Assembly (NCBI GenBank): GCA_031400455.1
Contig: JANNPX010000025.1
Span: 64,345 to 128,344 of the forward strand
Source of the DNA: Chloroflexota bacterium
GTDB lineage: Bacteria; Chloroflexota; Dehalococcoidia; DSTF01; JACRBR01
DNA length: 64,000 nucleotides
Direction of reading: 5' to 3'
Numbering within the stretch: the stretch's first letter is position 1; each line of letters opens with the position of its first letter. The notes below the pieces were generated by a model. It was not told the DNA's origin. It was given only the letters and a program-made list of their open reading frames with translations, and did no database searches. A program made the translations under genes and the position numbers. Below are positions 1-64,000 of the stretch, in pieces.

Positions 1-49
1 CGAGGCGGAACAGTCGATTCACCCCTCGTCCAGATTCGAATCTGACGGC

Positions 50-78
50 TTGACAAACATCTGTGCTGATCGTATCCT
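50..78 (+). promoter_or_regulatory. sigma-70-like promoter, TTGACA-17-TATCCT
   Basis: TTGACA at 50-55, 17-nt spacer, TATCCT at 73-78; about 45 nt upstream of the radical-SAM ATG. Confidence 0.45.
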
Positions 79-121
79 CTGGTTCCCCGCAGATAGAACG
101 GGTGTTCTAGGAGCAGCAGTC

Positions 122-1021
122 ATGCCAGATGTCGTGTTTGAAGAGATCGAATGTAAGAGCGCCGTACATAAGGTGTCGCCGGGCGCGGCGCGGATGATGC
201 CGTTCCGCTGGACCCTGAACCCCTATCGAGGATGCCAGCACGCCTGTACCTACTGTTTCGCGCGCGGCACGCACGAACACCTGGGTTTCGATGCCGGGCG
301 CGACTTCGAGAGCCGCATCGTCGTGAAGGTGAACGCCCCGGAGATGCTGCGGCAGGATCTGGGGCGGCCGGGCTGGCAGCGCGAACTGGTGGCGATCGGC
401 ACGGCGTGCGATCCGTACCAGGCGGCTGAGCTGAAGTACTCGCTGACACACCGCATCCTCAAGGTGATGCGCGACTTCGCGAATCCGGTGAGCATCGTCA
501 CGAAGTCGCCGCACGTCGTTCGCGACCTCGACGTGCTCGAGCAGCTGAGTGCCGTCGCGGATGTGACGGTGAGCTTCAGCGTTTCGACACTGGACGAAGA
601 AGTGTGGCGGCGGATCGAGCCGGCGACGGCGAAGCCGCGCAAGCGGCTGGAGGCGATGCGCCTGCTGGCCGAACGCGGCATCCGATGCGGCGTGATGCTG
701 GCGCCGGTGCTGCCAGGAGTCACCGACGAACCTGCTGCGCTCGAAGAAGTCGTCGAAGCGGCGCGCGAGCACGGTGCGTCGTTCATCCACGACAACGTGC
801 TATACTTGAAGTCAGGCACGAAGGAATGGTTCATGCCGTTCCTGCGAGAAGCCTACCCGCACCTCTCCGAACGCTACGCCAAGTACTACCGCGGACCGTA
901 CGCGCCGAAGTCGTACACGCAGGACGTCCATCGCGTTGTGGATCGCTTACGCCTCAAATACGGGCTGATCGCCCCGAGGCGCGTGCAGCCCTCGGCCGGG
1001 CAGCTCGAACTGGCGATGTAG
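122..1021 (+). CDS. radical SAM protein (SplB / DNA-repair-photolyase-like family)
   Basis: CQHACTYC (Cx3Cx2C) radical-SAM motif. ATG at 122 preceded by AGGAG 8 nt upstream, preferred over the TTG at 50 in the ORF track. Confidence 0.8.
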   Translation: MPDVVFEEIECKSAVHKVSPGAARMMPFRWTLNPYRGCQHACTYCFARGTHEHLGFDAGRDFESRIVVKVNAPEMLRQDLGRPGWQRELVAIGTACDPYQAAELKYSLTHRILKVMRDFANPVSIVTKSPHVVRDLDVLEQLSAVADVTVSFSVSTLDEEVWRRIEPATAKPRKRLEAMRLLAERGIRCGVMLAPVLPGVTDEPAALEEVVEAAREHGASFIHDNVLYLKSGTKEWFMPFLREAYPHLSERYAKYYRGPYAPKSYTQDVHRVVDRLRLKYGLIAPRRVQPSAGQLELAM

Positions 1022-1198
1022 ATGTAGCCGAAGCGCGCTGTGGCTTCGCCCGAAGCTGCCGGATCGGCAAGGTTCATCACGGTTTAACGAGCGGTTAATA
1101 GGAACCCAGGTCTGTTGGCCGATACTTAGGTGGAACCCCGTAGTGGTTCTGCCCAGTACTGACCACCCGAGATAAGAACGAGGAACAGAATCGAAATC

Positions 1199-1537
1199 AT
1201 GCCCGCACCAAAGGCCCAGAACGCCATCGACATTGCGCTGCCACCCGCGGCGGCGCCACGGCTCGCCCGGTTGGGCGCTGCTGTCGAGGCGATAGACGGG
1301 CGCGTCCTCACCCGCGGCATTGCGGAGATCACGGCGACAGGCGGTCGCTGGACCGCGCGTCTGACCCAGCTCGATCGGCCGGGCGTCATCGCGTCGATGT
1401 TCTTTGCCGAGAAGGCGCGCGACATCGTCCTGCGTCTAGACGACGGACGGCACGCGCGTGCGCGGCTCGCCAGTACGAGCTTTCTCGCTGCGAGCGAGCG
1501 CGTGTGCGATCTGACGGGTCTCGAGCCGCTCACCTAG
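1199..1537 (+). CDS. hypothetical protein
   Basis: GC3-rich ORF with GAGGAA RBS-like sequence upstream. The overlapping antisense ORF is Arg/Ser-rich junk. No recognisable motif. Confidence 0.35.
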   Translation: MPAPKAQNAIDIALPPAAAPRLARLGAAVEAIDGRVLTRGIAEITATGGRWTARLTQLDRPGVIASMFFAEKARDIVLRLDDGRHARARLASTSFLAASERVCDLTGLEPLT

Positions 1538-1585
1538 CGCGTTCGATGCCGTCCATCAACGCCGCTCCTGTCCTACAATAGTCCC

Positions 1586-2632
1586 GTGATCCATCTCCTT
1601 CATGGCAAAGACGATTACCAGGTGCGCGCGGCTGCGCGCGCTATCCGCGACGGCCTCAAGCAGTCGGACGACATGCTCGACAGCAACACGACCGTGCTGG
1701 ACGGGCGAACGATCACGCCGCTCGAGTTGCTCGAACACGCGACGGCGATGCCGTTCATGGCCGACGGCCGACTGGTGATTGTCGAAGGACTCCTCGGCAG
1801 CGTCGGCACGCTGAAGGGTGGTGGCCGTCGCAAGAAGAAGAGCGACGGCGACGATCCGCTCGATCCGTGGCGTAGCGCGGCGAAGCAACTCGGCGACAAG
1901 GCCACGATGCCCGACACCACGACGCTGATCTTCATCGAGGGCGACATCGCGAAGAACAACGCCGCCTTCACGATCTTTGCGCCGATCTCGCACACGCGTG
2001 AGTTCTCGGCGCTTGATGCCGGTGAGCTGAAGAAGTGGCTGCATGAGGCCGAGAAGACCGAAAAGGTGACGTTCACCGACCGTGGCGAGCAGGCCTTACT
2101 GGCAGCGCTCGGCCCCGACCTGTGGGCGATGAAGAACGCCGTTGCGATGCTGGCGACGTATACGGCGGGTGAGCCTGTGGATGAGAAGCTCGTCGGTGAT
2201 CTGATCACGGCGACTGACGACCCCAAGTTCTGGACGATGACGGACGCCGTCGTCGCGGGCAGCGAACGCAAGGCGCTGGCCGCGCTGCAGCGGCTACTCG
2301 TTGATGGCTCCCCGCCCGTGATGCTGTCGGCGATGCTTGTCCGCCAGTACCGGCAGCTCGCGATCGTGAAGGACATGCGCGAACGGCGCGCGGGGCAGGA
2401 CGAGATCTCGCGCGCAGCAGGCGTGCCGGCCTTCAAGGTCGCGGAGGTCAGCGCGCTGGCGTCGCGCTACTCGTGGCCGCAGATCCGTGCGGCCTACGAG
2501 CGCTTGCTCGAAGCGGACCTGAGCGTGAAGCGCGGCTTGCAGGACGACGAGTCGGCACTGCAGCTTCTGGTGCACGAGTTGTGCGCGATGGCGCCGAAGG
2601 GCGCCGCGCCGCGCGCGTCGTACGCGCGGTAG
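1586..2632 (+). CDS. holA: DNA polymerase III subunit delta
   Basis: GTG start. Size (348 aa) and overall similarity to HolA family proteins (N-terminal MIHLLHGKDDY, delta clamp-loader-like). Confidence 0.65.
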   Translation: MIHLLHGKDDYQVRAAARAIRDGLKQSDDMLDSNTTVLDGRTITPLELLEHATAMPFMADGRLVIVEGLLGSVGTLKGGGRRKKKSDGDDPLDPWRSAAKQLGDKATMPDTTTLIFIEGDIAKNNAAFTIFAPISHTREFSALDAGELKKWLHEAEKTEKVTFTDRGEQALLAALGPDLWAMKNAVAMLATYTAGEPVDEKLVGDLITATDDPKFWTMTDAVVAGSERKALAALQRLLVDGSPPVMLSAMLVRQYRQLAIVKDMRERRAGQDEISRAAGVPAFKVAEVSALASRYSWPQIRAAYERLLEADLSVKRGLQDDESALQLLVHELCAMAPKGAAPRASYAR

Positions 2633-2660
2633 CGGCGTCACACGCCCGCCGGAGGCAAGG

Positions 2661-3764
2661 ATGGGAACACGCCGCTCGCCAACTGTCCGGGACGTGAGCG
2701 CCGTGGGACCGGCGCACGGCTGGCTGCAGGCATTGAGGGCCGATCCCTTGCCGTGGCTGCTCGAAAACGACGACCCGGCCGTGAAGCACTTGACCCTCCG
2801 CTTGTTGCTGGGCCGGAGTGCCGGCGACCGCGACGTTCGGCGCGCACAGGCAGTGGCGATGCGCGCGGATCCGATCGCGAGCATTCTCGCTGCGCAGCAG
2901 CCGCACGGACACTGGTTGAACCCGGGGCCCGGGTACTCGCCGAAATACCGCAGCACGGTGTGGCAACTAACCTTTCTGGATCAGCTAGGCGCCGACGGCA
3001 ATGACCGGCGCGTGCATGCCGCTTGCGAGTACGTGCTGTCTTACGCGCAGGCAGAGTCCGGCGGTTTCGGAGCAAAAGGTGGAACGGACCAGAGACCGCC
3101 AGAACCGTCGCGCGCCATCCATTGCCTGAACGGCAATCTCCTGCGAGCGTTGATCGGATTCGGCTGGATGGACGACGCTCGCGTGCAACGGGCGATCGAC
3201 TGGCAGGCGCGGTCGATCACGGGTGAGCGGTTCGACCAGTACTACCGGTCTGGGACGAGCGGTCCAGGTTTCTGCTGCGGTGCCAACCAGCAATTACCGT
3301 GTGCCTGGGGCGCGATCAAAGCGCTGCTCGCGCTGGTACGCGTTCCGGCGGAGCGCCGCGCCCCGCACGTGCGACGGGCGATGCGGGCAGGCGGAGACTT
3401 CCTGCTGAGCCGCGACCCGGCCATTGCCGATTACCCGATGATCCCCGGCAACCAGACGCCGAACCGGTCATGGTTCAAACTCGGCTTTCCCTCGGCATAC
3501 GTTGCTGACGTGTTGCAGAATCTCGATGTGCTGTGCGAACTAGGGTTTGGCGGCGACGGGCGATTGCGGCCCGCGGTCGAATGGCTGCTGTCGAAGCAGG
3601 ACCGCCAGGGCCGGTGGAAGAACGAGTACGCGTACAACGGCAGGACGTGGGTGGACTTCGAGAAGCAGGGCCAGCCGAGCAAGTGGGTGACGCTTCGAGC
3701 GTGTCGCGTCATCAAGCTGGTGCACGAGGCGAGACGCCCCGTGAGCAGGCGGCCGAGTGATTAG
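2661..3764 (+). CDS. prenyltransferase/squalene-cyclase-repeat (alpha/alpha toroid) protein
   Basis: Repeated QW-type motifs (QQPHGHW, AESGGFGA, KQDRQGRWKNEY). GGAGG RBS 6 nt before the ATG. Confidence 0.55.
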   Translation: MGTRRSPTVRDVSAVGPAHGWLQALRADPLPWLLENDDPAVKHLTLRLLLGRSAGDRDVRRAQAVAMRADPIASILAAQQPHGHWLNPGPGYSPKYRSTVWQLTFLDQLGADGNDRRVHAACEYVLSYAQAESGGFGAKGGTDQRPPEPSRAIHCLNGNLLRALIGFGWMDDARVQRAIDWQARSITGERFDQYYRSGTSGPGFCCGANQQLPCAWGAIKALLALVRVPAERRAPHVRRAMRAGGDFLLSRDPAIADYPMIPGNQTPNRSWFKLGFPSAYVADVLQNLDVLCELGFGGDGRLRPAVEWLLSKQDRQGRWKNEYAYNGRTWVDFEKQGQPSKWVTLRACRVIKLVHEARRPVSRRPSD

Positions 3765-4747
3765 CCTTCGTTTGCTGCGTAGAACATCGGATTGAAGCAG
3801 GCTGCTGCGTGGGCGGGCGCGGTCTCGCGCAGCGGTGGCCAGGCGTCGTTGCGGCAGACGTTCACGATCTTCGTGCAGCGCGGCAGGAATGCGCACTCGG
3901 CGGTGAGGCGCGAGAGATCGGGCGGGGCGCCGCGGATCGGCTGGATGCGGCGGCCAGGATCGTCGATGCGCGGACGGGCTGCGAGCAGTGCTGCGGTGTA
4001 CGGGTGCTGCGGCCGCGCGTACACGTCCACGGTGGCGCCCTGTTCGACGATGCGGCCGGCGTACATGACGGCAACCTCATCGGCCACCTGCGCGACGACG
4101 CCGAGATCGTGCGTGATCAGGATGATGCCAGCGCCGAGGCTGTCGCGCAGTTCCTGCAGTTCGTAGAGGATGGCTGCCTGTACCGTGACATCGAGCGCGG
4201 ATGTGGGCTCGTCGGCGATGATCACGGACGGGCGCATCACGGTCGCGATCGCGATCATCACGCGCTGGCACATACCGCCGGTGAGCTGGAACGGGAACGA
4301 GCCGGCGACGCGCTTCGGCTCGGACAGGCCCTGCGCGCGCAGCGCGTCGAGCATGATGCGGCGCGATTCGGCCTTCGAGACGTCCAGGTGTGTGCGGACG
4401 ATCTCCTCGACCTGTGACCCGATCTCCATGACGGGATTGAGTCCGCTCGTCGGGTCCTGGAAGATCATCGAGATCGCGCGGCCCCGGACGCGGCGCAGCT
4501 CCTCGCCCTTAAGTGACAGCAGGTCGCGGCCCTCGTAGATGACGCGCCCGCTCTCGATGCGGCCCGGGTGCGGCACGAGGTTCAGGATCGAGAGCGCGGC
4601 GGTGGTCTTGCCGCAGCCGCTCTCGCCGACGATCGCCAGCGTCGTGCCGCGCCGCAGCGCCAGGTCGATGCCGTCGACGGCGCGGACGGTGCGGTCGCGC
4701 TCGTGATACGAGACGCGGAGGTCTTCGATGCGGAGGATCTCGTCCAT
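3761..4747 (-). CDS. ABC transporter ATP-binding protein, oligopeptide/dipeptide type (OppD/DppD-like)
   Basis: Walker A GESGCGKT, signature LTGGMCQR, Walker B IIADEPTSALD, and an OppD-type C-terminal extension. No permease or SBP partner adjacent. Confidence 0.85.
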   Translation of the reverse strand: MDEILRIEDLRVSYHERDRTVRAVDGIDLALRRGTTLAIVGESGCGKTTAALSILNLVPHPGRIESGRVIYEGRDLLSLKGEELRRVRGRAISMIFQDPTSGLNPVMEIGSQVEEIVRTHLDVSKAESRRIMLDALRAQGLSEPKRVAGSFPFQLTGGMCQRVMIAIATVMRPSVIIADEPTSALDVTVQAAILYELQELRDSLGAGIILITHDLGVVAQVADEVAVMYAGRIVEQGATVDVYARPQHPYTAALLAARPRIDDPGRRIQPIRGAPPDLSRLTAECAFLPRCTKIVNVCRNDAWPPLRETAPAHAAACFNPMFYAANEG

Positions 4748-4967
4748 GGAGCTCTCCGTGCGGCTGGCGGGGTTGGAGTATAGCTCCGGGGGTTACGGGA
4801 ACCACGAAGGACACGAAGGATCACGAAGCAGTTAGTGCGGGTGCAGTCATTCGAATCCACACTCGTTAAGGCGCCGCGAAGCGTGGAGCATAGCCGCCCC
4901 GGCTGTGTGTCCGGCGGAGCCGGACCGCGGCGGCACGGGTCGTCGTCCAACCGACGCAATCCGCGCG

Positions 4968-4997
4968 CGAAGAGAAGGGCGGCCACTGGGGCCGCCC
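4968..4997 (-). terminator. rho-independent terminator candidate downstream of lexA
   Basis: Hairpin GGGCGGCC-actgg-GGCCGCCC at 4977-4997 followed, on the minus strand, by UUCUCUU. Confidence 0.4.
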
Positions 4998-5023
4998 CTA
5001 CGAATTCCGTGATGGAATGGTGG

Positions 5024-5659
5024 TTAGTCGCGGCGGCCGACGGTGGCCAGCACTTTGCCCTGGATCTCGACGTTGTTGGCTTCGGTGAAGATGGGTTTCA
5101 TCGTGCTGTTCGCGGGCTGGAGGCGGACGCGGTCGCCTTCGCGGTAGAACTTCTTGAGCGTGGCCTCGTTTTCTTTCTTCAGCCACGCCGCGACCATGTC
5201 GCCATCATCGCACGAGCTTGCCTGCTCGAGAATGACGATGTCGCCGTCGTTCACGAGGGCATCGATCATCGATGTGCCCCGTACCTTCAGCGCGAAGACG
5301 TTCTCGCGGCCGCGCGTCATTTCTTCCGTGGCCTCGAAGACGTTGTCGAAGTCGATGTTATCGGGCGACGGCACCGGGATCGGCTGGCCGGCGGCGATCG
5401 TGCCGATCAGCGGCACCGAGACCGTGCGCGAGCGGCGGCCGCCGGAGCGGTCGAGCAACTCGATGGCGCGGGAGACCTCGCGGTCGCGGCGGATGAAGCC
5501 GAGGCGCTCGAGCGCCTTGAGGTTGTAGTCGACGACGGAGGTGGAGCTGACATCGCACCCGACCTGGATGTCGCGGATGCTCGGCGGGTAGTCATGCTCA
5601 TCGATGAACTCGCGCATGAACTTGAGGATGCCCTGCTGCTTGGGGGACAGTCCCTTCAT
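5024..5659 (-). CDS. lexA: LexA repressor
   Basis: N-terminal winged HTH, AGQP autocleavage site, Ser (GTSM) and Lys catalytic dyad. GAGGAG RBS 7 nt upstream. Confidence 0.9.
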   Translation of the reverse strand: MKGLSPKQQGILKFMREFIDEHDYPPSIRDIQVGCDVSSTSVVDYNLKALERLGFIRRDREVSRAIELLDRSGGRRSRTVSVPLIGTIAAGQPIPVPSPDNIDFDNVFEATEEMTRGRENVFALKVRGTSMIDALVNDGDIVILEQASSCDDGDMVAAWLKKENEATLKKFYREGDRVRLQPANSTMKPIFTEANNVEIQGKVLATVGRRD

Positions 5660-5726
5660 GTGGATGCTCCTCTCGTCGCGCTGCTACCGGCGCGGTTACC
5701 GATCATAATCCGGCAATCGTATGTTT

Positions 5727-5778
5727 CAAACGCCTGTTCTGTTGCCGCAATCGTACGGGGGTAGAACATGCTTGTCAA
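5727..5778 (-). promoter_or_regulatory. lexA promoter with candidate Cheo-type LexA box
   Basis: On the minus strand: TTGACA-17-TACGAT. Immediately downstream is AGAACaggcGTTTG (GAAC-N4-GTTT, one mismatch to the Gram-positive-type LexA box) at plus 5727-5741. Confidence 0.45.
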
Positions 5779-5813
5779 GAGGCCGTGGGTTCTTGGAGAT
5801 GGGGGCGGTGCTA

Positions 5814-6287
5814 CTAGTTGGGGTCGCCGGTCTCCAGGACGCGCTTAAAGCGCGCCTGCTGCTTTCGGGCGTTGCGGCGCATGGCAATGGTCATCACCCG
5901 CCCGAAAAAGCGACCGCCGAAGCCCGTCGGCGTTATCTCCATCGACCACGTGTAGCGCGTGCCCTCGGGAACCTCTTCAAAGAGGTGGGTGGCCGTGCCG
6001 CGGATCGGACGGGCCGGCTGAACGGACTCGATCACCATGCGGCGCCCCTCCTCCCACTCGATCGTGCGGCTCACCATCGTCACCGGGATGCCATACATCC
6101 GAACCCGGATCGTGTTTCGGGTTCCGCTCCGCATCGGGAGCGAATCAGGCTCGTACGAAATGACTGCCGGATCGATGATCGACGCAGTGGACGGATCGGC
6201 CAGATACGCGAATGCGGCGTGCGGCGAGGACTTGATGATGATCGATTCACTGAAGTGCATCGACCCGAGTATCAGCCCGGCGTGCAT
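5814..6287 (-). CDS. SRPBCC (START/polyketide-cyclase-like) family protein
   Basis: 157-aa protein with the typical SRPBCC length and pattern (ligand-binding cavity fold). Upstream of lexA on the same strand. Confidence 0.6.
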   Translation of the reverse strand: MHAGLILGSMHFSESIIIKSSPHAAFAYLADPSTASIIDPAVISYEPDSLPMRSGTRNTIRVRMYGIPVTMVSRTIEWEEGRRMVIESVQPARPIRGTATHLFEEVPEGTRYTWSMEITPTGFGGRFFGRVMTIAMRRNARKQQARFKRVLETGDPN

Positions 6288-6337
6288 ACGCTGTCAACGG
6301 CAGCATTGAATCAGCTTTGCGCTGAATCACGGATTCC

Positions 6338-6366
6338 TTGACGTATTCGGGGGGCGCGGTTAGTAT
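6338..6366 (+). promoter_or_regulatory. candidate promoter of the str/ribosomal superoperon
   Basis: TTGACG-17-TAGTAT. It is followed by a ~230-nt GC-rich structured leader before the rpsL GTG. Confidence 0.45.
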
Positions 6367-6595
6367 TCGGTGTTGTCTCTCGCCCCGGCGGGAGGCATCA
6401 TGACGCCAGACTCACCTACAGGTCGGAAGACCCCAAAGTGACAACGGCCGGCACATAGTGGTCACAGGCCCGCGGGCGTGGTGGCTACGCCGGACTGGCT
6501 CAGTAATAAGGCTGCCGGCCTTTCGTGCGCCCTATCCACGGGCGTGCCTGACGCCAATGGCCACTTGGTTACGTAGCAGAAACGCAGGGTGAATC

Positions 6596-7006
6596 GTGCC
6601 CACGATTAGTCAGCTTGTGCGCAAGGGCCGGAAGAAGGCCATCAAGAAGACGAAGGCGCCCGCATTGCGGTTCACCTTCAACTCGTTGAAGAACCGCACC
6701 GTTCGCGGCAAGGGTTCGCCGCAGAAGCGCGGCGTGTGCACGCAGGTGCGCACGATGACGCCGAAGAAGCCGAACTCGGCGCTGCGCAAGATCGCGCGTG
6801 TGCGTCTGACGAATGGCATCGAAGTGACCGCGTACATTCCGGGCGAGGGTCACTCGCTGCAGGAGCACTCGGTAGTGCTGATCCGAGGCGGCCGCGTGAA
6901 GGACCTGCCGGGCGTGCGCTATCACATCATCCGCGGCGCGCTGGACGCGCAGGGCGTTGCGAACCGCAAGCGCGGCCGCAGCAAGTACGGCACGCGCAAG
7001 ACGTAA
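6596..7006 (+). CDS. rpsL: 30S ribosomal protein S12
   Basis: [13 protein letters not shown]..., universally conserved S12. GTG start. Confidence 0.97.
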
Positions 7007-7034
7007 CGGCCGAGGGAGCAAGAGAGAAAAGAAG

Positions 7035-7505
7035 ATGCCACGACGCGCAAGAATCGTGAAGCGGGAGATCCTGCCGGACGGCAAGTACGGCAATCGCACG
7101 ATCACGATGTTCGTGAACAAGATCATGGAACGCGGCAAGAAGAGCACCGCCGAGCGCATCGTGTACGCCGCGCTGGAGCGCGTCGAAGCTCAGACGCACA
7201 AGAACCCGATCGACACGTTCGAGATGGCGCTGCGCAACTCGACGCCGACTATCGAAGTGAAGCCGCGGCGCGTCGGTGGCGCGACGTACCAGGTGCCGGT
7301 CGATATCCGTGCAGAGCGCCGCATGGCGCTGGCGATCCGCTGGTTGCTGAAGTCGGCTCGTTCGCGCGGCGGCCGCTCGATGGCGGAGCGTCTTGCGGCG
7401 GAGCTGATCGATGCGGCCGGCGGACAGGGCGCGACGATCAAGAAGAAGGACGATACCCACCGCATGGCCGAGGCCAACCGGGCCTTCGTGCATTATCGGT
7501 GGTAG
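7035..7505 (+). CDS. rpsG: 30S ribosomal protein S7
   Basis: [15 protein letters not shown]... Start trimmed to the conserved ATG; the track ORF is extended upstream. Confidence 0.95.
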
Positions 7506-7600
7506 TGGGATAAGCATCCGCTTTCGGGCGGACGAATAACCGCCGGAGACTCAGCGTCGCCGGCGGTGAACTTTGCCAGCGGGGCTGGCACATTGGAGCC

Positions 7601-9715
<2,115 letters not shown>

Positions 9716-9780
9716 CGCCGGAATAGATGTAGGGGCGCTGTTGCGTCCGCGGTCGCCGAAGGCGACCGAAGAAGGAAGTT

Positions 9781-10089
9781 ATGGCCAGGCAGAAGATTCG
9801 GATCAGGCTCAAGGCGTACGACCACCGCATCCTCGACCAATCGGCCGAGCAGATCGTGGAGGCCGCCGAACGCACGGGCGCCGCTGTCGCCGGTCCGATC
9901 CCTCTGCCGACCGAGATCAAGAAGTTCTGCGTGATCCGCTCGCCGTTCATCGATAAGGACTCGCAGGAGCAGTTCGAAATCAGGACGCACAAGCGGCTCA
10001 TCGATATTTTGGAGCCGACGTCGAAGACGGTGGACACGCTGATGCGGCTGCAGCTGGCATCCGGCGTGGACATCGAGATCAAGCTGTAG
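9781..10089 (+). CDS. rpsJ: 30S ribosomal protein S10
   Basis: [19 protein letters not shown]... Confidence 0.97.
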
Positions 10090-10132
10090 GGGCACGCGGT
10101 GGCGTGCGTGAACGAGTAATAGAGGGCTGACG

Positions 10133-10768
10133 ATGCCAATCGAAGGACTGCTCGGGCGCAAGCTGGGCATGACCCAGGTGTTCGACTCCACCGGCAAGAT
10201 CCACGCCGTCACCGTCGTTGAGGCGGGGCCGATGGTGGTGACGCAGGTGAAGACGTCGTCGAAGGACGGCTACGACGCCGTGCAGGTCGGCTACGGTGAG
10301 AAGAAGAAGATCAACAAGCCGATGCGCGGCCACCTGAAGGGCTCAGGGTCGAACGCGCGGCTCGTGAAAGAGTTCCGATCGCCGGCCGCCAGCGAGTACA
10401 GCGTCGGCGACAAGATCGGCATCGAACTATTCACGGAAGGCGACCTCGTGCACGTCACCGGGACGTCGCGCGGACGTGGGTTCTCCGGAGGCGTGCGCAG
10501 GCATAACTTCCACGGCGGACCGAAGACACACGGTCAGTCGGACCGTCACCGCGCTCCTGGCTCGATCGGGTCGGGCACCACGCCGGGGCGCGTGCTCAAG
10601 GGCCAGAAGATGGCGGGCCACATGGGTGCCGTGCAGGTGACAGCGAAGAACCTGCGTGTGATTGCGAAGGATGAGGGCAAGGGACTGCTGCTAATTGAAG
10701 GCGCGGTTCCGGGCGCAACGAACGGGACGGTGCGGGTTCGCCGTGCCATCAAGCAAGACAAGAAGTAG
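10133..10768 (+). CDS. rplC: 50S ribosomal protein L3
   Basis: conserved L3 N-terminus GRKLGMTQVF. Confidence 0.96.
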   Translation: MPIEGLLGRKLGMTQVFDSTGKIHAVTVVEAGPMVVTQVKTSSKDGYDAVQVGYGEKKKINKPMRGHLKGSGSNARLVKEFRSPAASEYSVGDKIGIELFTEGDLVHVTGTSRGRGFSGGVRRHNFHGGPKTHGQSDRHRAPGSIGSGTTPGRVLKGQKMAGHMGAVQVTAKNLRVIAKDEGKGLLLIEGAVPGATNGTVRVRRAIKQDKK

Positions 10769-10808
10769 GGGCGCACGGCTGTGCGCCCGGTTTGAGCAAG
10801 AGAAGAAG

Positions 10809-11486
10809 ATGAAACTCTCCGTCCACAACGCGGCAGGAAAAGAAGTCGAAACGATCGACGTCGACGACGCGGTCTTCGGCATCGAGCCGAACTCGCCCGT
10901 CGTCCACCAGGCGCTCGTTGCCACGCTGGCGAACAAGCGCGTCGGGACGGCGACGACGAAGACGCGCGGCGAAGTGCACGGCTCCACGCGAAAGATCCGG
11001 CGCCAGAAGGGCAACGGTACATCGCGCCAGGGCTCCATCGGCGCGCCGCAGCACCGCCACGGCGGTATCGTCTTCGGCCCGCACACTCGCAGCTACGCGA
11101 AGGATCTGCCGAAGAAGATGCGCCGCCTAGCGATTCGCTCGCTGCTCTCCGCCAAGGCGGCCGATGGCTCGCTGCGCGTCGTCAACGACCTCGGCGTCAG
11201 CACGCCGAGCACGAAGGCGATGAGCAGCGTGTTGAAGGCGATGGGGTTCGAGCGCTCGGTGCTGGTCGTGACGGGTGTGGCCGACGACGCCGTGAAGGCG
11301 AGCGTAAGCAACCTCGAGAAGGTGAACCAGATTCCGGCGGCGTACCTGAACGTCGGCGACATGCTGGCGGCGCAGGGACTGCTGATGACGGTTGACGCCG
11401 TGCGCGGCGCCGAGGCGCTCTGGGGCGGCGAGCGCGCTGGGACGAAGCGTGCGCGCACCGAGGGTGCGGCGAAGGTGGAGGCCTAA
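10809..11486 (+). CDS. rplD: 50S ribosomal protein L4
   Basis: Start set at ATG 10809 (MKLSVHNAAGKE...). The track ORF starts inside rplC. Confidence 0.93.
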   Translation: MKLSVHNAAGKEVETIDVDDAVFGIEPNSPVVHQALVATLANKRVGTATTKTRGEVHGSTRKIRRQKGNGTSRQGSIGAPQHRHGGIVFGPHTRSYAKDLPKKMRRLAIRSLLSAKAADGSLRVVNDLGVSTPSTKAMSSVLKAMGFERSVLVVTGVADDAVKASVSNLEKVNQIPAAYLNVGDMLAAQGLLMTVDAVRGAEALWGGERAGTKRARTEGAAKVEA

Positions 11487-11489
11487 GCG

Positions 11490-11789
11490 ATGCCGAAGCA
11501 ACTGCACGCATACGGCATCATCTTGCGCCCGCTGATCACGGAGAAGGCGCAGACCATGGCCGCGCAACAGAACAAGTACGCCTTCGAGGTGGACAAGCGC
11601 GCCAACAAGATGCAGATCAAGGACGCCGTCGAAGTGGCGTTCACGGTGAGCGTGAAAGAAGTGAACACCTGCGTGATGAAGGGCAAGCGCCGTCGCTATG
11701 GCCGCGCCCTGACGAAGCAGCCTGACTGGAAGAAGGCTATCGTCACGCTGGCACCCGGCGAAAAAATCGAACTGTTCGAGGGCGTGTAG
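11490..11789 (+). CDS. rplW: 50S ribosomal protein L23
   Basis: 99 aa, L23 family, operon position. Confidence 0.95.
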
Positions 11790-11791
11790 CA

Positions 11792-12622
11792 ATGGCAGTA
11801 AAGCAGTTCAAACCGACATCGCCCGGCCGCCGCGGCAGCTCCGGCTTCACCTTCGAAGAGATTACGAAGAAGAAGCCCGAGAAGTCGCTGATCATGACGC
11901 GCAAGCGCCAGTCCGGTCGCAACAACCAGGGCAAGATCACGGTGCGTCACCGCGGTGGCGGCCCGAAGCGCCGGATCCGCATCGTCGACTTCAAGCGCGA
12001 CAAGATCGGCGTCCCCGGCCGTGTCGCCGCGATTGAGTACGACCCCGGTCGCACGTCCCGTATCGCGCTGGTCAACTATCGCGATGGCGAGAAGCGCTAC
12101 ATCATCGCGCCGGTCGGACTGAAGGTCGACGAGATGATCCAGTCCGGTCCCGAATCGGAAGTGAAGGTCGGCAACACGCTGCCGTTGCAGAACATGCCGA
12201 ACGGCACGGTGATCCACAACATCGAGCTGACGCCGGGTCGCGGCGGACAGATCGTGCGCAGTGCCGGTACGTCGGCGCAGCTGATGGCGAAAGACGGCGA
12301 CTACACCCTCCTGCGTCTGCCCTCCGGCGAGATGCGGCGCGTGCTTTCACGCTGCCTCGCAACCGTAGGGCAGGTCGGGAATCCGGAGAACAGCCTGATC
12401 AAGCTCGGCAAGGCAGGGCGCACGCGCCACCGCCGCCGCCGGCCGCAGGTGCGTGGTGTAGTAATGAATCCGAACGACCACCCGCACGGTGGTGGTGAAG
12501 GCAAGGCGCCTATCGGTATGCCCAGCCCGAAGTCGCCGTGGGGCAAGCCGACGCTCGGCAAGCGCACACGCGCGCGGACGAAGGCGTCGGACAAGTTCAT
12601 CGTGCGGCGGAGGCAGAAGTAA
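11792..12622 (+). CDS. rplB: 50S ribosomal protein L2
   Basis: [29 protein letters not shown]. Confidence 0.97.
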
Positions 12623-12625
12623 CCC

Positions 12626-12934
12626 ATGTCTCGATCAATCAAGAAGGGCCCGTTCATCGAGCCCAAACTTATGAAGAAGGTCGAAGAGGTGAAGCGCACG
12701 AATGCGCGCACCGTCATTCGCACGTGGTCGCGCGCATCGACGATCCTGCCCGACATGGTCGGCCTGACGATCGGCGTACACGACGGCCGGCGGCACGTGC
12801 CGATATTCGTGTCGGAGAACATGGTCGGACACAAGCTGGGCGAGTTCGCGCTCACGCGGCATTTCCGCGGACACACGACGAAAGCAGAGAAGACGTCGCA
12901 GCAGCGTGGCGGCGCGCCAGGCGGCAAGGGCTAA
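12626..12934 (+). CDS. rpsS: 30S ribosomal protein S19
   Basis: S19 core with a short Gly-rich C-terminal tail. Confidence 0.96.
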
Positions 12935-12937
12935 ACA

Positions 12938-13270
12938 ATGGAAGTCAGTGCGACAGCCAAGCATTTGCCTATTTCAGCCCGCAAGGTGCGGCTGGTTCTG
13001 GATCAGCTGCCCGGCAAACGTGTCGAAGAGGCGATGGTGATGCTTCGATTCCTGCCGACGCCGCACGCGCGCGTGGTGGCGAAGGTATTGAAGTCGGCCG
13101 CGGCGAATGCGGAAAACAACTTCGCGCTCGATGCGGCGGAGTTGCGCGTGAAGCGCGCGTTCGCCGGCGAGTCTCAGACGCTGAAGCGATTCAAGGCGAA
13201 GTCGCGCGGACGCGTCGCGCCGATCCTGCGCCGCACGAGTCACGTGACGGTGATCGTCGAGGGGGTTTAG
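12938..13270 (+). CDS. rplV: 50S ribosomal protein L22
   Basis: L22 family, operon position. Confidence 0.95.
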   Translation: MEVSATAKHLPISARKVRLVLDQLPGKRVEEAMVMLRFLPTPHARVVAKVLKSAAANAENNFALDAAELRVKRAFAGESQTLKRFKAKSRGRVAPILRRTSHVTVIVEGV

Positions 13271-13271
13271 G

Positions 13272-14045
13272 TTGGGTCACAAAGTACATCCCACAGGGTT
13301 CCGCCTCGGCGTCATCTACGACTGGCAGAGCAAGTGGTACGCCGGCAAGAACTACCGCACCCAGCTGCACGAGGACCTCGCGATCCGCAAGCGGATCATG
13401 GAGGGTGGCGCCACGGATGCCGGCATCTCGCACGTCGAGATCGAGCGCAACGTCAACCAGATGACGGTGACGATCCACACAGCGAAGCCGGGCATCGTCA
13501 TCGGCAGGAGCGGCGCGAATGTCGACCTGTTGCGGACGGAGCTCGAGAAGACCACCGGCCACCGCGTACGCGTGAACATCAACGAGATCCGCACGCCGGA
13601 GCTGGATGCGTACCTCGTCGCGCGCAGCATCGCCGAGCAGCTGCAACGCCGCGTCGCGTTCCGCCGCGCGATCAAGCAGACGGTTGGACGGACGATGCAA
13701 CGAGGCGCGAAGGGCATCAAGGTGACCGTCGCCGGCCGCTTGGGTGGCTCGGAGATGTCGCGGCGCGAGTCGGAGAAGCAAGGACGGATTCCGCTGCACA
13801 CGCTGCGCGCGGACATCGACTTCGGCATCGCCGAGGCGCACACGACGTTCGGGCGCATCGGCGTGAAGGTGTGGATCTACAAGGGCGACATCATGCCGCC
13901 GCCGAAGCGGCCGCGCGCCGACGGCGACTTCTCCGGCATGGACGCCGAGCAGCGTGCAGCAGCGATGGGGACGACGCGGGCGCCGGTCGCCGTCGCGGCC
14001 GTCGCTACAGAACCAGAAGAGCCGGCAAGCACGGTGAGCGAGTAA
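13272..14045 (+). CDS. rpsC: 30S ribosomal protein S3
   Basis: TTG start, MGHKVHPTGFRLG...; C-terminal low-complexity tail. Confidence 0.96.
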   Translation: MGHKVHPTGFRLGVIYDWQSKWYAGKNYRTQLHEDLAIRKRIMEGGATDAGISHVEIERNVNQMTVTIHTAKPGIVIGRSGANVDLLRTELEKTTGHRVRVNINEIRTPELDAYLVARSIAEQLQRRVAFRRAIKQTVGRTMQRGAKGIKVTVAGRLGGSEMSRRESEKQGRIPLHTLRADIDFGIAEAHTTFGRIGVKVWIYKGDIMPPPKRPRADGDFSGMDAEQRAAAMGTTRAPVAVAAVATEPEEPASTVSE

Positions 14046-14051
14046 CGAGCG

Positions 14052-14471
14052 ATGCTGCAACCAAAGCGCACCAAGTTTCGCAAGCAGCACCGCGGCCACC
14101 GGCGTGGTATCGCCGGCCGCGGCGATGAGATCAGCTTCGGCGAGTTCGGGCTGCAGGCAGTCGGCCACGCCTGGATCGACAGCCGGCAGATCGAGGCCGC
14201 CCGCCGTGCGATTACCCACGAGTTGAAGCGTGGCGGCAAGGTGTGGATTCGGATCTTCCCGGACAAGCCGGTGACATCGAAGCCCGCGGAGACGCGGATG
14301 GGTAGCGGTAAGGGCGCGCCGGACCACTGGGTGGCCGTAATCAAGCCCGGACGCATGCTGTTCGAGGTCGCGGGCGTGAAGGAAGACCTGGCCCGAGAGG
14401 CGCTGCGCTTGGCCGCGCACAAGTTGCCGCTGGAAACACGCACGGTGATCAAGGAACACGAGGGGATCTGA
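14052..14471 (+). CDS. rplP: 50S ribosomal protein L16
   Basis: [15 protein letters not shown]... Confidence 0.97.
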
Positions 14472-14710
14472 TGGCCGGTCGTAAGACGAAGGAGCGCTCG
14501 GAAGAGTTGCGGGCGATGTCCGACGAGAAGCTGGCGAATGAGTTGCAGGAGACGTACCGCCGGCTGTTCACGGTGCGGCTGCAGTTGAGTACGCGCCAGC
14601 AGACGAACACGACCGAAGAGACGAAGGTGCGGCGCCAGATCGCGCGGCTCCGGACTCTCCAGCGCGAGCGACAGCTCGCGGCCGCGTATGCGGCGCAGAC
14701 CGGAAAATAG
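14471..14710 (+). CDS. rpmC: 50S ribosomal protein L29
   Basis: 79 aa helical L29; start overlaps the rplP stop. Confidence 0.93.
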   Translation: MAGRKTKERSEELRAMSDEKLANELQETYRRLFTVRLQLSTRQQTNTTEETKVRRQIARLRTLQRERQLAAAYAAQTGK

Positions 14711-14719
14711 CGAGGACGT

Positions 14720-15193
14720 ATGGGTTCGACAGAGAAGCTTCAGTTGGGCACGGTGGTCAGCAACAAGATGGATAAGACCGTCGTGGTGCGCATCGACCGC
14801 CACAAGCGCCACCGGCTCTACGGGAAGACCATTCGCGTCACCCGCCGCTACAAGGCGCACGACGAGAACAACGAGTGCCGCCTCGGCGACATCGTGAAGA
14901 TCTCGGAGACGCGGCCGCTCTCGCGCGACAAGCGCTGGCGCGTCGTTGAGGTCGTCGTCAAGGGCGACGTCGCGGAAGTGGCGCCGACGGAAATCGGATC
15001 GAGCCTGAGCGGAGAGATTCGCGCGGCGCAGTCCCAGGCGGCCGCGAAGACAGCTGCCGACGAGCGCGCGGCGAACATCGCGGCGCGAGAAGCCGCTGCC
15101 GCTGCAGCGGCATTGGCGCCTGCACCGGAAGTCGCATCGACGCCGGAGCCGGTGGCCGAGGACGCCCCGGCGCCTGAGGAGAACGAGTCGTGA
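14720..15193 (+). CDS. rpsQ: 30S ribosomal protein S17 with ~70-aa Ala/Glu/Pro-rich C-terminal extension
   Basis: The S17 core occupies residues 1-85. A low-complexity tail ([31 protein letters not shown]...) follows. Confidence 0.93.
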
Positions 15194-15558
15194 TCCAGTC
15201 GTACACGCGGCTCAAGGTTGCCGATAATTCGGGCGCGCGGTCGCTCATGTGCATCACGGTGCTCGGTGGTTCCGGCCGCCGCTATGCAGCCGTGGGCGAT
15301 GTCATCGTCTGCTCCGTCAAGACGGCACAGCCGGGCGGCGGCGTGAAGAAGGGTGAAGTCGTGAAGGCCGTCGTTGTGCGCACCGCGAAGCCATACGGCC
15401 GCGCGGACGGCTCCTACATCCGCTTCGACGAGAACGCCGCCGTGGTGCTATCCGACAAACAGAATCCCAAGGGCACGCGCATCTTCGGACCCGTGGCGCG
15501 CGAACTGCGCGACAAGAACTTCATGAAGATCGTCTCCCTGGCGCCGGAGGTCGTGTAG
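15190..15558 (+). CDS. rplN: 50S ribosomal protein L14
   Basis: [16 protein letters not shown]... Confidence 0.97.
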
Positions 15559-15560
15559 CC

Positions 15561-15914
15561 ATGCGGAAGATTAAGCGCGACGACAACGTGCTGATGCTCG
15601 CGGGCAAGGATCGCGGCAAGGTCGGCGTTGTGCGGCAGATTGTCGGCGGTGGCGACCTGGTGAAGGTGAAGGGGCATCGCCCGAAGGTGACGGAAGACAA
15701 AGTGTTCGTCACCGGCCTCAACATGGTGAAACGCCACAAGAAGGAGCAGCAGGGCGCGGCGCACGCAGGCATCATCGAGAAAGAGATGCCGGTACCGCTC
15801 GCGCGCGTGATGCTGATCTGTAAGAGCTGCAACAAGCCTGTCCGCGTCGGATTCATCACGCGCGGTGATGGCAAGCACCGCGTATGCCGCAGCTGCGGCC
15901 AGGACGTCGACTGA
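15561..15914 (+). CDS. rplX: 50S ribosomal protein L24 with C-terminal CxxC-x18-CxxC zinc ribbon
   Basis: KOW domain followed by a C-terminal CKSC...CRSC zinc ribbon. Confidence 0.93.
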
Positions 15915-16468
15915 TGGCATCTCCACGACTCAAGGAACGTTACAAGGCGGAGATCGCGCCCGAGCTGATGAAGCAGTTCAGCTACGGGAACGTGATGCAG
16001 GTTCCGCGCGTACAGAAAGTGACCGTCAACATCGGCCTTGGCGAAGCGCGCGACAACGCGCGTGCCGTCGAGTCCGCGACATCGGAGGTCGCGACGATCA
16101 CGGGCCAGAAGCCGGTCGTGACGAAGGCGAAGAAGGCCATCGCGAACTTCAAGATCCGCGAGAACATGGCGATCGGCGTGGCGGTGACGCTGCGCGGCGA
16201 CCGCATGTACGAGTTCCTGGATCGCCTGCTCAATGCCGCCCTCCCGCGCATCCGTGACTTTCACGGCGTGCCGACGAAGGCGTTTGACGGGCGCGGCAAC
16301 TTCAGCCTGGGTGTGCGGGAGCAGCTGATCTTCCCGGAGATCGATTACGACAAGGTGGACAAGATCCGCGGCATGCAGATCAACATTGTCACCAGCGCGA
16401 AGACGGACGAAGAGGGACAGCGGCTGCTCGAACTGATGGGCATGCCGTTCTCGAAGGAGCGTGTCTAG
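15914..16468 (+). CDS. rplE: 50S ribosomal protein L5
   Basis: The ATG overlaps the rplX TGA by 1 nt ([11 protein letters not shown]...). The track ORF is extended upstream. Confidence 0.95.
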
Positions 16469-16470
16469 CC

Positions 16471-16656
16471 ATGGCGAAGACATCGATGATCGTCAAGGCG
16501 AACCGGGAGCCGAAGTTCTCGACGCGCAAGAAGAATCGCTGCAAGTTGTGCGGCCGGCCGCGGGCGTTCATCCGCCACTTCGCGCTGTGCCGCATCTGCT
16601 TCCGCGGTCTGGCGTTGAAGGGGCACCTGCCCGGGGTAATGAAGTCGAGCTGGTAG
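16471..16656 (+). CDS. rpsZ: 30S ribosomal protein S14, zinc-binding type Z
   Basis: 61 aa, CKLCGR...CRICFR. Confidence 0.96.
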
Positions 16657-16735
16657 AGAAGCCGGCCGGAAGGCCTTTCCGTAGCTCGGCCGCCGTTGGC
16701 GGACGAAAGCACGGGAGAATGAGGAGGCGGAAGCC

Positions 16736-17134
16736 TTGAACATGACGGATCCAATCGCGGACATGCTGACGCGCATCCGCAACGCGGTGACGGCCAAGCA
16801 CGAGTACGTCAACATCCCCGCTTCAAAGATGAAGCTGGCGATTGCGAACGTGCTGCGGAACGAAGGCTTCATCCGTGAGTACGAGATGCAGGAGGACGGG
16901 GTCCGCAAACTGCTCCGCGTCCACCTGAACTACACCGGAAAGAAAGAACCGGTGCTGTCAGGCCTGCAGCGCATCAGCAAGCCGGGTCTGCGGGTGTACG
17001 TGCAGAAGCGCGAGATCCCGCGCGTTTACGGCGGCCTGGGGATCGCGATTCTTTCGACGCCTCAGGGCGTAATGACGGGTCAGGACGCATGGCGGCGCAG
17101 CATCGGCGGCGAAGTCATCTGTTACGTGTGGTAG
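16736..17134 (+). CDS. rpsH: 30S ribosomal protein S8
   Basis: [15 protein letters not shown]; start is either the TTG at 16736 or the ATG at 16742. Confidence 0.95.
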
Positions 17135-17138
17135 AGCA

Positions 17139-17684
17139 ATGTCACGAATAGGCAAGCTGCCGATCCCGGTTGCGAAGAACGTACAGGTCGATGTTGACGG
17201 CTCGACTGTGAAGGTGAAAGGCCCGAAGGGCGAGCTCGTGCGCGACTTTCCGGCCGGCATCTCGTTCACAACAGCCGAAGGCACGATTACGGTCGTCCGT
17301 CCGAACGATGAGAAGAAGTCGCGCGCGCTGCACGGGCTGTCGCGCTCGCTGTTGGCGAACATGGTGACCGGCGTCGCCGATGGCTATACGAAGACGCTGG
17401 AACTGCAGGGCGTCGGTTACCGCGCGACGCAGTCCGGTGACAAGGTAACACTGGCCGTCGGATTCTCGCATCCCGTTGAAGTCGTGCCACCCGCGGGCAT
17501 CCAACTGGCAGTCGAAGGCACGACAAAGGTCCACGTCACCGGCATCGACAAGGAACTGGTCGGGCAGGTCGCGGCAAACATCCGTAAGGTGCGCAAGCCG
17601 GAGCCGTACAAGGGCAAGGGCATCCGCTACCTTGGTGAGTACGTGCGCAGGAAGGCCGGCAAGGCCGGCAAGGCAGGGAAGTAG
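17139..17684 (+). CDS. rplF: 50S ribosomal protein L6
   Basis: L6 family; ends in a [10 protein letters not shown] repeat. Confidence 0.95.
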
Positions 17685-18047
17685 ATGAAGGCATCCAAGA
17701 CAGGCCGCGCAGCGCGCATCCGGCGGCACGAGCGCGTGCGAAAGACCGTCTCAGGCACGGCCGAGCGGCCGCGGCTGGCGGTATATCGCAGCCTGACGCA
17801 CATCTACGCGCAGGTGATCGACGACGAACGCGGCCACACGCTGGCGGCAGCCTCCACGATGGAGAAGACGCTGAAGGGAACCAGCGGCGACAAGTCGGCA
17901 CGAGCGAAGGCAGTCGGCGCGGCTGTCGCGAAGAAGGCGATGGATACAGGCGTCACGAAGGTCGTCTTCGACCGCGGCGGAAACAGGTACCACGGTCGCG
18001 TCAAGGCGCTGGCCGATGCGGCCCGGGAAGCGGGCCTGCAGTTCTAG
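17685..18047 (+). CDS. rplR: 50S ribosomal protein L18
   Basis: L18 family, operon position. Confidence 0.94.
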
Positions 18048-18084
18048 GTAGAGTGTCCGCGTACCAGCGGACGAGGACAACGAC

Positions 18085-18636
18085 ATGACCGCACCAAGAA
18101 TGCCGAAGATTGAGCCGCGAGACCTGGACCTGCAGGAGAAGGTGGTCTTCATCAACCGCGTCTCCAAGGTGGTGAAGGGTGGACGCCGATTCAGCTTCAG
18201 CGCCGTCGTCGTTGTAGGGGATGGCCACGGCCACGTCGGCGCCGGCATGGGCAAGGCGAACGAAGTGCCGGACGCCATCAAGAAGGGCTCCGCCGTCGCA
18301 CGGAAGAATCTGATCTCGGTGCCGATGAATAAGGGCACGATCGCGCACCCCATCGTCGCCCACTTCGGCGCAGCCAAGGTGATGATGAAGCCGGCGTCGC
18401 CGGGTACGGGACTGATCGCCGGCGGTGGCGTGCGGGCCGTGATGGAGTCGGCGGGCATCAAGGATGTGCTGACCAAGTCGCTCGGCTCGTCGAACGCACT
18501 CAACGTGGTGAAAGCGACAATGGTGGGCCTCTCGCAACTGCGTGACCCCAAGGCCGTGACGGCTCGCCGCCGCGCGGCCGCCAACCGCCATTCGACCGAC
18601 GCGCTGCCGTCGACCGTTGCTCCGGTGGAGGCGTAA
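18085..18636 (+). CDS. rpsE: 30S ribosomal protein S5
   Basis: [26 protein letters not shown]. Confidence 0.96.
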
Positions 18637-18639
18637 GTC

Positions 18640-18819
18640 ATGGGAAAGATTAAGGTTACGTGGGAGCGCAGCGGCATCAACCAGAAGGAAGACCAGAAGC
18701 GCACGATTCGCGCGCTCGGTTTGCGCAAGCTGGGACAGACCGTGATTCACGACGATACCCGAACGATCCACGGCATGGTGACCAAGGTGCGGCACCTCGT
18801 CACGGTCGAGGAGGCGTAG
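18640..18819 (+). CDS. rpmD: 50S ribosomal protein L30
   Basis: 59-aa ORF (MGKIKVTWERSGINQKEDQKRTIRALGLRKL...) missing from the track because it is under 60 aa; operon position. Confidence 0.85.
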   Translation: MGKIKVTWERSGINQKEDQKRTIRALGLRKLGQTVIHDDTRTIHGMVTKVRHLVTVEEA

Positions 18820-19437
18820 ATGCAACAGCATGAACTGCGACAGGCTCCCGGCGCGACGCACAAGCGGAAGCGTGTAGGGCGCGGTAACGCCAGCGGCCAC
18901 GGCACGTACGCTACGCGCGGCCGAAAGGGACAGAAAGCGCGCTCGGGTGGAGGCGTGCGTCCCGGGTTCGAGGGTGGCCAGCTGCCGCTTATCCGCCGCA
19001 TGGCGTCAAAGCGCGGGTTCCGCAATCCGTTCCGAGTTGACTACGAAGAAGTGAACGTCGGCATGCTGTCGATCTTCTCAGGCGGCGCCGAAGTCAACGC
19101 CGAGTCTCTGGCGGCTACGCGCCTCGTGCGCACCGGCAAGCCGGTGAAGGTGCTCGGCGAGGGCGATGTCACCGCAGCGCTCACGGTCGAAGCGGCCAGC
19201 TTCTCGAAGTCCGCGATCGCGAAGATCGAAGCCGCGGGCGGCAGCGTACGCTGGTTGAACGGTGTGCCGGAGCCGAAGCCCGCCGAGCGAAAGCCGAACT
19301 CGGTGCGCGTGCGCAATGCCGCCAAGAAGCTCGCTGCTGCTGGCAAGCAGGCGGCGAAGGAATCGGCTGACGCTGCGGGCAAGCAGGCGAAGACGGACGC
19401 GAAGGACGAGGCGAAGGAAGAGGCGGCGGAGGCGTAA
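18820..19437 (+). CDS. rplO: 50S ribosomal protein L15 with Lys/Ala/Glu-rich C-terminal extension
   Basis: L15 core ending at about residue 150, then a KKLAAAGKQAAKESADAAGKQAKTDAKDEAKEEAAEA tail. Confidence 0.94.
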   Translation: MQQHELRQAPGATHKRKRVGRGNASGHGTYATRGRKGQKARSGGGVRPGFEGGQLPLIRRMASKRGFRNPFRVDYEEVNVGMLSIFSGGAEVNAESLAATRLVRTGKPVKVLGEGDVTAALTVEAASFSKSAIAKIEAAGGSVRWLNGVPEPKPAERKPNSVRVRNAAKKLAAAGKQAAKESADAAGKQAKTDAKDEAKEEAAEA

Positions 19438-19438
19438 T

Positions 19439-20818
19439 ATGGCGCTTGCAGCGAGCCGGCAACAAGCCAGCAGCCGACCGCGGCTGCTTCAGGCCGTCTT
19501 CGACGCGGTGCAGCAGCCGGACATCCGCAAGAAGCTGCTGTTCACGGCGGCGATGCTCGTCATCTTTCGGTTCGTCGCGCACATCCCGGTGCCGGGCGTG
19601 GATCCACGTCAACTCGAAGATGCATTCAACGAGAGCGCGCTCCTCGGTCTGTTCAACCTGTTTAGCGGTGGAGCGCTGCGGCGCGTTAGTATCGCTGCGC
19701 TGGGTGTGTATCCGTACATCACCGCCAACATCATCATGCAGCTTGTCACGCCGATCTTCCCGTCGCTCGCGAACCTCCAGAAGGAGGGCGAGGCGGGGCG
19801 CCACCGGCTGGAGCTGTATCAGCACTGGGCGACGGTGCCGCTCTGCTTCGTGCAGGGATACGCACAGCTCGTCATCCTTCATACGACCGTCTCGTCCGCA
19901 GCGCCCGGCGCCATGTTCGATCCCTCGTTCAGCGGCGATCAGGCGCTCGTGACGTTCACTGCGCTGTTCTCGATGACGGCGGGGACGCTCTTCTTGGTCT
20001 GGATCGGTGAGTTGATCACGGAGAACGGCATCGGCAACGGGATATCCGTGATCATCTTCGGCGGCATTGTCGCGGGCATGCCAGGCCTGCTGAATCAGCT
20101 CTTCAACTCGTCTATCGGCATCTTTGGCATCGGGTTACTGGCGGCGCTCACGGTGCTCCTCATCGCGGCGATCGTTTACATGCAGGAGGCGACGCGCAAG
20201 ATCCCCGTGCAATACGCGAAGAGCGTGTTCAGAGCCGGGAAGATGTACCGGCAATCGGGGCAGAGCCATATTCCCCTGCGGGTTAACTCGGCCGGCATGA
20301 TCCCGCTCATCTTCGCGTTCTCCATCGTGATCTTGCCGGCGTACATGGCGCAGTTCGTCCGAGACTCGTCCAGCACGCCATGGATCCGCAGCACGGCGAG
20401 CTTCGTGAACGATCTCGTGTCGCCGGGTACCGGGACCGGCCAGGGTACAAGCCCCGGCTTCTACATCTTTGTGTTCCTTCTGGTCATTGGATTCAGCTTC
20501 TTCTACACGCTCGTGGTGTATCAACAGCAGAATCTTGCGGAGAACCTGCAGAAGCAGGGTGGTTTCGTGCCGGGCATTCGTCCCGGCCGGCCCACAGGCG
20601 AGTACATCATGCGCGTCCTCGTGCGCATCACCTGGGCTGGCGCGATCTTCCTGGGGATCGTCGCGGTCCTCCCGTACCTCGTCACCAACTGGTTCGATAC
20701 GACATCGCTGAGCATCAGTAGTACCGGCATGCTCATCGTCGTCGGCGTCGTGCTGGATACGATGAAACAACTCGAAGCGCAGCTCCTGATGCGCAACTAC
20801 GAGGGGTTCATCCGCTAG
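19439..20818 (+). CDS. secY: preprotein translocase subunit SecY
   Basis: Start trimmed to the ATG just after the rplO stop (459 aa); ten predicted TM segments. Confidence 0.95.
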   Translation: MALAASRQQASSRPRLLQAVFDAVQQPDIRKKLLFTAAMLVIFRFVAHIPVPGVDPRQLEDAFNESALLGLFNLFSGGALRRVSIAALGVYPYITANIIMQLVTPIFPSLANLQKEGEAGRHRLELYQHWATVPLCFVQGYAQLVILHTTVSSAAPGAMFDPSFSGDQALVTFTALFSMTAGTLFLVWIGELITENGIGNGISVIIFGGIVAGMPGLLNQLFNSSIGIFGIGLLAALTVLLIAAIVYMQEATRKIPVQYAKSVFRAGKMYRQSGQSHIPLRVNSAGMIPLIFAFSIVILPAYMAQFVRDSSSTPWIRSTASFVNDLVSPGTGTGQGTSPGFYIFVFLLVIGFSFFYTLVVYQQQNLAENLQKQGGFVPGIRPGRPTGEYIMRVLVRITWAGAIFLGIVAVLPYLVTNWFDTTSLSISSTGMLIVVGVVLDTMKQLEAQLLMRNYEGFIR

Positions 20819-21412
20819 ATGTACGTCATCTTTTTCGGCCCCCCCGGCGTCGGCAAGGGCACGCAGGCCATGATCATCGCCGAGCGTATGGGTTGGGCGC
20901 ACATTTCGACCGGCGACATGCTGCGCGCGCACGTGAAGGATGGCACCGAGTTGGGCCTGAAAGCCAAGGCGATCATGGACGAGGGCTTGCTGGTGCCGGA
21001 CGACCTGGTGATCAACATGTTCCTGCAGCGGCTCGGCGAACTCGCGCCCGACCAGGGCTTCGTGCTTGATGGCTTCCCGCGCACGCTTGTGCAGGCGCAG
21101 GCGCTCGATGCCGCGCTCGCGAAGATGGGGAAGGCGATCGACATCGCGATGAACATCACGGCGCCGGACGACATCCTCATCGACCGCATGTTGCTCCGCG
21201 CGAAGGATTCGGGTCGGGCGGACGACACGCCCGAGGCGATCAAGACGCGGCTGGAAGTGCAGAAGCCGGCGGCGGAGCTGCTCGCGCACTATCGGGCGTC
21301 CGGCAAGTTGAAGGATGTCGATGGCATCCCCGAGATTCCGTTCGTGACGCGAGCGATCGTTGCTGCGCTGGGTGTGGATGGTTCGGGCGGCGCCGTTCGG
21401 GTCGGGAAGTAG
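20819..21412 (+). CDS. adk: adenylate kinase (short LID form)
   Basis: P-loop GPPGVGKGTQA; 197 aa with no Cys4 zinc lid. Confidence 0.94.
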   Translation: MYVIFFGPPGVGKGTQAMIIAERMGWAHISTGDMLRAHVKDGTELGLKAKAIMDEGLLVPDDLVINMFLQRLGELAPDQGFVLDGFPRTLVQAQALDAALAKMGKAIDIAMNITAPDDILIDRMLLRAKDSGRADDTPEAIKTRLEVQKPAAELLAHYRASGKLKDVDGIPEIPFVTRAIVAALGVDGSGGAVRVGK

Positions 21413-21425
21413 GCAAGTTCCCGAC

Positions 21426-22181
21426 ATGCCCATCATCATCAAGTCCGATGACGAGATTGCCATCATGCGCGAGGCCGGGCGCATAGTGGCCCAGACGATG
21501 CAGAAACTGCTCGATGAGCTACGGCCGGGGCTGGTCGTGAAGGAGTTGGACACGCTGGTTCGCAAGGAGTTCGCGAAGCACAACGTGATCCCAACGTTCC
21601 TGGGATACGCGCAGCCGCCATACCCGGCGACCGTCTGCGTGTCCGTGAACGAGGAGATCGTGCACGGCATCCCGCTGAAGCGCGTGCTGCAGGACGGCGA
21701 TGTCGTGAGCATCGACCTGGGGTGCACGTACAAGGGCTTCGTCGCGGATCACGCCATTACGGCGATCGTCGGTACGCCGAAGCCGAAGATGCAGGAACTA
21801 GTGGACGTAACACGCGGAGCATTGCAGGAAGGGATCAGCCACCTGCGCGCCGGAAACAAGCTTGGTGAAGTCTCCCACGCCATCGGCGAGTACATCGAGG
21901 CGCGCGGCTTCGGCGTTGTGCGCGAGTACGTCGGCCACGGCGTCGGGCGTTCGATGCACGAGGAGCCGTCTGTGCCGAACTTCGGCCCCGCCGACCGTGG
22001 ACCTGTGCTGAAGAAGGGAATGGTTCTGGCGCTGGAGCCCATGGTCACGGTGGGGGACTTCCGCACCCGCCAGCTCGACGATCACTGGACCGTCGTGACG
22101 GCGGACGGCAGCTGGGCTGCCCACTTCGAGCACACAATAGCCGTCACGGATGGCGATCCGCTGGTGCTGACGGTGCCGTGA
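21426..22181 (+). CDS. map: type I methionine aminopeptidase
   Basis: Pita-bread fold metal ligands in the conserved spacing; start trimmed to MPIIIKSDDEIA. Confidence 0.93.
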   Translation: MPIIIKSDDEIAIMREAGRIVAQTMQKLLDELRPGLVVKELDTLVRKEFAKHNVIPTFLGYAQPPYPATVCVSVNEEIVHGIPLKRVLQDGDVVSIDLGCTYKGFVADHAITAIVGTPKPKMQELVDVTRGALQEGISHLRAGNKLGEVSHAIGEYIEARGFGVVREYVGHGVGRSMHEEPSVPNFGPADRGPVLKKGMVLALEPMVTVGDFRTRQLDDHWTVVTADGSWAAHFEHTIAVTDGDPLVLTVP

Positions 22182-22225
22182 GGCATCGACGGCTCGACGT
22201 TAGGAGCGCGCAGGTATAGAATCTT

Positions 22226-22276
22226 TTGTTCGCGCTCCAGCGATGTATTTGGTATAACAATTCGCTTGAGGCGAAT
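22226..22276 (+). promoter_or_regulatory. possible internal promoter and small hairpin upstream of infA
   Basis: TTGTTC ... TATAAC (long spacer) and a perfect IR ATTCGC-ttgag-GCGAAT at 22260-22276 in the 111-nt gap before infA. Confidence 0.25.
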
Positions 22277-22292
22277 CTCGGGGAAGGAGCGC

Positions 22293-22511
22293 ATGCCGAA
22301 AAAGGACGCGATCGAGGTAGAGGGCGTAGTGAGAGAGCCCCTGCCGAACGCGATGTTCAAGGTGGAGCTGCCAAATGGGCACCAGGTGCTGGCGCACATC
22401 TCTGGAAAGATTCGGCTGAATTTCATCAAAGTGTTACCGGGCGACCGTGTGCTTGTTGAGTTGTCACCGTACGACCTGACGCGCGGGCGCATTACGTATC
22501 GATTCAGGTAA
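22293..22511 (+). CDS. infA: translation initiation factor IF-1
   Basis: 72 aa S1-like OB fold; AGGAG RBS. Confidence 0.94.
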
Positions 22512-22529
22512 ACGCAGACAGGAACAGAC

Positions 22530-22643
22530 ATGAGAGTTCGCGCGTCGATCAAGAAGCGGTGCGAGAAATGCAAGATTATCAAGCGGCACGGCGTGCTGCG
22601 GGTGATCTGCGAAATACCGAAGCACAAGCAGCGGCAGGGGTAA
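22530..22643 (+). CDS. rpmJ: 50S ribosomal protein L36 (zinc-binding C-x2-C-x12-C-x4-H)
   Basis: 37-aa [40 protein letters not shown], absent from the track. Confidence 0.9.
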
Positions 22644-22647
22644 GAAG

Positions 22648-23031
22648 ATGGCACGTATCGCTGGCGTCGACATCCCGCGGGACAAGCGAGTAGACATCTC
22701 GCTGCGGTACATCTTTGGCATCGGTGGAACCACCGCCTCGCGCATCGTTGCGCAGGCGCAGGTGAACCCGGCGACGAAGGTGCGCGACCTGACGGACGAA
22801 GAGGTAAACCGCATCCGCGAGCTGATCGACAAGGGGCTCACCGTCGAAGGTGACCTACGGCGTGAAGTGCGGCAGAACATCCAGCGGTTGATCGAGATCA
22901 ACTGTTACCGCGGCGTCAGGCACCGCCGCGGACTGCCCGTACGCGGGCAGCGCACGCGCACGAACGCGCGCACGAAGCGAGGCGCGCGTCGCACGGTGGC
23001 GGGCAAGCGCAAGGCAGCCGCGAAGAAGTAG
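22648..23031 (+). CDS. rpsM: 30S ribosomal protein S13
   Basis: [15 protein letters not shown]... Confidence 0.96.
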
Positions 23032-23094
23032 ACAATCGCGCGGGGACCGGCACGGTGTACCGGACTTCGATGACTCGCGCGCAAGAGGAGACGT

Positions 23095-23496
23095 ATGGCC
23101 GAGCGTAAGGCGACAACCAAGAGCAAAGGGCGCAAGCGCGAAAAGAAGTCGGTGCCGCGTGGGCGCGCCTACGTGCAGTCGACGTTCAACAACACGTTGA
23201 TCACGCTGACCGACCCGAACGGCAACGTGCTCTCGTGGGCCAGCGCCGGCCAGTCGGGCTTCAAGGGCTCGCGCAAGAGCACGCCGTACGCCGCGCAAAT
23301 TGCGGCCGAGGGTGCGGCGCGGCGCGCGATGGAGCACGGTCTGCGGCAGGTAGAAGTGTTTGTTAAGGGTCCGGGCGGAGGGCGCGAAGCCGCTATACGC
23401 GCACTCCAGTCCAGTGGCTTGATGGTACTGAGCATTAAAGATGCGACGCCGGTCCCGCACAACGGCTGCCGGCCGCCGAAGCGACGTCGCGTCTAG
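23095..23496 (+). CDS. rpsK: 30S ribosomal protein S11
   Basis: S11 family. Confidence 0.96.
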
Positions 23497-23514
23497 GGCG
23501 GCGGGAGGAAACGA

Positions 23515-24138
23515 ATGGCACGATATACGGGACCCGTCTGCCGCATCTGCCGTCGCTATGGCGACAAGCTGATGCTGAAGGGCGACAAGTGCGTCACGAA
23601 GTGCACGCTGGACAAGCGGCCCGCACCTCCAGGCATGCCGGCGACACGCCGGCGCAAGCTCTCCGATCGCGCGCTTCAGCTGCGCGAGAAGCAGAAGGCG
23701 CGCTACTCATACGGCGTGCTCGAGAAGCAGTTCGTCCGCTACTACAAGGACGCAGTGCGCCGCCCGGGCGTCACCGGCGCGAACCTTGTGCAGTCGCTGG
23801 AGCTGCGGCTCGATAACATCGTGCACCGCATGGGCTTCGCGGACTCGCTGAAGCAGGCGCGGCAGGTCGTGCGCCACGGGCACATCATGCTGAACGGCCG
23901 CAAGACGGACATCCCGTCGGCGACGACGAAGGCTGCCGACGTCATTGGCTGGACGGCGACCAGCAAGAAGACCGAGTACTACAAGACCGCGCACGCGAAC
24001 ATGTCGAGCAAGTCCGCGCCGGCCTGGCTGAACGTCGATGCCGCTCAGATGACGGGCCGCATCGTCGCAGCGCCGGGGATCGCAGAGACGCCGGTGAAGT
24101 TCGACCCGGCCGTGATCGTCGAGTACTACTCACGGTAG
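23515..24138 (+). CDS. rpsD: 30S ribosomal protein S4 (zinc-binding N-terminus)
   Basis: CRICRRYG...CVTKC Cys cluster. Confidence 0.96.
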   Translation: MARYTGPVCRICRRYGDKLMLKGDKCVTKCTLDKRPAPPGMPATRRRKLSDRALQLREKQKARYSYGVLEKQFVRYYKDAVRRPGVTGANLVQSLELRLDNIVHRMGFADSLKQARQVVRHGHIMLNGRKTDIPSATTKAADVIGWTATSKKTEYYKTAHANMSSKSAPAWLNVDAAQMTGRIVAAPGIAETPVKFDPAVIVEYYSR

Positions 24139-24212
24139 CCGCGGTACGAGAGGGAGACGCGCTTGCGCCGGACGCGCTGGATGCGCTCGCTTTTCGCCCA
24201 GGGAGGAACACG

Positions 24213-25316
24213 TTGAACGAACTTGAGCCCGCGCACATCGAGGTAGAGGAAGAAACCGAGACGTACGTGCGCATCGTCGCGGAGCCGCTGAACGCCGGAT
24301 TCGGCACGACGCTGGGCAACGCACTACGGCGCGTGCTGCTCAGCTCGCTGCCGGGCGCCGCCGTTACGTCCGTGCGGATCGAGGAAGTGGAGCACGAGTT
24401 CTCCACGATTCCGCACATGAAGGAAGACACCACGGAGTTCCTTCTGAACATCAAGGAGCTCCGCCTCCGCTCGCTGAGCGACCGGCCCGCGAAGCTCTAC
24501 CTGGAAGCGCAGGGCGAAGGCCCCGTGACCGCGCAGGCCATCCAGGTCACCGCCGACTACGAGATCGTTAACCCGGATCTACAGCTCGCGACGCTGGACG
24601 CGCCGGAAGGCCGCCTGACGGTCGAACTGAACGTTGAGCCCGGTCAGGGATACGCGCCCGCCGGCCAGTCCGATGGGCTGCCGATCGGCGTCATTCCGGT
24701 CGACGCAATCTTCTCGCCAGTGCGGCGCGTGAACTTCCACGTCACGCACACGCGCGTCGGCCAGATGACCAACTACGACAAGCTCACGCTCGAGGTGTGG
24801 ACCGACGGCACGATGACGGGCGTCGACGCGATCAGCCGCAGCGCCGACATCATCGTCGATGAACTGCGGATGTTCACGATGCTCGGCAAGCCGCTGCCGC
24901 CGACCGTGGATCGCGGTCTCGGCGTCGGCACGTCGCTGCCGCCGGACAAGTACAACATGCCGATCGAGGAGCTGAACCTCTCGGTCCGCGCCTACAACTG
25001 CCTCAAGCGCAGCGGGCTGATGACGGTCGGCTCAGTGCTCGAGAAGAGCGAAGACGAGCTGCTCTCGCTCCGTAACTTCGGTCGCAAGTCGTACGACGAA
25101 CTGAAGGACAAGCTGATCGAGCTGGGCCTGCTGCAGCCGTCCGACGACACGGACGAAGGCGCCGGCGGCGTGCCGCTGGGCCGCGCTCCGTCAGGACCTT
25201 CGAGCAGCGAAGACGGCGAGGACCTGAGCCCGCTTGGCGCTGCGCTCATCGAGGCGCTGCGCGAAGCCGGCGAGGATCCGTCCGAGCTGATCAAGCGCAA
25301 GGAGAGGGACGACTAG
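24213..25316 (+). CDS. rpoA: DNA-directed RNA polymerase subunit alpha with acidic C-terminal tail
   Basis: TTG start. NTD and CTD are conserved; ~40 extra acidic residues at the C-terminus. Confidence 0.95.
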   Translation: MNELEPAHIEVEEETETYVRIVAEPLNAGFGTTLGNALRRVLLSSLPGAAVTSVRIEEVEHEFSTIPHMKEDTTEFLLNIKELRLRSLSDRPAKLYLEAQGEGPVTAQAIQVTADYEIVNPDLQLATLDAPEGRLTVELNVEPGQGYAPAGQSDGLPIGVIPVDAIFSPVRRVNFHVTHTRVGQMTNYDKLTLEVWTDGTMTGVDAISRSADIIVDELRMFTMLGKPLPPTVDRGLGVGTSLPPDKYNMPIEELNLSVRAYNCLKRSGLMTVGSVLEKSEDELLSLRNFGRKSYDELKDKLIELGLLQPSDDTDEGAGGVPLGRAPSGPSSSEDGEDLSPLGAALIEALREAGEDPSELIKRKERDD

Positions 25317-25318
25317 CC

Positions 25319-25681
25319 ATGCGCCACAAAGTAAGCGGCCGACGATTTGACCGCGCCGGTGACGAGCGTCAGACGCTCTTCAAGGGCCTCGTGAAGGATC
25401 TCGTCAAGCACGAGCGTATGAAGACGACCGAGGCGAAGGCCAAGGAAGTACGGCCGCTCGTCGAGAAGATGATCACGCTCGGCAAAGATGGCACCGTCCC
25501 CGCGCGGCGGCGGGCGATGGCGTTCCTGAACGACAAGGATCTCGTGAAGAAGCTCTTCGACGATCTCGGACCGCGCTTCGCGGCGCGCCCGGGCGGATAC
25601 ACGCGCATCATCAAGCTCGGCCCGCGTCTCGGCGATGGCGCGCAGATGGCACAGCTCGAACTCGTGGAGCGCGCGGGGTAG
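25319..25681 (+). CDS. rplQ: 50S ribosomal protein L17
   Basis: MRHKVSGRRFDR... Confidence 0.96.
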   Translation: MRHKVSGRRFDRAGDERQTLFKGLVKDLVKHERMKTTEAKAKEVRPLVEKMITLGKDGTVPARRRAMAFLNDKDLVKKLFDDLGPRFAARPGGYTRIIKLGPRLGDGAQMAQLELVERAG

Positions 25682-25685
25682 GGCG

Positions 25686-26489
25686 ATGGACGGCGACGCA
25701 GGCGCCCCGGTCGCCGGGCGACGCATCGCCGTATTGTTGGAGTACGACGGGATCGCGTACAGCGGCTCGCAGTACCAGGAGAACGGTCCCAGCATCCAAT
25801 CGGAGCTGGAATCCGCAATCCGCAAGCTGACATCGGAGGCGGCGCGCGCGGCATTCGCCGGACGCACCGACGCCGGAGTCCATGCGCTCGGCCAGGTGGC
25901 AAGTTTCGAGACGGTATCGAGGCTGACGCCGGCAGAGTTCGTGAGCGGACTGAATCACTTCCTGCCGGGGGACATCGCAGTCCGGACGGCGAAGGAAGTG
26001 GCGCAGGCATTCGACCCGAGGCGGCACGCGCTCGGACGGCAGTACCAGTACCGCATCGATACGCGAGCGGTACGGTCGCCGCTGGAGCGCAACCGGTCGT
26101 GGCACGTGGGGCGTCCGCTGGACGTAGTCGCGATGCAGCGAGCGGCGAGGCTGCTGGAGGGGAAGCACGATTTCGCGGCGTTCGCCGGCTCGTACGACGG
26201 GCTGACTGAGCGGACGTTGCGGCGGTGCGATGTGTCCGCAGCAGGCGGGCACGTCACGGTGGAGATGGAGGCGCAGGCCTTCCTCCCGCACCAGGTGCGC
26301 CGCACGGTGGGACCGCTGGTTGAGCTGGGGCTCGGCCGGATCGACGAGAAGGCGCTGTTGGCGTGGCTCGATGAGGCACGGCCGTCAGTGGCAGGGCCAG
26401 CCGCGCCGGCGCGCGGGTTGTACCTGGTGAGCGTAGCGTACGATGGGCTCGATTTCGGGCTCGAACAGGGTGAAGGACAGAGCGCATGA
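25686..26489 (+). CDS. truA: tRNA pseudouridine(38-40) synthase
   Basis: TruA family with the catalytic Asp in RTDAGVHA; start trimmed to the ATG after the rplQ stop. Confidence 0.88.
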
Positions 26490-26920
26490 CGACGTACATA
26501 CTGAGGCCGAAGGACATCGTCGAGCAGTGGCACGTCGTCGACGCGACGGACAAGGCGCTCGGGCGCCTGGCGTCCGAAGTGGCGGCGACGCTGCGCGGCA
26601 AGAACCGCCCGACCTTCACGCCGTCCATGGGCGCCGGCGACTTCGTCATCGTCGTGAACGCGGCGAAGATCAAAGTGACCGGCGATACGGTCGCGAAGAA
26701 GTACTACCGGCACTCGATGTACCCGGGTGGTATGAAGTCGGTGACGCAGGAGAAGCTGCTGGCGACGAAGCCGGAGCGCGTGGTGCAGTTCGCCATCAAG
26801 GGTATGCTGCCGCACAACGCACACGGCGCGAAGCTGCTGAAGCACCTCAAGGTCTACGCGGGCGCTGACCACCCGCACCAGTCGCAGGTGAACGCGGGTA
26901 CGGCCAAGGCGAAGGCCTAA
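26486..26920 (+). CDS. rplM: 50S ribosomal protein L13
   Basis: L13 family; overlaps the truA stop. Confidence 0.96.
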
Positions 26921-26964
26921 CAGGCGGACCCAGACGGGCAAGCGCCCAACGAAGGAATCAGACT

Positions 26965-27366
26965 ATGGCGACAGCAGGCGAGCGATATTTCTACGGCACG
27001 GGACGGCGCAAGACCGCCGTCGCGCGCGTGCGCCTCTACCCGGGCACGGGTGAGATCGTGATCAACGGCAAGGGCTACCTGACCGTCTTCACGCGCGGGT
27101 CGCACCAGGCTGCCGTGCTGGCGCCGCTGAAGGCCACTGCGGCCGAACAGCGCTTCAACGTGCAGGCTAAGGTCGCCGGTGGCGGAATCACGGGCTGGGC
27201 CGGCGCGGTCTCGCACGGCATCGCCCGCGCGCTCGTTGTCTCCGACGAGAGCCTCAAGATTCCGCTGCGCCGCCAGAGCTTGCTGACGCGCGACTCCCGC
27301 ATGAAGGAGCGCAAGAAGGTCGGCCTCAAGCGCGCACGTAAGGCGCCGCAGTACACGAAGCGGTAG
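26965..27366 (+). CDS. rpsI: 30S ribosomal protein S9
   Basis: C-terminal ...RKAPQYTKR. Confidence 0.96.
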   Translation: MATAGERYFYGTGRRKTAVARVRLYPGTGEIVINGKGYLTVFTRGSHQAAVLAPLKATAAEQRFNVQAKVAGGGITGWAGAVSHGIARALVVSDESLKIPLRRQSLLTRDSRMKERKKVGLKRARKAPQYTKR

Positions 27367-27410
27367 CGGGGTCGGTCGGTCAGTCTTTCGGTCTATTGGT
27401 CACTGCACAG

Positions 27411-27449
27411 TTCGAACGCCCGCCAACTTGGCGGGCGCTTTCGTTCGAA
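27411..27449 (+). terminator. long bulged hairpin after rpsI (operon terminator candidate)
   Basis: TTCGAACGCCCGCC-aactt-GGCGGGCG(cTTTC)GTTCGAA. Confidence 0.5.
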
Positions 27450-27561
27450 GCCAGCTTGCCACAAGACCATCTCGCGAAGGGGCCGATTGGCAGTGTGGCG
27501 CACGTCTGTTGAGCGGGTACCATGAACTCAGTGCAGTCTTGCGCGAACAAGGAACGGCATC

Positions 27562-28887
27562 ATGCGCCGGATCGTCATCGTTGTCGTCTCGGTCCTCATG
27601 AGCGTGGTCGCGATTGGAGAGAGCTCTTCGTTTCGGTCGCCAAGCGTCCGCGCTAGTGGTTGGGGCGGCGATATCACGCTCGCGTGTCCAGCATACGTAA
27701 ATCAGGGCTGGAGCTTTGCGTGCACTATTGGCCTCGGCACAATGCCGGACCCGATCACTGGTTACCAATTTTCCCTGATTTACGACAGCCCGATTGGTCC
27801 CTCAGGTACGCCGAGTGGCGCTGGCTTAGCGTTCACGGCAGTCGGGTTCACCAACGATTACATAGCCGCAACGCTCTGGGGCGGTCAGGAGTACTGCCCG
27901 GCTGACGTCTTGAACGCCGCTGACGCGCTGCTCCCAACGGGCTACGTGCGATCAATCCATAGCTGCGTGTCACTGGCGAATCCTGCCCCGGCCGGAGCGA
28001 TCCCGGACTTCGTCCAGTTCAACGTCGTTGCGAACGGCTTGGGTTCTTCCCCGATCCACATGGTGACTCTGTACCCAGGCGGCTGGCCAGTCGGATCGTA
28101 CACGATGGACGGGGCCAGTTCGCCCCACACCAACACCTACATCTGCACAGGCGCCAATTGCACTTCAACGCAGTTCTCGGGGGATAGGAACCTTGCTGAT
28201 CCGATCGTCACGGTGGAAACGGCGCCACCGGCGCTCGTCCTCGCCCTTACTGCCAGTCCAGACACTTATCTCGCAGGGCAACCTGTGTCACTCGCACTCA
28301 GTATGAACGGCGTGTTCGGTCGTCGCGCCCCGACCGACGTAACGGTCACGGCTGCGCTTCCGATGGCATTTCCGACTGAAGATGTCTCGTTGAGCGGCCC
28401 GGGGGCCGCTGACTGCCTGCTCGTTGACCGGATCGTCACATGTGACCTTGGAACTCTTACGCCAGGAAGCGCGTTTGCGCTCAGCATCGACGCTGCCGCT
28501 ACGCAGACGAATTGGTGGCATCGGAACCAGAGTAGCTGCGCCGCCGTCAGCTACCTCGACGCGGGGCTGTATCCGCCGACAGGCGGTACAGCCTGTGCGG
28601 AATTGACGATGATTTGTAGCAGTGATTGGGACTGTGACGGCTATACCGACTTCCAAGAGGCCGATCTGGGGCACGACCCGCTCACCTACTGCGCAACAAT
28701 GCGCGCTGACGTTGACGGAGATCACGTCGTCAGCATCCTCGACCTATCGTATGCCGCGAGGAACTTCGGACAGCTCGTGCCGCCCGCTCCCGCGCGAGCT
28801 GACCAGGATGGGGACAACGCGATCAGCATTCTTGATCTCTCACGCCAGGCTAACGTGTTCAGCCAGAACGTCGCTGGATGTCCATGA
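27562..28887 (+). CDS. secreted protein with DUF11/CARDB-like repeat and two C-terminal dockerin-like Ca-binding repeats
   Basis: Signal peptide MRRIVIVVVSVLMSVVAIG. Motifs DVDGDHVVSILDLSYAARNF and DQDGDNAISILDLSRQANVF. GC noticeably lower than the flanks. Confidence 0.6.
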   Translation: MRRIVIVVVSVLMSVVAIGESSSFRSPSVRASGWGGDITLACPAYVNQGWSFACTIGLGTMPDPITGYQFSLIYDSPIGPSGTPSGAGLAFTAVGFTNDYIAATLWGGQEYCPADVLNAADALLPTGYVRSIHSCVSLANPAPAGAIPDFVQFNVVANGLGSSPIHMVTLYPGGWPVGSYTMDGASSPHTNTYICTGANCTSTQFSGDRNLADPIVTVETAPPALVLALTASPDTYLAGQPVSLALSMNGVFGRRAPTDVTVTAALPMAFPTEDVSLSGPGAADCLLVDRIVTCDLGTLTPGSAFALSIDAAATQTNWWHRNQSSCAAVSYLDAGLYPPTGGTACAELTMICSSDWDCDGYTDFQEADLGHDPLTYCATMRADVDGDHVVSILDLSYAARNFGQLVPPAPARADQDGDNAISILDLSRQANVFSQNVAGCP

Positions 28888-28987
28888 TGAGGTTCATACA
28901 CATACTGCTAGCGGCTCACGCGAATCTTTCGGCGCCGTCAAGACGATAGACCGTCGTGCGGTCGCAACTGAAGGAGCTCAGCGTCAG

Positions 28988-29725
28988 TCACGACGTAGGC
29001 TTCTCCCACAACATCACGTTGAACAGCGGTACGCGGAACCAGTCTTCGAACTGCGGATCTTCGCGCAGCGAATGATCTTCTGGCACGGGCGTCTGGAAGT
29101 AGCGGAGGATGAGGCCGGACGAGAGGAACGCGCGCATGTAGTTCGCGAGCGGGCGGTGCCAGTTGACGATGCGCATGCCGGACCACTCGTAGGTTTGTGG
29201 CCACTCTTCGGCGTAGCGGTCGACTCGATGGTAGAGGCGATTGCCGTCGGCGTCGCGCTGCCATCCTTGCGAGGCAGTCACGAAGTTGAGGTTCGCGACG
29301 ACGAATCGTCCGTCGGGGCGCAGCACGCGCGCCGCTTCGCGAATGGCAGATGCGTAGTCGAAGATATCGACGAGCGTGATGTAGCTGACGGCGAGATCGA
29401 ACGACGCGTCGGCGAACGGCAGTTGTTCCGCGCCGGTGCGGATGTACGTGTCGGATGGTCCGCCGCGATCGCGGGCCGTCTGCACCATCGCCGTGATCGG
29501 GTCGATACCGGTGACGATCGCGCCGCGCTCGGCGAGCATGCGGCAGAAGCGGCCCTCGCCGCAGCCGATGTCGAGTATCCGCTGGCCGCGGACGTCGCCG
29601 CAGAGATCGAGCATCACAGGATCGAGGAGCATCGTGCGGTTGCGGTCGCCGGCGTCCTGAAACGCGATGTAGGCGTCGGCGGAGTGCTCCCACGAGCGGA
29701 TCGTTTCGAGCGTGTCGTCGTCCAT
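28988..29725 (-). CDS. class I SAM-dependent methyltransferase
   Basis: Motif I ILDIGCGEGRF; GGAGG RBS. Confidence 0.8.
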   Translation of the reverse strand: MDDDTLETIRSWEHSADAYIAFQDAGDRNRTMLLDPVMLDLCGDVRGQRILDIGCGEGRFCRMLAERGAIVTGIDPITAMVQTARDRGGPSDTYIRTGAEQLPFADASFDLAVSYITLVDIFDYASAIREAARVLRPDGRFVVANLNFVTASQGWQRDADGNRLYHRVDRYAEEWPQTYEWSGMRIVNWHRPLANYMRAFLSSGLILRYFQTPVPEDHSLREDPQFEDWFRVPLFNVMLWEKPTS

Positions 29726-29761
29726 CGATGCCTCCCCCAGTACGATGCTCGTCAGGCAACA

Positions 29762-29784
29762 GAAAAGCGCCCGCGGAACGGGCG
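29762..29784 (-). terminator. rho-independent terminator of rpsT
   Basis: GCGCCCG-cggaa-CGGGCGC followed on the minus strand by CUUUUCUG. Confidence 0.6.
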
Positions 29785-29807
29785 CCTCACGTTCAGGTGC
29801 GGGCGGA

Positions 29808-30209
29808 CTACTCCTTGGCGGCGGCCTTGGGCTTCGTGGCGCGGGGCTTGGCGGGCGTCTTTGCGACTTTGGCCTTCGCCTTCGGCGGCGCCTTGGCGGT
29901 AGTCTTCTTCGCCTTCTTCGGCTTCACCACTGCGACGGTGCCACCGCCGGCGATGTGGTTCGCGTGCTTCATCAGACGCGATTTGTGGCGCGAGGCGGCG
30001 TTCTTGTGGATGACACGGCGCTTGGCCGCGCGATCGAGGATGCCTTCGGCTGCGCGGATGGCGGCCTGTGCGTCATCGGCGACGCCGGAGGCGATGGCCG
30101 TGCGCGCCGTCTTGACGGCGGTGCGGGCCTCGCTGCGGACGGCTTTGTTTCGCACCCCGGCCGCATCGGCCTGGCGCCAGCGCTTGAGCGCGGATTTCGA
30201 GTGAGCCAA
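29808..30209 (-). CDS. rpsT: 30S ribosomal protein S20 with Lys/Ala/Pro-rich histone-H1-like C-terminal tail
   Basis: TTG start with GGAGG RBS. S20 core (...VIHKNAASRHKSRLMKH...) then KPKKAKKTTAKAPPKAKAKVAKTPAKPRATKPKAAAKE. Confidence 0.85.
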   Translation of the reverse strand: MAHSKSALKRWRQADAAGVRNKAVRSEARTAVKTARTAIASGVADDAQAAIRAAEGILDRAAKRRVIHKNAASRHKSRLMKHANHIAGGGTVAVVKPKKAKKTTAKAPPKAKAKVAKTPAKPRATKPKAAAKE

Positions 30210-30426
30210 CGGTGATACCTCCAGCGTCCGCGCGGGTCATGGGCAACCTGCTGCGGAATCAAATGAACGGGTCATGGTACCGATGAGGAGGGCGTGCGTC
30301 CAGCCGCATCGCACATAACGGCTTCGCTACGGCTCGCACGCTGAATTGTAAGCGCGCGTCGGCCGGTAGTATGATGCGGCAACGCGCCGGAAGCCGCGCG
30401 AGGGCACCCCGAGATACGGAATCGCT

Positions 30427-32067
30427 ATGATGCGGACGTTGAGAGCCCGTTTCGCCGCGGACGAAGGCGAGCCTGCGGTTGGGGCGGGTGGCCCGCCGAC
30501 CCTGGCGATGGCCGCATCGGTGGTCGCGCTTGGCTTTCTCGGCAGCCGGCTGCTCGGGCTGCTGCGGTCGGTCGTGCTGGCACACCAGTTCGGCACCAGT
30601 CCAGACCTCGACGCGTACTTCGTCGCATTCCGCATCCCCGACCTGATCTTCCAGCTTCTTGCCGGCGCGACGCTGGGGAGTGCGTTCATCCCGACGTTCG
30701 CACGGCTCACTGCGGATCAGGGCGAGCGTGAGGGGTGGCGTCTGGCATCCGGCGTGATGAACCTACTCTTCGCTGCCACGCTCTTCTTCGCGATCCTCGG
30801 CGCTCTGCTGGCGCCGCTGCTCGTGCCGCTGACCGCTCCCGGGCTGGGCGATGGCACGGGGCAGGAGGCGCGCCTCACGTCGCTCTCAGTCGACCTGACG
30901 CGGATCATGATGCTGTCGCCGGTGCTCTTCGCGGTCAGCGGCATGTTCATGGGCATCCTCAACGCAAAGCATCACTTCCTCGCGCCCGCCTTCGCGCCGA
31001 TGTTCTACAACGCCGCGATCATCGTCGGTGCGCTGATCTCGAAAGACGTGAAGGTGCTCGCGGTCTGCGTTGTGCTGGGCGCGATGCTGCACCTGGCTGT
31101 GCAGCTGCCCGCGCTGCGGCTCGTCGGCATGCGATGGCAGCCGGTGTGGGACTGGCGCGATAAGGCCGTGCGCGAAGTGGCACGCCTGATGGGGCCGCGC
31201 GTCATCGGCCTGGCGGCGTTCCATCTCAACTTCGTCGTCGCGACGTTCTTCGCATCGACCGTCGGCAGCGGGGCGATCTCGGCGGTCAACTACGCGTGGC
31301 TCATCGTGATGACGCCGCTCGGACTCTTCGGGATGGCCATCTCCACGGCCGTCTTCCCCCGTATGGCCGAGCAGGCGTCACGCGACGAAGGTCAGCTGCG
31401 GGACACGGTCTCGCGGTCGCTGCGGCTGATCCTCTATCTCACCATCCCCGCCAGCGTCGGCCTGGTGATCCTCGCCCGGCCGATTACGGCCTTTCTCTTG
31501 CGGAGCGGATCATTCGACGCCACATCGACGCAACTCGTGGTCTCGGCGCTCGTCTTCTATTCGATCGCGCTCTTCGCCCATGCCGGTATCGAGATCCTGA
31601 GCCGCGGCTACTACGCGCTCAGCGACACGCGGACGCCGGTCGCGTTCGCCGTGATCTCGATGGTGATCAACCTCGTGCTGTCGCTGGTGCTGGTCTGGCC
31701 GTTCGGCATCAAAGGCCTCGCTGCCGCACTGTCCATCGCCACGATCGTCGAGTTCACGCTCCTCATCCGCAACCTCGAGCACCGGCTGGGCGGGTTGGAC
31801 GCGGCGCACCTGATGGCGTCGCTGACTCGGACGATCGTCGCAAGCGTGCTGATGGCGGAGATCGTGCTGCTCTGGCTGGCGCTCCTGCGTCTTGCGGGCA
31901 TCCTCGATCTGGCCAGCAAGCCGCAAGCTGGATTCGCCGTCATCGGCGCGTTGATGCTGGGAGCGTCGAGCTTCTTTTATGGCAGCCGTGCGCTGCGCAG
32001 CGACGAGGCGGAAGTGCTGGTGCAGCGCCTGCCCATCCCTGAACGCTTCCGCGCGTATCTGGGCTGA
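30427..32067 (+). CDS. murJ: lipid II flippase MurJ/MviN
   Basis: Polytopic membrane protein with a MurJ-type N-terminus (FRIPDLIFQLLAGATLGSAFIPTFA); start codon uncertain. Confidence 0.85.
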   Translation: MMRTLRARFAADEGEPAVGAGGPPTLAMAASVVALGFLGSRLLGLLRSVVLAHQFGTSPDLDAYFVAFRIPDLIFQLLAGATLGSAFIPTFARLTADQGEREGWRLASGVMNLLFAATLFFAILGALLAPLLVPLTAPGLGDGTGQEARLTSLSVDLTRIMMLSPVLFAVSGMFMGILNAKHHFLAPAFAPMFYNAAIIVGALISKDVKVLAVCVVLGAMLHLAVQLPALRLVGMRWQPVWDWRDKAVREVARLMGPRVIGLAAFHLNFVVATFFASTVGSGAISAVNYAWLIVMTPLGLFGMAISTAVFPRMAEQASRDEGQLRDTVSRSLRLILYLTIPASVGLVILARPITAFLLRSGSFDATSTQLVVSALVFYSIALFAHAGIEILSRGYYALSDTRTPVAFAVISMVINLVLSLVLVWPFGIKGLAAALSIATIVEFTLLIRNLEHRLGGLDAAHLMASLTRTIVASVLMAEIVLLWLALLRLAGILDLASKPQAGFAVIGALMLGASSFFYGSRALRSDEAEVLVQRLPIPERFRAYLG

Positions 32068-32211
32068 AGCTGAGGCGTAGGCGTTTGCCCGGCTTGTGAG
32101 GCTTCTGACCGGCTCGATATACTGATGCCAGATGGTCACAGGCTTGGCATGTATCGGGTGCGGCCTTGAGGGCCGCACGTTTGTGTCCCCGACACGGGAA
32201 GAGGTCGTTCA

Positions 32212-32577
32212 TTGAGCTTCGTAGACAAATCGCTGGCGTGCCGAGACTGCAAGCAGGCCTTCACGTTCACGGCGGGTGAGCAGGAGTTCTATGCGAACAA
32301 GGGCCTGCAGAACGAGCCGGTCCGCTGCTCGTCTTGCCGCTCGAACCGCAAGACCACGCGCACCAATGAGCCGGAAGAGGGGTACGTGCGCTACGGCGTC
32401 TTCGCCAGCTTCGGCGGCCGCACGCCCCGCCAGATGCATCCGGCCACCTGCGCCGAATGCGGCATGATGACCGAAGTGCCGTTCCAGCCGCGCGGCGACC
32501 GGCCGGTGTACTGCAGCGCCTGCTACTCCAAGGTGCGCCCGCCCGAGACCGAAGGTTCGTCGGAGCGTTTCGGCTAG
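32212..32577 (+). CDS. double zinc-ribbon protein (probable zinc-binding zf-trcl-like domain)
   Basis: CRDCKQAFTFTAGEQEFY...CSSCR and CAECG...CSACY; TTG start. Confidence 0.6.
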   Translation: MSFVDKSLACRDCKQAFTFTAGEQEFYANKGLQNEPVRCSSCRSNRKTTRTNEPEEGYVRYGVFASFGGRTPRQMHPATCAECGMMTEVPFQPRGDRPVYCSACYSKVRPPETEGSSERFG

Positions 32578-32605
32578 CTGCCCACGTCCCAAGTAAGAAG
32601 TCGAA

Positions 32606-32635
32606 GAAGACCTCGAGCAATCGAGGTCTTCTCGT
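32606..32635 (+). terminator. rho-independent terminator
   Basis: Perfect 11-bp stem GAAGACCTCGA-gcaa-TCGAGGTCTTC followed by TCGTT. Confidence 0.6.
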
Positions 32636-33006
32636 TGCCCCGTGCAGGCGGGCCCGCGCCGCGGACGGCGCCGCGGACGGCGCCGGTTGATAGCTGGTCT
32701 GCGCGGCCTTCGGCTCGCGGGAAGAGGATGCTGCGCTTCTCGGTCATGTCCGCATTCGCGAGCCGAAGGCAGCCGTCGCACAGCGGCGATGCGCTGTACG
32801 ACGTGCGGCAGCGGTCGCACAAGTGCACCGTGGAGGCTGCGATCCGCCACGATACGATGCTGTTGCCGGGGTCGTGATAGTCACCCACAGGCTGATTCGC
32901 GGCTAGCTGCCGTGGCCGCGCCCTTCTGCAACTATAACGCGCCTATCGTTACCGGCATATCGCACACCTGTCATATCAGCATTACAAACGCTCATCTTGT
33001 GCGCCT

Positions 33007-33750
33007 TTACGACGCCTGGGCGACCACCTGCACCTGAAGCGTCACCGAGTCCTGAACGGAGACGAAGTTGGCGATGTTGAGGATCGGGATGTTGAAGTCG
33101 GCGTAGTTGAACTTGAGCGTCGCCAGGGCGGTGATGACGTTGCCTTCGCGGTTGGCCTTCACCTCCCACGTGACCTCTTTCTGCACGCCGTGGAGGTCGA
33201 GCGTCCCCGTCAGCTGCAACGTCTGCTCCTGATCGGACGGCAGACTGGAGTCGAAGCCGGTGAGCTCCGTCGCCGTGAAGGTCGCCTTAGGGTACCTGCC
33301 AGTTTCCAGCCCCATGCTCTGCACGCGGTTGTCGCGCATGGTCTTGTCGCTCTTGATTGTCGTGAGGTCCACGGTGAACGTGGTCGGCTTCGACGTATCG
33401 AGATCGAACCCGTCCGCCGTCAGTTGAAACTGCCCGGTGATGTCCTTGGTCGAACCCTTCGCGGTTGACGGGAGCGGGAGCGACGCGAGCTTCTCGTCAG
33501 CAAAGTACGCCGCTTCGGATCGGTCGGAGATGATGGTGAACGTGAGCCCGCCTGTCGTGGTTGTGGAGCCCGTGGCTGGCGTACCTGCCGCGGCGCTTGA
33601 GGACGGCGTCTTGAGGTCGGCGGGGATCTCTGGCGCGTTAGTCGCCAGCTGCGCGTCTTCGCGGACGAAGAACCACCAGCCACCCACAGCTATGGCTACC
33701 AGTACGATGATCGCGGCCGCGCCGCGGATGAGGAGTTTCATGTATTCCAA
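33007..33750 (-). CDS. YceI-like (polyisoprenoid-binding) family protein, membrane-anchored
   Basis: N-terminal TM helix, Thr/Ser-rich linker, YceI-like beta-barrel motifs. Confidence 0.7.
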   Translation of the reverse strand: MEYMKLLIRGAAAIIVLVAIAVGGWWFFVREDAQLATNAPEIPADLKTPSSSAAAGTPATGSTTTTGGLTFTIISDRSEAAYFADEKLASLPLPSTAKGSTKDITGQFQLTADGFDLDTSKPTTFTVDLTTIKSDKTMRDNRVQSMGLETGRYPKATFTATELTGFDSSLPSDQEQTLQLTGTLDLHGVQKEVTWEVKANREGNVITALATLKFNYADFNIPILNIANFVSVQDSVTLQVQVVAQAS

Positions 33751-33878
33751 CCTTCCATGGAGACCAGTACGTACCGGTCGAACGTCATAGATGTGTACAG
33801 CCTAACCATTGGAAGATCGATGTTGGGTTAAGGAACTGTTGCCGGGGCATCGCAAAGCCGTAAGGTGGCCGCGCAGCT

Positions 33879-35246
33879 TCAGTTCACGCAGACGATCGAG
33901 CAGCCTGCGCCATGCGCGCCTTCGGCGGCGCGAATTGCGTCCTCGACCGATGGCGCGTATTCGAACCCGATATGTTGCGGCACGGATGCATCTTGCGCGC
34001 CCGCCACGATCACGCGCGACGCATGCTTGAGGCGGCGCAGAGGATGGGTCGCTAGCACGGCGTGCACCGGGTGGAAGGCGACGTCGTTACGGTAGCGCTC
34101 GATGTAGGCGGCGTTCGTCGCGAATTCATCACCGAAGCGCCGCATGATCTCGTACGGGTCGCACGTGACGGGGAGCACTCGATCCCACGCTTCGCGGTAC
34201 GAGGGATGATGCGCCATATCCCATGTCTCCGGGCACGGCGTCGCGAGGATGACGGTGCAGCCAGGCTTGCCGAGCGCCTCGATGTAGCCGCCGAGATATC
34301 CGAGGCCGGATGAGATCAGCGTCAGGATCGGGTTCATCGATCCGAAGATGGCGTACGGGCTCCACGCCGGCAGGCCGTAGACGACGACGTCCGCTGGCTC
34401 CGCCTGCGAGCGCCGCGGCGGATTGCGTGATGCCATCACTTCGAGTGCGGCCGCACGCGTCTCGGTGACACCGCCCGCCCACACGTGCGCGATCTTCGTC
34501 GGACTCGACTGCACGCATTCGACCTTGTAGATGCGCTTGCCCATCGATGCTTCGAGATGCGCGCCCATCTCGTTCAGTACATCATGCATGCGGTTGTTGA
34601 GCACGGACATCGACATGCCGTCGGGATGATGCGTGTGGCGGATTGATCGCCACGTCGAGAGCCCGACGGCTACCGACTTCCAACCACCGCTGAACCCGAG
34701 GTGCAGGCCGGCGTTGATGTAGACGCAGAGGTCCGCGTCGACGGCGTGGCGGCTCAACTCGACGTCGTAGCCATGCTCGGTCGTGCCGAAGTAGACGAGG
34801 TTCGCGGCGTCCTCCGCATCGTGGCAGAACAGCCGATCGCCGAATCGGTCGACGAGGTCGTGTCCGATGATCGTCGCGAGCTCGTCGCGCGTGAATTTCC
34901 GATGCAGGGCGTTGGCGCAGATGAGCTGAACGTCGGTCTCGCGCACGCCGGCTTCGGCGAGCTGCGCCAGCACGCCTTCGATTGCGACCCTGCGGATCGG
35001 GCCGAACGACGTCACGGTCGGATCGTCGAATGCGATGACGACGCGCGTACCGGGTCGCACGATCTCGCGGATCGGCGGCAGCCCGAGCGGATGATTGAGG
35101 GCGTCCCGCACCGCCGCGTCGAGATCGTTCACCGCAGCGAGCCCACCACCGGATCCAGCCGCGCCGCCACGCGAGACAATACGAGCACGATCAGGAAGTT
35201 CGACATCGATAGTCGCTTCACCGAAGGGCAAGGTGGCGTGCGTCAT
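33879..35246 (-). CDS. LarA-like (nickel-dependent lactate racemase family / DUF2088) protein
   Basis: IAFDDPT and ICANALHRKFT resemble LarA active-site segments; 455 aa. Start set at the internal ATG (MTHATLPF), which is uncertain. Confidence 0.55.
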   Translation of the reverse strand: MTHATLPFGEATIDVELPDRARIVSRGGAAGSGGGLAAVNDLDAAVRDALNHPLGLPPIREIVRPGTRVVIAFDDPTVTSFGPIRRVAIEGVLAQLAEAGVRETDVQLICANALHRKFTRDELATIIGHDLVDRFGDRLFCHDAEDAANLVYFGTTEHGYDVELSRHAVDADLCVYINAGLHLGFSGGWKSVAVGLSTWRSIRHTHHPDGMSMSVLNNRMHDVLNEMGAHLEASMGKRIYKVECVQSSPTKIAHVWAGGVTETRAAALEVMASRNPPRRSQAEPADVVVYGLPAWSPYAIFGSMNPILTLISSGLGYLGGYIEALGKPGCTVILATPCPETWDMAHHPSYREAWDRVLPVTCDPYEIMRRFGDEFATNAAYIERYRNDVAFHPVHAVLATHPLRRLKHASRVIVAGAQDASVPQHIGFEYAPSVEDAIRAAEGAHGAGCSIVCVN

Positions 35247-35352
35247 GCGGCGATTGTACACCCGGCCGGACGCGGCGCAAGGCACATGGGTTCAAGGCTC
35301 TTCGGCTCCAGGTTCTCCTCGCGCTACACTCTATGAAACGGAGGTACATCCC

Positions 35353-36186
35353 ATGCCCGAAGGCGGCCTGCTCGCAATCTTCGCCCACCCAGACGACGAG
35401 ACGTTCGGCCTCGGCGGCACGATGGCGCGCTACGCCGCGCGCGGCATTCCCGTGACGATGCTCTGCGCCACGCGCGGGGAGGTCGGCGAGATCTCGCCCG
35501 GCACGGGGGCCACGCCGGACACGTTGGGCCGCTTCCGCGAGGAGGAACTGCGCGTCGCCATGGCGATGCTGGGCGTTACCGATGTACGGATGATGGGCTT
35601 CCGCGATTCCGGCATGATGGGAACGCCCGAGAATGACGACGAGCGGGCGCTGATGAAGGCGCACCCGGACGCCGTGACGCACATGATCGTCCGCCAGATC
35701 CGCGAGTTGCGTCCGGCGGTGGTCGCCACGTGGGATGAGAGCGGCGGCTACGGGCACCCGGACCACGTCGCCGTCCACCATCACGCGACAGCCGCGTTCC
35801 ATGCCGCAGGAGACGCGAGCCGCTATCCGACCGCCGGCGAACCGTGGCAGCCTGAGCGTCTCTTCTACACCGCGATTCCGATCAAGGAGTTCATGCGCTT
35901 GATGGAGGAGATGCGGGCGGCCAGCGGCGAAGTTCCGAGCGTCGCCGAAGACGACAACGCGATGGCCGAGTTGCGGCGCGTCGAACCCAACTGCATCATC
36001 GACGTCGGCGATCTGGTCGCGGTGAAAGAGCAGGCGATGCTCGCTCACCGCACGCAGATCTCCGATATGGATCCGTTCATGAACCTGCCCGAGGCGAGCC
36101 GCAATCGCTTCTTCGGCAAGGAGTACTTCTACCAGGCGCATCCCGCGCTGCCTGCCGACACCATGCTGGACGATCTCTTCGCGTAG
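35353..36186 (+). CDS. PIG-L/LmbE-family N-acetylglucosaminyl deacetylase (MshB/BshB/Mca-like)
   Basis: AHPDDETFG zinc-binding motif and HPDH; GGAGG RBS 8 nt before the ATG. Confidence 0.8.
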   Translation: MPEGGLLAIFAHPDDETFGLGGTMARYAARGIPVTMLCATRGEVGEISPGTGATPDTLGRFREEELRVAMAMLGVTDVRMMGFRDSGMMGTPENDDERALMKAHPDAVTHMIVRQIRELRPAVVATWDESGGYGHPDHVAVHHHATAAFHAAGDASRYPTAGEPWQPERLFYTAIPIKEFMRLMEEMRAASGEVPSVAEDDNAMAELRRVEPNCIIDVGDLVAVKEQAMLAHRTQISDMDPFMNLPEASRNRFFGKEYFYQAHPALPADTMLDDLFA

Positions 36187-36216
36187 TTCCTCGAGACCAT
36201 CGCAGGGCTTGAAGAT

Positions 36217-36255
36217 ATTAAGTAGGGCCGATGATCGTCATCGGCCCCACTTAAT
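36217..36255. repeat. 18-bp near-perfect inverted repeat (AT-rich palindrome)
   Basis: ATTAAGTAGGGCCGATGA-tcg-TCATCGGCCCCACTTAAT, 30 nt after the deacetylase stop. Confidence 0.7.
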
Positions 36256-36310
36256 CGATGCTGCTGGTGCAGGCATCCCCTCCGCGCACCGACAACTCGG
36301 GCGGGCGCAG

Positions 36311-36553
36311 TTACGCCGGCGACGGCCCTTCGAGCAGGCGCATCCTGCGCCGTCTGCGCTCGAGGCGCCGCAACGGCAGCGTGGCCGCTGCCCGGCGCTC
36401 GTACGTAGCGATGCGCTGGTACGTGCGGGCGCGCGCGTGCACGGCGGCTGGTTCGTCGTCGGCTTGATCCGCGCCCGCGGCATCCTCGCCCGAGCTGAGC
36501 GCGACCATGCGTTCGACCGCCTTCTGCTTATCGAGTATCAGCATTGATGGCAT
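36311..36553 (-). CDS. hypothetical small protein overlapping the 3' end of the HTH gene
   Basis: GC3-rich 80-aa ORF with GGAG 4 nt before the ATG; no motif. Confidence 0.25.
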   Translation of the reverse strand: MPSMLILDKQKAVERMVALSSGEDAAGADQADDEPAAVHARARTYQRIATYERRAAATLPLRRLERRRRRMRLLEGPSPA

Positions 36554-36743
36554 TGATCTCCTGCCTGACGATCTGGCTGACGCGCTGGCGGGTGACGCCA
36601 AAGTGCTCTGCCAGCCGCGATTGCAGTCCCCAGCGACCGCCGTTGCCGGCGACGCCACGCTTGATCAATACCCGCGCCGCAATGCGCAGCTTCTCGGTCC
36701 GGGTCAACTCCTCCTCTTCGAACGTCTGCAACTCCATGGTCAT
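36528..36743 (-). CDS. small HTH protein resembling sigma-70 region 4.2
   Basis: LAEHFGVTRQRVSQIVRQEI; GGGAGG RBS 6 nt before the ATG; 71 aa. Confidence 0.5.
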   Translation of the reverse strand: MTMELQTFEEEELTRTEKLRIAARVLIKRGVAGNGGRWGLQSRLAEHFGVTRQRVSQIVRQEINAINADTR

Positions 36744-37070
36744 CCCTGCCCTCCCAGTGAACGCCCGTTGCCGGGCCAGTGCGTATCCGTGCCCGTCGGA
36801 CTTGACGAGCAAGATCGACTTTACATAGACGCTCTCACCGGACGCGTTCGCGGCTCTTACCATCTTTTTGGGTTCATTTCGCTGGCTAACCACAGCACTA
36901 GGACGGCGTCGGTTGGCCAGGTCATTGGTCGTTGGACGATTGAGGTTGGAACGGTTGAGGCCTACGAAGGGGCGGTGGCGCCGACTGGAGAAGGTCCTTC
37001 GCTGCGCTCTGGACGACACACACCAAGGCCAGCCAACTCGCCGCGACCACGCAGGTGCTACGATCTCGTC

Positions 37071-37919
37071 ATGAGCCGCCGCGCGATCCCCGTCGTGGCT
37101 GCGTGCGCCCTGGGCGTGCTGGCCACGGCTTGTTCGGGGGGAGGGCAGTCGGCGACTTCCACTCCATCACCATCCGATACGGCTACCTTCGCTCCGGCGA
37201 CGCCGACACCGTTCCCGACGTTCACCCCGACGCCCGTGCTCCGTGCCGGGGTGCAGATCGTCGTGGGCGGTGATCTGCGTGTACGGAGCGGGCCGGCGAC
37301 AACGGCGCCGCCCGTGAAGACGCTGAAGGACATGACGCCCGTGCTGATCGATGTGGCGGTCGAGGGCGAGAATGTGCTCGTCGGTAAGCAGACTTGGGTG
37401 CCGACGGTGCCGGACTGGACTCGGACGTGGTTCCGTCTGACCGACGGCACATTCGTGTACTCGGCCTTCGTTTTCATCCAGCAACTCGGCGAAGAGTCTC
37501 CGCTGGTCGACGCGAAGGGGCAGGAGAAGTGGATCGACGTGAACGTCACGGCGCAGACGGCGACGGCGATGGTCGGCGTAACGCCGGTGTACACGGCGCC
37601 GGTCTCGACGGGCTCTCCGGGCTTCCCGAGTCCGCTAGGGTCGCATCGCATCGAGAAGGACGGCCGCCTCGCCGTCGAACGCATGACAGCGTCGCAGGCA
37701 GGCTACTCGGCGGAGCAGGCGGTGTACGACGTCGAGAACGTGCTCTTCACGCAGTACTACGACCAGAAGGGCGACGCGCTCCACCTCAACTACTGGCGCC
37801 CGAAGGAGGTCTTCGGTCAGACGGCGACGAGCCACGGCTGCGTCGGCATGCAACTCCACGATGCGCAGTGGTTCTGGCTGTTCGGGTCGGCGAACATGCG
37901 GGTGGAGATACATGGGTAG
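37071..37919 (+). CDS. lipoprotein with SH3b-like and L,D-transpeptidase (YkuD) domains
   Basis: Lipobox LATAC and catalytic SHGCVGM; the track ORF is over-extended upstream. Confidence 0.75.
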   Translation: MSRRAIPVVAACALGVLATACSGGGQSATSTPSPSDTATFAPATPTPFPTFTPTPVLRAGVQIVVGGDLRVRSGPATTAPPVKTLKDMTPVLIDVAVEGENVLVGKQTWVPTVPDWTRTWFRLTDGTFVYSAFVFIQQLGEESPLVDAKGQEKWIDVNVTAQTATAMVGVTPVYTAPVSTGSPGFPSPLGSHRIEKDGRLAVERMTASQAGYSAEQAVYDVENVLFTQYYDQKGDALHLNYWRPKEVFGQTATSHGCVGMQLHDAQWFWLFGSANMRVEIHG

Positions 37920-37954
37920 TTTGCAGTTCGTGGTTCGTAGTTTGTAGTTCAGGA
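37920..37954. repeat. STRR-like heptamer tandem array (TTYGYRG x5)
   Basis: TTTGCAG TTCGTGG TTCGTAG TTTGTAG TTCAGGA directly after the ldt stop. Confidence 0.8.
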
Positions 37955-38070
37955 CGACCCGTTCGGCCCTTCCGCCTAAGCGCGCGAGCCACAATGCTTA
38001 GTGGCGATTCGCGAGGTCCGGCCCCACCTCCGGTCTCCCACGTCTCATAGCCTCTCAAACAGGAGCGCCC

Positions 38071-39306
38071 ATGTACACCGACCTCAACAAGGAACTCACC
38101 GACGAGCAGAAGATGCTCAAGCAGCGCACGCACGAGTTCGCGGCGCAGGTGCTGCGGCCGGCGGCATGGGAGCTGGACAAACTCACGCCGGAGGAGACGA
38201 TCGCGCAGGGATCGCGGATGCGGGACGTGTTCCGCATCGCCTACGAGCAGGAGTTCCACCTGCGCGGCTTTCCGGAGGCGCTGGGCGGCGCGCATCTCGG
38301 GCCGCTGGAGTCGCACATCGTAAACGAAGAGATGGGCTGGGGCGCATCGGACTTCTCGATCGCGCTCAGCGTCACGTCGTTCCCGTTCTCGTTCGCGTCG
38401 AGCCGCCAAGATCCGGACATGATGCGTGACGTCGTGATGCCGTTTGTGAACGACCGCAAGGGCGAGTACATCGGCTGCTGGGCGATCACCGAGCCGGGCC
38501 ACGGCTCCGATACGCTGATGCCCGGCACGAAGATGTGGACCGATCCGAACATCCACTACGGCCTGACCGCGACCGCCGATGGCGACGACTATGTGCTGAA
38601 CGGCCAGAAGTCGGCTTGGGTCTCGAACGGCACGATCGCTACGCACGCGCTGGCGTTCCTGGGCGTTGAGCGCAAGATGGGCATGGCGGGAGGCGGCGTC
38701 GCGCTGGTGCCGCTCGATCTCGCGGGCGTGTCGAAAGGGCCGCCGCTGAACAAGATCGGCCAGCGCGCGCTGAACCAGGGCGAGATCTTCTTCGACGACG
38801 TGCGGCTGCCGAAGAAGTACATGCTCGTGCCACCGGAGCACTACACCATGGCGATCGATGCGGTGCTGGCCGGAGCGAACGCCTACATGGGCTCGACATT
38901 CACGGGCCTGGCCCGCGCGGCGTTCGAGGAGGCGCTCGAGTACACGAAGAACCGCGTGCAAGGAGGCGTGCCGATCAGCGAGCACCAGCTCGTGCAGAAG
39001 CGGCTCTTCGATATGCACACGAAGGTCGAGACGTCGCGACAGCTCTCGCGCGCGGTGGTGCTGTACAACGAGCACCAGTTCCCGCCCGGCACGCAGTACT
39101 CCATCACGTCGAAGGTCTACTGCACGACGGCGGCATTCGAGGTGGCGAGCGATGCCCTCCAGCTCCACGGCGGCTATGGCCTGACGAAGGAGTTGTTGAT
39201 CGAGAAGCTCTTCCGCGACGCCCGCGCCTCGATGATCGAAGACGGCTCGAACGACATCCTCTCGCTGACCGCCGCGAAGAAGATCCTCGACCAGTACGTG
39301 GTGTGA
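38071..39306 (+). CDS. acyl-CoA dehydrogenase family protein
   Basis: ACAD three-domain architecture with C-terminal QLHGGYG. Confidence 0.85.
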   Translation: MYTDLNKELTDEQKMLKQRTHEFAAQVLRPAAWELDKLTPEETIAQGSRMRDVFRIAYEQEFHLRGFPEALGGAHLGPLESHIVNEEMGWGASDFSIALSVTSFPFSFASSRQDPDMMRDVVMPFVNDRKGEYIGCWAITEPGHGSDTLMPGTKMWTDPNIHYGLTATADGDDYVLNGQKSAWVSNGTIATHALAFLGVERKMGMAGGGVALVPLDLAGVSKGPPLNKIGQRALNQGEIFFDDVRLPKKYMLVPPEHYTMAIDAVLAGANAYMGSTFTGLARAAFEEALEYTKNRVQGGVPISEHQLVQKRLFDMHTKVETSRQLSRAVVLYNEHQFPPGTQYSITSKVYCTTAAFEVASDALQLHGGYGLTKELLIEKLFRDARASMIEDGSNDILSLTAAKKILDQYVV

Positions 39307-39434
39307 GCATAAGAGCGCGAATCGTCAACTTGATTTCGGGCATCGCCGCGGGTGGCCGGTACGTGGGGCGGAAGCGGGCGGCGTAGGCGGGTACTTGACG
39401 CCGCCGTTGTAATGGCTGCCTGATGCACCTACGA

Positions 39435-39459
39435 TCCCTCCACACGCTAGATGGAGGGA
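39435..39459 (+). promoter_or_regulatory. hairpin sequestering the RBS of the downstream gene
   Basis: TCCCTCC-(11 nt)-GGAGGGA. The right arm is the GGAGGG RBS 5 nt before the ATG at 39465. Confidence 0.35.
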
Positions 39460-39464
39460 CTGTC

Positions 39465-40376
39465 ATGCACACATCGAACCGCACCACCAACATCCTGCTG
39501 GTCGTGATGATCGCCGTCGGCTTCGGCATCGTGGCGATGCTCGCGTCGGGCGTGCGGGGAGGGCCGCTCGCCCCGTCAGGGCCACCGGCCTCGACGAGCA
39601 GCGTGCGCCTTCCCGGCACGCCAATCGATCCCCCCTCCAGTCCGGCGAGCTATCCCATTGTCATCTCGGCCCCCGGCCACTACTATCTCACCGGAAATCT
39701 CAATCCTCCCGCCAGCACACGCGCGCTCACCATCAACAGCAGCGATGTCTCACTGGACCTGGGAGGGTTCACTGTCACAGGAAGCGGTAGCGGCCCCGTC
39801 GCGGGCATCCTCGTGTTCGGCGTGCAAACGCGGGTGCGGATCACGAACGGCACCGTCAAGGGCTTCCCTGGCAACGGCATCAGCGCAGTGGGGATCACAC
39901 ATGTCGTCATCGAAGATGTCACGGTCTCCGGGACGGCGATCGGTATTCAGGTCGGTTCGTACAGCGTCGTGCGCAACTGTTCTGCGTCGGAGAACACCGA
40001 GTACGGCATGCTGATCTCGGGAAGCTTCAGCACCATCGACAACTGCATGGTCGAGTCCAATGGTTACCTTGGAGTCTCGCTCCAGAGTGGCAGCGGGCAC
40101 GTTGTGAAGAACTCGACCTTCCGCAACAACGACACTTCGGGGTTGTCGGAGGGCGGAATCAGCTTCAATCAAGTGGACGGCAGTACGGTCCGTGGTAACG
40201 ACTTCTGGGCGAACGTCCCCGTGGACGTGCTGATGAACAGTCTCTCCGACGACAACGTGTTCATCGGTAATACGTTCACTTGCCCCACGGCTCTCACCAA
40301 TTCCGGAAGCAACAACTTCGCTCCAGTGAATACCACCGATCCAGCCACGAACAGGAGCCACAGGACCAGCTGTTGA
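39465..40376 (+). CDS. membrane-anchored right-handed parallel beta-helix repeat protein (pectate-lyase/NosD-like)
   Basis: TM helix then repeated GxxxxNxxxxN-type beta-helix turns (NCSASEN, NCMVESN, NSTFRNN); lower GC. Confidence 0.6.
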   Translation: MHTSNRTTNILLVVMIAVGFGIVAMLASGVRGGPLAPSGPPASTSSVRLPGTPIDPPSSPASYPIVISAPGHYYLTGNLNPPASTRALTINSSDVSLDLGGFTVTGSGSGPVAGILVFGVQTRVRITNGTVKGFPGNGISAVGITHVVIEDVTVSGTAIGIQVGSYSVVRNCSASENTEYGMLISGSFSTIDNCMVESNGYLGVSLQSGSGHVVKNSTFRNNDTSGLSEGGISFNQVDGSTVRGNDFWANVPVDVLMNSLSDDNVFIGNTFTCPTALTNSGSNNFAPVNTTDPATNRSHRTSC

Positions 40377-40608
40377 CGGCTCCTGGCGACAACGATATCG
40401 GGCCGGGTGATCGCGGAACGACACAAGGTAAGTGACGCGTTTCTGATGCACCGCGCACGACTGACGCACAGCGCATAGCCCCGGACATTCGACCCGTATG
40501 TGGCGTAAGCTCCGGCCGATCGCCAAATTCGAAGCTGGTGTCCGCAGGGAACGGCGCTCTCTGCGCGGCGAATCGTCAAGAATTCGCTAATAAGCATATA
40601 TCTGCCTA

Positions 40609-40638
40609 TTGACGCGATAGGGCCCCCTGGCGCATAAT
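40609..40638 (+). promoter_or_regulatory. padR promoter driving a leaderless transcript
   Basis: TTGACG-18-CATAAT ends 6 nt before the ATG. An IR CGCGAT(N17)ATCGCG overlaps the spacer. Confidence 0.45.
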
Positions 40639-40644
40639 CGCGGC

Positions 40645-41004
40645 ATGAAGCGAAAAGCCGGAGCACTCCTGTCGATCGAGATCGCCATCCTGCAGGCTGG
40701 CATCGCCATGCTGCGCGGCAGCGATCCCGAGTTCCACGGATACGCCATCGCACGGGAGATGCGAGACCAGGAAGGCGCTCGCAGCCTCACGGCCCATGGC
40801 ACGCTGTACCGGGCGCTGGAGCGCCTCGAGATCCGCGGGCTGCTGGCGTCGCGGTGGGAGGACCCGGAGATCGCTGCGGCCGAAGAGCGCCCGCGTAGGC
40901 GGATGTATCGCGTGACTGCCGAAGGCGAGGCGGCGGTGCAAGCCGTCGGGGAGCCGGCGACGGCCCCCGCGAAAGCCCTCAAGCGCGGACTGGCGGCGTC
41001 ATGA
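40645..41004 (+). CDS. PadR family transcriptional regulator
   Basis: Winged HTH GYAIAREMRDQ...LYRALERLEIRGLL. Confidence 0.85.
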   Translation: MKRKAGALLSIEIAILQAGIAMLRGSDPEFHGYAIAREMRDQEGARSLTAHGTLYRALERLEIRGLLASRWEDPEIAAAEERPRRRMYRVTAEGEAAVQAVGEPATAPAKALKRGLAAS

Positions 41005-41987
41005 GCAGCATCACAGCGGGCGGCACGGGCATGAGCGGCATTGCAGGACTGGCCTGTGGCGCGGCGCGCGGTTGGACAGCGGTCTACACGCTGGGACTCG
41101 CGTCGCACGTGCGGGACGCGCGCCGCGCCGAGGTGGCTTCCGACGTGTGGGAGCATCACCGGGACATCATCAGCGAGGGGCGCTCCGTGTGGACGTTCCT
41201 GGGGAGCGTGTTCGGCCGTGTCGTGCGCGGCGCACCGGCCGACCTGCTGTGGAGAGTGAACGTGGAGGGACCGAAGATGGACATCAAGATTCCGTTCGAG
41301 CGCATCGTTGGAGGATTGCTGCTGGCGATGGTCGTGCTGCTGATGATCACGACATCGATCAGCGGCTACGACACAGGCCGCGAGGGCTTCGATAGCGAGC
41401 TGCGCCGCCTAGCGGGTCTGGGCGACGCTTCCCACAGCGGCAACGCGTTTTCCCGTGCTGTAACGGGCGTCGCGCTGATCGCCGCGGCCGCCGCGCTCTA
41501 CACGAACCTGAAGGATCGTTCGCCGTTGCTGTCCGCGATGGCGGCGTTTGGCATCGCTGCTGCCGGTGTGCTGGCGCTGATCGCCGGTGCACTGCAACTC
41601 GTGTTTGTCGAACTGGCGCAGGAGTACGTGGCATCGAGCGGCGCGCAACAGGAGCAGGTGCTGGTCACCGCGCGAGGCTTCGCGTTGGCGACCGATAATA
41701 CCGTGGGCGCGGCGTTCATCGCGCTGGTCCTGAGCATCTACGTGATGGCGATCCTCGCGGGGCGCGAGGGGCTGGTGCCGCGCTGGCTCATCGGCATCCC
41801 GGTCATCAGCGCCGCGGTCGTCGGAGGGTCGCTCATCGCGGAAGCCGCTGGAGCCGACCTCCAGTGGTGGATCCTGATATCGGGCTTGTTCATGAGCGTG
41901 ATCTGGCTGCTGATTGCGGGTCTGTGGCTGATCTTCACGCCGGGCGAAGGCCGGGCGCCGGCAGCGTCCGGCCGTGCCGCGGCATAG
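41001..41987 (+). CDS. integral membrane protein (PadR-associated, DUF4386-like)
   Basis: Multiple TM helices; start overlaps the padR stop. Confidence 0.55.
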   Translation: MSSITAGGTGMSGIAGLACGAARGWTAVYTLGLASHVRDARRAEVASDVWEHHRDIISEGRSVWTFLGSVFGRVVRGAPADLLWRVNVEGPKMDIKIPFERIVGGLLLAMVVLLMITTSISGYDTGREGFDSELRRLAGLGDASHSGNAFSRAVTGVALIAAAAALYTNLKDRSPLLSAMAAFGIAAAGVLALIAGALQLVFVELAQEYVASSGAQQEQVLVTARGFALATDNTVGAAFIALVLSIYVMAILAGREGLVPRWLIGIPVISAAVVGGSLIAEAAGADLQWWILISGLFMSVIWLLIAGLWLIFTPGEGRAPAASGRAAA

Positions 41988-41996
41988 GAGGGCAAG

Positions 41997-42095
41997 ATGA
42001 ACGACACATCAGCGAGGGCTGCGTTGGTCCTGGGGCTGACTGCGGTAATCCTCGCAGCGCTGACCGCCGTCGCAGTGGTGGGCCTGCCTCATTAG
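41997..42095 (+). CDS. 32-aa single-TM peptide
   Basis: MNDTSARAALVLGLTAVILAALTAVAVVGLPH; strong GGAGGG RBS 5 nt upstream; absent from the track (under 60 aa). Confidence 0.35.
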   Translation: MNDTSARAALVLGLTAVILAALTAVAVVGLPH

Positions 42096-42169
42096 TCGTG
42101 TATGGCGTCTGACGCGCCTCTGGCATACTCAATCGCCGGGGAGGCCGAAAGGACGCCGCTCGCGACGCT

Positions 42170-43393
42170 ATGACGCTACCACGGCCTGCGCCTCCCGCCC
42201 CGATCCGTATTCTCGTCCGTCCGCTGCAGGAGTTTCTCGCCACGGAAACCGCCGGCGGTGCGCTGCTGCTCGTCGCGGCGGCCGTTGCGCTGTTCTGGGT
42301 GAATGCGCCGTTCGGCGGGACGTACGGCGACTTCTGGGGCACGCGCGTAGCCATCGATCTCGGCATCGTCGATCTGGATGTGACGCTCGGTGCGTGGGTG
42401 AACGATGCGCTGATGGCGGTCTTCTTCTTCGTGGTCGGGCTGGAGATCAAGCGCGAAGTGCTGGTCGGCGAACTCGCGGCGCGGCGGCGTGCGGCGCTGC
42501 CCGTGTTCGCCGCGCTGGGCGGCATGATCGTGCCGGCGTTGGTCTTCCTCGCGTTCAACCTTGGCGGCGACGGCGAGCGCGGATGGGGCATACCCATGGC
42601 CACCGACATCGCGTTCGCCGTCGGTGTGCTGTCGCTCGCTGGATCGCGCGTGCCGACGTCGCTGAAGGTGTTCCTGCTCGCACTGGCGATCGTCGACGAT
42701 CTGGGTGCGATCGCCGTCATCGCTGTCTTCTACACCGACTCGATCGCGCCGGGTTGGTTGATCGCGGCCGCCGGGTTGTTCGTGTTGACGCTTGTGCTCG
42801 GTCGAATGGGCGCGCGCAACGTCTTCGTCTATCTCGGTGTTGGCGTTGTCGCCTGGCTGGCGGTACACGAGTCGGGTGTGCATGCGACGATCGCCGGCGT
42901 CGTGATGGGGCTGCTGATGCCGGTCGAGCATGGCGCTCGCGAGGAGCAGGGGGCGTCCGTACTCGACAGGCTCGAGCACCTGCTGCATCCATGGACGAGC
43001 TTGGTCGTCATCCCGATCTTCGCGCTGGCGAACGCTGGCATCGCCATCGATGGCGGCGTCGTGCGCGATGCCGCGTCGTCGCCCGTTTCGCTGGGTGCGG
43101 CGCTTGGGTTGATGCTCGGAAAGCCGATCGGCATCACGCTGTTCGCGCTACTCGCCGTCAAGCTGGGAATCGCCGCGCTCCCCGATGATGTGCGCTGGCC
43201 GCAACTCGCCGCGGTCAGCATGGTTGCCGGCATCGGCTTCACGGTGTCAATCTTCGTCACCGGGCTCGCCTTCACCGATGCCGCGCTCGTGAACGATGCC
43301 AAGATCGGCATCCTTGTCGGATCGGCGATCATCGGAGTGCTGGGGCTGTTGATGATCCGCTTCTTGCCCGCTGCCGGAGATCCGGTCGCCTGA
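42170..43393 (+). CDS. nhaA: Na+/H+ antiporter NhaA
   Basis: NhaA family TM pattern with conserved DD in LALAIVDDLGAI. Confidence 0.85.
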   Translation: MTLPRPAPPAPIRILVRPLQEFLATETAGGALLLVAAAVALFWVNAPFGGTYGDFWGTRVAIDLGIVDLDVTLGAWVNDALMAVFFFVVGLEIKREVLVGELAARRRAALPVFAALGGMIVPALVFLAFNLGGDGERGWGIPMATDIAFAVGVLSLAGSRVPTSLKVFLLALAIVDDLGAIAVIAVFYTDSIAPGWLIAAAGLFVLTLVLGRMGARNVFVYLGVGVVAWLAVHESGVHATIAGVVMGLLMPVEHGAREEQGASVLDRLEHLLHPWTSLVVIPIFALANAGIAIDGGVVRDAASSPVSLGAALGLMLGKPIGITLFALLAVKLGIAALPDDVRWPQLAAVSMVAGIGFTVSIFVTGLAFTDAALVNDAKIGILVGSAIIGVLGLLMIRFLPAAGDPVA

Positions 43394-43480
43394 GCCGCAT
43401 CAATCGCCTCTCCCCCGCTGGAAGCTGGCGCGCCGGTGGCGTAGGCTATGCCAAACGGGCACAACTCACGTGGAGGCGGC

Positions 43481-44593
43481 ATGGGCACTGCTATCGCGAT
43501 TCCGACGACGCTGGACGAACTCACAGCGCCGTGGCTTACCGACGCGCTCCGTTCGAGCGGCGTCATCGGCGCCGATACACGCGTGACGGCGGTCTCGCAG
43601 CAAACGCTCGGAGGGGGTGCGGGCTTCATCGGCCAACTCGCGCGCCTCACGCCGACGTACGACGGACCGGCCGATGGCGCTCCGAAGACGCTGATCGCGA
43701 AGATGCCGGCGCTCGATCCAGGCGCGCGCGAGGTCGCGGCGATGTACGGCCTGTACGAGCGCGAGTATCGCTTCTACCGTGAGTTGGCTGACCAGATCGC
43801 GTTCCGCACCGCGCGCTGCTACTACAGCGCCGGCGACGCCGAGAAGGCGCAGTACATCCTGCTGCTCGAGGACCTCGGCGCGACGGGCCGCGCTGGCGAT
43901 CAGGTGCAGGGTTGTACGGCGGACGAGGCGCACGTCGTGTTGCGCCATCTCGCGCTGCACCATGCGCAGTGGTGGGGCGCCGACCGGCTTGACCGCGTGC
44001 CCTGGCTCGATCTTGGCATCGACCTCGTTGCCGGCGCGATGCAGCAGGCGTACCCCCTGTCGTGGGAGCGCACACAGGAGCTGTTTGGCTCTCTCATGCC
44101 TGCGGAGATAATCGACGTTCTTCCGGGCCTCGGCGAGCGGCTCGTGACGCTGATGGAACCGTTCCGCGGCGCGTCGTTCGAGACGATGTCGCACGGCGAC
44201 TTCCGGCTCGACAACATGTTCTTCGGCAACCCTGGCAGCGACTACGAACTGGCGGTGCTCGACTGGCAGAGCCCGAGCCGCAGTTGGGGCGCGTACGACA
44301 TCTCGTACTTCCTCTACGGCAACGTCGACACCGCGACCCGCCGCGCGCACGAGATGGACTGGCTGCGCGAGTACCACAATACGCTCGTCGCGAACGGCGT
44401 CACGGGCTACGGGTTCGACGACCTCATGCGCGACTATCGCTCGTCGCTGCTCGTGAGCCTCGGCATCTTCGTCGTCAACGGCGCAACGCTCGACCCGGCG
44501 AACGAGCGCGGCAAGGCGCTGTTCGATCTGTTCTTCGACCGCCTCAGCGCGGCGATCATGGATCTCGACGCGCTGGCGCTGCTGCCGGCGTAG
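43481..44593 (+). CDS. phosphotransferase family protein (APH/CHK/EcKinase-like)
   Basis: Brenner motif HGDFRLDNMFF; GGAGG RBS; pairs with the downstream acyl-CoA dehydrogenase. Confidence 0.75.
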   Translation: MGTAIAIPTTLDELTAPWLTDALRSSGVIGADTRVTAVSQQTLGGGAGFIGQLARLTPTYDGPADGAPKTLIAKMPALDPGAREVAAMYGLYEREYRFYRELADQIAFRTARCYYSAGDAEKAQYILLLEDLGATGRAGDQVQGCTADEAHVVLRHLALHHAQWWGADRLDRVPWLDLGIDLVAGAMQQAYPLSWERTQELFGSLMPAEIIDVLPGLGERLVTLMEPFRGASFETMSHGDFRLDNMFFGNPGSDYELAVLDWQSPSRSWGAYDISYFLYGNVDTATRRAHEMDWLREYHNTLVANGVTGYGFDDLMRDYRSSLLVSLGIFVVNGATLDPANERGKALFDLFFDRLSAAIMDLDALALLPA

Positions 44594-44775
44594 TGGCGCC
44601 CTCACCCGTCGCCTTCGGCGCCACCCTCTCCACCAAGGGGAGAAGGACCGGGGATCGGCTACAGCGACAGCGACGGGATTTTCGATCACACGGCGATCGG
44701 CCGCCCGTAAAGGCGCAACCTGTTGCGCCCTCGTTCGTGCGCGTCGATCGTTCTACTCCCGCCCCATCCTTCTCA

Positions 44776-44840
44776 TCTGAGGGAGAGGAACGACCGCCAC
44801 GAGAACATCGCCCATCCCTCTCCCCCTGAGGGAGAGGGAC
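44776..44840. repeat. CTGAGGGAGAGG direct repeats and CCCTCTCCC/GGGAGAGGG hairpin
   Basis: Two copies of CTGAGGGAGAGG. The second forms a 10-bp perfect stem TCCCTCTCCC-cctga-GGGAGAGGGA. Confidence 0.7.
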
Positions 44841-44908
44841 AGCGGAGCCGTCAGGCGACGCAGGGTGAGGGCCCGCCCCAAGACCATAAGCCCACGCGCG
44901 GATACACT

Positions 44909-44943
44909 CGACTACCCACTACGAACTACCAACTACGAACTAG
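44909..44943. repeat. STRR-like heptamer array, reverse orientation (CTACRAA-type x5)
   Basis: CGACTAC CCACTAC GAACTAC CAACTAC GAACTAG, then GGAGCCCCCC-ATG of the ACAD gene. Confidence 0.8.
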
Positions 44944-44954
44944 CGGAGCCCCCC

Positions 44955-46151
44955 ATGACCGACTTCAACCTCACTCCCGAAATCAAGGCGCAGCGGGCGA
45001 AGGCGAAGGCCTTCCTCGACGAGCACATCATCCCGAACGAGCACATCCTCGATCAGCACGACGACGAGTCGGCGGTGCTGATGAAGGACCTGCAGTCGCG
45101 TGTGAAGGCGATGGGGATGTGGGCGACGTTCATCGGGCCCGAAGCGGGCGGCACCGGCACCGGCTTCCTGCCGCATGCGTACATCAACGAGATCCTCGGC
45201 CGCAGCCCGTACGCGCCGCGTGCGTTCGGTTCGGCGGCGCCGGATACGGGCAACGCGGAGATTTTGCACCAGTTCGGATCGCCGGACCTCAAAGAGCGCT
45301 TCATGAAGCCTCTCGTTGCCGGCGAGATCCGGTCGTGCTTTTCGATGACGGAACCCGAGGTGTCGGGCGCCGACCCGACGGGGCTGCGGACGCGCGCGGT
45401 GCGCGACGGCGACGAGTGGGTGATCAACGGGCACAAGTGGTTCACCAGCGGCGCCATCGGGGCGTCGTTCGCCATCGTCATGTGCGTCAGCGATCCGGAT
45501 GCGGAGCCGCACCGCCGCATGAGCCAGATCGTTGTGCCGACGGACACGCCCGGCTTCAACATCATCCGCCCCGTGCCGGTGATGGGCGAGACGGACGGCG
45601 CGCACTGCGAGATCATCTACGACAATGTGCGCGTGCCGGTGACGAACGTGCTGGGCGAGCCGGGCGACGGCTTCCGCATCGCGCAGCGGCGGCTGGGGCC
45701 GGGGCGCATCCACCACTGCATGCGCTGGCTCGGCCAGATGCAGCGCGCGTTCGAGATCATGTGCAACTACGCGCTCACCCGTCAGGTCGGCGGCGCGCCG
45801 TTGGCCGACAAGCAGACGATCCAGAACTGGATCGCCGACTCCGCCGCCGAGATCCAGGCGTGCCGGCTGCTGACGATGCACGCCGCGCACAAGATCGACC
45901 AGGGCGACGAGGCGCGCGTCGAGATCTCGATCATCAAGTTCTTCGGCGCGAAGGTGCTGCACGACGTCATCGACCGCGCGATCCAGGTGCACGGCGCGCG
46001 CGGCGTCAGTGGCGATACGCCGCTGGAGAGCATGTACCGCAACGCCCGCGCCGCCCGCATCTACGACGGCCCCGACGAAGTCCACCGCATGGTAGTCGCG
46101 CGGCGCGTGCTGCGCGCCTTCAAGGACGGCGCCGCCTGGGAGTTTGAGTAA
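44955..46151 (+). CDS. acyl-CoA dehydrogenase family protein
   Basis: ACAD family; start trimmed to the ATG (MTDFNLTPEIK), since the track ORF translates the repeat array. Confidence 0.85.
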   Translation: MTDFNLTPEIKAQRAKAKAFLDEHIIPNEHILDQHDDESAVLMKDLQSRVKAMGMWATFIGPEAGGTGTGFLPHAYINEILGRSPYAPRAFGSAAPDTGNAEILHQFGSPDLKERFMKPLVAGEIRSCFSMTEPEVSGADPTGLRTRAVRDGDEWVINGHKWFTSGAIGASFAIVMCVSDPDAEPHRRMSQIVVPTDTPGFNIIRPVPVMGETDGAHCEIIYDNVRVPVTNVLGEPGDGFRIAQRRLGPGRIHHCMRWLGQMQRAFEIMCNYALTRQVGGAPLADKQTIQNWIADSAAEIQACRLLTMHAAHKIDQGDEARVEISIIKFFGAKVLHDVIDRAIQVHGARGVSGDTPLESMYRNARAARIYDGPDEVHRMVVARRVLRAFKDGAAWEFE

Positions 46152-46163
46152 GGAGACCGCTGC

Positions 46164-47150
46164 ATGCCGGAAGTCGGAAAACTCGAAAAAGTTCCGCTTC
46201 GCGCGATCTGGAAGGATGAAGCCCGAGACTTCACGCCGTGGCTTGCCGAGAACATCGAGGTTCTAGGTCAAGCCCTCGACCTTTCGCTTAGAGTTGTCCA
46301 GAAGGAGAAGACTGTGGGAACCTTCTCGCTCGACATTCTCGCGGAGGACGAGAATGGTGAATTCGTCATAGTCGAGAACCAGATCGAGAAGACCGACCAC
46401 GATCACCTCGGCAAGGCCGTCACGTACCTCACCAACCTCGGCGCGAAGACCGCCGTTTGGTTGACCTCCGATCCACGCCCGGAGCACATTCGCGCGATGG
46501 CGTGGCTAAACGAAGCTTCGCCACCAGACATCGCCTTCTACTTGGTGAAGGTAGAGGCCTATCGAATCGGCGACTCTCTCCCGGCTCCGGTGTTCACGAA
46601 GATCGTCGAGCCTAGCGTCGAAGCAAAGGAAGTCGGCCAACAAAAGGAAGAGTTAGCACAACGGCATGTGGATCGGCTCGAATTCTGGTCGGAGCTGTTG
46701 GCCACCGCGAAGACCCGCTCGGCCCTCCACGCGAATGTTTCGCCGAGGAAGGACAATTGGGTCGGTACCACAGGTGGCCTTCCTGGCGTAGCCTTCAACT
46801 TCGTCATTCTGATGGATGACAGCCGCGTCGAGATGTATGTCGATCGCGGGCCTGGATGGAGGAACTGGAATAAGGGGCTCTTTGACCTTCTTTTTGATCA
46901 GCGAAGCGCTATCGAGGCGAGTTACGGCGGTCCCATTCTGTGGGAGCGTCTCGATGACGGACGTGCGTGCCGAATTTCGGTTACCTTAGGAAGTGGAGGT
47001 CTCCGCAATCGCGCAAACTGGTCAGCTATTCAGGATCGGATGGTTGATGCCATGATTCGGTTGCATTTGGCGCTGGAGTCTCGCACGCAAGAAGCCACGG
47101 TTAAAGCACAGCTTGCGGGGCGAGATCCAATGGATGCGAGCGCCGACTAG
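46164..47150 (+). CDS. PD-(D/E)xK nuclease-like N-domain + DUF4268-like C-domain protein
   Basis: LDILAEDENGEFVIVENQIEKTDHDHLGK (D...E.Q/K core). C-terminal FW...LWERL pattern. GC visibly lower (~55%) than the flanks. Confidence 0.5.
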   Translation: MPEVGKLEKVPLRAIWKDEARDFTPWLAENIEVLGQALDLSLRVVQKEKTVGTFSLDILAEDENGEFVIVENQIEKTDHDHLGKAVTYLTNLGAKTAVWLTSDPRPEHIRAMAWLNEASPPDIAFYLVKVEAYRIGDSLPAPVFTKIVEPSVEAKEVGQQKEELAQRHVDRLEFWSELLATAKTRSALHANVSPRKDNWVGTTGGLPGVAFNFVILMDDSRVEMYVDRGPGWRNWNKGLFDLLFDQRSAIEASYGGPILWERLDDGRACRISVTLGSGGLRNRANWSAIQDRMVDAMIRLHLALESRTQEATVKAQLAGRDPMDASAD

Positions 47151-47154
47151 GACC

Positions 47155-47709
47155 TCATACCGGCTGCAGCCGCTCCGCGGCCGCCGCGCCTGACGGCGCC
47201 TTGACGCGGATGGCGTCGCCGGGGCGGACGGTGCCGCCTTCGAGCACGATTGCCATGATGCCGGCTTTGCGGGTGATGCTGCCGTCGTCGGCTTTCATCG
47301 CCACTTGCTGGAGCAGTCGCTCGTCGACGCCATTGAGCTGCGCGCAGGGGTTGCGGACGCCCGTCACTTCGATGATGGCGCTGTCGCCGAGATAGAGCTT
47401 CGTGCCGGGCGCGAGATCGAGGATCGCGAGGCCGCGCGTCGTGATGTTCTCGCCCATCGCGCCGGGCGTGACCGTGATGCCGATGGCGGCCATCTCGTCG
47501 AACAGCTCGGAGTGCATCAGGTGCACCTGGCGGATGTTCGGCAGGTCGGGCGTCGCCGCCGCGCGGCTGCGGTGCCGCACCTTCGCTCCGGCGTGGTAGT
47601 CGCCCTCGACGCCGTGGCCGGCGATGAGCATCACGCTCTCGCGCGGGATCTTGCCGACGCCCGGCGTCTCTTTACTGTTGACGGAGATGATGGTGGGTGT
47701 GGACTTCAC
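47155..47709 (-). CDS. MOSC domain-containing protein
   Basis: GHGVEGDYHAG and a beta-barrel MOSC pattern; start either the GTG at 47709 or an internal ATG. Confidence 0.75.
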   Translation of the reverse strand: MKSTPTIISVNSKETPGVGKIPRESVMLIAGHGVEGDYHAGAKVRHRSRAAATPDLPNIRQVHLMHSELFDEMAAIGITVTPGAMGENITTRGLAILDLAPGTKLYLGDSAIIEVTGVRNPCAQLNGVDERLLQQVAMKADDGSITRKAGIMAIVLEGGTVRPGDAIRVKAPSGAAAAERLQPV

Positions 47710-47760
47710 AGTTTGCGGTTCACAGTTTGCAGTTCGTGGTGGGTGGTTGGTAGTTCGTAG
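47705..47760. repeat. STRR-like heptamer array (x8)
   Basis: TTCACAG TTTGCGG TTCACAG TTTGCAG TTCGTGG TGGGTGG TTGGTAG TTCGTAG abutting the MOSC start. Confidence 0.8.
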
Positions 47761-47786
47761 CTTAGCAGGCGGCTCGTGGAGAGGAC

Positions 47787-47847
47787 GTAGGGACGCACCT
47801 TCAGGTCCGTCCCGAACCGCCGGACGGAGCTAAAGCTGCGTCCCTAC
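47787..47847. other. nested hairpin structure
   Basis: GTAGGGACGCA ... TGCGTCCCTAC (11-bp perfect) enclosing GTCCGTCC...GGACGGAG. Confidence 0.5.
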
Positions 47848-47968
47848 GGTCTGCGTTTCGTACGTCTTGCGCGGATACGAGAACGCCGCCAGGAGCCCGC
47901 GCTACGCACGGAGATGGAGCCTGCATGGAGACGATGCTTCCGCTTCGCTCTGCATGACAGGCGGCGTG

Positions 47969-48880
47969 TCACCCCTCGTCGCGGGTCGACGGCACATCTG
48001 GTGATTCGGCGGGCGGGGCGGCCTTCAGGAAGTCGGGCGGCGTTGCGCGCTTGCCTTCGGTCGCTACGGACGAGCCGATCTCTTCGATGATGCGGAAGTC
48101 GTCGTCGGCCAGCGGGGCAAGTTCGCCGCGGCGGTGGGCGTCGAACAGCTCGAAGAGGTGCTTCTTGTGTGGGCGCTTCTTGCCGATTGGGCACGCGGCC
48201 CAGTCCTCGAGCGACTCGTCGCAGTAGCCCCAGCGCTTGTCGCCGCACTTCGGCTGGATGTACTTCGCCAGCTCCGGGAACTTGCGGTTGATCTCGCCGC
48301 GCATCTGCGACGCGGTCTGGCGGAACTCCCACTGCGCGCGCGTGCAGAGCCGCAGGTCGCAGATGTGCAGCAGTTCGAGGAAGTTCACGACGATCTTGAA
48401 GTTCGTGTTGGCGGCGTTCGGGATCAGGAACCGCGCGTCCTCGGCGGGCACCCCGGCGTCGAGCATCTCCTGGTAGAGGTCGCCGAGCTTGCCGAACGCG
48501 TCTTCCATCTTGTCCGCCATGCCCGCGCGCTTCACCGTTTCCGGGATGGTGTACGGGAATTCGCCCTTCTTGAAGGCGACGTAGCGCTGGCTCTGCTGCT
48601 CGAAGCTGATGCCAATGTGGTGGCGGACGAACTGGTGACTGAATGCGCGGCTGACGCCGGAGATCGCGAACTCGAACCACACCTGCTCGAGCGGTGAGGC
48701 GTGCCCGGTCTCAAGCCGCTTCTCGATGAACTCTTCCATCTGCGCCCGCGTGATCTTCTCCGACGTGATCTGATCGACGATCTTCTGCGGCGTCAGCGCC
48801 GAATATGCGGTGCGATACGCGACGTACAGCGAGCGCGCCGGGTCGGTAGTGTGGTCAAGCAGCCGGACGTTGATGGGCAT
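47969..48880 (-). CDS. thyX: FAD-dependent thymidylate synthase ThyX (extended form)
   Basis: ThyX signature RHHIGISFEQQSQRY (RHR-x7-S variant) with N- and C-terminal extensions. Confidence 0.8.
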   Translation of the reverse strand: MPINVRLLDHTTDPARSLYVAYRTAYSALTPQKIVDQITSEKITRAQMEEFIEKRLETGHASPLEQVWFEFAISGVSRAFSHQFVRHHIGISFEQQSQRYVAFKKGEFPYTIPETVKRAGMADKMEDAFGKLGDLYQEMLDAGVPAEDARFLIPNAANTNFKIVVNFLELLHICDLRLCTRAQWEFRQTASQMRGEINRKFPELAKYIQPKCGDKRWGYCDESLEDWAACPIGKKRPHKKHLFELFDAHRRGELAPLADDDFRIIEEIGSSVATEGKRATPPDFLKAAPPAESPDVPSTRDEG

Positions 48881-48888
48881 GGGGGGAG

Positions 48889-48923
48889 TTTACAGTTTGT
48901 AGTTTGTAGTTCACAGTTGGACG
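48889..48923. repeat. STRR-like heptamer array (x5)
   Basis: TTTACAG TTTGTAG TTTGTAG TTCACAG TTGGACG. On the gene strand it reads ...AACTCCCCCC-ATG(thyX). Confidence 0.8.
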
Positions 48924-49015
48924 GCGGTCAGCGTGTCAGCCAATCAGGCCGTCAGCGCGTGAGCAGCAGCGCCTCCCGGCGAAGCAGTGCTAGGCGACGT
49001 AACGGAGGACCCGGG

Positions 49016-49108
49016 CTGAAAGCCCGCGCTACCGAAGAAGGTGGCTACTGAAAGCCCGCGCCCACAGAAGATGCTACGGCTGAGAGGCTGACTAGCTGAC
49101 CCGCTACG
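49016..49108. repeat. direct repeats CTGAAAGCCCGCGC (x2) and octamer array NNGCTGAC
   Basis: 49016-29 and 49048-61 are identical. AGGCTGAC TAGCTGAC CCGCTACG overlaps the peptidase stop. Confidence 0.75.
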
Positions 49109-49841
49109 ACATCGAGTAGAACGCGCTGCCCTGGATTAACAGCACGACCAGCGCAGCACCTGCGATGAATGGCGCGTACGGGATCGGATCTCCCTTGCCC
49201 CGCAGCCTGGTGATGAGCAGGATGGCTGCCGCGAGGCCGCCGGACATCGCCATAATGAGCATCGCCGGCACGACGAACGTCAGCCCAAGCGCGAATCCGA
49301 CGAAGAACGCCAGCTTCACGTCACCCATCCCCATCGCACCGCCCGTGAGCAGCGATGGGATGAACAGCATGCCGCCGAAGACGAGGCCCCCGGCGACGAC
49401 GTCGAGTCGGTTCGCACCCGGCACGACCATACCGAGGATGAGTGCGCCGAGGATCGCCGGATACGTCACGGCGTTCGGTACGCGGTAGGCGAGCAGATCC
49501 GTCGCGGTGCAGATGATCAGCACGGACGCGTAGAACGCGACGATCGCCAGATGCCAGTCCTCGCCAACGTACTGGCGACCGAGGAGGGCGAAGATGCCGG
49601 CCGTCGCGGCGACGACGAAGATGCGTCGCAGCGGCGCTCCCGTCGTCAGCAGGCGAGGCATCTCGATGGCACCGGTCTCGCTCGCGAGTTCGAGCTGGCC
49701 GCCCGGGCCCCGGCGCTTCGGCTGCGGCATGTCCTCAGCATCGTCGCCGCGTTCGTACGGCTCCCGCGCCAGGCGCGCGATCAGCGCGTCGAGCACGAAG
49801 CCGACGATCACGCCGAACATGGCCATGATGATGATGGTCAA
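49104..49841 (-). CDS. A24-family prepilin (type IV leader) peptidase
   Basis: Polytopic; catalytic Asp motif MGMGDVKL; no pilin genes nearby. Confidence 0.75.
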   Translation of the reverse strand: MTIIIMAMFGVIVGFVLDALIARLAREPYERGDDAEDMPQPKRRGPGGQLELASETGAIEMPRLLTTGAPLRRIFVVAATAGIFALLGRQYVGEDWHLAIVAFYASVLIICTATDLLAYRVPNAVTYPAILGALILGMVVPGANRLDVVAGGLVFGGMLFIPSLLTGGAMGMGDVKLAFFVGFALGLTFVVPAMLIMAMSGGLAAAILLITRLRGKGDPIPYAPFIAGAALVVLLIQGSAFYSMS

Positions 49842-49922
49842 GAACGCTCCTCAGTGAGAATGATCGGCAGCAGGATAGCAATTCTGCGTAGGGAGTTTAC
49901 GTAATGCGAGCAGCGACGCAGG

Positions 49923-51785
49923 TCATCGCGGGCGCCACGCTGGGTGCGTCGTATCGAGCCAGACGTCCGCGCGCGCGTCGTCGTGTCCATACCAGATGGG
50001 GAGCGTCGCGTTGCGGATGTAGCCCCATCGCAGGCGCCGCTGCACGGGCGCGCAGAACTCGAGACGTGCGTTCACCTTCGCCATCAGGTAGTCCTGCACA
50101 TCCAGCCCGATCCGGCGACGTGCTTCCGGGTCGAACTCCGCCCGCGACCGGTCGAGCAGCGCGTCCACCTGCCCGTCCTGCAGTCGGTACGAGTTCATCG
50201 GCTGGCCGCTGCGGAATTGCGGGTACAGCCAATCATCCAGATCCACGCCGCCGTCTTCCATCGCGAAGGTGAACGGCGCCACACCCTCGGTGGCGCCCTC
50301 GACATTGCGCAGTAGCGCCGACGCGATCAGCGCCTGCCCGGTAGGGTCCGTTTCCGGCACGACGTTCGCGCCCAGCACGCTGGAAAGTTGGCGGCTGATG
50401 GCGCCGATCGCGCGCTCAGGAAGCGCTTTGGGCTGGCCCGCGAAGGTAATGCGCAGTTCGGTGACGGCCCCGCCAGTCGCCGCGTCCCAGAGCTGCTTCG
50501 CCGCACGGATGTCGTCAGCGCGGCCGGAGCTGTCCGATCGGTAGCCGCCGCGATGCGCGAGATCGGCGCCCGCCACGGCGAATCGGCGCATCACGGGCGC
50601 GATCGGCCCGGTGAGTTCGGCGGAGGGGCGACCATCCATCGCCGGGTAGAGCACCTGGATCAACTCCGCCCGATCGATCGCAAGATGGATCGCCCGCCGG
50701 ACGCGGTCGTCGTTGAAGGGACGGCGGTCCAGCAGGAAGCGGCTGGCAAGGATGCCGCCGGCGCCCGTTTCGTCAAGTGTGACGTCTTCAAGATTCGTCT
50801 TGCGTTCCGCGTCGAGCGTCGCCGCATCGACGAACTCTGTCGCATCGACGGCACGCTGCTGGAACGCGGCGCGCTGGAACGCATCCTCCTGCGGCGAGAA
50901 GAACGCGTCGTATCCATCGAGAAACGGACGTCCGGTACCGATGCCGTGCGGGTTATCGTTCCGCGCGAACCACGACGGGTTGCGTCGCAGTCTGACGGCT
51001 ATCTCCGGCTCGAACGTGTCGAGAATGAACGGCCCGGTGCCGATCATCGCGGCGTCCGCGGCGAGCCGGTCGCTGCCGTCGGCGACGTCCGCCGGGATGA
51101 TGAAGGCGTGTCGTCCCGCCAGGAAGTTCAGGAACGGCGCGACAGGCGACGTCGTTGTGATGACGGCCGTGCTCGCGTCACGCACTTCGATCTTGTCGAT
51201 GACGTTCCAGTTGCTCTGCCGGAAGAAGAGGCGCCCCTGCTCGCTGTTCTTGTTGAGCTGCCGCTCGATGCTGTACTTCACGTCGTCAGCCGTCAGCGCG
51301 CGCCCCGCGGCTCGCGGGTAGGCTGTCCGGTACTTCGGCGTGTCGTGGAACGTCACGCCTTCGCGGAGGCGGATAATGTACGTGGTTTGATCCGGTTGCT
51401 CCGGCATCGCGGCTGCCAGCTCCGGTGCGAGCGCACCCGCGCGCTCATCCTCGTAACGCAGCAGCTTGCTGAACACGGCGGAGTGCATGTTCGCGACCGG
51501 CCCCATCTGCGTGAGGTGCGGGTCGAGGGAGTCGTACACACTGGCATCGAAGTTGTAGACACGCAGCGTGCCGCCTCGTGTGCCAACGGGCGCTGACGAC
51601 GGCGTCGCCGTTTCCGCCAGCACGTCGCTCTGCTTGCGCGCTCCGCCGCCCCGTTTGTAGCCGAAGACCGCGACGCCTGCCGCGGTCGCGGAGATGGCAG
51701 CCCCCGCCGCAAGGAAGCTTCGGCGGTTGATGCGGCGAAGGTGGGCGTGCTGTCGCTGAGATGGGGGGCGGGAGGGCAGCGTCAT
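49923..51785 (-). CDS. ABC transporter substrate-binding protein, family 5 (peptide/nickel type), Tat-secreted
   Basis: Twin-arginine RRSFLAAGAA; SBP_bac_5-like length of 620 aa. Confidence 0.8.
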   Translation of the reverse strand: MTLPSRPPSQRQHAHLRRINRRSFLAAGAAISATAAGVAVFGYKRGGGARKQSDVLAETATPSSAPVGTRGGTLRVYNFDASVYDSLDPHLTQMGPVANMHSAVFSKLLRYEDERAGALAPELAAAMPEQPDQTTYIIRLREGVTFHDTPKYRTAYPRAAGRALTADDVKYSIERQLNKNSEQGRLFFRQSNWNVIDKIEVRDASTAVITTTSPVAPFLNFLAGRHAFIIPADVADGSDRLAADAAMIGTGPFILDTFEPEIAVRLRRNPSWFARNDNPHGIGTGRPFLDGYDAFFSPQEDAFQRAAFQQRAVDATEFVDAATLDAERKTNLEDVTLDETGAGGILASRFLLDRRPFNDDRVRRAIHLAIDRAELIQVLYPAMDGRPSAELTGPIAPVMRRFAVAGADLAHRGGYRSDSSGRADDIRAAKQLWDAATGGAVTELRITFAGQPKALPERAIGAISRQLSSVLGANVVPETDPTGQALIASALLRNVEGATEGVAPFTFAMEDGGVDLDDWLYPQFRSGQPMNSYRLQDGQVDALLDRSRAEFDPEARRRIGLDVQDYLMAKVNARLEFCAPVQRRLRWGYIRNATLPIWYGHDDARADVWLDTTHPAWRPR

Positions 51786-51816
51786 CGGCGGTGGTCGGCT
51801 CGGTCAGACGGGAAGG

Positions 51817-54288
51817 TCACGCGGACGCTTTGGCCAGCTCGGGCTCGTCGGCCGATTCGTCGACGGGGCCCTTCCACTCGCACTTCGTGCATTTCGCCTC
51901 ACTCTTGCCCGCCATGACGACGAGGCCGGCGCAGTCCGGGCAGGGTTGCTTCAGCGGGCGCGTATTGCTCGTGAAGTCACAGGCAGGATACTTCTCGCAC
52001 CCGTAGAAGGTGCGCGCGCGGCCCCGGCGCGTCTTGCGCTCGATGATCTCGCCGCCATCCTTCGGGCAAAGTACGCCGATCTTCTGCGCGATCGAGCGTC
52101 GCGTCTTGCACTCTGGATACTGCGTGCACTCGAGGAACTGGCCGAACGGGCCGCGCTTGCTCACCATGGGCGACTCGCAAACCGGGCACTTCTCGTCGGT
52201 GGGCTGCGGTTCGGGCGCGGCGTCCTCGCCCAGCGGGCGGGAGCTCTTGCAGTCGGGAAATCCGCTGCACGCGAGGAACTGGCCGAAGCGCCCCCAGCGG
52301 ACGATCATCGGCTTGCCGCACTTCTCGCACTTCTCGTCCGTCTGCTGCTCGACGCGGGGAACGTCGACGACCCGCCCGAGCGCGAGTTCCAGCGGATCGT
52401 AGAACTCTTGGACGACGGTCGGCCAGGCGCGCTCGCCGTTGGCCACGTCGTCGAGTTCGTCTTCCATGCGCGCGGTGAAGCCCACGTCCACGACTTCCGG
52501 GAAGTGCTCCGTCAGCATGTCGCTGACGATGAATCCCAACTCCTCCGGCTTCAGTGCGCGTCCATCCTTCAGCACGTAGTTGCGGTCTTGAATCGTCGAC
52601 ATGATGGCCGCGTACGTGGACGGGCGGCCGATGCCGTTCTCTTCGAGCGCCTTCACGAGCGTTGCTTCCGTGAAGCGCGGCGGCGGCTCGGTGAAGTGCT
52701 GGTCGGGCGTGACCTGGAGCAGGCGTAGCAGGTCGCGCTCGTTGAGGTCGGGCAGCGTCTTCTCCGCGTCCTCATCGTCGTCGGTGTCCCGGCCCTCGAT
52801 GTAAACCTGCCGGAATCCCGGGAACCGCATGTGGCTGGCGGACGCGCGCAGCAGGTAGGGCGCCGGTTGCGTATCGACGGCCGCGTCGATTTCGGCGCTG
52901 ACCTGGTCGAACACAGCGTCCGCCATCTGGCACGCGAGGAACCGCTGCCAGATGAGCGTGTAGAGTTTGGCCTGGTCACCCGTCAACGACTTGCTCAGAC
53001 TCGCAGGGTCGCGGAAGGCCGATGTCGGACGGATCGCTTCGTGGGCCTCTTGCGCGCCCTTCGACTTCGTCTTGTAGAAGCGCGGTTCGGTCGGCACAAA
53101 GTCCGCGCCGTAGCGCTGCGCGATGGCGCCCCGCACCTCGTTGCGCGCGGTCTCTGCGATGTTCAGCGAGTCGGTGCGCATGTAGGTGATGAGACCGACC
53201 TGACCCTGGCCCGGTACCTTCAACCCTTCGTAGAGCTGCTGCGCAACGGCCATCGTGCGCTTGGCCGAGAACCCGAAGCGGCGTGAGGCTTCCTGCTGCA
53301 GCGTGCTCGTCGTGAACGGCGGCGAGGGCCGGCGCAACTGCTGCTTCTTCTTCACGTCGCGCACGCTGTAGGCCGCGCGCCGCAGATCGGCGGTGATCGT
53401 CTGCGCTTGTTCGCCCGTGCCGATTTCGGCCTTCTTCGTGCCGGGCAGGCCGGCGAGACGTGCGGCAAACGCCTGGCCGTCGGCGTCCGCCTGCTTGGCG
53501 AGTTGCGTCTCGATCGTCCAGTACTCCTGCGGCACGAATGCCTGGATCTCGCGCTCGCGGTCGACGACCATCTTCAACGCAGGCGACTGTACGCGGCCCG
53601 CGCTCAGCCCGCGGCGGATCTTGCTCCAGAGCACGGGGCTGATCTTGTAGCCGACGAGGCGGTCGAGGACGCGGCGTCCCTGCTGGGCGTCGACGATGCG
53701 CATATCGATCTCGCGCGGGTGCTCAAAGGCCTCGTGGATGGCGTCCGCCGTGATTTCGTGGAACTCGACGCGCTGGTATCCCTTCGTCGCCAGGTCCATC
53801 GCTTCCATGAGGTGCCACGAGATCGCCTCGCCCTCGCGGTCGGGGTCTGTGGCGAGGTAGACCTGCTTCGCGTCCTTGGCGGCAGCCTTGAGCTGCTTGA
53901 CGACTTCCTTCTTGTCCTTCGGGACGATGTAGCGCGGCGCGAAGCTGTCGTCGACGTTGACGCCTAGCTGCGACTTCGGCAGGTCGCGCACGTGGCCGAT
54001 CGAGGCGCGCACATCGTAGTCGCGGCCCAGAATGCTCGAGAGGGTGCGCGCCTTCGCGGGGGACTCGACGATAACGAGCCGCTTGCCCTTGGCGCTACGG
54101 GTCGTCGGCGCGTTGGCGCCAGCTGCCTTTGAGGGCGCCTTCTTCTTCTTGGCAGCCGGCTTCTTTTTGGCGCCCGCCTTCTTGGCAGCCGGCTTCTTCG
54201 CCTTGGGAGGCGCGGGAGCCTTTACCTCTATAGGCGTGATCGCCTGTCCGGTGCCGGTTGGGGCTTCGATGCCCATTTCGTCTGCCAT
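51817..54288 (-). CDS. topA: DNA topoisomerase I with Lys/Ala/Pro-rich N-terminal tail and four C-terminal zinc ribbons
   Basis: TOPRIM LVIVESPAKA and the active-site Tyr region. KAKKPAAKKAGAKKKPAAKKKK tail. Four Cys4 ribbons near the C-terminus. Confidence 0.92.
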   Translation of the reverse strand: MADEMGIEAPTGTGQAITPIEVKAPAPPKAKKPAAKKAGAKKKPAAKKKKAPSKAAGANAPTTRSAKGKRLVIVESPAKARTLSSILGRDYDVRASIGHVRDLPKSQLGVNVDDSFAPRYIVPKDKKEVVKQLKAAAKDAKQVYLATDPDREGEAISWHLMEAMDLATKGYQRVEFHEITADAIHEAFEHPREIDMRIVDAQQGRRVLDRLVGYKISPVLWSKIRRGLSAGRVQSPALKMVVDREREIQAFVPQEYWTIETQLAKQADADGQAFAARLAGLPGTKKAEIGTGEQAQTITADLRRAAYSVRDVKKKQQLRRPSPPFTTSTLQQEASRRFGFSAKRTMAVAQQLYEGLKVPGQGQVGLITYMRTDSLNIAETARNEVRGAIAQRYGADFVPTEPRFYKTKSKGAQEAHEAIRPTSAFRDPASLSKSLTGDQAKLYTLIWQRFLACQMADAVFDQVSAEIDAAVDTQPAPYLLRASASHMRFPGFRQVYIEGRDTDDDEDAEKTLPDLNERDLLRLLQVTPDQHFTEPPPRFTEATLVKALEENGIGRPSTYAAIMSTIQDRNYVLKDGRALKPEELGFIVSDMLTEHFPEVVDVGFTARMEDELDDVANGERAWPTVVQEFYDPLELALGRVVDVPRVEQQTDEKCEKCGKPMIVRWGRFGQFLACSGFPDCKSSRPLGEDAAPEPQPTDEKCPVCESPMVSKRGPFGQFLECTQYPECKTRRSIAQKIGVLCPKDGGEIIERKTRRGRARTFYGCEKYPACDFTSNTRPLKQPCPDCAGLVVMAGKSEAKCTKCEWKGPVDESADEPELAKASA

Positions 54289-54611
54289 CAGCTTCTTTCT
54301 TCTCCTGCCCACGCAGGCCCCGAGTGTTATACACGACGCGGACGGCGGCACAACAGCTTCTTCGGTTGGGGGTACGTCCGTCTGAATACGGCCGCAGCCG
54401 CGTTCAGAACCGGCGATTCACCCTCAACGTCAGTGGGTCGCTGCTCTTCGAGCGTAGCAGGCCATGTCAAGCCCGGCGCGCTGGGAGCGTCAAATCAGCC
54501 CTCGCCGACGCTCGGCGACCGACACGTGAGAGTGACAGAGGCCACGGCACGGGCGTACCCGCGGAGCTTCAGCTCCGCCCCGCTCATCGCTTCGAGCTGA
54601 GAGCATCGAAG

Positions 54612-54631
54612 TAGGGGCACGCGGTGGCGTG
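54612..54631. repeat. 20-bp exact copy of TAGGGGCACGCGGTGGCGTG (also at 10087-10106)
   Basis: Identical 20-mer including the hairpin GCACGC-ggtg-GCGTG. Confidence 0.8.
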
Positions 54632-54652
54632 TCCTCGCGCAGCGAAGCGTCG

Positions 54653-55192
54653 CTACGGCGTGGCGAGCAGTTTGCGCACCAGCGGCGGCATCAGTGCGGC
54701 GAGCGGCGAGGCCGGTTCGGAGACGTCGTTGACTTCGAACCCTCGCGGCGTCGTGCGCCACGTGCGGTAGCCACCGACGGGGATCTTGAGCCGCTTGCAG
54801 ATACGCTTGGCCGCGGCGCCGTAGCCGACGGGCACGTAGAGGTAGAAGATCTGATCGGGGATGGCCGCGTATCGCGCCCAGGCGCGCTGCGCTTCGCCCT
54901 CGGTTACGCCTTCGATGTCGACGACCGCAGCCGTCATCACCAGCTTCGTCTCGCCGGTGCTCACCTTCTCGACGACGATGATGTCCGGCGCGATCTGCTC
55001 GTCGCCGACCTGCACGGCCATCGTCACCGCCGGCACGTTACTGTGCGCCCGGTACGCCGGGTGCTCCTTCGTTGGGAAGGTGAACCGCGCCTCGACCACA
55101 CCCTGCACCGCCTTCACGAGCGACTCATCCTTCGAGCGCGTGGTCCGGTTCAGCAGCGTATCGACGTCTTCCCAGCGCGTATCGAGAGTCAT
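54653..55192 (-). CDS. hypothetical protein
   Basis: Possible PD...ExK arrangement (PDIIVVEKVSTGETK); GGAGGG RBS; no firm family. Confidence 0.45.
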   Translation of the reverse strand: MTLDTRWEDVDTLLNRTTRSKDESLVKAVQGVVEARFTFPTKEHPAYRAHSNVPAVTMAVQVGDEQIAPDIIVVEKVSTGETKLVMTAAVVDIEGVTEGEAQRAWARYAAIPDQIFYLYVPVGYGAAAKRICKRLKIPVGGYRTWRTTPRGFEVNDVSEPASPLAALMPPLVRKLLATP

Positions 55193-55263
55193 GTAGCCCT
55201 CCGGTGAGGCAGCGGTAGATTCGCCCGCAGATTAGTGCACGCCGTCACGAAGTTCAAGCGGAG

Positions 55264-55351
55264 TGGCGGAGGGGGTGGGATTCGAACCCACGGTGGTTTG
55301 AGCCACAACCGTTTTCAAGACGGTCTCCATAGTCCACTCGGACACCCCTCC
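55264..55351 (-). tRNA. tRNA-Ser (anticodon UGA), CCA encoded
   Basis: GGAGGGGTGTCCGAGTGG...ACCGT-cTTGAaa-ACGGT...long variable arm...GTGGGTTCGAATCCCAC-CCCTCCGCCA, 88 nt. Confidence 0.9.
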
Positions 55352-55467
55352 GTTCGGTGCAATTGTAGGGGATTGGTCTTCAGTCGTCAGTTGAAGGTCG
55401 TCGGGGGCGGCGTCCGATCGGCTCTGTTACCATGCGCCGTGTTGGCGAACCGCGACGAGTTCCCGCG

Positions 55468-55515
55468 AAGCTGACCCGCTGACAGGCTGACCCGCTGACT
55501 AGCTGAAAGCTACCC
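55468..55515. repeat. octamer tandem array NNGCTGAC x5-6
   Basis: AAGCTGAC CCGCTGAC AGGCTGAC CCGCTGAC TAGCTGAA AGCTACCC, immediately before the GTG of the GT4 gene. Confidence 0.8.
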
Positions 55516-56802
55516 GTGAAGATCTGCTTCCTCATGTACCAGGGCAACATGTACTCGGGCGGGCAGGGCGTATACCTGTTCTACCTGACGCGCGAACTGG
55601 CGCGCATGGGGCACGAGGTGCATGTCATCGCAGGGCCGCCGTACCCGACACTCGATGAGCGCGTGACGACGCACAACGTCACCGACTACAGCTACTGGAC
55701 GTACCACCACTACAAGAAGGACTTCGTCTTCAACCGGCCGCCGCTCAGCTACTTCCACCCGGTCAACCTCTACGACTTCATCTCGACGCGCATCGCCCTG
55801 TCGTCGCTGCTGGCGAACTTCAGCGTGCGGGCGTACTTCAAGCTGCGTGAGCTGGCGCGCGAGCATCGATTCGACGTCGTGCACGACAACCAGACGCTGA
55901 GCTACGGAGTCTGGGCAACGCACGCAAGCGGCTTTCCGCTGGTGGCGACGATCCACCATCCGCTGTCGTACGACCTGAAAAACCAGCTCCGGCAGGCGCG
56001 CTCCACGTACGAGAAGGCACGTCGCATCCTCTGGTCGCCGTGGTACATGCAGGAGTGGACGGCGAAGAGCGTCGACCGCGTGATCGTCGTGTCCGAGACA
56101 TCGCGCGTCGACGTCGAGGAGGCGTTCCAGCTTCCACCCGAGAAGGTGCGCACCGTGTACAACGGCATCGACGTCGACACCTTCCGGCCGCTGCGGGGTG
56201 TCGAGCGCCAGCCCGACAAGCTGCTGTACGTCGGCAACTCCGAGGATCGCAACAAGGGCGCGCGCTACTTCCTCAAGGCGCTCGACATCCTCAAGGACGA
56301 GATTGACTTCCGCGTCACCTTCGTCGACAACGTGAAGCACAACCTGAAGCTGGCGCCGAAGCTGGTCGATGACTACGGCCTGAATTCGCGCGTCGACTTC
56401 ACCGGCCGCATCCCGACGGAAGACCTCGTGCGCCACTACAACGAGGCGAAGCTGCTCGTCACGTCGTCGGTACACGAGGGGTTCGGGCTGCCGCTCGCGG
56501 AGGCGATGTCGTGCGGCACGCCGACCGTCGCGACCGATATCGGCGCGTACCGGGAGATCGTCGAGCACGGCAAGAGCGGCTGGCTGGTGCCGCCGTCCGA
56601 TCCGCGGGCGCTTGCGGACGCGATCCGTATGATGTGGAATGACGTTGGCCTTCGTCAGCGGCTCAGCGAGGGCGGCCGCCAGCGCATCGAGGAGAAGTTC
56701 AACTGGCGGAAGGCCGCCGAGGAGACGCTGGCCGTGTACGAGGAGATAGTCCCGGCCAAACGCCGCACCTTCGCCATGCCGGAACAGGTTCCGGGCGCGT
56801 AG
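55516..56802 (+). CDS. GT4-family glycosyltransferase (GT-B, PimA-like), paralog 1
   Basis: GTG start; MYQGNMYSGGQGVYLFYLTRELARMGHEVHV; C-terminal EX7E-like region. Confidence 0.85.
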   Translation: MKICFLMYQGNMYSGGQGVYLFYLTRELARMGHEVHVIAGPPYPTLDERVTTHNVTDYSYWTYHHYKKDFVFNRPPLSYFHPVNLYDFISTRIALSSLLANFSVRAYFKLRELAREHRFDVVHDNQTLSYGVWATHASGFPLVATIHHPLSYDLKNQLRQARSTYEKARRILWSPWYMQEWTAKSVDRVIVVSETSRVDVEEAFQLPPEKVRTVYNGIDVDTFRPLRGVERQPDKLLYVGNSEDRNKGARYFLKALDILKDEIDFRVTFVDNVKHNLKLAPKLVDDYGLNSRVDFTGRIPTEDLVRHYNEAKLLVTSSVHEGFGLPLAEAMSCGTPTVATDIGAYREIVEHGKSGWLVPPSDPRALADAIRMMWNDVGLRQRLSEGGRQRIEEKFNWRKAAEETLAVYEEIVPAKRRTFAMPEQVPGA

Positions 56803-56817
56803 TTCCAGGTTTTCAAC

Positions 56818-57588
56818 TTGCCCGACAACATCGTCAACGTCGATTTCAAGCGCCACTTCCAAATCGAGCCCGGCGAGCGCGTGCTTGACCTCGGCTGCGG
56901 CAACGGCCGTCACACCATGGAAGCCGCGCGCTACCCCGGGCGTATCGTCGGCCTAGACTTCTCACGCGATGATCTGGTTGCGGCCAAGTTCATGTACGAC
57001 GATATGGTGCGGCAGGGGAAGATCCGCGGCCGCGCCGACTTCATCGTCGGGGACGCCCAGAACCTGCCGTTCAAAGACGGAGCGTTCGACAAGTCTCTCT
57101 GCACCGAGGTCTTCGAGCACATCCCGGACGACCGCCGCGGCATCGCGGAGTTCCTGCGCGTCACGAAGCCTGGCGCGCAGACGGTCGTCAGCATCCCGGC
57201 GTACTGGCCGGAGCGGGCGTACTGGGCGCTGAGTTGGGATTACTGGCACTCGCCGGGCGGACACGTGCGGTGGTACCGTCCGGGGCAGATGCGGCAGATC
57301 CTCGAAGAGAGCGGTATGGATGTCGAGTTCCAGCGGCGGCGGCATTCGTCGCAGAGCTTCTACTGGTTCCTGCGCTGCATCCACGGCCTGCCGAACGAGA
57401 ACTTCTTGCCGGTGCGCCTGACGTGGAAGCTGATCAACGTCCACCACAACCGCCGCCTCAAGCTGCTCGAATACATCGAGACGATCGCGAACCTCGTCAT
57501 CGGCAAGGATCTGATCCACTACGGCCACAAGCGCGGAGCGGCGAAGACGGCCGAGCCGGCGCACGAATTTGCCGGCGTGTCGCGCTAG
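56818..57588 (+). CDS. class I SAM-dependent methyltransferase, paralog 1
   Basis: VLDLGCGNGRH and LPFKDGAFD; TTG start. Confidence 0.8.
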   Translation: MPDNIVNVDFKRHFQIEPGERVLDLGCGNGRHTMEAARYPGRIVGLDFSRDDLVAAKFMYDDMVRQGKIRGRADFIVGDAQNLPFKDGAFDKSLCTEVFEHIPDDRRGIAEFLRVTKPGAQTVVSIPAYWPERAYWALSWDYWHSPGGHVRWYRPGQMRQILEESGMDVEFQRRRHSSQSFYWFLRCIHGLPNENFLPVRLTWKLINVHHNRRLKLLEYIETIANLVIGKDLIHYGHKRGAAKTAEPAHEFAGVSR

Positions 57589-57605
57589 CTCGCGAGGCTC
57601 CACGA

Positions 57606-59000
57606 ATGACCATCCAGAACGCGAGGCGCCTGCCATCTTCGGCGGAGATGACCGAGCGGTTGCAGTCGTGGATCGAGCGCTTTCGCGTTACCGGCGCGTC
57701 GATCGCTTGGATGCACGGCGACGAGGTCGCGACCGCTGCGGCGGGCGCAATTAACCTGAACACGGGCGTCGACGTCACGCAGGATACGCTGTTTCAGATC
57801 GGCTCGATTACCAAGATCTACACGACGACGCTGATCATGCAGCTCGTGGATGAAGGGCGGATCGAACTCGACGCGCCGGCGACGAATTACCTTCCCGAAC
57901 TGAGGTTCGGCAACGGAACAGCGTCGCGCACAGTCACAATCCGCCAGTTGCTCACGCACACGAGCGGCGTTGATGGCGACTTCTTCGACGACTTCGGGCG
58001 TGGCGACGATTGTGTTGAGAAGTACGTGGCTGCGTGCGGGAACCTGCCGGAGGTCTTCCCGGCCGGCACCATGTGGTCGTACTGTAATGCCGGCTTCGTG
58101 GTGCTTGGGCGCATCGTCGAGTTGATGACCGGCATGAACTGGGACGCCGCACTCAAGACGCGCATCCTCGACCCGATTGGCGCGTCCCACACTGTCACGC
58201 TTCCCGAGGTGGCGCTGTTGCACCGCACGTCTGTTGGACATGGATTCAACCTATCGCTACAGATCGAGCGCAGCCCGTACTGGAATCTCGCGCGTGCCGC
58301 CGGACCGGCAGGAGCTACTCCGTGCGCAACGGCGGCGGATCTGCTGACGTTCGCGAAAGTGCACATCGACGGCGGCGTTGCCGTAGGCGGCGCGCGCGTC
58401 CTGTCCGAAGCGTCCGTCCGGGCGATGCAGCAGTCGCAGTTCGACCTGCCGCGGGTGCCCGGTGAGGGAGCAGCGCACTGGGGACTCGGCTGGATGCTGT
58501 TCGACTGGGACGGGCGCCGAGTCATCGGCCACGACGGCGGTACGATCGGCCAGCTCTCGTCTCTGCGCATCCTGCCCGAGGAGCGCTTCACCGTTGCTGT
58601 CCTGACCAACACGACCCCAACGGGCGGGTTGCTCGGTAGCCGTGTCATGCGCTGGCTGTTCGAAGAGACGCTTGGCATCGAGATGCCGGCGCGGCCGAAG
58701 CCACCGGAATCGCCGGTAGAGATGGATGTGCGACCTTACGCCGGCGTGTACGAGCGGCTCGGGCTGCGCGTGGACATAGCGGAGAAGGACGGTCAGCTGT
58801 CGGCGAAGTACACGGGCAGCGGTGCGCTCTCGGATCTTCAAATCGATCAGCCGCCATACGACCTGATACCGGTCGAGCACGGGCTATTCGTCGAGAGGAA
58901 CCCATACACGGGGACGTACGCTCCCGTGACGTTCAGTGGATTTGAGAACGGGCGTCCGCGCTTTATAGAAGCGACACGCGTCGCACGGCGCGTAGGCTAG
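57606..59000 (+). CDS. serine hydrolase, beta-lactamase/transpeptidase fold (class C / esterase-like)
   Basis: SxxK motif IGSITKIY and later YxN/HxG-like elements; start trimmed to the ATG at 57606. Confidence 0.8.
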   Translation: MTIQNARRLPSSAEMTERLQSWIERFRVTGASIAWMHGDEVATAAAGAINLNTGVDVTQDTLFQIGSITKIYTTTLIMQLVDEGRIELDAPATNYLPELRFGNGTASRTVTIRQLLTHTSGVDGDFFDDFGRGDDCVEKYVAACGNLPEVFPAGTMWSYCNAGFVVLGRIVELMTGMNWDAALKTRILDPIGASHTVTLPEVALLHRTSVGHGFNLSLQIERSPYWNLARAAGPAGATPCATAADLLTFAKVHIDGGVAVGGARVLSEASVRAMQQSQFDLPRVPGEGAAHWGLGWMLFDWDGRRVIGHDGGTIGQLSSLRILPEERFTVAVLTNTTPTGGLLGSRVMRWLFEETLGIEMPARPKPPESPVEMDVRPYAGVYERLGLRVDIAEKDGQLSAKYTGSGALSDLQIDQPPYDLIPVEHGLFVERNPYTGTYAPVTFSGFENGRPRFIEATRVARRVG

Positions 59001-59043
59001 CTCCCTGCGTCGGCGCGCCGCAATCCGCTACCATGCCCCCGAT

Positions 59044-60489
59044 ATGGTGTCCACGCTCGACCGCTTCCAGTCCATCGATCCCGCGCTGCTCGATATCGGG
59101 CCCGCGGATCGCGTCATCGATCTGGGCTGCGGCACGGGGCGTCACGTGCTGGAACTTTCGAAGATCCCGGCCGACATCATCGGCGCTGACATCTCGCGCA
59201 CCGATATCCGCGCCGGGCGCTACCTGCTCGAGATCATGCGGCGACGCGACGAAGTGAAGGCGCGCGTCCACTGGCTGCAGACGGCGGGGGAGCGGCTGCC
59301 GTTCAAGGATGGCGCCTTCGACCGCGTCATCTGCACCGAGACGCTGGAGCACGTCGACGACGAACACGTGCTGGCGCGCGAGCTGGCTCGCGTGCTCAAG
59401 CCAGGGGGCATCCTGGCGATCAGCGTGCCAGACGAGTACTCCGAGAAGGTGTTCTGGAAGCTGTCGAAGAACTACCGCACGCATGCTGGTGGGCATGTCC
59501 GCATCTTCGGCCGCAGTGAGATCGTGCGCCTCATGCGCACATCCGGGCTGGAGCCGTACGCCGTTCGCTATCGTCACTCGCTCGAGACGGTGTACTGGCT
59601 CAGCCACGTCGCGTTCTGGAGCGACTGGGGCAAGCAGGGGCCGATCACCAGCGCCTTCCGCCGCATCCTCGACTCGCAGCGGGCGCGCGCATCCGGCATC
59701 GTCACCGCGCTCGATGACATCGGCAACCGCATCCTGCCGAAGAGCATCGTCGTATACAGCCGCAAACCGCTGCAAGGCGCGTCGCGCAACGGCGCGAGCA
59801 CCAACGGACACAGCCTCGTCGATATCGACGAGCGCACGAAGGTGGAAGTGCGAGCCGTACCAGCGCCGTTCGCCATCGATCCGGGCGCGCCGGTTGTCAC
59901 GGGTGACATCCCCGCGACCGCATTCTCATTGAAGGACGAACTGCGCATCGCGCTCAAGCTCGATCCGGAGCCGCAGAAGGCGCGGCTGATCGAGCTGCTG
60001 CGCTCGTGCCGCTTCAGCATGATGCGCGAAGTGCAGGCGCTCAGCGGCGAGCAAGCGTCGACGCCGTGGACGCCCGACGGCCGCTCGATGAAGGAGATTG
60101 TCGGGCACATCACGGGGTGGGAACGCTGGGCGACGGCCGCCCTCGATCAGATCGCGACGGGCGTCTCGGAGCCGTCCATCATGTCGCTCAGCGGCTACCC
60201 GGAGGGCATCCGCCGCTACGGTTCGGTCGAGGCGTTCAACGCCGCGCGCATGGGCGAAGCGCGCGAACAGCCATGGGCGGAGATCCTCGAGCAGAGCGAC
60301 GCGATCTTCGACGCACTGATCGCCGCAGCCGAACGTACGCCAGCCACGTCGCTATCACAGACCGCCGATTTCTTCTGGCCGGATCTCGGTGGGACGGTCC
60401 CTTGTGGCATGTATCTGCTGATGGTCTCCGCGTACCACTACCAGGAGGAACATCTGCCAGAGGTTGTCGGGCGAGTTGGTAGTTCGTAG
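59044..60489 (+). CDS. fusion: class I SAM methyltransferase (paralog 2) + C-terminal ClbS/DfsB-like (DUF1706) four-helix-bundle domain
   Basis: N-terminus: VIDLGCGTGRH and LPFKDGAFD. C-terminus: IVGHITGWERW ... AYHYQEEH. The stop TAG lies inside the heptamer array. Confidence 0.65.
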   Translation: MVSTLDRFQSIDPALLDIGPADRVIDLGCGTGRHVLELSKIPADIIGADISRTDIRAGRYLLEIMRRRDEVKARVHWLQTAGERLPFKDGAFDRVICTETLEHVDDEHVLARELARVLKPGGILAISVPDEYSEKVFWKLSKNYRTHAGGHVRIFGRSEIVRLMRTSGLEPYAVRYRHSLETVYWLSHVAFWSDWGKQGPITSAFRRILDSQRARASGIVTALDDIGNRILPKSIVVYSRKPLQGASRNGASTNGHSLVDIDERTKVEVRAVPAPFAIDPGAPVVTGDIPATAFSLKDELRIALKLDPEPQKARLIELLRSCRFSMMREVQALSGEQASTPWTPDGRSMKEIVGHITGWERWATAALDQIATGVSEPSIMSLSGYPEGIRRYGSVEAFNAARMGEAREQPWAEILEQSDAIFDALIAAAERTPATSLSQTADFFWPDLGGTVPCGMYLLMVSAYHYQEEHLPEVVGRVGSS

Positions 60490-60510
60490 TTGGCAGTTAG
60501 TAGTTCTTTG
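60476..60510. repeat. STRR-like heptamer array (left flank of the 4HB gene)
   Basis: TTGGTAG TTCGTAG TTGGCAG TTAGTAG TTCTTTG. Confidence 0.8.
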
Positions 60511-60529
60511 GTGCTGAGTTGGATGATGC

Positions 60530-60892
60530 GTGCAGGACTATAAGAAGCTCAAAGTGTGGGAGAAATCGCACGCGCTGACGCTCGCGGTCTACCGCGCCAC
60601 AAGCAAGTTCCCCAAGCACGAACAGTACGGGCTCGTCAGCCAACTGCAGCGCTGCTCCAGTTCCGTGCCGTCGAATATTGTCGAAGGTTGCGGCCTCAAC
60701 ACGAAGCCCGAACTTCTCAAGCATTTGCACTATGCGATGGGCTCGGCGAAAGAGATGGAATACCAGCTGCTACTTGCGAAGGACCTCGGCTACGTTCCGA
60801 ATGCGGCGTACGAATTGCTTGCGAAGGATGTGGACGAAGTCGAACGCATGCTCTCCGCCCTGATCTCGACGATCCGCCGAGGCAGCGCGTAG
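60530..60892 (+). CDS. four-helix-bundle protein (23S rRNA intervening-sequence protein / Avd-like family)
   Basis: WEKSHALTL...QLQRCSSSVPSNIVEG...GSAKEMEYQLLLAKDLGY is the typical signature of this family. GTG start. Markedly lower GC. Confidence 0.8.
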   Translation: MQDYKKLKVWEKSHALTLAVYRATSKFPKHEQYGLVSQLQRCSSSVPSNIVEGCGLNTKPELLKHLHYAMGSAKEMEYQLLLAKDLGYVPNAAYELLAKDVDEVERMLSALISTIRRGSA

Positions 60893-60899
60893 CGTGGAA

Positions 60900-60934
60900 G
60901 AACTACAAACCACAAACTACGAACTACAAACTCC
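60900..60934. repeat. STRR-like heptamer array, inverted orientation (right flank of the 4HB gene)
   Basis: GAACTAC AAACCAC AAACTAC GAACTAC AAACTCC, the reverse complement of the left-flank type. Confidence 0.8.
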
Positions 60935-60953
60935 CCTCAAAATCGCCTTCATC

Positions 60954-62216
60954 ATGTACCAGGGCAACATGTACTCGGGTGGGCAGGGCGTCTACCTGCA
61001 CTACATCACGCGCGAGCTCGTGAGACTGGGGCACGAAGTGCACGTCATTTCGGGGCGGCCGTATCCGCGGCTCGTCGATGGCGTCGTACACCACAAGCTG
61101 CACACCTACACGCTGTGGGCGTTTCTCGACGGGCGCGACGAACTGGCGTACAACGACGCGCCGTTCGCAATGCTGCACCCGTGGAACTTCTACGAGTTCG
61201 CTTCGACGCGCGTGTCGCTCGGCTCGCTGTTCTTTTCGTTCAGCGTGCGCGCCTACCAGAAGCTCGCTGAAATCGAGCGCCAGTACGGGCCGTTCGACCT
61301 CGTGCACGACAACCAGACGCTCGGTTACGGCATCCTCGCCATGAAGAAGCTGATGGGCAAACCGGTCGTCGCGTCGCTCCACCACCCGCTCGCGATCGAC
61401 AAGGCGAACAACTTGCGGGAGGCGAAGACCGTCGTCCGCCGCCTCTCGCGCGAGATCTGGTTCCCGGGACGCATGCAGTCGATCGTCGCGAACGGCATCG
61501 ACATGATCTTCACGGGATCGCGGAACTCCGCGCAGAGCGTCAGCGCATCGATGGATATCCCGCTCGAGCACATTCGCCAGACGCCGTACGGCGTCGACCA
61601 CGAGATCATGCACCCGCTATCCGACGCCGCGCGCGTCCCCGGTACGATCCTCTTCGTCGGCGACTCCGAAGACCGAAACAAAGGCGCACGCTTCCTCATC
61701 GAAGCCTGCGCGCAGCTGCAGCACGACACCGACTTCCGCCTGCTCTTCAAGGACAAGAAGGAGAGGGATATGACGGTCGTGCCGCCGCTCGTCTGGAAGC
61801 ACGGGCTGCAGCGATTCGTCGAGTACATCCCGCGGCTGGAGACCGACGAACTGGTGAGGCTCTACAACAGCGCCCAGATCGTCGTGTCGCCGTCGCTATA
61901 CGAAGGCTTCGGCCTGCCCGCTGCCGAGGCGATGGCCTGCGGCGCCGCAGTCATCGCAACGACGGCCGGCGCCTTTCCGGAGTTCATCGAGGACGGCCGC
62001 ACCGGCATCCTCGTCCCGCCCGGCGACGCCGACGCGCTGGCCGCCGCCATCCGCTCGCTGCTTGCTGATCCCGAACGCTGCGTCCGCATGGGCGCCGCCG
62101 CGAGCGAGCACATCCGCACGAACTTCACCTGGGAGCGCACGGCGAAGATCACGCTCGACCTGTACGGCGAGGTGCTGGCGAAGCAACCCCGTCGTCCCAC
62201 ATCCATCGTCTCGTAG
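60954..62216 (+). CDS. GT4-family glycosyltransferase, paralog 2 (possibly 5'-disrupted)
   Basis: MYQGNMYSGGQGVYLHYITRELVRLGHEVHV. The ancestral MKI... start is now LKI (CTC), so translation must begin at the ATG at 60954 or the GTG at 60894. Confidence 0.7.
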   Translation: MYQGNMYSGGQGVYLHYITRELVRLGHEVHVISGRPYPRLVDGVVHHKLHTYTLWAFLDGRDELAYNDAPFAMLHPWNFYEFASTRVSLGSLFFSFSVRAYQKLAEIERQYGPFDLVHDNQTLGYGILAMKKLMGKPVVASLHHPLAIDKANNLREAKTVVRRLSREIWFPGRMQSIVANGIDMIFTGSRNSAQSVSASMDIPLEHIRQTPYGVDHEIMHPLSDAARVPGTILFVGDSEDRNKGARFLIEACAQLQHDTDFRLLFKDKKERDMTVVPPLVWKHGLQRFVEYIPRLETDELVRLYNSAQIVVSPSLYEGFGLPAAEAMACGAAVIATTAGAFPEFIEDGRTGILVPPGDADALAAAIRSLLADPERCVRMGAAASEHIRTNFTWERTAKITLDLYGEVLAKQPRRPTSIVS

Positions 62217-62324
62217 GAGCAGGTCTTCAGACTGCGCCGCGGGTGCGACGAGGCCGATGGCACCGTTAACGGCCCGTTAACCCGCGTTCACGCGCTGATA
62301 ATCTCGCTGCCCGATGCTGATAGC

Positions 62325-62708
62325 ATGACAATCGAAACATCCCAGAACCGACCCGGCGACGCGCATGCCGCAGCCTCCTGCCCGGATGGGGTCGCGCTTG
62401 TGCGAGGCACGCCCGCGGCGCGTGATACTCACGCCGGTATCGCTCGCGTGATCGCCAATGGCGACGACATCGCCAGGATTCAGCCGGACGACGTGCTGGT
62501 CTGCGCGGTCGTGTCTCCGATCATGCTTGCGGCGCCCATCGGCGCGCTCGTGGCCGACGTCGGCGGCATGCTTTCGAATCCGGCGATCATTGCTCGGGAG
62601 CGGGGTATTCCCGCAGTCTTCGCGACGCGCGACGGCACGCAACGTATCCGCGATGGCCAGCGCATCGCGGTTGATGGCGCGCGTGGCGTCGTGACGATCC
62701 TCGAGTAA
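62325..62708 (+). CDS. stand-alone PEP-utilizing-enzyme mobile domain protein with His->Asn at the phospho-acceptor position
   Basis: GGMLSNPAIIARERGIPAV versus the consensus GG.TSHAAIIARE.GIP. Confidence 0.6.
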   Translation: MTIETSQNRPGDAHAAASCPDGVALVRGTPAARDTHAGIARVIANGDDIARIQPDDVLVCAVVSPIMLAAPIGALVADVGGMLSNPAIIARERGIPAVFATRDGTQRIRDGQRIAVDGARGVVTILE

Positions 62709-62733
62709 GCTCTGCTCTCCATTGGCGCGACCC

Positions 62734-63684
62734 TCACGCGTCCTGCACGCACCTGAATCCCATATTCCCCGTCGAGCTGCCCGGCGTGTTGGCGCTGCGC
62801 GCGGCGACGCGATAGCGGTAGCAGTACGACTCGTGGCAGAGGTACGAGCCGCCGCGGATGACGCGATGTGTGCCGTCGGGAGGGCCTGCGGGATTCCCGC
62901 GCGGGCCATCGATGTGGTAGCGGGGGCTGAACCAGTCGGCGCACCACTCCCACGCGTTGCCGGACATGTTGTACAGGCCGAAGCCGTTCGGCGCGAACGA
63001 ATCGACCGGCGCGGTGCCGTAGTACCCATCGGCGACGGTGTTGGTGCGCGGAAACTCGCCCTGCCAGATGTTGCAGCGATGCTCTCCGCCCGGCGTCAGC
63101 TCGTCGCCCCACGGATACCGCTTCTGTTCGAGGCCGCCGCGCGCCGCGTACTCCCACTCTGCCTCTGTCGGCAGACGCGCGCCCGCCCACGCGCAATACG
63201 CCATTGCGTCGCCCCACGTGACGTGCACGACGGGATGCTGCCCTCGCAGGTCGATATTTGAATGCGGGCCTTCGGGATGGCGCCAGTTCGCGCCCTCGAC
63301 TTCACGCCACCACGGGGCGGCGGCGACGCCGCGCGTGTCGGGGAAGTCATCCGGCAGCAGGCCGCCGAATACGAACGATGCCGCGAAACGCTCGGCGTCG
63401 GTCACGTACGCCGTGGCGGTGACGAACGCGGCGAAGCGCTCGTTGCTGACGGCCGTGGGGTCGATCCAGAACGGCCGCACCGACACGCGCCGGACTGGCC
63501 CCTCGCCGTCCTGCGGATATCCAACACCGTTGTCCGTCCCCATCAGGAACGAGCCACCCGGTAGCAACGCCATGCGGGGAGTCGAGTCGGCCGATCGCAG
63601 AGTCGCCTTGGAGACAGGCCGGGGGTGAGGTGCTCGATCTGCCGCGGGCGCACAGCACGCAGAGTCGCGCTCGTCCTCACACAT
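62734..63684 (-). CDS. formylglycine-generating enzyme (SUMF1/FGE) family protein
   Basis: FGE-sulfatase domain (WGDAMAYCAWAG, RGGSY, GFRCV); start trimmed to MCEDE, which is uncertain. Confidence 0.75.
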   Translation of the reverse strand: MCEDERDSACCAPAADRAPHPRPVSKATLRSADSTPRMALLPGGSFLMGTDNGVGYPQDGEGPVRRVSVRPFWIDPTAVSNERFAAFVTATAYVTDAERFAASFVFGGLLPDDFPDTRGVAAAPWWREVEGANWRHPEGPHSNIDLRGQHPVVHVTWGDAMAYCAWAGARLPTEAEWEYAARGGLEQKRYPWGDELTPGGEHRCNIWQGEFPRTNTVADGYYGTAPVDSFAPNGFGLYNMSGNAWEWCADWFSPRYHIDGPRGNPAGPPDGTHRVIRGGSYLCHESYCYRYRVAARSANTPGSSTGNMGFRCVQDA

Positions 63685-63733
63685 CTCGATCCTCTGCGCT
63701 CTCTGCGGCTCTGCGGTGAATCCCGTCGCACAT

Positions 63734-64000
63734 CTACTGGCGCGCCATCTCGATCCGCGCCTCCTGCTCGAGGTCCCGCGGCGGCTCCGGCCCCGATACA
63801 TCGACGATGACCCTGCGCAGCGTGCCCGTGAACCGGAACGGCGAAGCGTAGTCGTTCGTCACCGGATTGCCCTCGTCACGCCCGACCTGGAAGCCGACGC
63901 CCAGGCCGAACAGGAACGGCACCGTGCGCGGGATCTGTCCCTCGCCGCACGCCTGCCCGTTGATGTACAGCCGGAGCACGCCGCCCGGACCGAACGGCTG
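63734..64000 (-). CDS. sulfatase, C-terminal fragment (gene continues beyond the window)
   Basis: Typical sulfatase C-terminus; FGE lies immediately downstream. Confidence 0.5.
   Translation of the reverse strand, partial: QPFGPGGVLRLYINGQACGEGQIPRTVPFLFGLGVGFQVGRDEGNPVTNDYASPFRFTGTLRRVIVDVSGPEPPRDLEQEARIEMARQ

Follow-up and report, generated by a model that had tools for sequence, protein, structure and literature searches.

A total of six tandem arrays of degenerate heptamers were identified by Tandem Repeats Finder (TRF) in the window (the whole 64,000-nt stretch of DNA analysed, part of a 128.8-kb contig and from a GC-rich and probably Chloroflexota host), at the positions given by the sequence-only reading of this DNA. 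A scan for AGTT/AACT cores at 7-nt spacing returned the identical six sites, against a mean of 0.005 such core runs in shuffled sequence, and a core-free test for period 7 (at least 20 of 28 self-matches) detected exactly six regions in the 64 kb, all of them the arrays. Periods 6, 8 and 9 gave 1-2 regions each under the self-match test, and the first 37 kb of the window contained no period-7 array. Each of the six arrays repeats at exactly 7 nt over at least three head-to-tail units and sits at an end of an open reading frame (ORF), as had been claimed, and the units contain two stop codons and one start codon. The AACT strand precedes starts in four arrays, and the AGTT strand runs across stops in two (Table 1). 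The view of an STRR-like heptamer family with a different unit, its orientation tied to the neighbouring gene, is thus supported by the exclusive period 7, the placement at ORF ends and the orientation bias. The classical STRR units are CCCCAGT, TTGGTCA and CAACAGT. The units of the window (AACTACG, AACTACA, AACTACC, AACCACG, AACTGCA and AACTGTG) are identical to none of these, nor to TAACTGA or GGGAATC, the AACT core alone being common with TAACTGA.

Table 1. Heptamer arrays and associated features of the window, in order of position (TRF span, limits given by Tandem Repeats Finder)
Feature	Position	TRF span	Strand	Units and context
Array 1	37913..37952	37916-37950	+	(GTAGTTY-like)x5, trailer orientation; overlaps ldt stop TAG 37917-37919
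Array 2	44904..44946	44918-44942	+	(NNACTAC)x5, AACT leader orientation
Array 3	47705..47760	47705-47735	-	about 8 units, leader orientation, before MOSC
Array 4	48884..48921	48894-48911	-	5 units, leader orientation, before thyX
Second-type heptamer hairpin	48926..49101		-	arms (NGTCAGC)x3 and (GCTGANN)x3-4, 132-nt loop without gene
Period-8 array	55468..55508		+	GCTGACCC GCTGACAG GCTGACCC GCTGACTA GCTGAAAG
Array 5	60470..60510	60474-60506	+	5' arm: AGTTGGT AGTTCGT AGTTGGC AGTTAGT AGTTCTT
IVP gene	60530..60892		+	120-aa four-helix-bundle protein (23S rRNA intervening-sequence protein, S23p), in loop between arms
Array 6	60896..60939	60901-60932	+	3' arm: AACTACA AACCACA AACTACG AACTACA AACTCCC

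The gene upstream of array 1 is ldt (36507-37919, Pfam YkuD), and the gene after it, ACAD, starts 120 nt downstream at 38071; no partner arm was found for this array, just a weak 14-nt inverted repeat nearby. Array 2 is followed by GGAG, CCCCCC and ATG 44955 of an acyl-CoA dehydrogenase gene (ACAD), and the units of array 4 (AACTGTG, AACTACA, AACTACA, AACTGTA and AACTCCCCCC) by ATG 48880 of thyX, which does lie between two arrays of the same orientation (3 and 4). The succession of array, C-run and ATG that had been described for four genes holds for these two, ACAD (44955) and thyX, but not for the others: MOSC has no C-run and starts with GTG 47709 inside the last unit (AACTGTG) of array 3, where its ortholog at locus L204 has AACTATG, and the start assigned to the second GT4 gene (GT4-2), ATG 60954, is probably wrong, the conserved N-terminus KIAFI being located upstream and the ATG of relatives directly after the array. 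The stop TAG of the methyltransferase-DinB/DUF1706 gene does end a TTCGTAG unit, and that of ldt ends a degenerate TGGGTAG unit. The sequence-only reading was incomplete in that the cassette of inverted arms and intervening-sequence (IVS) protein at 60470-60939 was overlooked; both the gene between arrays 5 and 6 and the inverted-copy relation of these two arrays had escaped it.

The second-type hairpin starts 3 nt past the prepilin-peptidase stop and ends just before array 4. The period-8 array, a leader-position array of the GCTGA family, stops 7 nt short of GTG 55516, the start of the first GT4 gene.

Arrays 5 and 6 are inverted copies that make up the two sides of a stem, about 35 bp long, around the IVP gene, and the cassette thus built occupies the entire spacer between the stop of the upstream methyltransferase gene (TAG 60487-60489, held within array 5) and the start of the downstream glycosyltransferase gene. 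The ungapped complementarity score of the two arms was 19.5-24, and in the minimum free energy (MFE) fold of 60466-60945 (-179.7 kcal/mol, z -2.8), the arrays paired around the whole ORF, 60469-60510 with 60900-60936. The gene product matched PF05635 (E 1.9e-36, 124.9 bits, cut-off 33.8), TIGR02436 (E 3e-35, 120.7 bits, cut-off 24) and PDB 2GSC (XCC0516; E 1.5e-19), an entry of five chains that is described as a homopentamer (PMC4990558). Array 6 extends to the N-terminal coding sequence of GT4, and since an in-frame GTG (60894) is present 1 nt past the IVP stop, upstream of the array, array 6 is probably translated and probably became an N-terminal extension; the gene call at locus L213 agrees with this. 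Throughout the cassette, two independent short assemblies (L001 and L002) show no base difference from the window. No rRNA was detected in the window by Rfam, and the flanks of the cassette are the methyltransferase-DinB/DUF1706 and GT4 genes. A stem and an IVP gene filling the spacer between protein-coding genes indicate an IVS-like cassette in a protein-coding operon, not in rRNA. Stem mismatches comprised 46 G·U and 51 A·C, without an excess of G·U, so that selection on pairing in the sense RNA is not demonstrable and maintenance at the DNA level is equally possible. A diversity-generating retroelement (DGR) was considered and rejected, both Avd-type matches of the IVP (bAvd, 24.6 bits, cut-off 40; NF033474, 33.3 bits, cut-off 80) staying below threshold, and the genes annotated from 55.5 to 62.2 kb include no reverse transcriptase.

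The architecture of an IVP gene within inverted arms is general. Complementary flanks (score at least 12; 95th percentile of the control, 10) were found in 64 of 76 related metagenomic IVP loci, and a strong period-7 signal on both flanks in 49 of the 76 (control maximum, 19). Within 200 nt of the IVP ends the arrays reached a density of 4.06 per kb, compared with 0.066 per kb over the rest of these loci, and a period scan gave 103 arrays at period 7 and 0-5 at each of the other periods from 5 to 11. The upstream stop is located at -28 to +21 nt relative to the left arm in 37 of 51 loci, and the downstream start at -12 to +20 nt relative to the right arm in 28 of 54. The arms co-vary across orthologs: own arms paired with a median score of 19, against 8.5 for cross-locus pairs, and in the ortholog at L214 the unit type was changed in both arms (own, 16.5; cross, 6-11.5). 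Most IVP genes of the metagenomic loci are flanked by units of AGC type, and independent cases of the architecture were identified at L035, L078, L103 and L113. The IVP subfamily of the window is also carried by the dprA-topA junction in six loci and has been reported inside cas operons (PMC3936711). In Xanthomonas the order is accB, GGGAATC arm, XCC0516 ortholog, GATTCCC arm and ATG of accC; the crystallised XCC0516 is itself encoded at this accB-accC junction, its gene enclosed by inverted arrays of GGGAATC.

The polarity of the window, with AGTT after or over stops and AACT directly before starts, held in 143 arrays from other genomes and 138 arrays from viral contigs. The comparison of array orientation with start and stop codons, proposed as a check by the sequence-only reading, gave a bias on these other loci that was strong at starts: up to 20 nt from a long ORF beginning with ATG, the AACT strand prevailed by 29 to 5 in the genome loci and by 38 to 7 in the viral loci, and next to stops the AGTT strand prevailed by 64 to 24 and 59 to 37, respectively. 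The order of paired arms was AGTT..AACT in 48 cases and the reverse in 2 (re-count, 46:2 and 25:6). The (AGTTNNN)n pattern was found in the STRR-rich cyanobacteria Nostoc, Calothrix and Microcoleus, and also in Bacteroidota, Acidobacteriota, Planctomycetota and Chloroflexota, one (AGTTGAC)n array (L011) adjoining CAACAGT repeats. In the genome scan AGTTATC, the reverse complement of the TAACTGA type, was the second commonest unit, including a Parabeggiatoa locus. No IVP gene was found in about 1 Mb of array-bearing viral loci, and four of the six arrays of the window have neither a partner arm nor an adjoining IVP remnant.

The arrays are members of a class of repeats already known from gene boundaries in bacteria. 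Among published units, TAACTGA (PMC4679880) and GGGAATC/GGGGAYT (PMC4692102) come closest to them, ahead of the three classical ones of STRR; with the cyanobacterial STRRs the arrays share tandem, highly iterated and intergenic heptamers, but the units differ. TAACTGA repeats of marine Beggiatoaceae, Cyanobacteria and Bacteroidetes (MacGregor 2015, PMC4679880) are located a few nucleotides upstream of start codons, and translational or post-transcriptional control has been proposed for them (PMC4679880). Both these and the arrays of the window are tandem, mostly intergenic heptamers with an AACT core, but in the window, which is from a GC-rich host, successive units differ at the three positions outside the core (ACG, ACA, ACC, GCA, GTG), and a gene lies within inverted arms, whereas a single inverted pair among 170 sets is given in PMC4679880 and S23p is not mentioned there. 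In the work on the GGGAATC repeats of Xanthomonas and GGGGAYT of Nostoc (Rehm et al. 2015, PMC4692102), each Xanthomonas genome was reported to contain 70-75 convergent inverted pairs; on the coding strand GGGAATC runs over stop codons, and most of these repeats are transcribed (PMC4692102). As in the window, these intergenic heptamers have one strand over or after stops and the complement before starts, and their position is kept between relatives while the length varies. The GGGAATC unit, rich in G, was investigated as a sequence that forms G-quadruplexes, whereas the units of the window are incapable of forming this structure; no link to mobile elements was found in that work, and a four-helix-bundle gene is not mentioned (PMC4692102).

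The cassette as a whole is close to the IVS of rRNA with an S23p ORF, known from Coxiella (helix 45 of 23S rRNA) and Leptospira (Warrier et al. 2016, PMC4990558). In Coxiella, RNase III cleavage of the IVS stem falls at the first GACAGAT heptamer in a tandem series of 3-4 that precedes S23p, and strains differ in the number of these heptamers (PMC4990558). Common to both elements are an ORF of one protein family, terminal inverted repeats that enclose it and pair over about 28-35 bp, tandem heptamers of variable copy number, placed in the 23S IVS after the stem base and ahead of the ORF, and possible decay of the ORF while the RNA element persists. The element of the window differs in being located between two protein-coding genes and in having arms composed entirely of heptamers, and RNase III cleavage, demonstrated experimentally for the 23S IVS, is extended to it only by analogy. 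The DGR accessory protein Avd shares with the IVP a homologous four-helix-bundle fold, as reflected in the weak bAvd and NCBIfam Avd matches, but the window has no reverse transcriptase among the annotated neighbours, and a template/variable repeat pair was not noted.

These observations altogether lead us to give an about even chance (roughly 0.5) to the following reading: a co-transcribed hairpin cassette resembling an IVS, together with solo leader and trailer arrays, within a polar class of gene-boundary heptamers. An array stands either by itself or as one of two arms, whose order is fixed (5'-AGTT arm ... AACT arm-3'), and two such arms can fold into a stem of 25-40 bp. The cassette would be transcribed together with the host operon, and upon pairing of the arms in RNA, the upstream stop and the downstream start would meet at the base of the stem. 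By analogy with the rRNA IVS, RNase III may cut this stem; the IVP message would be set free, and the downstream cistron would keep the AACU half as its 5' leader. Solo arrays of AACU might serve as leaders that do not depend on an SD, or offer binding sites where ribosomes load, and solo AGUU arrays might be the matching trailers, slippage presumably expanding and contracting the arrays.

Arrays exist beyond the window as well, relatives carrying them at orthologous and other junctions, and units are gained and lost. Array 3 is orthologous to an array at L204, with the 5' edge kept and the internal units diverged, and further arrays were found at L204 outside the syntenic region (16353 and 17220). 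The thyX leader is wholly different between the window, L203 and L204, and in relatives with ThyX 91-95% identical, array 4 is absent or replaced by unrelated heptamers, which speaks against a conserved role tied to that gene. A difference of one unit separates the near-identical loci L215 and L216. Such fast turnover, the degenerate units and the arrays of viral contigs that lack IVP genes all fit a functionless by-product, that is, heptamers born by slippage (an origin attributed to Mrazek 2007 in PMC4692102) and tolerated in short spacers. This explanation is nevertheless improbable, given the approximately 60-fold enrichment of arrays at IVP flanks over other spacers of the same loci, the strict arm order, the strong orientation bias at starts, the co-variation of the arms and the retention of the methyltransferase-IVP-GT4 cassette down to 76% protein identity.

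It is also possible, though unlikely, that the arrays are putative sites for a trans-acting nucleic-acid-binding protein that controls how the adjacent gene is translated or what becomes of its mRNA, in line with the proposal for TAACTGA, the candidate being the pentameric, toroidal IVP/S23p itself with one heptamer per subunit. The position in the ribosome-loading region directly before starts, here as in PMC4679880, agrees with this idea, and so do the IVP gene as the sole gene systematically tied to arrays, the five chains of 2GSC and the relation of the homopentamer to the nucleic-acid-binding DGR protein Avd (PMC4990558, PMC10053308), the approximately five units of most arrays in the window and its orthologs, and the units AACTGTG and AACTGAC common to the distant loci L083 and L214 of OY969567.1. 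Unit sequences differ, however, within one array and within one genome, array lengths elsewhere range from 2 to more than 20 units (genome scan; PMC4679880), the arms stay intact at L211/L212 where the IVP ORF is frameshifted, and viral loci have arrays without IVP.

With a similarly low probability, the cassette may be mobile and defined by its DNA-level ends, the arms representing terminal inverted repeats or attC-like hairpins and the solo arrays scars or landing pads at points of insertion or rearrangement. One IVP subfamily is indeed found at the methyltransferase-GT4, dprA-topA and accB-accC junctions besides cas operons and 23S rRNA (PMC4990558), at L123 part of the IVP 3' end is present a second time, with a second array, synteny at L203 ends directly after thyX, and the absent G·U bias fits pairing at the DNA level. 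Against mobility, no transposase, integrase or reverse transcriptase was found among the annotated genes adjoining the arrays and the cassette, target-site duplication was not seen, no empty site was recovered, the solo arrays lack adjoining IVP remnants, and inheritance at one junction was vertical over long divergence. Contingency (phase-variation) loci, in which the unit number would tune downstream expression as with heptamers in the hmw 5' regions of Haemophilus influenzae, are very improbable: unit number does differ between L215 and L216 and among Coxiella strains, and an RNase III-targeted 5'-UTR element is reportedly required for heptamer-dependent phase variation of H. influenzae (PMC12721329), but the degenerate units suppress slippage, the two short assemblies match the window exactly, and the neighbours are housekeeping or metabolic genes (thyX, ACAD, MOSC, GT4), not surface antigens.

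For the IVS-like hairpin cassette, the stem around an IVS-type gene joins two old puzzles, the heptamers at gene boundaries and the intervening-sequence proteins.

Six tandem arrays with a period of 7 nt, spanning 37.9–60.9 kb of the window, were returned by Tandem Repeats Finder, all at the places named by the sequence-only reading. Cores of AGTT/AACT at exact 7-nt spacing marked the same six places (mean in shuffled sequence, 0.005). A unit-free period-7 test, with the threshold set at 20 or more of 28 positions identical to the base 7 nt ahead, gave exactly six regions in 64 kb, all of which are the arrays, and one or two regions each for periods 6, 8, and 9. As read from the sequence, the unit has the form GTAGTTY or RCAGTTY on one strand and AACTACN or AACTGYN on its complement. 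On the sense strand of the adjoining gene, four arrays are of AACT type just before a start and two are of AGTT type across a stop codon.

Period-7 heptamer arrays in the window and their adjoining genes
Array	Position	Adjoining gene	Gene strand	Relation to the gene
1	37916-37950	L,D-transpeptidase		overlaps stop
2	44918-44942	acyl-CoA dehydrogenase (ATG 44955)		upstream
3	47705-47735	MOSC	minus	upstream
4	48894-48911	thyX	minus	upstream
5	60474-60506	methyltransferase-DinB/DUF1706 (MT)		holds stop
6	60901-60932	GT4 glycosyltransferase		continues into gene

Arrays 5 and 6, recognized earlier as arrays, are reverse complements of each other and enclose a gene; the inversion and the gene had both been overlooked. 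The enclosed ORF (60530–60892) encodes a 120-aa four-helix-bundle protein of the 23S-rRNA intervening-sequence (IVS) family, hereafter IVP (also S23p), with E values of 1.9e-36 against PF05635, 3e-35 against TIGR02436, and 1.5e-19 against Xanthomonas XCC0516 (PDB 2GSC, five chains in the entry). In the predicted minimum-free-energy fold of 60466–60945 (-179.7 kcal/mol, z -2.8), the two arrays would form a long-range stem closing off the whole IVP ORF. The MT-IVP-GT4 cassette, that is, arrays 5 and 6 with the IVP gene, fills the space between the upstream stop codon, itself located within the left arm, and the coding sequence that follows. This array pair is an IVS-like hairpin cassette in a protein-coding operon.

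Two start codons differ from the earlier assignment. At the MOSC gene, where a C-run and ATG had been read, the start is GTG inside the last unit, and the ortholog has AACTATG at this place. The ATG at 60954, taken as the GT4 start, is probably internal, the conserved N-terminal KIAFI being upstream of it. In three orthologous loci (L125, L214, and L215), the array is immediately followed by ATG AAR, the GT4 start. The window and two others (L123 and L213) have CTC or CTA in place of that ATG (CTC AAA in the window), and an in-frame GTG is located 1 nt past the preceding IVP stop; therefore, array 6 is probably translated as a short N-terminal extension. Judged from its sequence, GT4 of the window seems to have lost its ATG (60894–60954). 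The translated array would read VEELQTTNYELQTPL before the conserved KIAFIMYQGN, and the gene call of L213 uses the same upstream GT4 start as proposed for the window.

Other elements were observed in the same region. Between the thyX stop and array 3 (47786–47848) there is a strong hairpin with 27-nt arms, 89% complementary, and a 9-nt loop (CGTAGGGACGCACCTTCAGGTCCGTCC / GGACGGAGCTAAAGCTGCGTCCCTACG), which is not a classical terminator because it has no U-tract; a shorter hairpin with a similar GTAGGG beginning follows an AGTT array in a Vicinamibacterales locus (L037). The 316-nt spacer upstream of array 2 contains, at 44624–44838, imperfect inverted repeats rich in CCCTCTCC / GGGAGAGG (32-nt arms with 78% complementarity, plus shorter ones), which may represent another repeat family. 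tRNA-Ser(TGA) is located at 55264–55351 (minus strand) between topA and the GT4 cluster, and the 5' part of topA carries an 18-nt tandem repeat, CTTCTTCTTGGCAGCCGG, in 3.4 copies (54142–54199). Rfam at gathering thresholds detected only tRNA-Ser in the window and no known RNA family at the arrays; promoter and terminator scans of 44–62 kb gave no more sites than shuffled sequences and none at the arrays.

The association of IVP genes with arrays was examined in 80 metagenomic loci encoding relatives of the window IVP, 76 of which had usable flanks. The query was an alignment of two sequences, one of six IVP sequences being too divergent for the purpose; these loci therefore sample one IVP subfamily. 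Left and right flanks were complementary in 64 of the 76 loci (score at least 12; 95th percentile of the control, 10), and a strong period-7 signal was present on both flanks in 49 (control maximum, 19). Arrays of period 7 numbered 103, as against 0–5 for each of the other periods from 5 to 11, and they occurred at 4.06 per kb up to 200 nt from the IVP gene and at 0.066 per kb elsewhere. The unit varied by locus, being AGTTCGT in the closest relatives and mostly of NNTNAGC types, such as AGCAATC and TTAGCNN, in the rest; the arms matched within each locus (median score 19 for own arms versus 8.5 across loci). In 37 of 51 loci, the left arm had the stop of an upstream ORF no more than about 25 nt away, and in 28 of 54 the right arm had the start of a co-directional downstream ORF no more than about 20 nt away. 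In six loci (L182, L185, L195, L199, L201, and L202), the cassette lies in the spacer upstream of topA, and the stop of the preceding gene, a putative dprA as read from its C-terminal sequence, is inside or just ahead of the first heptamer. Altogether, IVP genes of this subfamily nearly always lie inside arrays.

An independent case in a cultured organism is provided by Xanthomonas, in which orthologs of the crystallized XCC0516 lie between accB and accC inside inverted GGGAATC arrays (L206, L207, L209, and L210; approximately 1424–1872). The left arm, GGGAATC GGGAGTG GAGAATC GGGAATC, begins 6 nt past the accB stop, and the right arm, ATTCCCC ATTCTCG ACTCCCT ATTCCC, abuts the accC ATG. These arms belong to the GGGAATC repeats that Rehm et al. 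(PMC4692102) investigated as G-quadruplex repeats; for GGGAATC in Xanthomonas, they reported the stop/start polarity also seen in the arrays described here and 70–75 convergent inverted pairs per genome, most of the repeats being transcribed.

Polarity was analyzed in a genome pattern scan (one genome per species, four AGTT cores at period 7), which gave at least 120 loci, most of them, among the matches listed, from Cyanobacteria, Bacteroidota, Acidobacteriota, Planctomycetota, Verrucomicrobiota, and Chloroflexota; at least five (L035, L078, L103, L113, and L104) carry an IVP gene beside or between arrays. For the 143 arrays among the matches listed, the ATG of an ORF 80 or more codons long was found within 20 nt downstream in 29 cases on the AACT strand versus 5 on the AGTT strand, and the end of a long ORF at the 5' edge in 64 cases on the AGTT strand versus 24 on the other. 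The tie between orientation and neighboring genes that had been claimed for the window was thus upheld, and the same bias was seen in 138 arrays sampled independently from viral contigs (starts 38:7, stops 59:37). When a complementary partner was present within 800 nt, the order was AGTT arm then AACT arm in 48 listed pairs versus 2 in reverse (25:6 in the viral sample), and among 55 IVP cassette stems, the 5' arm was of AGY type in 41 and of the opposite one in 4. Since a plain hairpin should be indifferent to arm order, this polarity is a real constraint. Loops of the listed pairs were 1–132 nt (plus one of 240 nt) or 389–480 nt, the latter class agreeing with the arm spacing at IVP cassettes.

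Solo arrays, those lacking a partner arm, were considered as relics of IVP cassettes, and this was rejected for the window: a sensitive profile search of the solo-array spacers and the whole window detected only the one IVP gene, all other matches having E > 1. Carriage of the cassette by phages was likewise rejected, as no relative of the subfamily was found in viral contigs and no IVP gene in 1 Mb of array-bearing viral loci. Of the two, the array is therefore the more general element, occasionally occupied by an IVP gene.

The best homologs of the window ThyX and methyltransferase are from Chloroflexota or Dehalococcoidia MAGs. All relatives examined have kept the MT-IVP-GT4 cassette, even at 76% methyltransferase identity, and a complete Chloroflexia MAG is among them. 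A search for an empty MT-GT4 junction was negative: the cassette was present in all eight orthologous loci (L123, L125, L211, and L213–L217). In L214, the variable part of the unit is altered in both arms, which pair with each other and not with arms of other orthologs. That the arrays are merely neutral products of slippage is unlikely in our estimate; the right arm does differ by one unit between L215 and L216. Phase variation is a highly improbable role; L001 and L002 showed no difference from the window across the cassette. In L211 (approximately 4560) and L212, a 1-nt deletion relative to the window and L213 leaves only a 51-aa fragment of the IVP ORF called, with both arms intact. Either recent pseudogenization or an error common to the two assemblies accounts for the deletion. 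Locus L123 (1860–2020) carries, in order, the IVP stop, an AACT array, a 60-nt copy of the IVP 3' end including TAG, a second AACT array, and GT4, an arrangement that looks as if one cassette copy had replaced another or recombined with it.

Solo arrays evolve less uniformly than the cassette. As thyX leader, the window has (AACTACA)5, L203 (AGTCAGC)5, and L204 (TAGCCAC)4, with ThyX 91–95% identical, and the MOSC leader array is orthologous in the window and L204 with a diverged interior. In the complete Chloroflexia MAG OY969567.1 (L083 and L214), a solo array about 1 Mb from the IVP cassette has the units of the cassette arms, AACTGTG and AACTGAC, which hints at genome-wide homogenization of unit types. 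An inverted pair of another heptamer, (GGATGGA)n / (TCCATCT)n, lies inside a single called glycine-cleavage P-protein gene of L203 (10376–10459) and probably marks the boundary of two cistrons. In L204 (16353–16394), an AACT-type array free of stop codons, with ATG directly after it, separates two adh_short domains merged as a 559-aa product.

Polar tandem heptamers at gene boundaries are a known class, to which the window adds a new unit variant in a new lineage; the arrays most likely act at the transcript level. The structural features above are shown by the present analysis, and roles in processing and translation are inferred: the arms would pair in the transcript so that upstream stop and downstream start meet at the stem base; RNase III might cut the stem, by analogy with rRNA IVS; the AACU half would stay as leader of the downstream cistron; and solo arrays would be leader or trailer modules of the same sort that lack a partner. 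In 55 non-redundant stems, mismatches showed no G·U excess (46 G·U versus 51 A·C), and therefore selection on the sense RNA is not claimed, maintenance at the DNA level being equally possible; the specific proposal that the arrays are DNA-level ends of the cassette is itself improbable. The idea of a G-poor, unstructured leader was abandoned, with only a mild excess of C over G at free positions of the AACT strand (121 versus 88).

Related repeats and IVS elements have been described. TAACTGA repeats, mostly forward-oriented a few nucleotides upstream of start codons and also present in Cyanobacteria and Bacteroidetes, were proposed to be bound by a post-transcriptional regulator; alternatively, a repeat-binding protein was proposed to be itself the mobile element (MacGregor 2015, PMC4679880). 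They have the AACT core in common with the window units, and AGTTATC, complementary to TAACTGA, was the second commonest unit among the listed matches of the genome scan. Binding of a protein to the arrays, possibly the IVP pentamer, carries a low probability as the explanation of the arrays. In the Coxiella 23S IVS, a decaying S23p ORF is preceded by three or four tandem GACAGAT heptamers, their number differing among strains, and RNase III cuts the 28-bp terminal stem at the first of them (Warrier et al., PMC4990558). In the literature searched, this paper alone linked S23p genes to flanking heptamers; heptamer arrays in general were nowhere tied to S23p genes outside rRNA, and no function was assigned either to tandem heptamers at gene boundaries or to the S23p/IVS family. 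Zhang et al. (PMC3936711) listed 18 IVP genes inside cas operons, for instance between cmr3 and cmr2, which fits a cassette placed between cistrons. As a unified proposal, the toroidal pentamer of S23p/TIGR02436 four-helix bundles might be the trans-acting partner of the arrays, making STRR, TAACTGA, GGGAATC, and AACTACN repeats and rRNA IVS one widespread system; this is possible and, as it stands, doubtful.

Arrays without stop codons lead gene callers to fuse or extend ORFs, as for GT4 in the window and the two adh_short genes, and S23p genes within cas or other operons may be hitch-hiking cassettes instead of functional partners. Several large bacterial phyla are rich in tandem heptamers at gene boundaries; the S23p/IVS family, for its part, is very common and of solved structure. 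The two are joined by a checkable architecture, namely stop codon, heptamer arm, S23p gene, complementary arm, and start codon, which extends from Chloroflexota to Xanthomonas and echoes rRNA IVS. If the S23p protein is indeed the partner of the arrays, the transcripts of operons would be punctuated by heptamer stems and leaders, with the loop-encoded protein binding about five units or else using or spreading them in some other way. A function would then be assigned to both the heptamers and the IVS protein, which have been without one since their first descriptions, as cited for the Calothrix PCC7601 heptamers in PMC4692102 and for IVS (Ralph & McClelland 1993) in PMC3936711.

Follow-up and report, generated by a model that had tools for sequence, protein, structure and literature searches.

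A conserved Dehalococcoidia gene set with two glycosyltransferases and two methyltransferases resembling mycobacterial ManT and pMeT3

We analyzed a 64,000-nucleotide stretch of a Chloroflexota contig (JANNPX010000025.1; hereafter the window), in which six closely packed, co-directional genes occupy positions 55516 to 62216 of the + strand. They encode, in order, a GT4 glycosyltransferase (GT4-1), a methyltransferase (MT1), a beta-lactamase-fold hydrolase, a second methyltransferase fused to a four-helix bundle (MT2), a four-helix-bundle (4HB) protein of the 23S rRNA intervening-sequence type (IVP), and a second glycosyltransferase (GT4-2). The genes described in the earlier note are all present on this strand, and Pfam HMM searches confirmed their families. 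Gaps of 1 to 43 nt separate the genes, an operon-like packing, and no terminator-like site was found on the + strand within the cluster. The region is a chromosomal operon of an uncultured Chloroflexota lineage (GTDB class Dehalococcoidia).

Table 1. Positions of the genes, domains and repeats at the locus, numbered within the window.
Feature	Positions	Strand	Evidence
tRNA-Ser(UGA)	55264–55351	-	ARAGORN; Rfam tRNA, 54 bits; conserved syntenic landmark
Array, ~4.8 copies of 8-nt unit GCTGACCC	55468–55506	+	TRF
GT4-1, ManT-like retaining GT-B glycosyltransferase, 428 aa	55516–56802	+	Pfam, PDB match
MT1, pMeT3-like class I SAM methyltransferase, 256 aa	56818–57588	+	Pfam, pMeT3 match
Family VIII carboxylesterase-like serine hydrolase, 464 aa	57606–59000	+	PF00144, PDB 7SPN
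MT2 fusion gene, whole, 481 aa	59044–60489	+	ORF and Pfam
MT2, pMeT3-like methyltransferase domain, fusion aa 1–245	59044–59778	+	Pfam, pMeT3 match
Fusion linker, aa about 246–292	59779–59919	+	Low pLDDT, alignment length variation
DinB-superfamily four-helix-bundle domain, fusion aa 293–481	59920–60489	+	AF2, Foldseek, Pfam
Inverted repeat, left arm, 39 nt	60470–60508	.	Repeat search, 85% complementary
23S-rRNA-IVS-type four-helix-bundle protein gene, 120 aa	60530–60892	+	PF05635, TIGR02436
GT4-2, second ManT-like glycosyltransferase, 440 aa, GTG start 60894	60894–62216	+	Pfam, PDB match
Inverted repeat, right arm	60898–60936	.	Repeat search; translated into GT4-2 N-terminus

Both glycosyltransferases match the Pfam families Glycos_transf_1 and Glyco_transf_4 (E 1e-17 to 1e-36), and their suspected paralogy is borne out by 44% identity over 419 aa (E 1e-124), far above chance. 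[quoted passage not shown] The alignments run end to end, over residues 1–412 for GT4-1 (E 2e-57; second-best match 1.7e-23) and 6–430 for GT4-2 (E 7e-58), and among PDB structures ManT leads the other relatives by more than 100 bits in both cases. Conserved motifs are intact, namely the glycine loop (G15GQG in GT4-1, G29GQG in GT4-2), the lysine equivalent to ManT K240 (K247, K263) and the EX7E motif equivalent to E313/E321 (E321x7E329, E337x7E345). On these matches, we assign the two proteins as soluble retaining GT-B glycosyltransferases, with ManT as their closest characterized relative among solved structures. One substitution counts against a ManT-type reading: ManT Asp293, the proposed contact to the guanine of GDP-Man, aligns with Thr in both proteins.

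MT1 matches the Pfam families Methyltransf_11, 25, 31 and 23, and the MT2 domain matches Methyltransf_23, 11 and 25. These two proteins are likewise paralogs, as had been proposed, with 32% identity over 233 aa between MT1 and the N-terminal half of the fusion (E 3e-46, again far above chance) and a similarity that reaches beyond the Rossmann core into a common C-terminal extension. Against Mycolicibacterium hassiacum pMeT3, the putative 3-O-methyltransferase of MMP, which is without biochemical characterization (PMC9883506), MT1 aligns over its full length (34% identity over 243 aa, E 3e-51) and MT2 aligns with 34% identity over 236 aa (E 4e-43). Motifs outside the Rossmann core are shared with pMeT3, and the signature W.LS..Y....GGH.R.Y / H...YW is common to the family. 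Judged by sequence, the two SAM methyltransferases belong to the pMeT3 family, and MT1 is a predicted sugar O-methyltransferase. A stand-alone methyltransferase of the same family (40% identical) occurs without any GT4 neighbor, so membership in the family does not by itself imply this pathway.

In all, 43 non-redundant loci, every one from a Chloroflexota/Dehalococcoidia MAG, show the arrangement GT4-MT-MT(-DinB)-GT4; 30 of them carry the fusion, and 13 have an MT2 without the C-terminal domain. Where the contig reaches far enough, GT4-1 and MT1 are nearly always found upstream; orthologs of GT4-1 are 64–95% identical across 40+ loci, and those of GT4-2 are 51–92% identical. Dozens of species share the GT4-MT-MT-GT4 set, and the gene order that the earlier note called unusual is the conserved one within this lineage. 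The tRNA-Ser gene is divergent from the cluster, and at least 17 other related loci have this tRNA upstream of their GT4-1; therefore, the cluster is chromosomal rather than an island, and the adjacency noted earlier is real but reflects old synteny, not an integration site. Sister loci carry four to six GT4 paralogs, with a sugar nucleotidyltransferase (NTP_transferase) near one locus (L042) and a 4,6-dehydratase at another (L035), features that better fit a hetero-oligosaccharide than a homopolymer.

The hydrolase ORF spans 57234–59000, and ATG 57606 is its likely start. The protein matches Beta-lactamase PF00144 (E 3e-63), and its best PDB match is 7SPN (E 4e-70, residues 15–419), the structure of IS11, a characterized family VIII esterase with a lipocalin lid from an uncultured Chloroflexota (PMC9972953). 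The S-x-x-K, Y-x-N and His motifs of IS11 (455 aa) fall at nearly identical residue numbers in the window hydrolase (S67ITK70, Y159CN161, H309DG), whose beta-lactamase-like domain is followed by a C-terminal extension where IS11 has its lid. With this nearest solved relative and intact catalytic motifs, the esterase-like reading of the protein has gained support. The window gene differs from that of IS11 in lying inside a glycan operon, though it does so in just 4 of the 30 fusion loci (the window, L010, L011 and L028), and its insertion spot also hosts other, unrelated ORFs in L011. The hydrolase is an accessory gene at a variable insertion spot, outside the conserved set; the expected neighborhood co-occurrence holds for the GT4 and MT genes but not for this supposed pathway member.

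The gene order given in the earlier note also includes, as a 4HB cassette, the small gene between the fusion and GT4-2. Its product belongs to the 23S rRNA intervening-sequence protein family, scoring above cut-offs (PF05635, E 2e-36; TIGR02436, 120.7 bits against a cut-off of 24), and of the 30 fusion loci, 10 carry the gene at this site while the others lack it there. In L011 the gene lies before GT4-1. An imperfect inverted repeat, of which the left arm consists of AGTTNNN units, brackets the gene, a layout to be expected for IVS-type elements; equivalent arms occur in L001, L006, L007 and L011. Whereas IVS elements reside in 23S rDNA, this one is inserted between two protein-coding genes, and its arms provide the fusion gene with its final codons and GT4-2 with its first, the right arm being read in GT4-2 as an N-terminal extension (EELQTTNYELQT). 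The 4HB/IVP gene is an inserted cassette unrelated to the pathway. The octamer array reported upstream of the cluster is real but short. Given its place between a conserved -10-like box (TACCAT, about 55421–55426) and the GT4-1 start codon, it is probably part of the 5′ leader, and in L006, L007, L011, L020, L025 and L030 the same place is taken by CTGAC-type arrays. The array looks like a single arm of the repeat arrays found on either side of 4HB/IVP cassettes; no inverted partner of it was found here.

Structure prediction of the fusion, one of the checks proposed earlier, gave a confident fold for the C-terminal bundle (pLDDT 92) but not for the whole protein (pTM 0.50), with pLDDT below 50 at aa 246–272 and 284–292. 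The linker, which varies widely in length in the alignment and contains a conserved VEVRAVPAPF motif, is modeled as a flexible or disordered tether between the bundle and MT2. Foldseek identified the same four-helix-bundle fold (probability 1.0) in YfiT (1RXQ; E 6e-4), MDMPI (2NSF; E 4e-3) and ClbS/DUF1706 structures (6ANR, 7MTL; the highest TM-scores, up to 0.67/0.77), with only 12–16% identity to DinB-superfamily structures. DUF1706, over almost the whole of its profile, and DinB_2 are both matched by 19 of 19 homologs (best E about 1e-8). The window protein itself scores below the DUF1706 cut-off (20.6 versus 24.2 bits), and sits exactly at the cut-off for DinB_2 (24.8 bits). H355 aligns with His67, the first metal-ligand histidine of YfiT, and is invariant along with H465, Y466 and H470; the domain is probably metal-binding. 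Its C-terminal histidines are spaced H-x4-H, whereas H-x3-H is usual in the superfamily, and its fusion to a methyltransferase sets it further apart. Its nearest relatives are stand-alone DinB-like proteins that carry no annotation, and in a 1.8-billion-protein library the domain forms its own cluster, with a single representative below E 1e-30. The domain is a DinB-clan bundle about equidistant from DinB_2/YfiT/MDMPI and DUF1706/ClbS, so the ClbS label it had been given stands for the superfamily but not as a specific name.

The defined MMP cluster comprises manT, pmeT3, mmpH and meT1 (M. hassiacum MHAS_04402–04405; PMC9883506), arranged in the genome as ManT-pMeT3-MmpH-MeT1. In the reciprocal search, ManT and pMeT3 pick out exactly the two GT4 and two MT genes within the window, and all four are full-length homologs. 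MT1 follows GT4-1 as pMeT3 follows ManT, with the same strand and tight spacing, and in both sets the proteins are all soluble and export genes are absent. The differences are also substantial: the window set comes from Chloroflexota rather than Actinomycetota, has both GT and MT duplicated, with up to four or five further GT4s in sister lineages, bears a DinB-type domain on one MT, and is without MeT1 (a 1-O-methyltransferase, Methyltransf_24) and MmpH (an endo-mannosidase), which make up half of the MMP cluster. Identity is just 33–34% (33% for GT4-1 and ManT), and because ManT resembles the alpha-glucosyltransferases Rv3032 and Rv1212c at this same level (PMC9883506), sugar and linkage cannot be read from it. 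The same logic is described for the mycobacterial 6-O-methylglucose lipopolysaccharide (MGLP) cluster Rv3030–Rv3037c, in which the soluble GT4 alpha-1,4-glucosyltransferase Rv3032 extends an alpha-1,4 chain and two SAM methyltransferases (Rv3030, Rv3037c) serve a cytoplasmic polymethylated product (PMC2674218). Since MGLP carries acyl groups, an esterase would have a part to play there. GH57 branching enzyme, acyltransferase and GpgS-type initiation genes are absent from the conserved set here.

These likenesses, together with the co-occurrence of the GT4/MT/MT set in 43 loci, support the earlier proposal that the duplicated genes make a methylated glycoside or oligosaccharide, and on balance they point to a pathway of the ManT/pMeT3 type whose cytoplasmic product would be an O-methylated oligo- or polysaccharide, its sugar and linkage being predictions. 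Counting against this, the organisms are uncultured and no report describes any product from them.

An unlikely but credible alternative is a methylated cell-envelope glycoconjugate (a glycolipid, an S-layer or other protein glycan, or an exopolysaccharide), assembled by peripheral GT4s on a membrane-bound acceptor with export genes elsewhere, in place of a storage or chaperone-like polymer of the cytoplasm. GT4 is the typical family of PIM, LPS-core and EPS assembly, generic NCBIfam matches include EpsE, PglH/J and WcaL, and the GT4 paralogs of sister loci, typical of defined repeat units, would suit this reading, as would the neighboring nucleotidyltransferase and dehydratase genes. However, envelope-type GT4 structures in the PDB score far below ManT, and none of the six translations, inspected directly, has a hydrophobic N-terminus. 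Moreover, the conserved set showed no transporter (including ABC exporters), flippase, polymerase, polyprenyl-phosphate or initiating phosphoglycosyl transferase, and no membrane protein, with flanks annotated in full at a few loci.

We consider it improbable that the product is a small methylated glycoside, such as a low-molecular-weight thiol or compatible solute, made by an MshA/BshA-like GT4, modified by the methyltransferases in the manner of N-methyl-bacillithiol, and handled by the DinB domain as a thiol transferase. The DinB superfamily does hold mycothiol and bacillithiol S-transferases and MDMPI, which are among the Foldseek and Pfam matches, and the NCBIfam matches of the GT4s include models for MshA and BshA. 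Those two matches (113 and 99 bits) stop well short of the curated cut-offs of 462 and 274, ManT has similar scores with both models (111 and 74 bits), and solved MshA/BshA structures reach about 70 bits against 198 for ManT. BshB/BshC- and MshB/C/D-like genes are absent from the conserved set, and 13 otherwise equivalent loci are without the DinB domain. A true ClbS-type self-protection hydrolase, in a cluster making or detoxifying a reactive colibactin-like product, is scarcely credible despite the TM-scores and DUF1706 matches, given 15–16% identity to ClbS, the sub-cut-off score, the retained YfiT-type histidine, the closest relatives noted above, and the absence of PKS/NRPS or other toxin-biosynthesis genes from the cluster and 40+ related loci.

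In a ManT/pMeT3-type pathway, the GT4s would build a short alpha-linked hexose chain, probably 1->4, from a nucleotide-hexose in the cytoplasm, the paralogs, two here and up to four or five in sister lineages, probably dividing initiation from elongation or forming different linkages. The two methyltransferases would then O-methylate this chain at two positions or on two residue classes. The result would be an analog of mycobacterial MMP or MGLP, a polymethylated oligo- or polysaccharide. More speculatively, the DinB bundle could be either a hydrolytic/processing module or a substrate-holding one that replaces MeT1 or MmpH functions, and in the few genomes that have it, the IS11-like cytoplasmic esterase might strip acyl groups from the glycan. 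What is new is the likeness of this cluster to ManT/pMeT3, and the bacteria may produce a comparable chain of methylated sugars.

By ORF calling, the cluster at 55516-62216 consists of six genes, all on the + strand and arranged head to tail with 1 to 43 nt between neighbors, and a terminator scan found no + strand terminator-like site within it (see table). For the hydrolase, the mechanical ORF start is at 57234, and the ATG located 17 nt after the MT1 stop was taken instead. The G+C content of the window is ~65%, with no compositional break at the cluster. The family assignments of the cluster genes were upheld by Pfam and NCBIfam, and the GT4, methyltransferase, and beta-lactamase-fold families are those that the earlier note had read from the sequence. 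The gene content and paralogy it described were likewise confirmed: GT4-1 and GT4-2 are 44% identical over 419 residues, and MT1 and the N-terminal half of the fusion protein (MT2) are 32% identical over 233 residues, a match that reaches past the Rossmann core. Both GT4 proteins have a Glyco_transf_4 N-domain and a Glycos_transf_1 C-domain above the Pfam thresholds together with the EX7E motif, as is characteristic of retaining CAZy GT4/GT-B enzymes. Both methyltransferases have the Rossmann-type Methyltransf_11/25 domain with the GxGxG SAM loop of class I SAM-dependent enzymes, and the DLGCGxGRH loop is kept in all MT members aligned. Outside the conserved cluster, downstream of GT4-2, are an orphan 127-aa PEP-utilising-enzyme mobile domain found in the window only and a gene of the FGE-sulfatase family that is kept only in the three closest relatives (L006, L007, L008).

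Coordinates of features in the window and in related loci (L numbers) fetched for comparison
Feature	Location	Coordinates	Strand	Model or remark
Second solo CTGAC-type octamer array	window	49079-49102
179-aa protein	window	54653-55192	-
tRNA-Ser(UGA)	window		opposite to cluster	164 nt upstream of cluster
G-rich segment, then TAnnAT	window	~55415-55430		gttaccatgcgcc
Octamer array	window	55468-55506		39 nt, ~4.8 units of GCTGACCC
GT4-1	window	55516-56802	+
MT1	window	56818-57588	+
Beta-lactamase-fold protein	window	57606-59000	+	PF00144
Methyltransferase fusion (MT2::DinB)	window	59044-60489	+	481 aa
Four-helix-bundle (4HB) gene	window	60530-60892	+	120 aa; PF05635, TIGR02436
GT4-2	window	60894-62216	+
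PEP-utilising-enzyme mobile domain	window	62325-62708	+	127 aa
FGE-sulfatase-family gene	window	62734-63801	-
Inverted-repeat arms around 4HB gene	window	60470-60508 and 60898-60936
4HB cassette	window	60470-60936
4HB cassette	L001	11435-11922
4HB cassette	L006	9424-9907
4HB cassette	L007	7213-7667
4HB cassette	L011	1632-2125
Variable MT1-MT2 interval	L011	4406-5770
Variable MT1-MT2 interval	L010	4720-5973
Esterase and MT2::DinB fusion	L028	6578-9398
Cluster with extra GT4 paralogs	L042	6584-13316
Stand-alone pMeT3-family MT	L052, L053, L059	~7941-8711
CoA-transferase pair ahead of full cluster	L002	4479-7057

Among solved structures, 7QSG is the top match of both GT4-1 (E 2e-57, 198 bits) and GT4-2 (E 7e-58, 200 bits), with end-to-end alignments; the second-best solved relatives reach only 86 to 97 bits (E 1.7e-23 and E 1.2e-26, respectively). 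This structure is ManT of Mycolicibacterium hassiacum, the alpha-(1->4)-mannosyltransferase responsible for elongation of cytoplasmic 3-O-methylmannose polysaccharide (MMP) (PMC9883506). Reconstruction of the ManT sequence from the alignment led to the exact protein (P0121) and to its locus (L004), where the gene order is ManT, pMeT3, MmpH, and then MeT1 on the opposite strand. The putative 3-O-methyltransferase pMeT3 (PMC9883506) is 34% identical both to MT1 (243 residues, E 3e-51) and to the MT half of the fusion (236 residues, E 4e-43), and a seven-sequence MT alignment has common motifs outside the SAM-binding core (W.LS..Y....GGH.R.Y, H...YW, and a C-terminal N...K...Y..K). When used as queries against the full 64-kb window, ManT and pMeT3 matched exactly the two GT4 proteins and the two methyltransferases. 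A pMeT3-type methyltransferase next to a glycosyltransferase is thus a feature shared with the MMP cluster at the family level, and MT1 follows GT4-1 just as pMeT3 follows ManT.

The GT4 proteins, which are ~33% identical to ManT, retain the glycine loop, a lysine matching K240 of ManT, and the EX7E glutamates that correspond to ManT E313/E321, residues that have been shown to be necessary for ManT activity (PMC9883506). Several points limit how far this homology can be taken. Where ManT has Asp293, for which contact with the GDP-mannose guanine has been proposed (PMC9883506), both GT4 proteins have Thr. ManT is itself 28 to 33% identical to the alpha-1,4-glucosyltransferases Rv3032 and Rv1212c (PMC9883506), and the solved enzyme of the Rv1212c type, 6TVP, scores only 62 bits with GT4-1; Rv3032 has no solved structure. 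Note that dedicated ManT and pMeT3 models are absent from NCBIfam, where ManT and GT4-1 give a similar, generic sub-threshold pattern. At the level of sequence, the cluster belongs to the class of ManT/pMeT3-type GT-MT modules; the sugar, linkage, and methyl position of the product are predictions.

In contrast to the mycobacterial MMP cluster, whose product is a 3-O-methyl-alpha-1,4-mannan capped by 1-O-methyl, the Chloroflexota cluster has neither MeT1 nor MmpH. The 1-O-methyltransferase MeT1 (Methyltransf_24) shows no similarity to the fusion protein in pairwise comparison, tblastn at E 1e-5 to 1e-8 gives no match for it in the 64-kb window or 83 related loci, and the (alpha/alpha)6-barrel endo-mannosidase MmpH has no match in the window or related loci. 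The absence of these two proteins places the cluster outside the mycobacterial MMP system, to which it is nevertheless related.

The fusion protein has hundreds of close relatives, and all source names attached to them are Chloroflexi/Chloroflexota or Dehalococcoidia. A scan of one genome per species yielded 79 related loci, onto which the cluster proteins were mapped by tblastn. Thirty non-redundant loci carry the MT2::DinB fusion (type A), and nearly all of these with enough contig have GT4-1 and MT1 directly upstream. GT4-2 lies downstream on the same strand in ~15 type A loci and on the opposite strand in 3, and none is present within 6 to 8 kb in 7; the 4HB gene separates the fusion from GT4-2 in 10. 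Thirteen more loci (type B), at ~50% identity, encode GT4, MT1, and an MT2 that has no DinB domain, after which come one to three additional ManT-like GT4 paralogs. Orthologs of each paralog are discernible in both types; therefore, both duplications, of GT and of MT, are old, and fusion to DinB came later. The co-occurrence anticipated by the earlier note holds for the GT4/MT/MT set, which recurs in related loci, but not for the beta-lactamase-fold gene, which among type A loci is found only in the window, L010, L011, and L028. The cluster is a real, conserved operon.

At least 17 other loci have a tRNA-Ser gene upstream of GT4-1, and a divergently oriented 179-aa neighbor is present in 10, which indicates that the cluster occupies a stable chromosomal position. 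A genomic island at tRNA-Ser is ruled out by this synteny of tRNA, neighbor, and cluster over many genomes and by the flat G+C profile. The 179-aa protein itself, 62 to 88% identical among the loci that keep it beside tRNA-Ser, has no Pfam or NCBIfam match; by eye, it contains a PD...(V)EK motif that recalls PD-(D/E)xK nucleases.

Several related loci differ in their surroundings. In the sister lineages (L035-L047 and L055), the extra ManT-like GT4 paralogs are 45 to 60% identical to each other. Neighbors in L042 include a sugar nucleotidyltransferase (NTP_transferase) and a FabI-like reductase, and a GDP-mannose/dTDP-glucose 4,6-dehydratase-family gene lies nearby in L035. Three loci (L052, L053, and L059) encode a stand-alone pMeT3-family methyltransferase, ~40% identical to MT2 and with no GT4 neighbor. 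Upstream of it are two genes for family III CoA-transferases, separated from it by a DD-carboxypeptidase gene on the opposite strand. In L002, this CoA-transferase pair stands ahead of the full cluster, and the stand-alone gene could represent a cluster remnant at this site or the ancestral state.

The C-terminal part of the fusion (residues 293-481) was described in the earlier note as a ClbS-like domain, a label that holds only at the level of the superfamily. Its Pfam scores are sub- or at-threshold and about equal for DinB_2 (24.8 bits), MDMPI_N (23.8), and DUF1706 (20.6, below the PF08020 gathering score of 24.2), and each of 19 homologues matches DUF1706 as well as DinB_2, the best E-values being near 1e-8 (1.1e-8 for DUF1706). 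The structure prediction suggested in that note gave a confident four-helix bundle of the DinB superfamily (AF2 model of the domain from 19 sequences, pLDDT 92, pTM 0.88). A Foldseek search of this model against the PDB returned DinB-superfamily proteins only, with probability 1.0 for YfiT, MDMPI, MST, and ClbS. By E-value, YfiT ranks best (6e-4), followed by mycothiol-dependent maleylpyruvate isomerase; by TM-score, ClbS and other DUF1706 structures do (0.67/0.77); and all matches are 12 to 16% identical. No PKS or NRPS genes are present in the window cluster or related loci, and the domain is fused to a methyltransferase, unlike ClbS, a stand-alone resistance protein associated with a genotoxin (pks) island. 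By Pfam searches with the domain and 18 homologues, by AF2 with Foldseek, and by a profile search against the PDB, the domain groups with the DinB clan and not specifically with ClbS; ClbS is related to it in fold and does not define its family.

The domain is probably metal binding. Its invariant H355 aligns in the profile search with His67 of YfiT, which we take to be a metal ligand of that protein. Residues H465, Y466, and H470 are also invariant among the homologues and E469 is nearly so, and H465, E469, and H470 sit in the last helix, but with H-x4-H spacing; H355, H465, and H470 are candidates for a metal-binding histidine triad. Of 1.8 billion library representatives, none apart from the cluster of the fusion itself scored <1e-30; the next relatives of the domain are stand-alone proteins of ~200 aa, mostly with no Pfam match or only a weak one to DinB_2. 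In the full-length AF2 model (pTM 0.50), the linker at residues 246-292 is disordered, and the model therefore gives no evidence that the DinB domain docks onto MT2 through a fixed interface. It is an unclassified DinB-type bundle tethered to MT2 and the sole part of the cluster for which we found no precedent. It may act as a hydrolytic or processing module, hold a substrate, or catalyze a thiol-dependent reaction.

The earlier note's identification of an esterase-like serine hydrolase is supported. The closest solved relative of the beta-lactamase-fold protein is IS11 (7SPN, E 4e-70), a thermostable family VIII carboxylesterase from an uncultured member of the Chloroflexota, in which a lipocalin lid accompanies the beta-lactamase-like domain (PMC9972953). 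Corresponding to the IS11 catalytic residues Ser68, Lys71, Tyr160, Asn162, and His299 (PMC9972953), the window protein has S67, K70, Y159, N161, and H309. The S-x-x-K, Y-x-N, and H/K-x-G motifs of the family VIII/class C fold thus appear as S67ITK, Y159CN, and H309DG within its PF00144 domain (E 3e-63), and with none of the beta-lactamase equivalog models does the protein come near the cut-off score. The N-terminus, as read from the sequence, is not hydrophobic. Two unrelated ORFs (161 aa, and 230 aa on the opposite strand) share the MT1-MT2 interval in L011, which is therefore a variable insertion spot, and the esterase gene is accessory, outside the conserved system. Because 6-O-methylglucose lipopolysaccharide (MGLP) and Streptomyces MMP are acylated, the esterase could, by analogy, act on an acylated glycan, which we offer as conjecture. 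A role as an MmpH analog by homology was rejected, as this nonconserved, IS11-like esterase has no similarity to MmpH. In L028, the esterase and fusion genes are adjacent, with no GT4 or MT1 gene within 8 kb on either side, an arrangement which hints that the two could cooperate independently of the GT4 proteins.

The 4HB gene encodes a member of the 23S rRNA IVS protein family (PF05635, 124.9 bits with a cut-off of 33.8; TIGR02436, 120.7 bits with a cut-off of 24) and is an inserted, accessory IVS-type cassette. An imperfect inverted repeat of 39 nt frames it; the arms are 85% complementary and consist of 7-nt units. The left arm encodes the last codons of the fusion gene, and the right arm is translated as an N-terminal extension of GT4-2. 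Because the arms overlap the flanking coding ends, insertion changes the protein sequence on both sides, at the C-terminus of the fusion and at the N-terminus of GT4-2. Equivalent arms of 32 to 44 nt surround the gene in L001, L006, L007, and L011, and loci without the gene are also without the arms' spacing. Cassette arms consist of tandem 7- to 8-nt units of the AGTTNNN / NNNAACT or CTGAC types.

The octamer array noted earlier ahead of the cluster is indeed present just before the GT4-1 start codon and looks like a single cassette arm. CTGAC-type arrays also occur upstream of GT4-1 in L006, L007, L011, L020, L025, and L030, and the L011 array belongs to an inserted cassette, of which it is the right arm. 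Such solo arrays, of which the window holds a second without an adjacent 4HB gene, may be cassette remnants, cassette targets, or leader elements. Ahead of the first array is a conserved -10-like box, and after it comes the GT4-1 start codon. The box belongs to a conserved G-rich segment followed by TAnnAT, with equivalents in ~15 related loci; in diverged genomes it varies (TACCAT, TAGTAT, TACGAT, and TAGGAT) and is located 60 to 90 nt upstream of the GT4-1 start. Although a consensus promoter scan did not pick it up, this segment is probably the -10 region of the operon promoter. An RNA element in the leader or cluster was discounted: Rfam matches are to tRNA only, and the octamer array has no inverted partner arm in the window.

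The best-supported reading is that the operon makes a cytoplasmic O-methylated oligo- or polysaccharide by means of a duplicated ManT/pMeT3-type module. This agrees with the earlier suggestion of methylated glycoside or oligosaccharide synthesis, in that the GT4 proteins and methyltransferases are ManT/pMeT3 homologues and the set is conserved. In the conserved set, with flanks annotated in full for a few loci, there is no transporter, flippase, or initiating phosphoglycosyl transferase, which favors a cytoplasmic product. We put forward more tentatively, and with greater doubt than conviction, the fuller proposal that uncultured soil and sediment Chloroflexota make a cytoplasmic polymethylated polysaccharide in this way with a DinB-type metal domain replacing MeT1 and MmpH. 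Tethered to one methyltransferase, this domain would be responsible for capping the chain, controlling its length, or recycling it, functions that belong to MeT1 and MmpH in mycobacteria.

MMP and MGLP are regarded as peculiar to mycobacteria and a small number of further actinobacteria, and their physiological role is debated, with proposals including fatty-acid handling and cold adaptation. To our knowledge, polymethylated polysaccharides have so far been reported only from Actinomycetota (Mycobacterium, Nocardia, and Streptomyces). The practical value of the present finding is modest, as it concerns uncultured organisms and a predicted product. Nevertheless, the Chloroflexota paralogs are further candidates for expression of putative pMeT3-family enzymes, and the natural variation among loci (two MTs, two to six GTs, and the presence or absence of the DinB domain or esterase) could help to dissect the control of chain length and methylation pattern. 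The MT::DinB fusion places an unclassified branch of the DinB superfamily in the functional context of sugar methylation, and a vertically inherited, conserved ManT/pMeT3-type operon in a distant phylum would broaden the distribution of this chemistry.

Follow-up and report, generated by a model that had tools for sequence, protein, structure and literature searches.

A small gene encoding a four-helix-bundle (4HB) protein and the two inverted heptamer arrays that bracket it form a cassette that behaves as a single piece: at a fixed junction, related genomes have gained it, lost it or exchanged it for another. The cassette was analyzed in a 64,000-nucleotide stretch of Chloroflexota DNA (hereafter the window, numbered from its first letter), and the related loci that were compared with it are designated by L numbers (L003, L094 and so on). 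The reading that we favor, with a probability of roughly 55%, is that of an intervening-sequence (IVS)-type gene cassette that resides outside rRNA and is co-transcribed with the operon around it.

The left array (60474-60508, + strand) was delimited from the sequence, by Tandem Repeats Finder and by a scan for (AGTTNNN)n. It consists of five units of the form AGTTNGT, in the order AGTTGGT, AGTTCGT, AGTTGGC, AGTTAGT and AGTTCTT. The right array (60898-60932, + strand) is built from five units of the complementary form ACNAACT, in the order AAGAACT, ACAAACC, ACAAACT, ACGAACT and ACAAACT. Tandem Repeats Finder assigns a period of 7 and 4.6-4.7 copies to both. A repeat search gave an inverted pair with arms of 39 nt each (left 60470-60508, right 60898-60936, + strand) that are 85% complementary, confirming the inverted heptamer arrays that an earlier note on this DNA had described around the 4HB gene. 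All three + strand frames of the left array contain TAG; the right array has no stop codon in any + frame.

Between the arrays lie a leader (60509-60529, + strand), which runs from the left array to the start codon and contains a weak purine-rich stretch, GGATGA, and the 4HB gene itself (60530-60892, + strand; 120 aa, GTG start, TAG stop). The cassette takes up the whole gap between the two neighboring genes, from the last codons that are conserved upstream as far as the downstream start codon, and it has the same orientation as both neighbors. The GC content is 57.9% in the 4HB gene, 65% in the neighboring genes and 34-40% in the arrays. Consensus scans found no sigma-70-like promoter in the cassette and no + strand terminator-like site, with one minus-strand match that occurs at the chance rate. 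No Rfam family matches the cassette at gathering thresholds, and the 64-kb window contains no rRNA, a tRNA being its sole Rfam match. The 4HB gene is present in a single copy, with no further copies or pseudogene fragments within the window.

The encoded protein matches PF05635 with 124.9 bits against a cut-off of 33.8 (E=1.9e-36, residues 5-109 of 120) and TIGR02436 with 120.7 bits against a cut-off of 24 (E=3.1e-35). Both scores exceed the curated cut-offs and uphold the initial assignment to the IVS-type four-helix-bundle (S23p) family, whose first members came from intervening sequences of rRNA. Profile matches were also obtained to PDB 2GSC (E=3e-28) and PDB 2RLD, with five chains in each deposition, in keeping with the homopentameric toroid described for the family (PMC4990558 citing Lin 2006). 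The 4HB protein is under purifying selection (dN/dS of 0.05-0.10 against orthologues), and in the window's clade the cassette has been vertically inherited across a dS of ∼1.

The upstream gene (59044-60489, + strand; ORF list and Pfam) encodes a fusion of a SAM methyltransferase with a DinB-like domain at the C-terminus. The ORF matches Pfam Methyltransf_23, Methyltransf_11 and Methyltransf_25 at E of about 1e-21, and its C-terminal half matches DinB_2/MDMPI_N weakly (E about 1e-4, under cut-off). Because Pfam gave no ClbS match in this ORF, 'DinB-like' is the safer name for the C-terminal half; of the methyltransferase::ClbS fusion proposed at first, the methyltransferase part stands and the ClbS part is unsupported. 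The last codons of the gene and its stop codon, TAG 60487-60489, fall within the left array, so the stop codon is indeed made from a repeat unit, as the earlier note had it.

The downstream gene encodes a GT4 glycosyltransferase (60894-62216, + strand; Pfam). Its start codon is likely GTG 60894, one base past the 4HB stop codon, and translation would therefore run through the right array and lengthen the glycosyltransferase at its N-terminus (MEELQTTNYELQTP-LKIAFIMYQG). The proposed loss of the ancestral GT4 start codon is supported: CTC 60936-60938 occupies the position at which the empty-site relatives and several occupied relatives have ATG. ATG-less alleles were found in the window, L003, L004, L085 and L005, with spacers of 57, 60, 60, 63/72 or 81 nt, and all five have an in-frame GTG at or just past the 4HB stop codon (overlapping it in L005). 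The sequence ATG-AAR is retained in the empty sites and in the occupied loci L091, L092, L094 and L137.

Among orthologous junctions, empty sites were found: in L087, L088, L089, L145, L147, L107 and L006, the methyltransferase::DinB-GT4 junction contains neither the 4HB gene nor the arrays, and the ATG is kept. Occupied and empty alleles are interleaved in the GT4 tree. Replacement is illustrated by L093 and L094, whose nucleotide identity is 92-100% in the flanks and 33-83% in the cassette. Identity drops in the final codons of the upstream ORF, directly past ...HHYQEEHLPE(V), which is conserved, and stays low up to the base that precedes the GT4 ATG; the breakpoints coincide with the outer ends of the arrays. 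Between these two loci, dS is 0.27 and dN 0.009 for the GT4 gene, versus 1.35 and 0.29 for the 4HB gene; within their clade, protein identity is 89-98% for GT4 and 45-82% for the 4HB protein. In near-identical host backgrounds, the type of array goes with the lineage of the 4HB gene and not with that of the host. Since empty sites are array-free and divergent cassettes lie between near-identical flanks, the arrays and the gene constitute one exchangeable unit, in agreement with the earlier view of a discrete unit that comes and goes. Arrays without the gene at this locus, which the earlier note had counted against such a unit, are found in part, as one-sided arrays at the GT4 start of L095 and L104, where the 4HB gene is absent.

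The bracket was then compared across 87 4HB-related genes from many phyla, with the other 1.2 Mb as the array background. Within 120 nt of the ends of 4HB genes, period-7 arrays occur at 3.95 per kb, versus 0.087 per kb elsewhere, an enrichment of about 45-fold that holds across phyla, and the number of arrays with other periods near 4HB genes is about zero. At a strict threshold, one or more arrays flank 65 of the 87 genes, and 34 are flanked on both sides. An arm complementarity score of at least 12 was reached in 60 of 87 loci, versus 8.8% of cross-locus pairings. The polarity of the arrays is fixed (upstream YAGY-only, 30 vs 1; downstream RCTR-only, 26 vs 3), and the upstream arm lies a median of 30 nt from the start codon across relatives. 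Across phyla, the arrays keep their period of 7 and also a partly conserved unit, A-G-Y-(T)-N-T-Y, with two or three variable positions, and more distant family members carry unrelated heptamers (GGGTGTA, GAGAACT, GGAGAGT, GGGAATT). The number of complete units per arm peaks at 4 and ranges from 2 to 12, and the idea of five units for a pentamer was rejected on these counts. Brackets are also present on cyanobacterial plasmids and in IMG/VR contigs. Neighboring genes are mostly co-oriented with the 4HB gene (61:13 upstream, 56:16 downstream), and none of 180 related loci contains conserved 23S or 16S motifs. Stop codons on the outward-reading strand are present in 76-77% of the arrays, where about 36% would be expected. 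Three-frame stops were rejected as a general cause of the period of 7, as the window's clade shows the opposite and several distant unit types are stop-free.

Within the window, arrays are not confined to the cassette. The (AGTTNNN)n scan detected five arrays in 64 kb versus 0.04 expected in shuffles, and Tandem Repeats Finder contributed a sixth (44911-44942). Four of the six are solo arrays that lie away from any 4HB gene and carry the same rare AGTTNGT unit as the cassette. One, in left-arm orientation (37918-37952, + strand), contributes the TAG that ends the + strand ORF 36507-37919. The others are in right-arm orientation relative to their genes: 44911-44942 (+ strand), 13 nt before ATG 44956 of an acyl-CoA dehydrogenase-like gene; 47710-47737 (- strand), abutting GTG 47707-47709 of ORF 47155-47709; and 48887-48921 (- strand), ∼6 nt before ATG 48878-48880 of ORF 47969-48880. 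The right arm of the cassette and three of the four solo arrays thus end 0-13 nt from a same-orientation start codon. In addition, the window contains two ORF-less inverted pairs. A TCAGC/GCTGA-type pair with a period of about 8 (48923-49105, without assigned strand) encloses about 120 nt and has a fold z-score of -2.35. The other (55376-55513, + strand) lies upstream of a paralogous GT4 gene, GT4-A (55516-56802). Its left arm, TCAGTCG TCAGTTG, is at about 55380-55393 and its right arm, (GCTGACNN)n with a period of 8, at 55469-55512; the arms pair in the fold, yet no better than shuffles (z = -0.77). At this GT4-A junction, L006, L132, L140 and L158 carry a complete cassette where the window carries the ORF-less pair. 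The four solo arrays and two ORF-less pairs count against arrays that are exclusive to the cassette. A tblastn search (E up to 20) found no decayed 4HB genes beside the solo arrays, and a weak recurrent match at 56704-56874 is the C-terminus of GT4-A.

The closest known system is the ORF-bearing IVS of 23S rRNA in Leptospira, Coxiella burnetii, Brucella and Haemophilus. It shares with the cassette an S23p/PF05635 protein, an ORF between complementary termini that form a long stem, and a sporadic distribution; IVSs have long been suspected of being mobile. Ralph and McClelland proposed in 1993 that the ORF-bearing IVS with inverted termini is a mobile element. The Coxiella IVS contains tandem heptamers (GACAGAT x3) just upstream of the S23p ORF, in copy numbers that differ between strains, and a 28-bp inverted-repeat stem in which the first repeat is the site of RNase III cleavage (PMC4990558). 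The earlier statement that a unit of this kind has not been described as mobile is therefore inaccurate. The two systems differ in location, as IVSs sit in 23S rRNA (helix 9, 25 or 45) whereas the cassette lies between protein-coding operon genes, and in their termini, as the Coxiella stem is a near-perfect 28 bp whereas the cassette arms are 4-5 degenerate heptamers of 85% complementarity. Of the features that define an IVS, complementary termini forming an extended stem were thus found and insertion in 23S rRNA was not.

In the favored reading, the cassette would be transcribed within the host operon, and its two arrays would pair in the transcript to form a stem of about 35 bp. This stem may be an RNase III substrate, as in the homologous ORF-bearing 23S rRNA IVS, so that the insert would be removed from the host transcript and tolerated. 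Genomes probably exchange the cassette via homologous recombination through the conserved flanking genes rather than by a cassette-encoded transposase. In this reading the host has co-opted the arms, the left array for the stop codon of the upstream gene and the right array for the N-terminal extension of the glycosyltransferase. Consistent with pairing, the arms pair in both the MFE and the centroid folds of the whole cassette, and the arms-only hairpin has a predicted energy of -47.6 kcal/mol (z = -8.2). No strand-specific RNA signal was detected, as the two strands fold alike (-47.6 vs -47.7 kcal/mol), and the stem mismatches show no bias of G-U over A-C (54 vs 50). Arm covariation in the AGTT clade was likewise not detected, within-locus and cross-locus scores being indistinguishable (21.1 vs 18.8; best on the diagonal in 2 of 9). 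Because own-locus arms match no better, the fine-scale compensatory evolution expected of a strictly selected stem is not apparent. A stem leaves the period of 7, the YAGY core and the fixed polarity unexplained, and a hairpin model leaves the one-sided solo arrays beside start codons unexplained.

Heptamer arrays as such have precedents. The STRR heptamers of cyanobacteria were reportedly described by Mazel et al. in 1990. These and the TAACTGA repeats resemble the cassette arrays in being tandem 7-nt intergenic units, typically in 2-6 copies. The TAACTGA repeats are intergenic in Beggiatoaceae, Cyanobacteria and Bacteroidetes (MacGregor 2015, PMC4679880), mostly in one orientation and a few nt from a start codon, as are the solo arrays and the right arm in the window. 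The right arm and three of the four solo arrays have the features of heptamer direct repeats: tandem 7-nt units, intergenic and oriented to a near start codon. The TAACTGA unit resembles the RCTRA type found here, whereas the cassette's own unit differs in sequence, and the published repeats are single direct arrays whereas those of the cassette are paired, inverted and placed around genes of one specific family. The heptamer-repeat reports contain no mention of four-helix-bundle, S23 or IVS genes, and a full-text search of a collection with few subscription journals returned no report, beyond the Coxiella IVS, that connects PF05635 genes with heptamer arrays at their flanks.

The features that a stem does not explain bear on a possible but distinctly less probable reading, in which the arrays are cognate RNA or DNA sites of the encoded toroidal protein, with one YAG-plus-four-spacer unit per subunit. 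HutP with (UAG-N4)3, TRAP with NAG repeats and the omega repressor with DNA heptads would be analogues of such recognition. The conserved period, unit and polarity fit a site that a protein reads repeatedly better than they fit a simple stem, the arrays persist across dS greater than 1 and lie directly against start and stop codons, the rare AGTTNGT unit recurs in the solo arrays of the window, the family toroid is homopentameric (PMC4990558 citing Lin 2006; PDB 2GSC, 2RLD), and papers on heptamer repeats postulate a binding protein (PMC4679880; bioRxiv 10.1101/2022.06.06.494920). Binding to an arm would compete with arm-arm pairing, resulting in autoregulation and translational control of the abutting genes, and the solo arrays elsewhere would be further targets; protein binding in this form is compatible with the cassette reading. 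Against it, more distant family members have unrelated heptamers, unit number per arm shows no sharp peak at five, and arrays more than 400 nt away in the same locus rarely match the unit of the cassette (12% of cases vs 5% in controls). A mere coincidence, in which ordinary genome-wide simple-sequence repeats or leader elements happen to flank an unrelated small gene, could draw on the six same-unit arrays in 64 kb, of which four lie away from any 4HB gene, and on the start-codon-adjacent heptamer repeats of other phyla (PMC4679880). It is largely refuted, and very improbable, given the 45-fold enrichment at 4HB gene ends across phyla, the within-locus match and fixed polarity of the arms, the array-free empty junctions, and the array types that follow the 4HB lineage in near-identical hosts.

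The same exchange data also bear on an unlikely reading as a DNA transposon or MITE-like element, in which the arrays are terminal inverted repeats with iterated binding sites, mobilized by a transposase encoded elsewhere or by the 4HB protein, and ORF-less pairs are non-autonomous derivatives (cf. REPINs/RAYT). Neisseria Correia/NEMIS elements are RNase III-processed MITEs in mRNAs, with inverted repeats between genes and co-transcribed stems, and REPIN-RAYT systems comprise a single gene flanked by inverted repeat copies, the repeat being also dispersed as singlets and inverted doublets. Both have unique inverted repeats, whereas the cassette arms are tandem heptamer arrays, and the cassette lacks a TA target duplication and encodes a protein that is not a known transposase. 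Presence, absence and replacement at fixed junctions would fit transposition, as would the ORF-less pair at the GT4-A junction where relatives hold a full cassette. Many ORF-less pairs, several with a common unit type, occur in one Blastocatellia locus, but loops enclosed by the same unit show no homology to each other, so these pairs did not arise by copying of a single element. Similarly, two plasmids of Nostoc PCC 7120 carry the same annotated protein, WP_010994075.1, but these copies adjoin ISL3 transposase genes and may be passengers. Terminal inverted repeats were found, whereas a target-site duplication, a transposase and many copies in the 64-kb window were not: in the 14 nt outside the arms of 41 loci, the longest shared word averaged 3.0, versus 3.2 in mismatched-pair controls, although the fuzzy ends of the arrays may hide very short duplications. 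The 120-aa helical bundle has no known catalytic motif, and paralogues on the same contig are highly divergent (L091/L140). With no transposase, a single copy in 64 kb and stable inheritance across a dS of about 1 in the window's clade, transposition, as implied by the 'mobile element' of the earlier note, is unsupported. Least credible of all is a remnant of a diversity-generating retroelement with the 4HB gene as its Avd accessory protein. Avd is likewise a pentameric four-helix bundle of the same fold superfamily, and the protein is weakly similar to two Avd profiles, bAvd (PF22296, E=3.6e-5) and the equivalog NF033474 (33.3 bits). These scores are under the curated cut-offs (40 and 80 bits, respectively), and no reverse transcriptase was found among the called genes within 10 kb on either side in the orthologous L003 or among four window ORFs scanned, nor a template/variable repeat pair in 60300-61100.

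Beyond the cassette itself, it can tentatively be proposed that PF05635 (S23p) toroids are the missing partner of STRR/TAACTGA-type arrays in cyanobacterial, Bacteroidota, Chloroflexota, Acidobacteriota and other genomes. Each of their genes would move together with cognate arrays of its own, to whose tandem heptamers the pentamer would bind as RNA or single-stranded DNA, and the resulting pan-bacterial system would regulate abutting genes and seed or maintain solo and ORF-less arrays in a RAYT-REPIN-like manner. The S23p protein is a candidate for the 'yet to be identified' heptamer-binding factor. Three old puzzles may be one: the function of the S23p/Avd-like proteins of rRNA IVSs (since 1993), the nature of the heptamer repeats of cyanobacteria (since 1990) and Beggiatoaceae (since 2015), and the spread of small promoterless genes into the gaps between operon genes. 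As the cassette is bounded to the nucleotide, its natural empty, occupied and swapped alleles offer experimental material. The likely N-terminal extension of the GT4 enzyme would be an example of repeat DNA recruited into coding sequence, and if RNase III acts on the arms, the processing of operon mRNA would have in such cassettes a source that is widespread and has gone unannotated.

The cassette at the junction of a methyltransferase gene and a downstream glycosyltransferase (GT4) gene holds a single 120-aa four-helix-bundle (4HB) gene with a GTG start (60530-60892). The ORF matches PF05635 (23S rRNA intervening sequence protein, E=1.9e-36) and TIGR02436 (four helix bundle protein), and a profile of its relatives matched PDB entries 2GSC and 2RLD, each deposited with five chains. 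The left array (60474-60508) consists of five degenerate heptamers (AGTTGGT AGTTCGT AGTTGGC AGTTAGT AGTTCTT), and the right array, (ACNAACT)x5 at 60898-60932, is its complement; Tandem Repeats Finder (TRF) assigned a period of 7 to both. A repeat search matched 60470-60508 to 60898-60936, giving an inverted repeat of 39 nt that is 85% complementary, bearing out the inverted arrays described in the earlier note. GC content is lower in the cassette (57.9% in the gene, 34-40% in the arrays) than in the neighbouring genes (65%). The upstream ORF (59044-60489) was previously read as a methyltransferase::ClbS fusion: the methyltransferase part stands, while the C-terminal half is weakly DinB-like in Pfam and a profile search of the ORF gave no ClbS match. 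As proposed, its stop codon (TAG, 60487-60489) falls within the left array, and the GT4 gene has lost its ancestral start, carrying CTC at 60936-60938 where relatives carry ATG. Consensus scans of the cassette found no candidate promoter and a single terminator-like hit, on the minus strand and at chance rate; Rfam gave no match at the cassette.

The array bracket is a property of the 4HB gene family. A sample of 80 loci from one-genome-per-species contigs (Chloroflexota, Acidobacteriota, Planctomycetota, Verrucomicrobiota, Bacteroidota, Nitrospirota, Cyanobacteriota and others) yielded 87 family members, analysed with 110 nt on each side. Going by the nearest syntenic relatives that carry a name, the source is probably a Dehalococcoidia-like Chloroflexota MAG. 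Period-7 arrays occur at 3.95 per kb within 120 nt of 4HB gene ends versus 0.087 per kb in the remaining 1.2 Mb; periods 5, 6, 8, 9 and 10 gave 0-3 arrays each near the genes. By strict, though arbitrary, detection thresholds, 65 of the 87 genes have at least one array and 34 have both, with a unit that differs by lineage. AGCNNTC is the commonest unit, followed by TTAGCNN, TTGGCNN, CTAGYNN and AGTTNGT, with a loose consensus of A-G-Y-(T)-N-T-Y. A complementarity score of 12 or more was reached by the arms of 60/87 genes versus 8.8% of cross-locus pairings. Polarity is fixed: upstream arrays were YAGY-only in 30 cases and RCTR-only in 1, and downstream arrays RCTR-only in 26 and YAGY-only in 3. 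The downstream arm begins in the stop codon or a few nucleotides away, and the upstream arm stops short of the start codon by a median of 30 nt. Neighbours are mostly co-oriented with the 4HB gene (61:13 upstream, 56:16 downstream, by crude ORF calling). The bracket is also found in IMG/VR contigs, with yet other heptamers, and on cyanobacterial plasmids, such as Nostoc punctiforme pNPUN02, with (TCAGGAG)x5 directly upstream and the complement downstream.

Two Nostoc PCC 7120 plasmids, pCC7120alpha (NC_003276.1) and pCC7120gamma (NC_003267.1), have the same 4HB accession (WP_010994075.1) annotated, in both cases directly behind a transposase gene of the ISL3 family. The DNA that they have in common begins at the ORF start, extends some 100 nt beyond the stop, takes in a (CCTCTGC)n array and is about 91% identical. 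In metagenomic locus L085 (about 2845-3000), roughly the last 50 nt of the ORF are tandemly duplicated with a second right array; in L025 (Blastocatellia MAG JAIBAN010000033.1, 9950-10180), the duplication covers the left array, the leader and about 120 nt from the beginning of the ORF. Arrays appear to favour recombination or slippage in their vicinity. The 20-kb L025 locus also contains (1063-19446) many intergenic inverted heptamer-array pairs around 27-110 nt of non-homologous sequence, with unit types AGGACTG, GAGAATT, TGAGTTT and ATTTGCG, some at two or three sites; this has the look of a hairpin system spread through the intergenic regions of the genome.

A metagenome search with the GT4 protein gave 76 loci, on contigs that can be chimeric. 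Seven orthologous junctions (L087, whose GT4 is 91% identical, L088, L089, L145, L147, L107 and L006) lack the gene, confirming empty sites in relatives; their spacers of 36-314 nt are mutually unrelated and free of heptamer arrays, and their GT4 genes start with ATG-AAR-(ATC/CTC). Arrays at this locus without the gene and without signs of excision, which the earlier note named as evidence against its reading, were found in part: L095 and L104 have one-sided arrays at the same GT4 start. Occupied and empty alleles interleave in the GT4 tree (L003 with L087, L091 with L006, L092 with L088). Within one clade, GT4 N-terminal domains are 89-98% identical versus 45-82% for the adjacent 4HB proteins, and array types (AGTTCGT, AGTTCAC, TCAGC) track the 4HB protein lineage, not the host. 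Between L093 and L094, both flanks show 92-100% nucleotide identity and the cassette 33-83%, the drop extending from just past the upstream ...HHYQEEHLPE(V) codons up to the nucleotide that precedes the GT4 ATG; GT4 has dS 0.27 and dN 0.009, and the cassette gene dS 1.35 and dN 0.29. Arrays and gene act as one unit, and what these loci show is the replacement of one cassette by another while the junction stays the same. Cassette and flanks diverge in step in the clade of the window itself (window, L004, L085, L003, L091, L005), where dS reaches about 1 or higher and dN/dS is 0.05-0.10; in this clade the cassette has passed down vertically and the 4HB protein is functional. In the metagenomic cassettes L146 and L148, which have a left array, the 4HB TGA overlaps the GT4 ATG (ATGA), a translationally coupled arrangement.

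In all five ATG-less GT4 alleles (window, L003, L004, L085, L005), a GTG in the GT4 frame is retained at the cassette stop or immediately behind it; in L005 the two overlap. The spacers are 57, 60, 60, 63/72 or 81 nt, all multiples of three despite 7-nt array units. Because the GTG is kept in frame as the spacer varies, GT4 most likely starts at GTG 60894, with the right array translated as MEELQTTNYELQTP. The array is translatable since its right-arm orientation has no stop codon in any frame, and these alleles (60894-60956 in the window) suggest that the repeat is translated as a glycosyltransferase N-terminal extension.

A scan for (AGTTNNN)n found five arrays in the window versus 0.04 expected in shuffles, and TRF a sixth (44911-44942). 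Solo arrays at 44911-44942, 47710-47737 and 48887-48921 each precede a start codon by 0-13 nt and are oriented like the right arm with respect to that gene, and one at 37918-37952, in left-arm orientation, provides a gene's stop codon. Two ORF-less inverted pairs of another type, TCAGC/GCTGA with a period of about 8, occupy 48923-49105 and 55376-55513. No decayed 4HB copies were found beside these solo arrays or pairs. Small elements of several kinds come and go between the genes here. A different repeat, the GTAGGGACG...CGTCCCTAC hairpin, occurs about 12 times in the window (both orientations, one mismatch allowed; e.g. 47787-47847), with a similar one in the L089 empty-site spacer and a looser one in that of L087. 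Palindromic units GAGGGAGAGG / CCTCTCCCTC cluster at 44600-44870, within the 317-nt spacer that leads up to the solo array at 44911, with more copies dispersed through the window. An ORF of ~1.4 kb, by eye serine hydrolase- or beta-lactamase-like, separates two methyltransferase genes at 57600-59000; in L003 (8431-8501) the same genes are just 70 nt apart. Solo arrays lie between or just before GT4-A (a GT4 paralogue, 55516-56802) and methyltransferase genes in L003 (7602-7630, AGTTCTA type) and upstream of the methyltransferase in L005 (3249-3360, 112 nt, ACGAACY type); the matching spot in the window (56800-56818) holds a degenerate trace only (TAGTTCC AGGTTTT CAACTT). A minus-strand tRNA gene (55267-55351) adjoins the ORF-less pair upstream of GT4-A, and the corresponding junction of L140 and L158 has a complete cassette right behind a tRNA-like 3' end of opposite orientation, which suggests that the segment was inverted or that a site next to a tRNA was used independently.

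The best-supported reading, with a probability of roughly 0.55, is an IVS-type cassette (IVS, 23S rRNA intervening sequence), embedded in an operon and co-transcribed with its host genes, whose arms could pair into a stem of about 35 bp. The arms alone fold at -47.6 kcal/mol (z = -8) and also pair in the full 496-nt fold. In Coxiella burnetii, an S23p ORF lies in a 23S rRNA insert bounded by a 28-bp inverted-repeat stem cut by RNase III, with three tandem GACAGAT heptamers, variable in number between strains, just upstream of the ORF (PMC4990558). The cassette shares the S23p-family ORF, the inverted-repeat stem and the heptamers with this insert, which, unlike the cassette, sits in 23S rRNA; by homology, the stem of the cassette is likely an RNase III site. 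Earlier proposals (Burgin 1990; Ralph and McClelland 1993; via PMC4990558) took such inserts for mobile elements or for what is left of transposons, so the novelty claimed for a mobile unit of this kind does not hold. A transposon would itself fit poorly: target-site duplications were looked for and none was found, the unit lacks a transposase, and 64 kb contain one copy. Moreover, two cassettes of one contig (L091, L140) are strongly divergent, ORF-less pairs with the same unit have non-homologous loops, arrays at the GT4 start can be one-sided without the gene (L095, L104), and the right arm is absent from the L146 and L148 cassettes. Exchange by way of conserved flanks, with a conserved gene end or a tRNA to the left of the cassette and the MKIAFIMYQGNMYSGG coding region, likewise conserved, to its right, would need no element-encoded machinery and would explain the sharp boundaries.

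A stem alone does not account for why the period is strictly 7, why polarity is fixed and why the YAGY core is semi-conserved. Sequence tests able to reveal selection on the RNA came out neutral or negative: stem mismatches showed no G-U bias, folding of the arms no strand preference, and the arms no fine-scale covariation. Period, polarity and core fit a repeated protein-binding site, for which the encoded toroid is the natural candidate; as the second-ranked reading, the arrays may, rather doubtfully, be bound by this protein, whose Xanthomonas homologue is a toroidal homopentamer (PMC4990558). Against such cognate binding, units are diverse in distant relatives, cassette arrays and distant arrays of the same locus match weakly (12% versus 5%), and unit counts peak at 4, not 5. 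MacGregor 2015 (PMC4679880), a paper that makes no mention of the 4HB family, describes direct repeats of the heptamer TAACTGA as abundant between genes in Beggiatoaceae, Cyanobacteria and Bacteroidetes and postulates a post-transcriptional regulator. A Nostoc preprint (bioRxiv 10.1101/2022.06.06.494920) also posits a partner that binds the heptamers and is 'yet to be identified'. Beyond the Coxiella case, the literature covered, which is incomplete, gave no link between the 4HB family and flanking heptamer arrays. The co-transcribed IVS-type cassette and arrays recognized by its own product are compatible readings.
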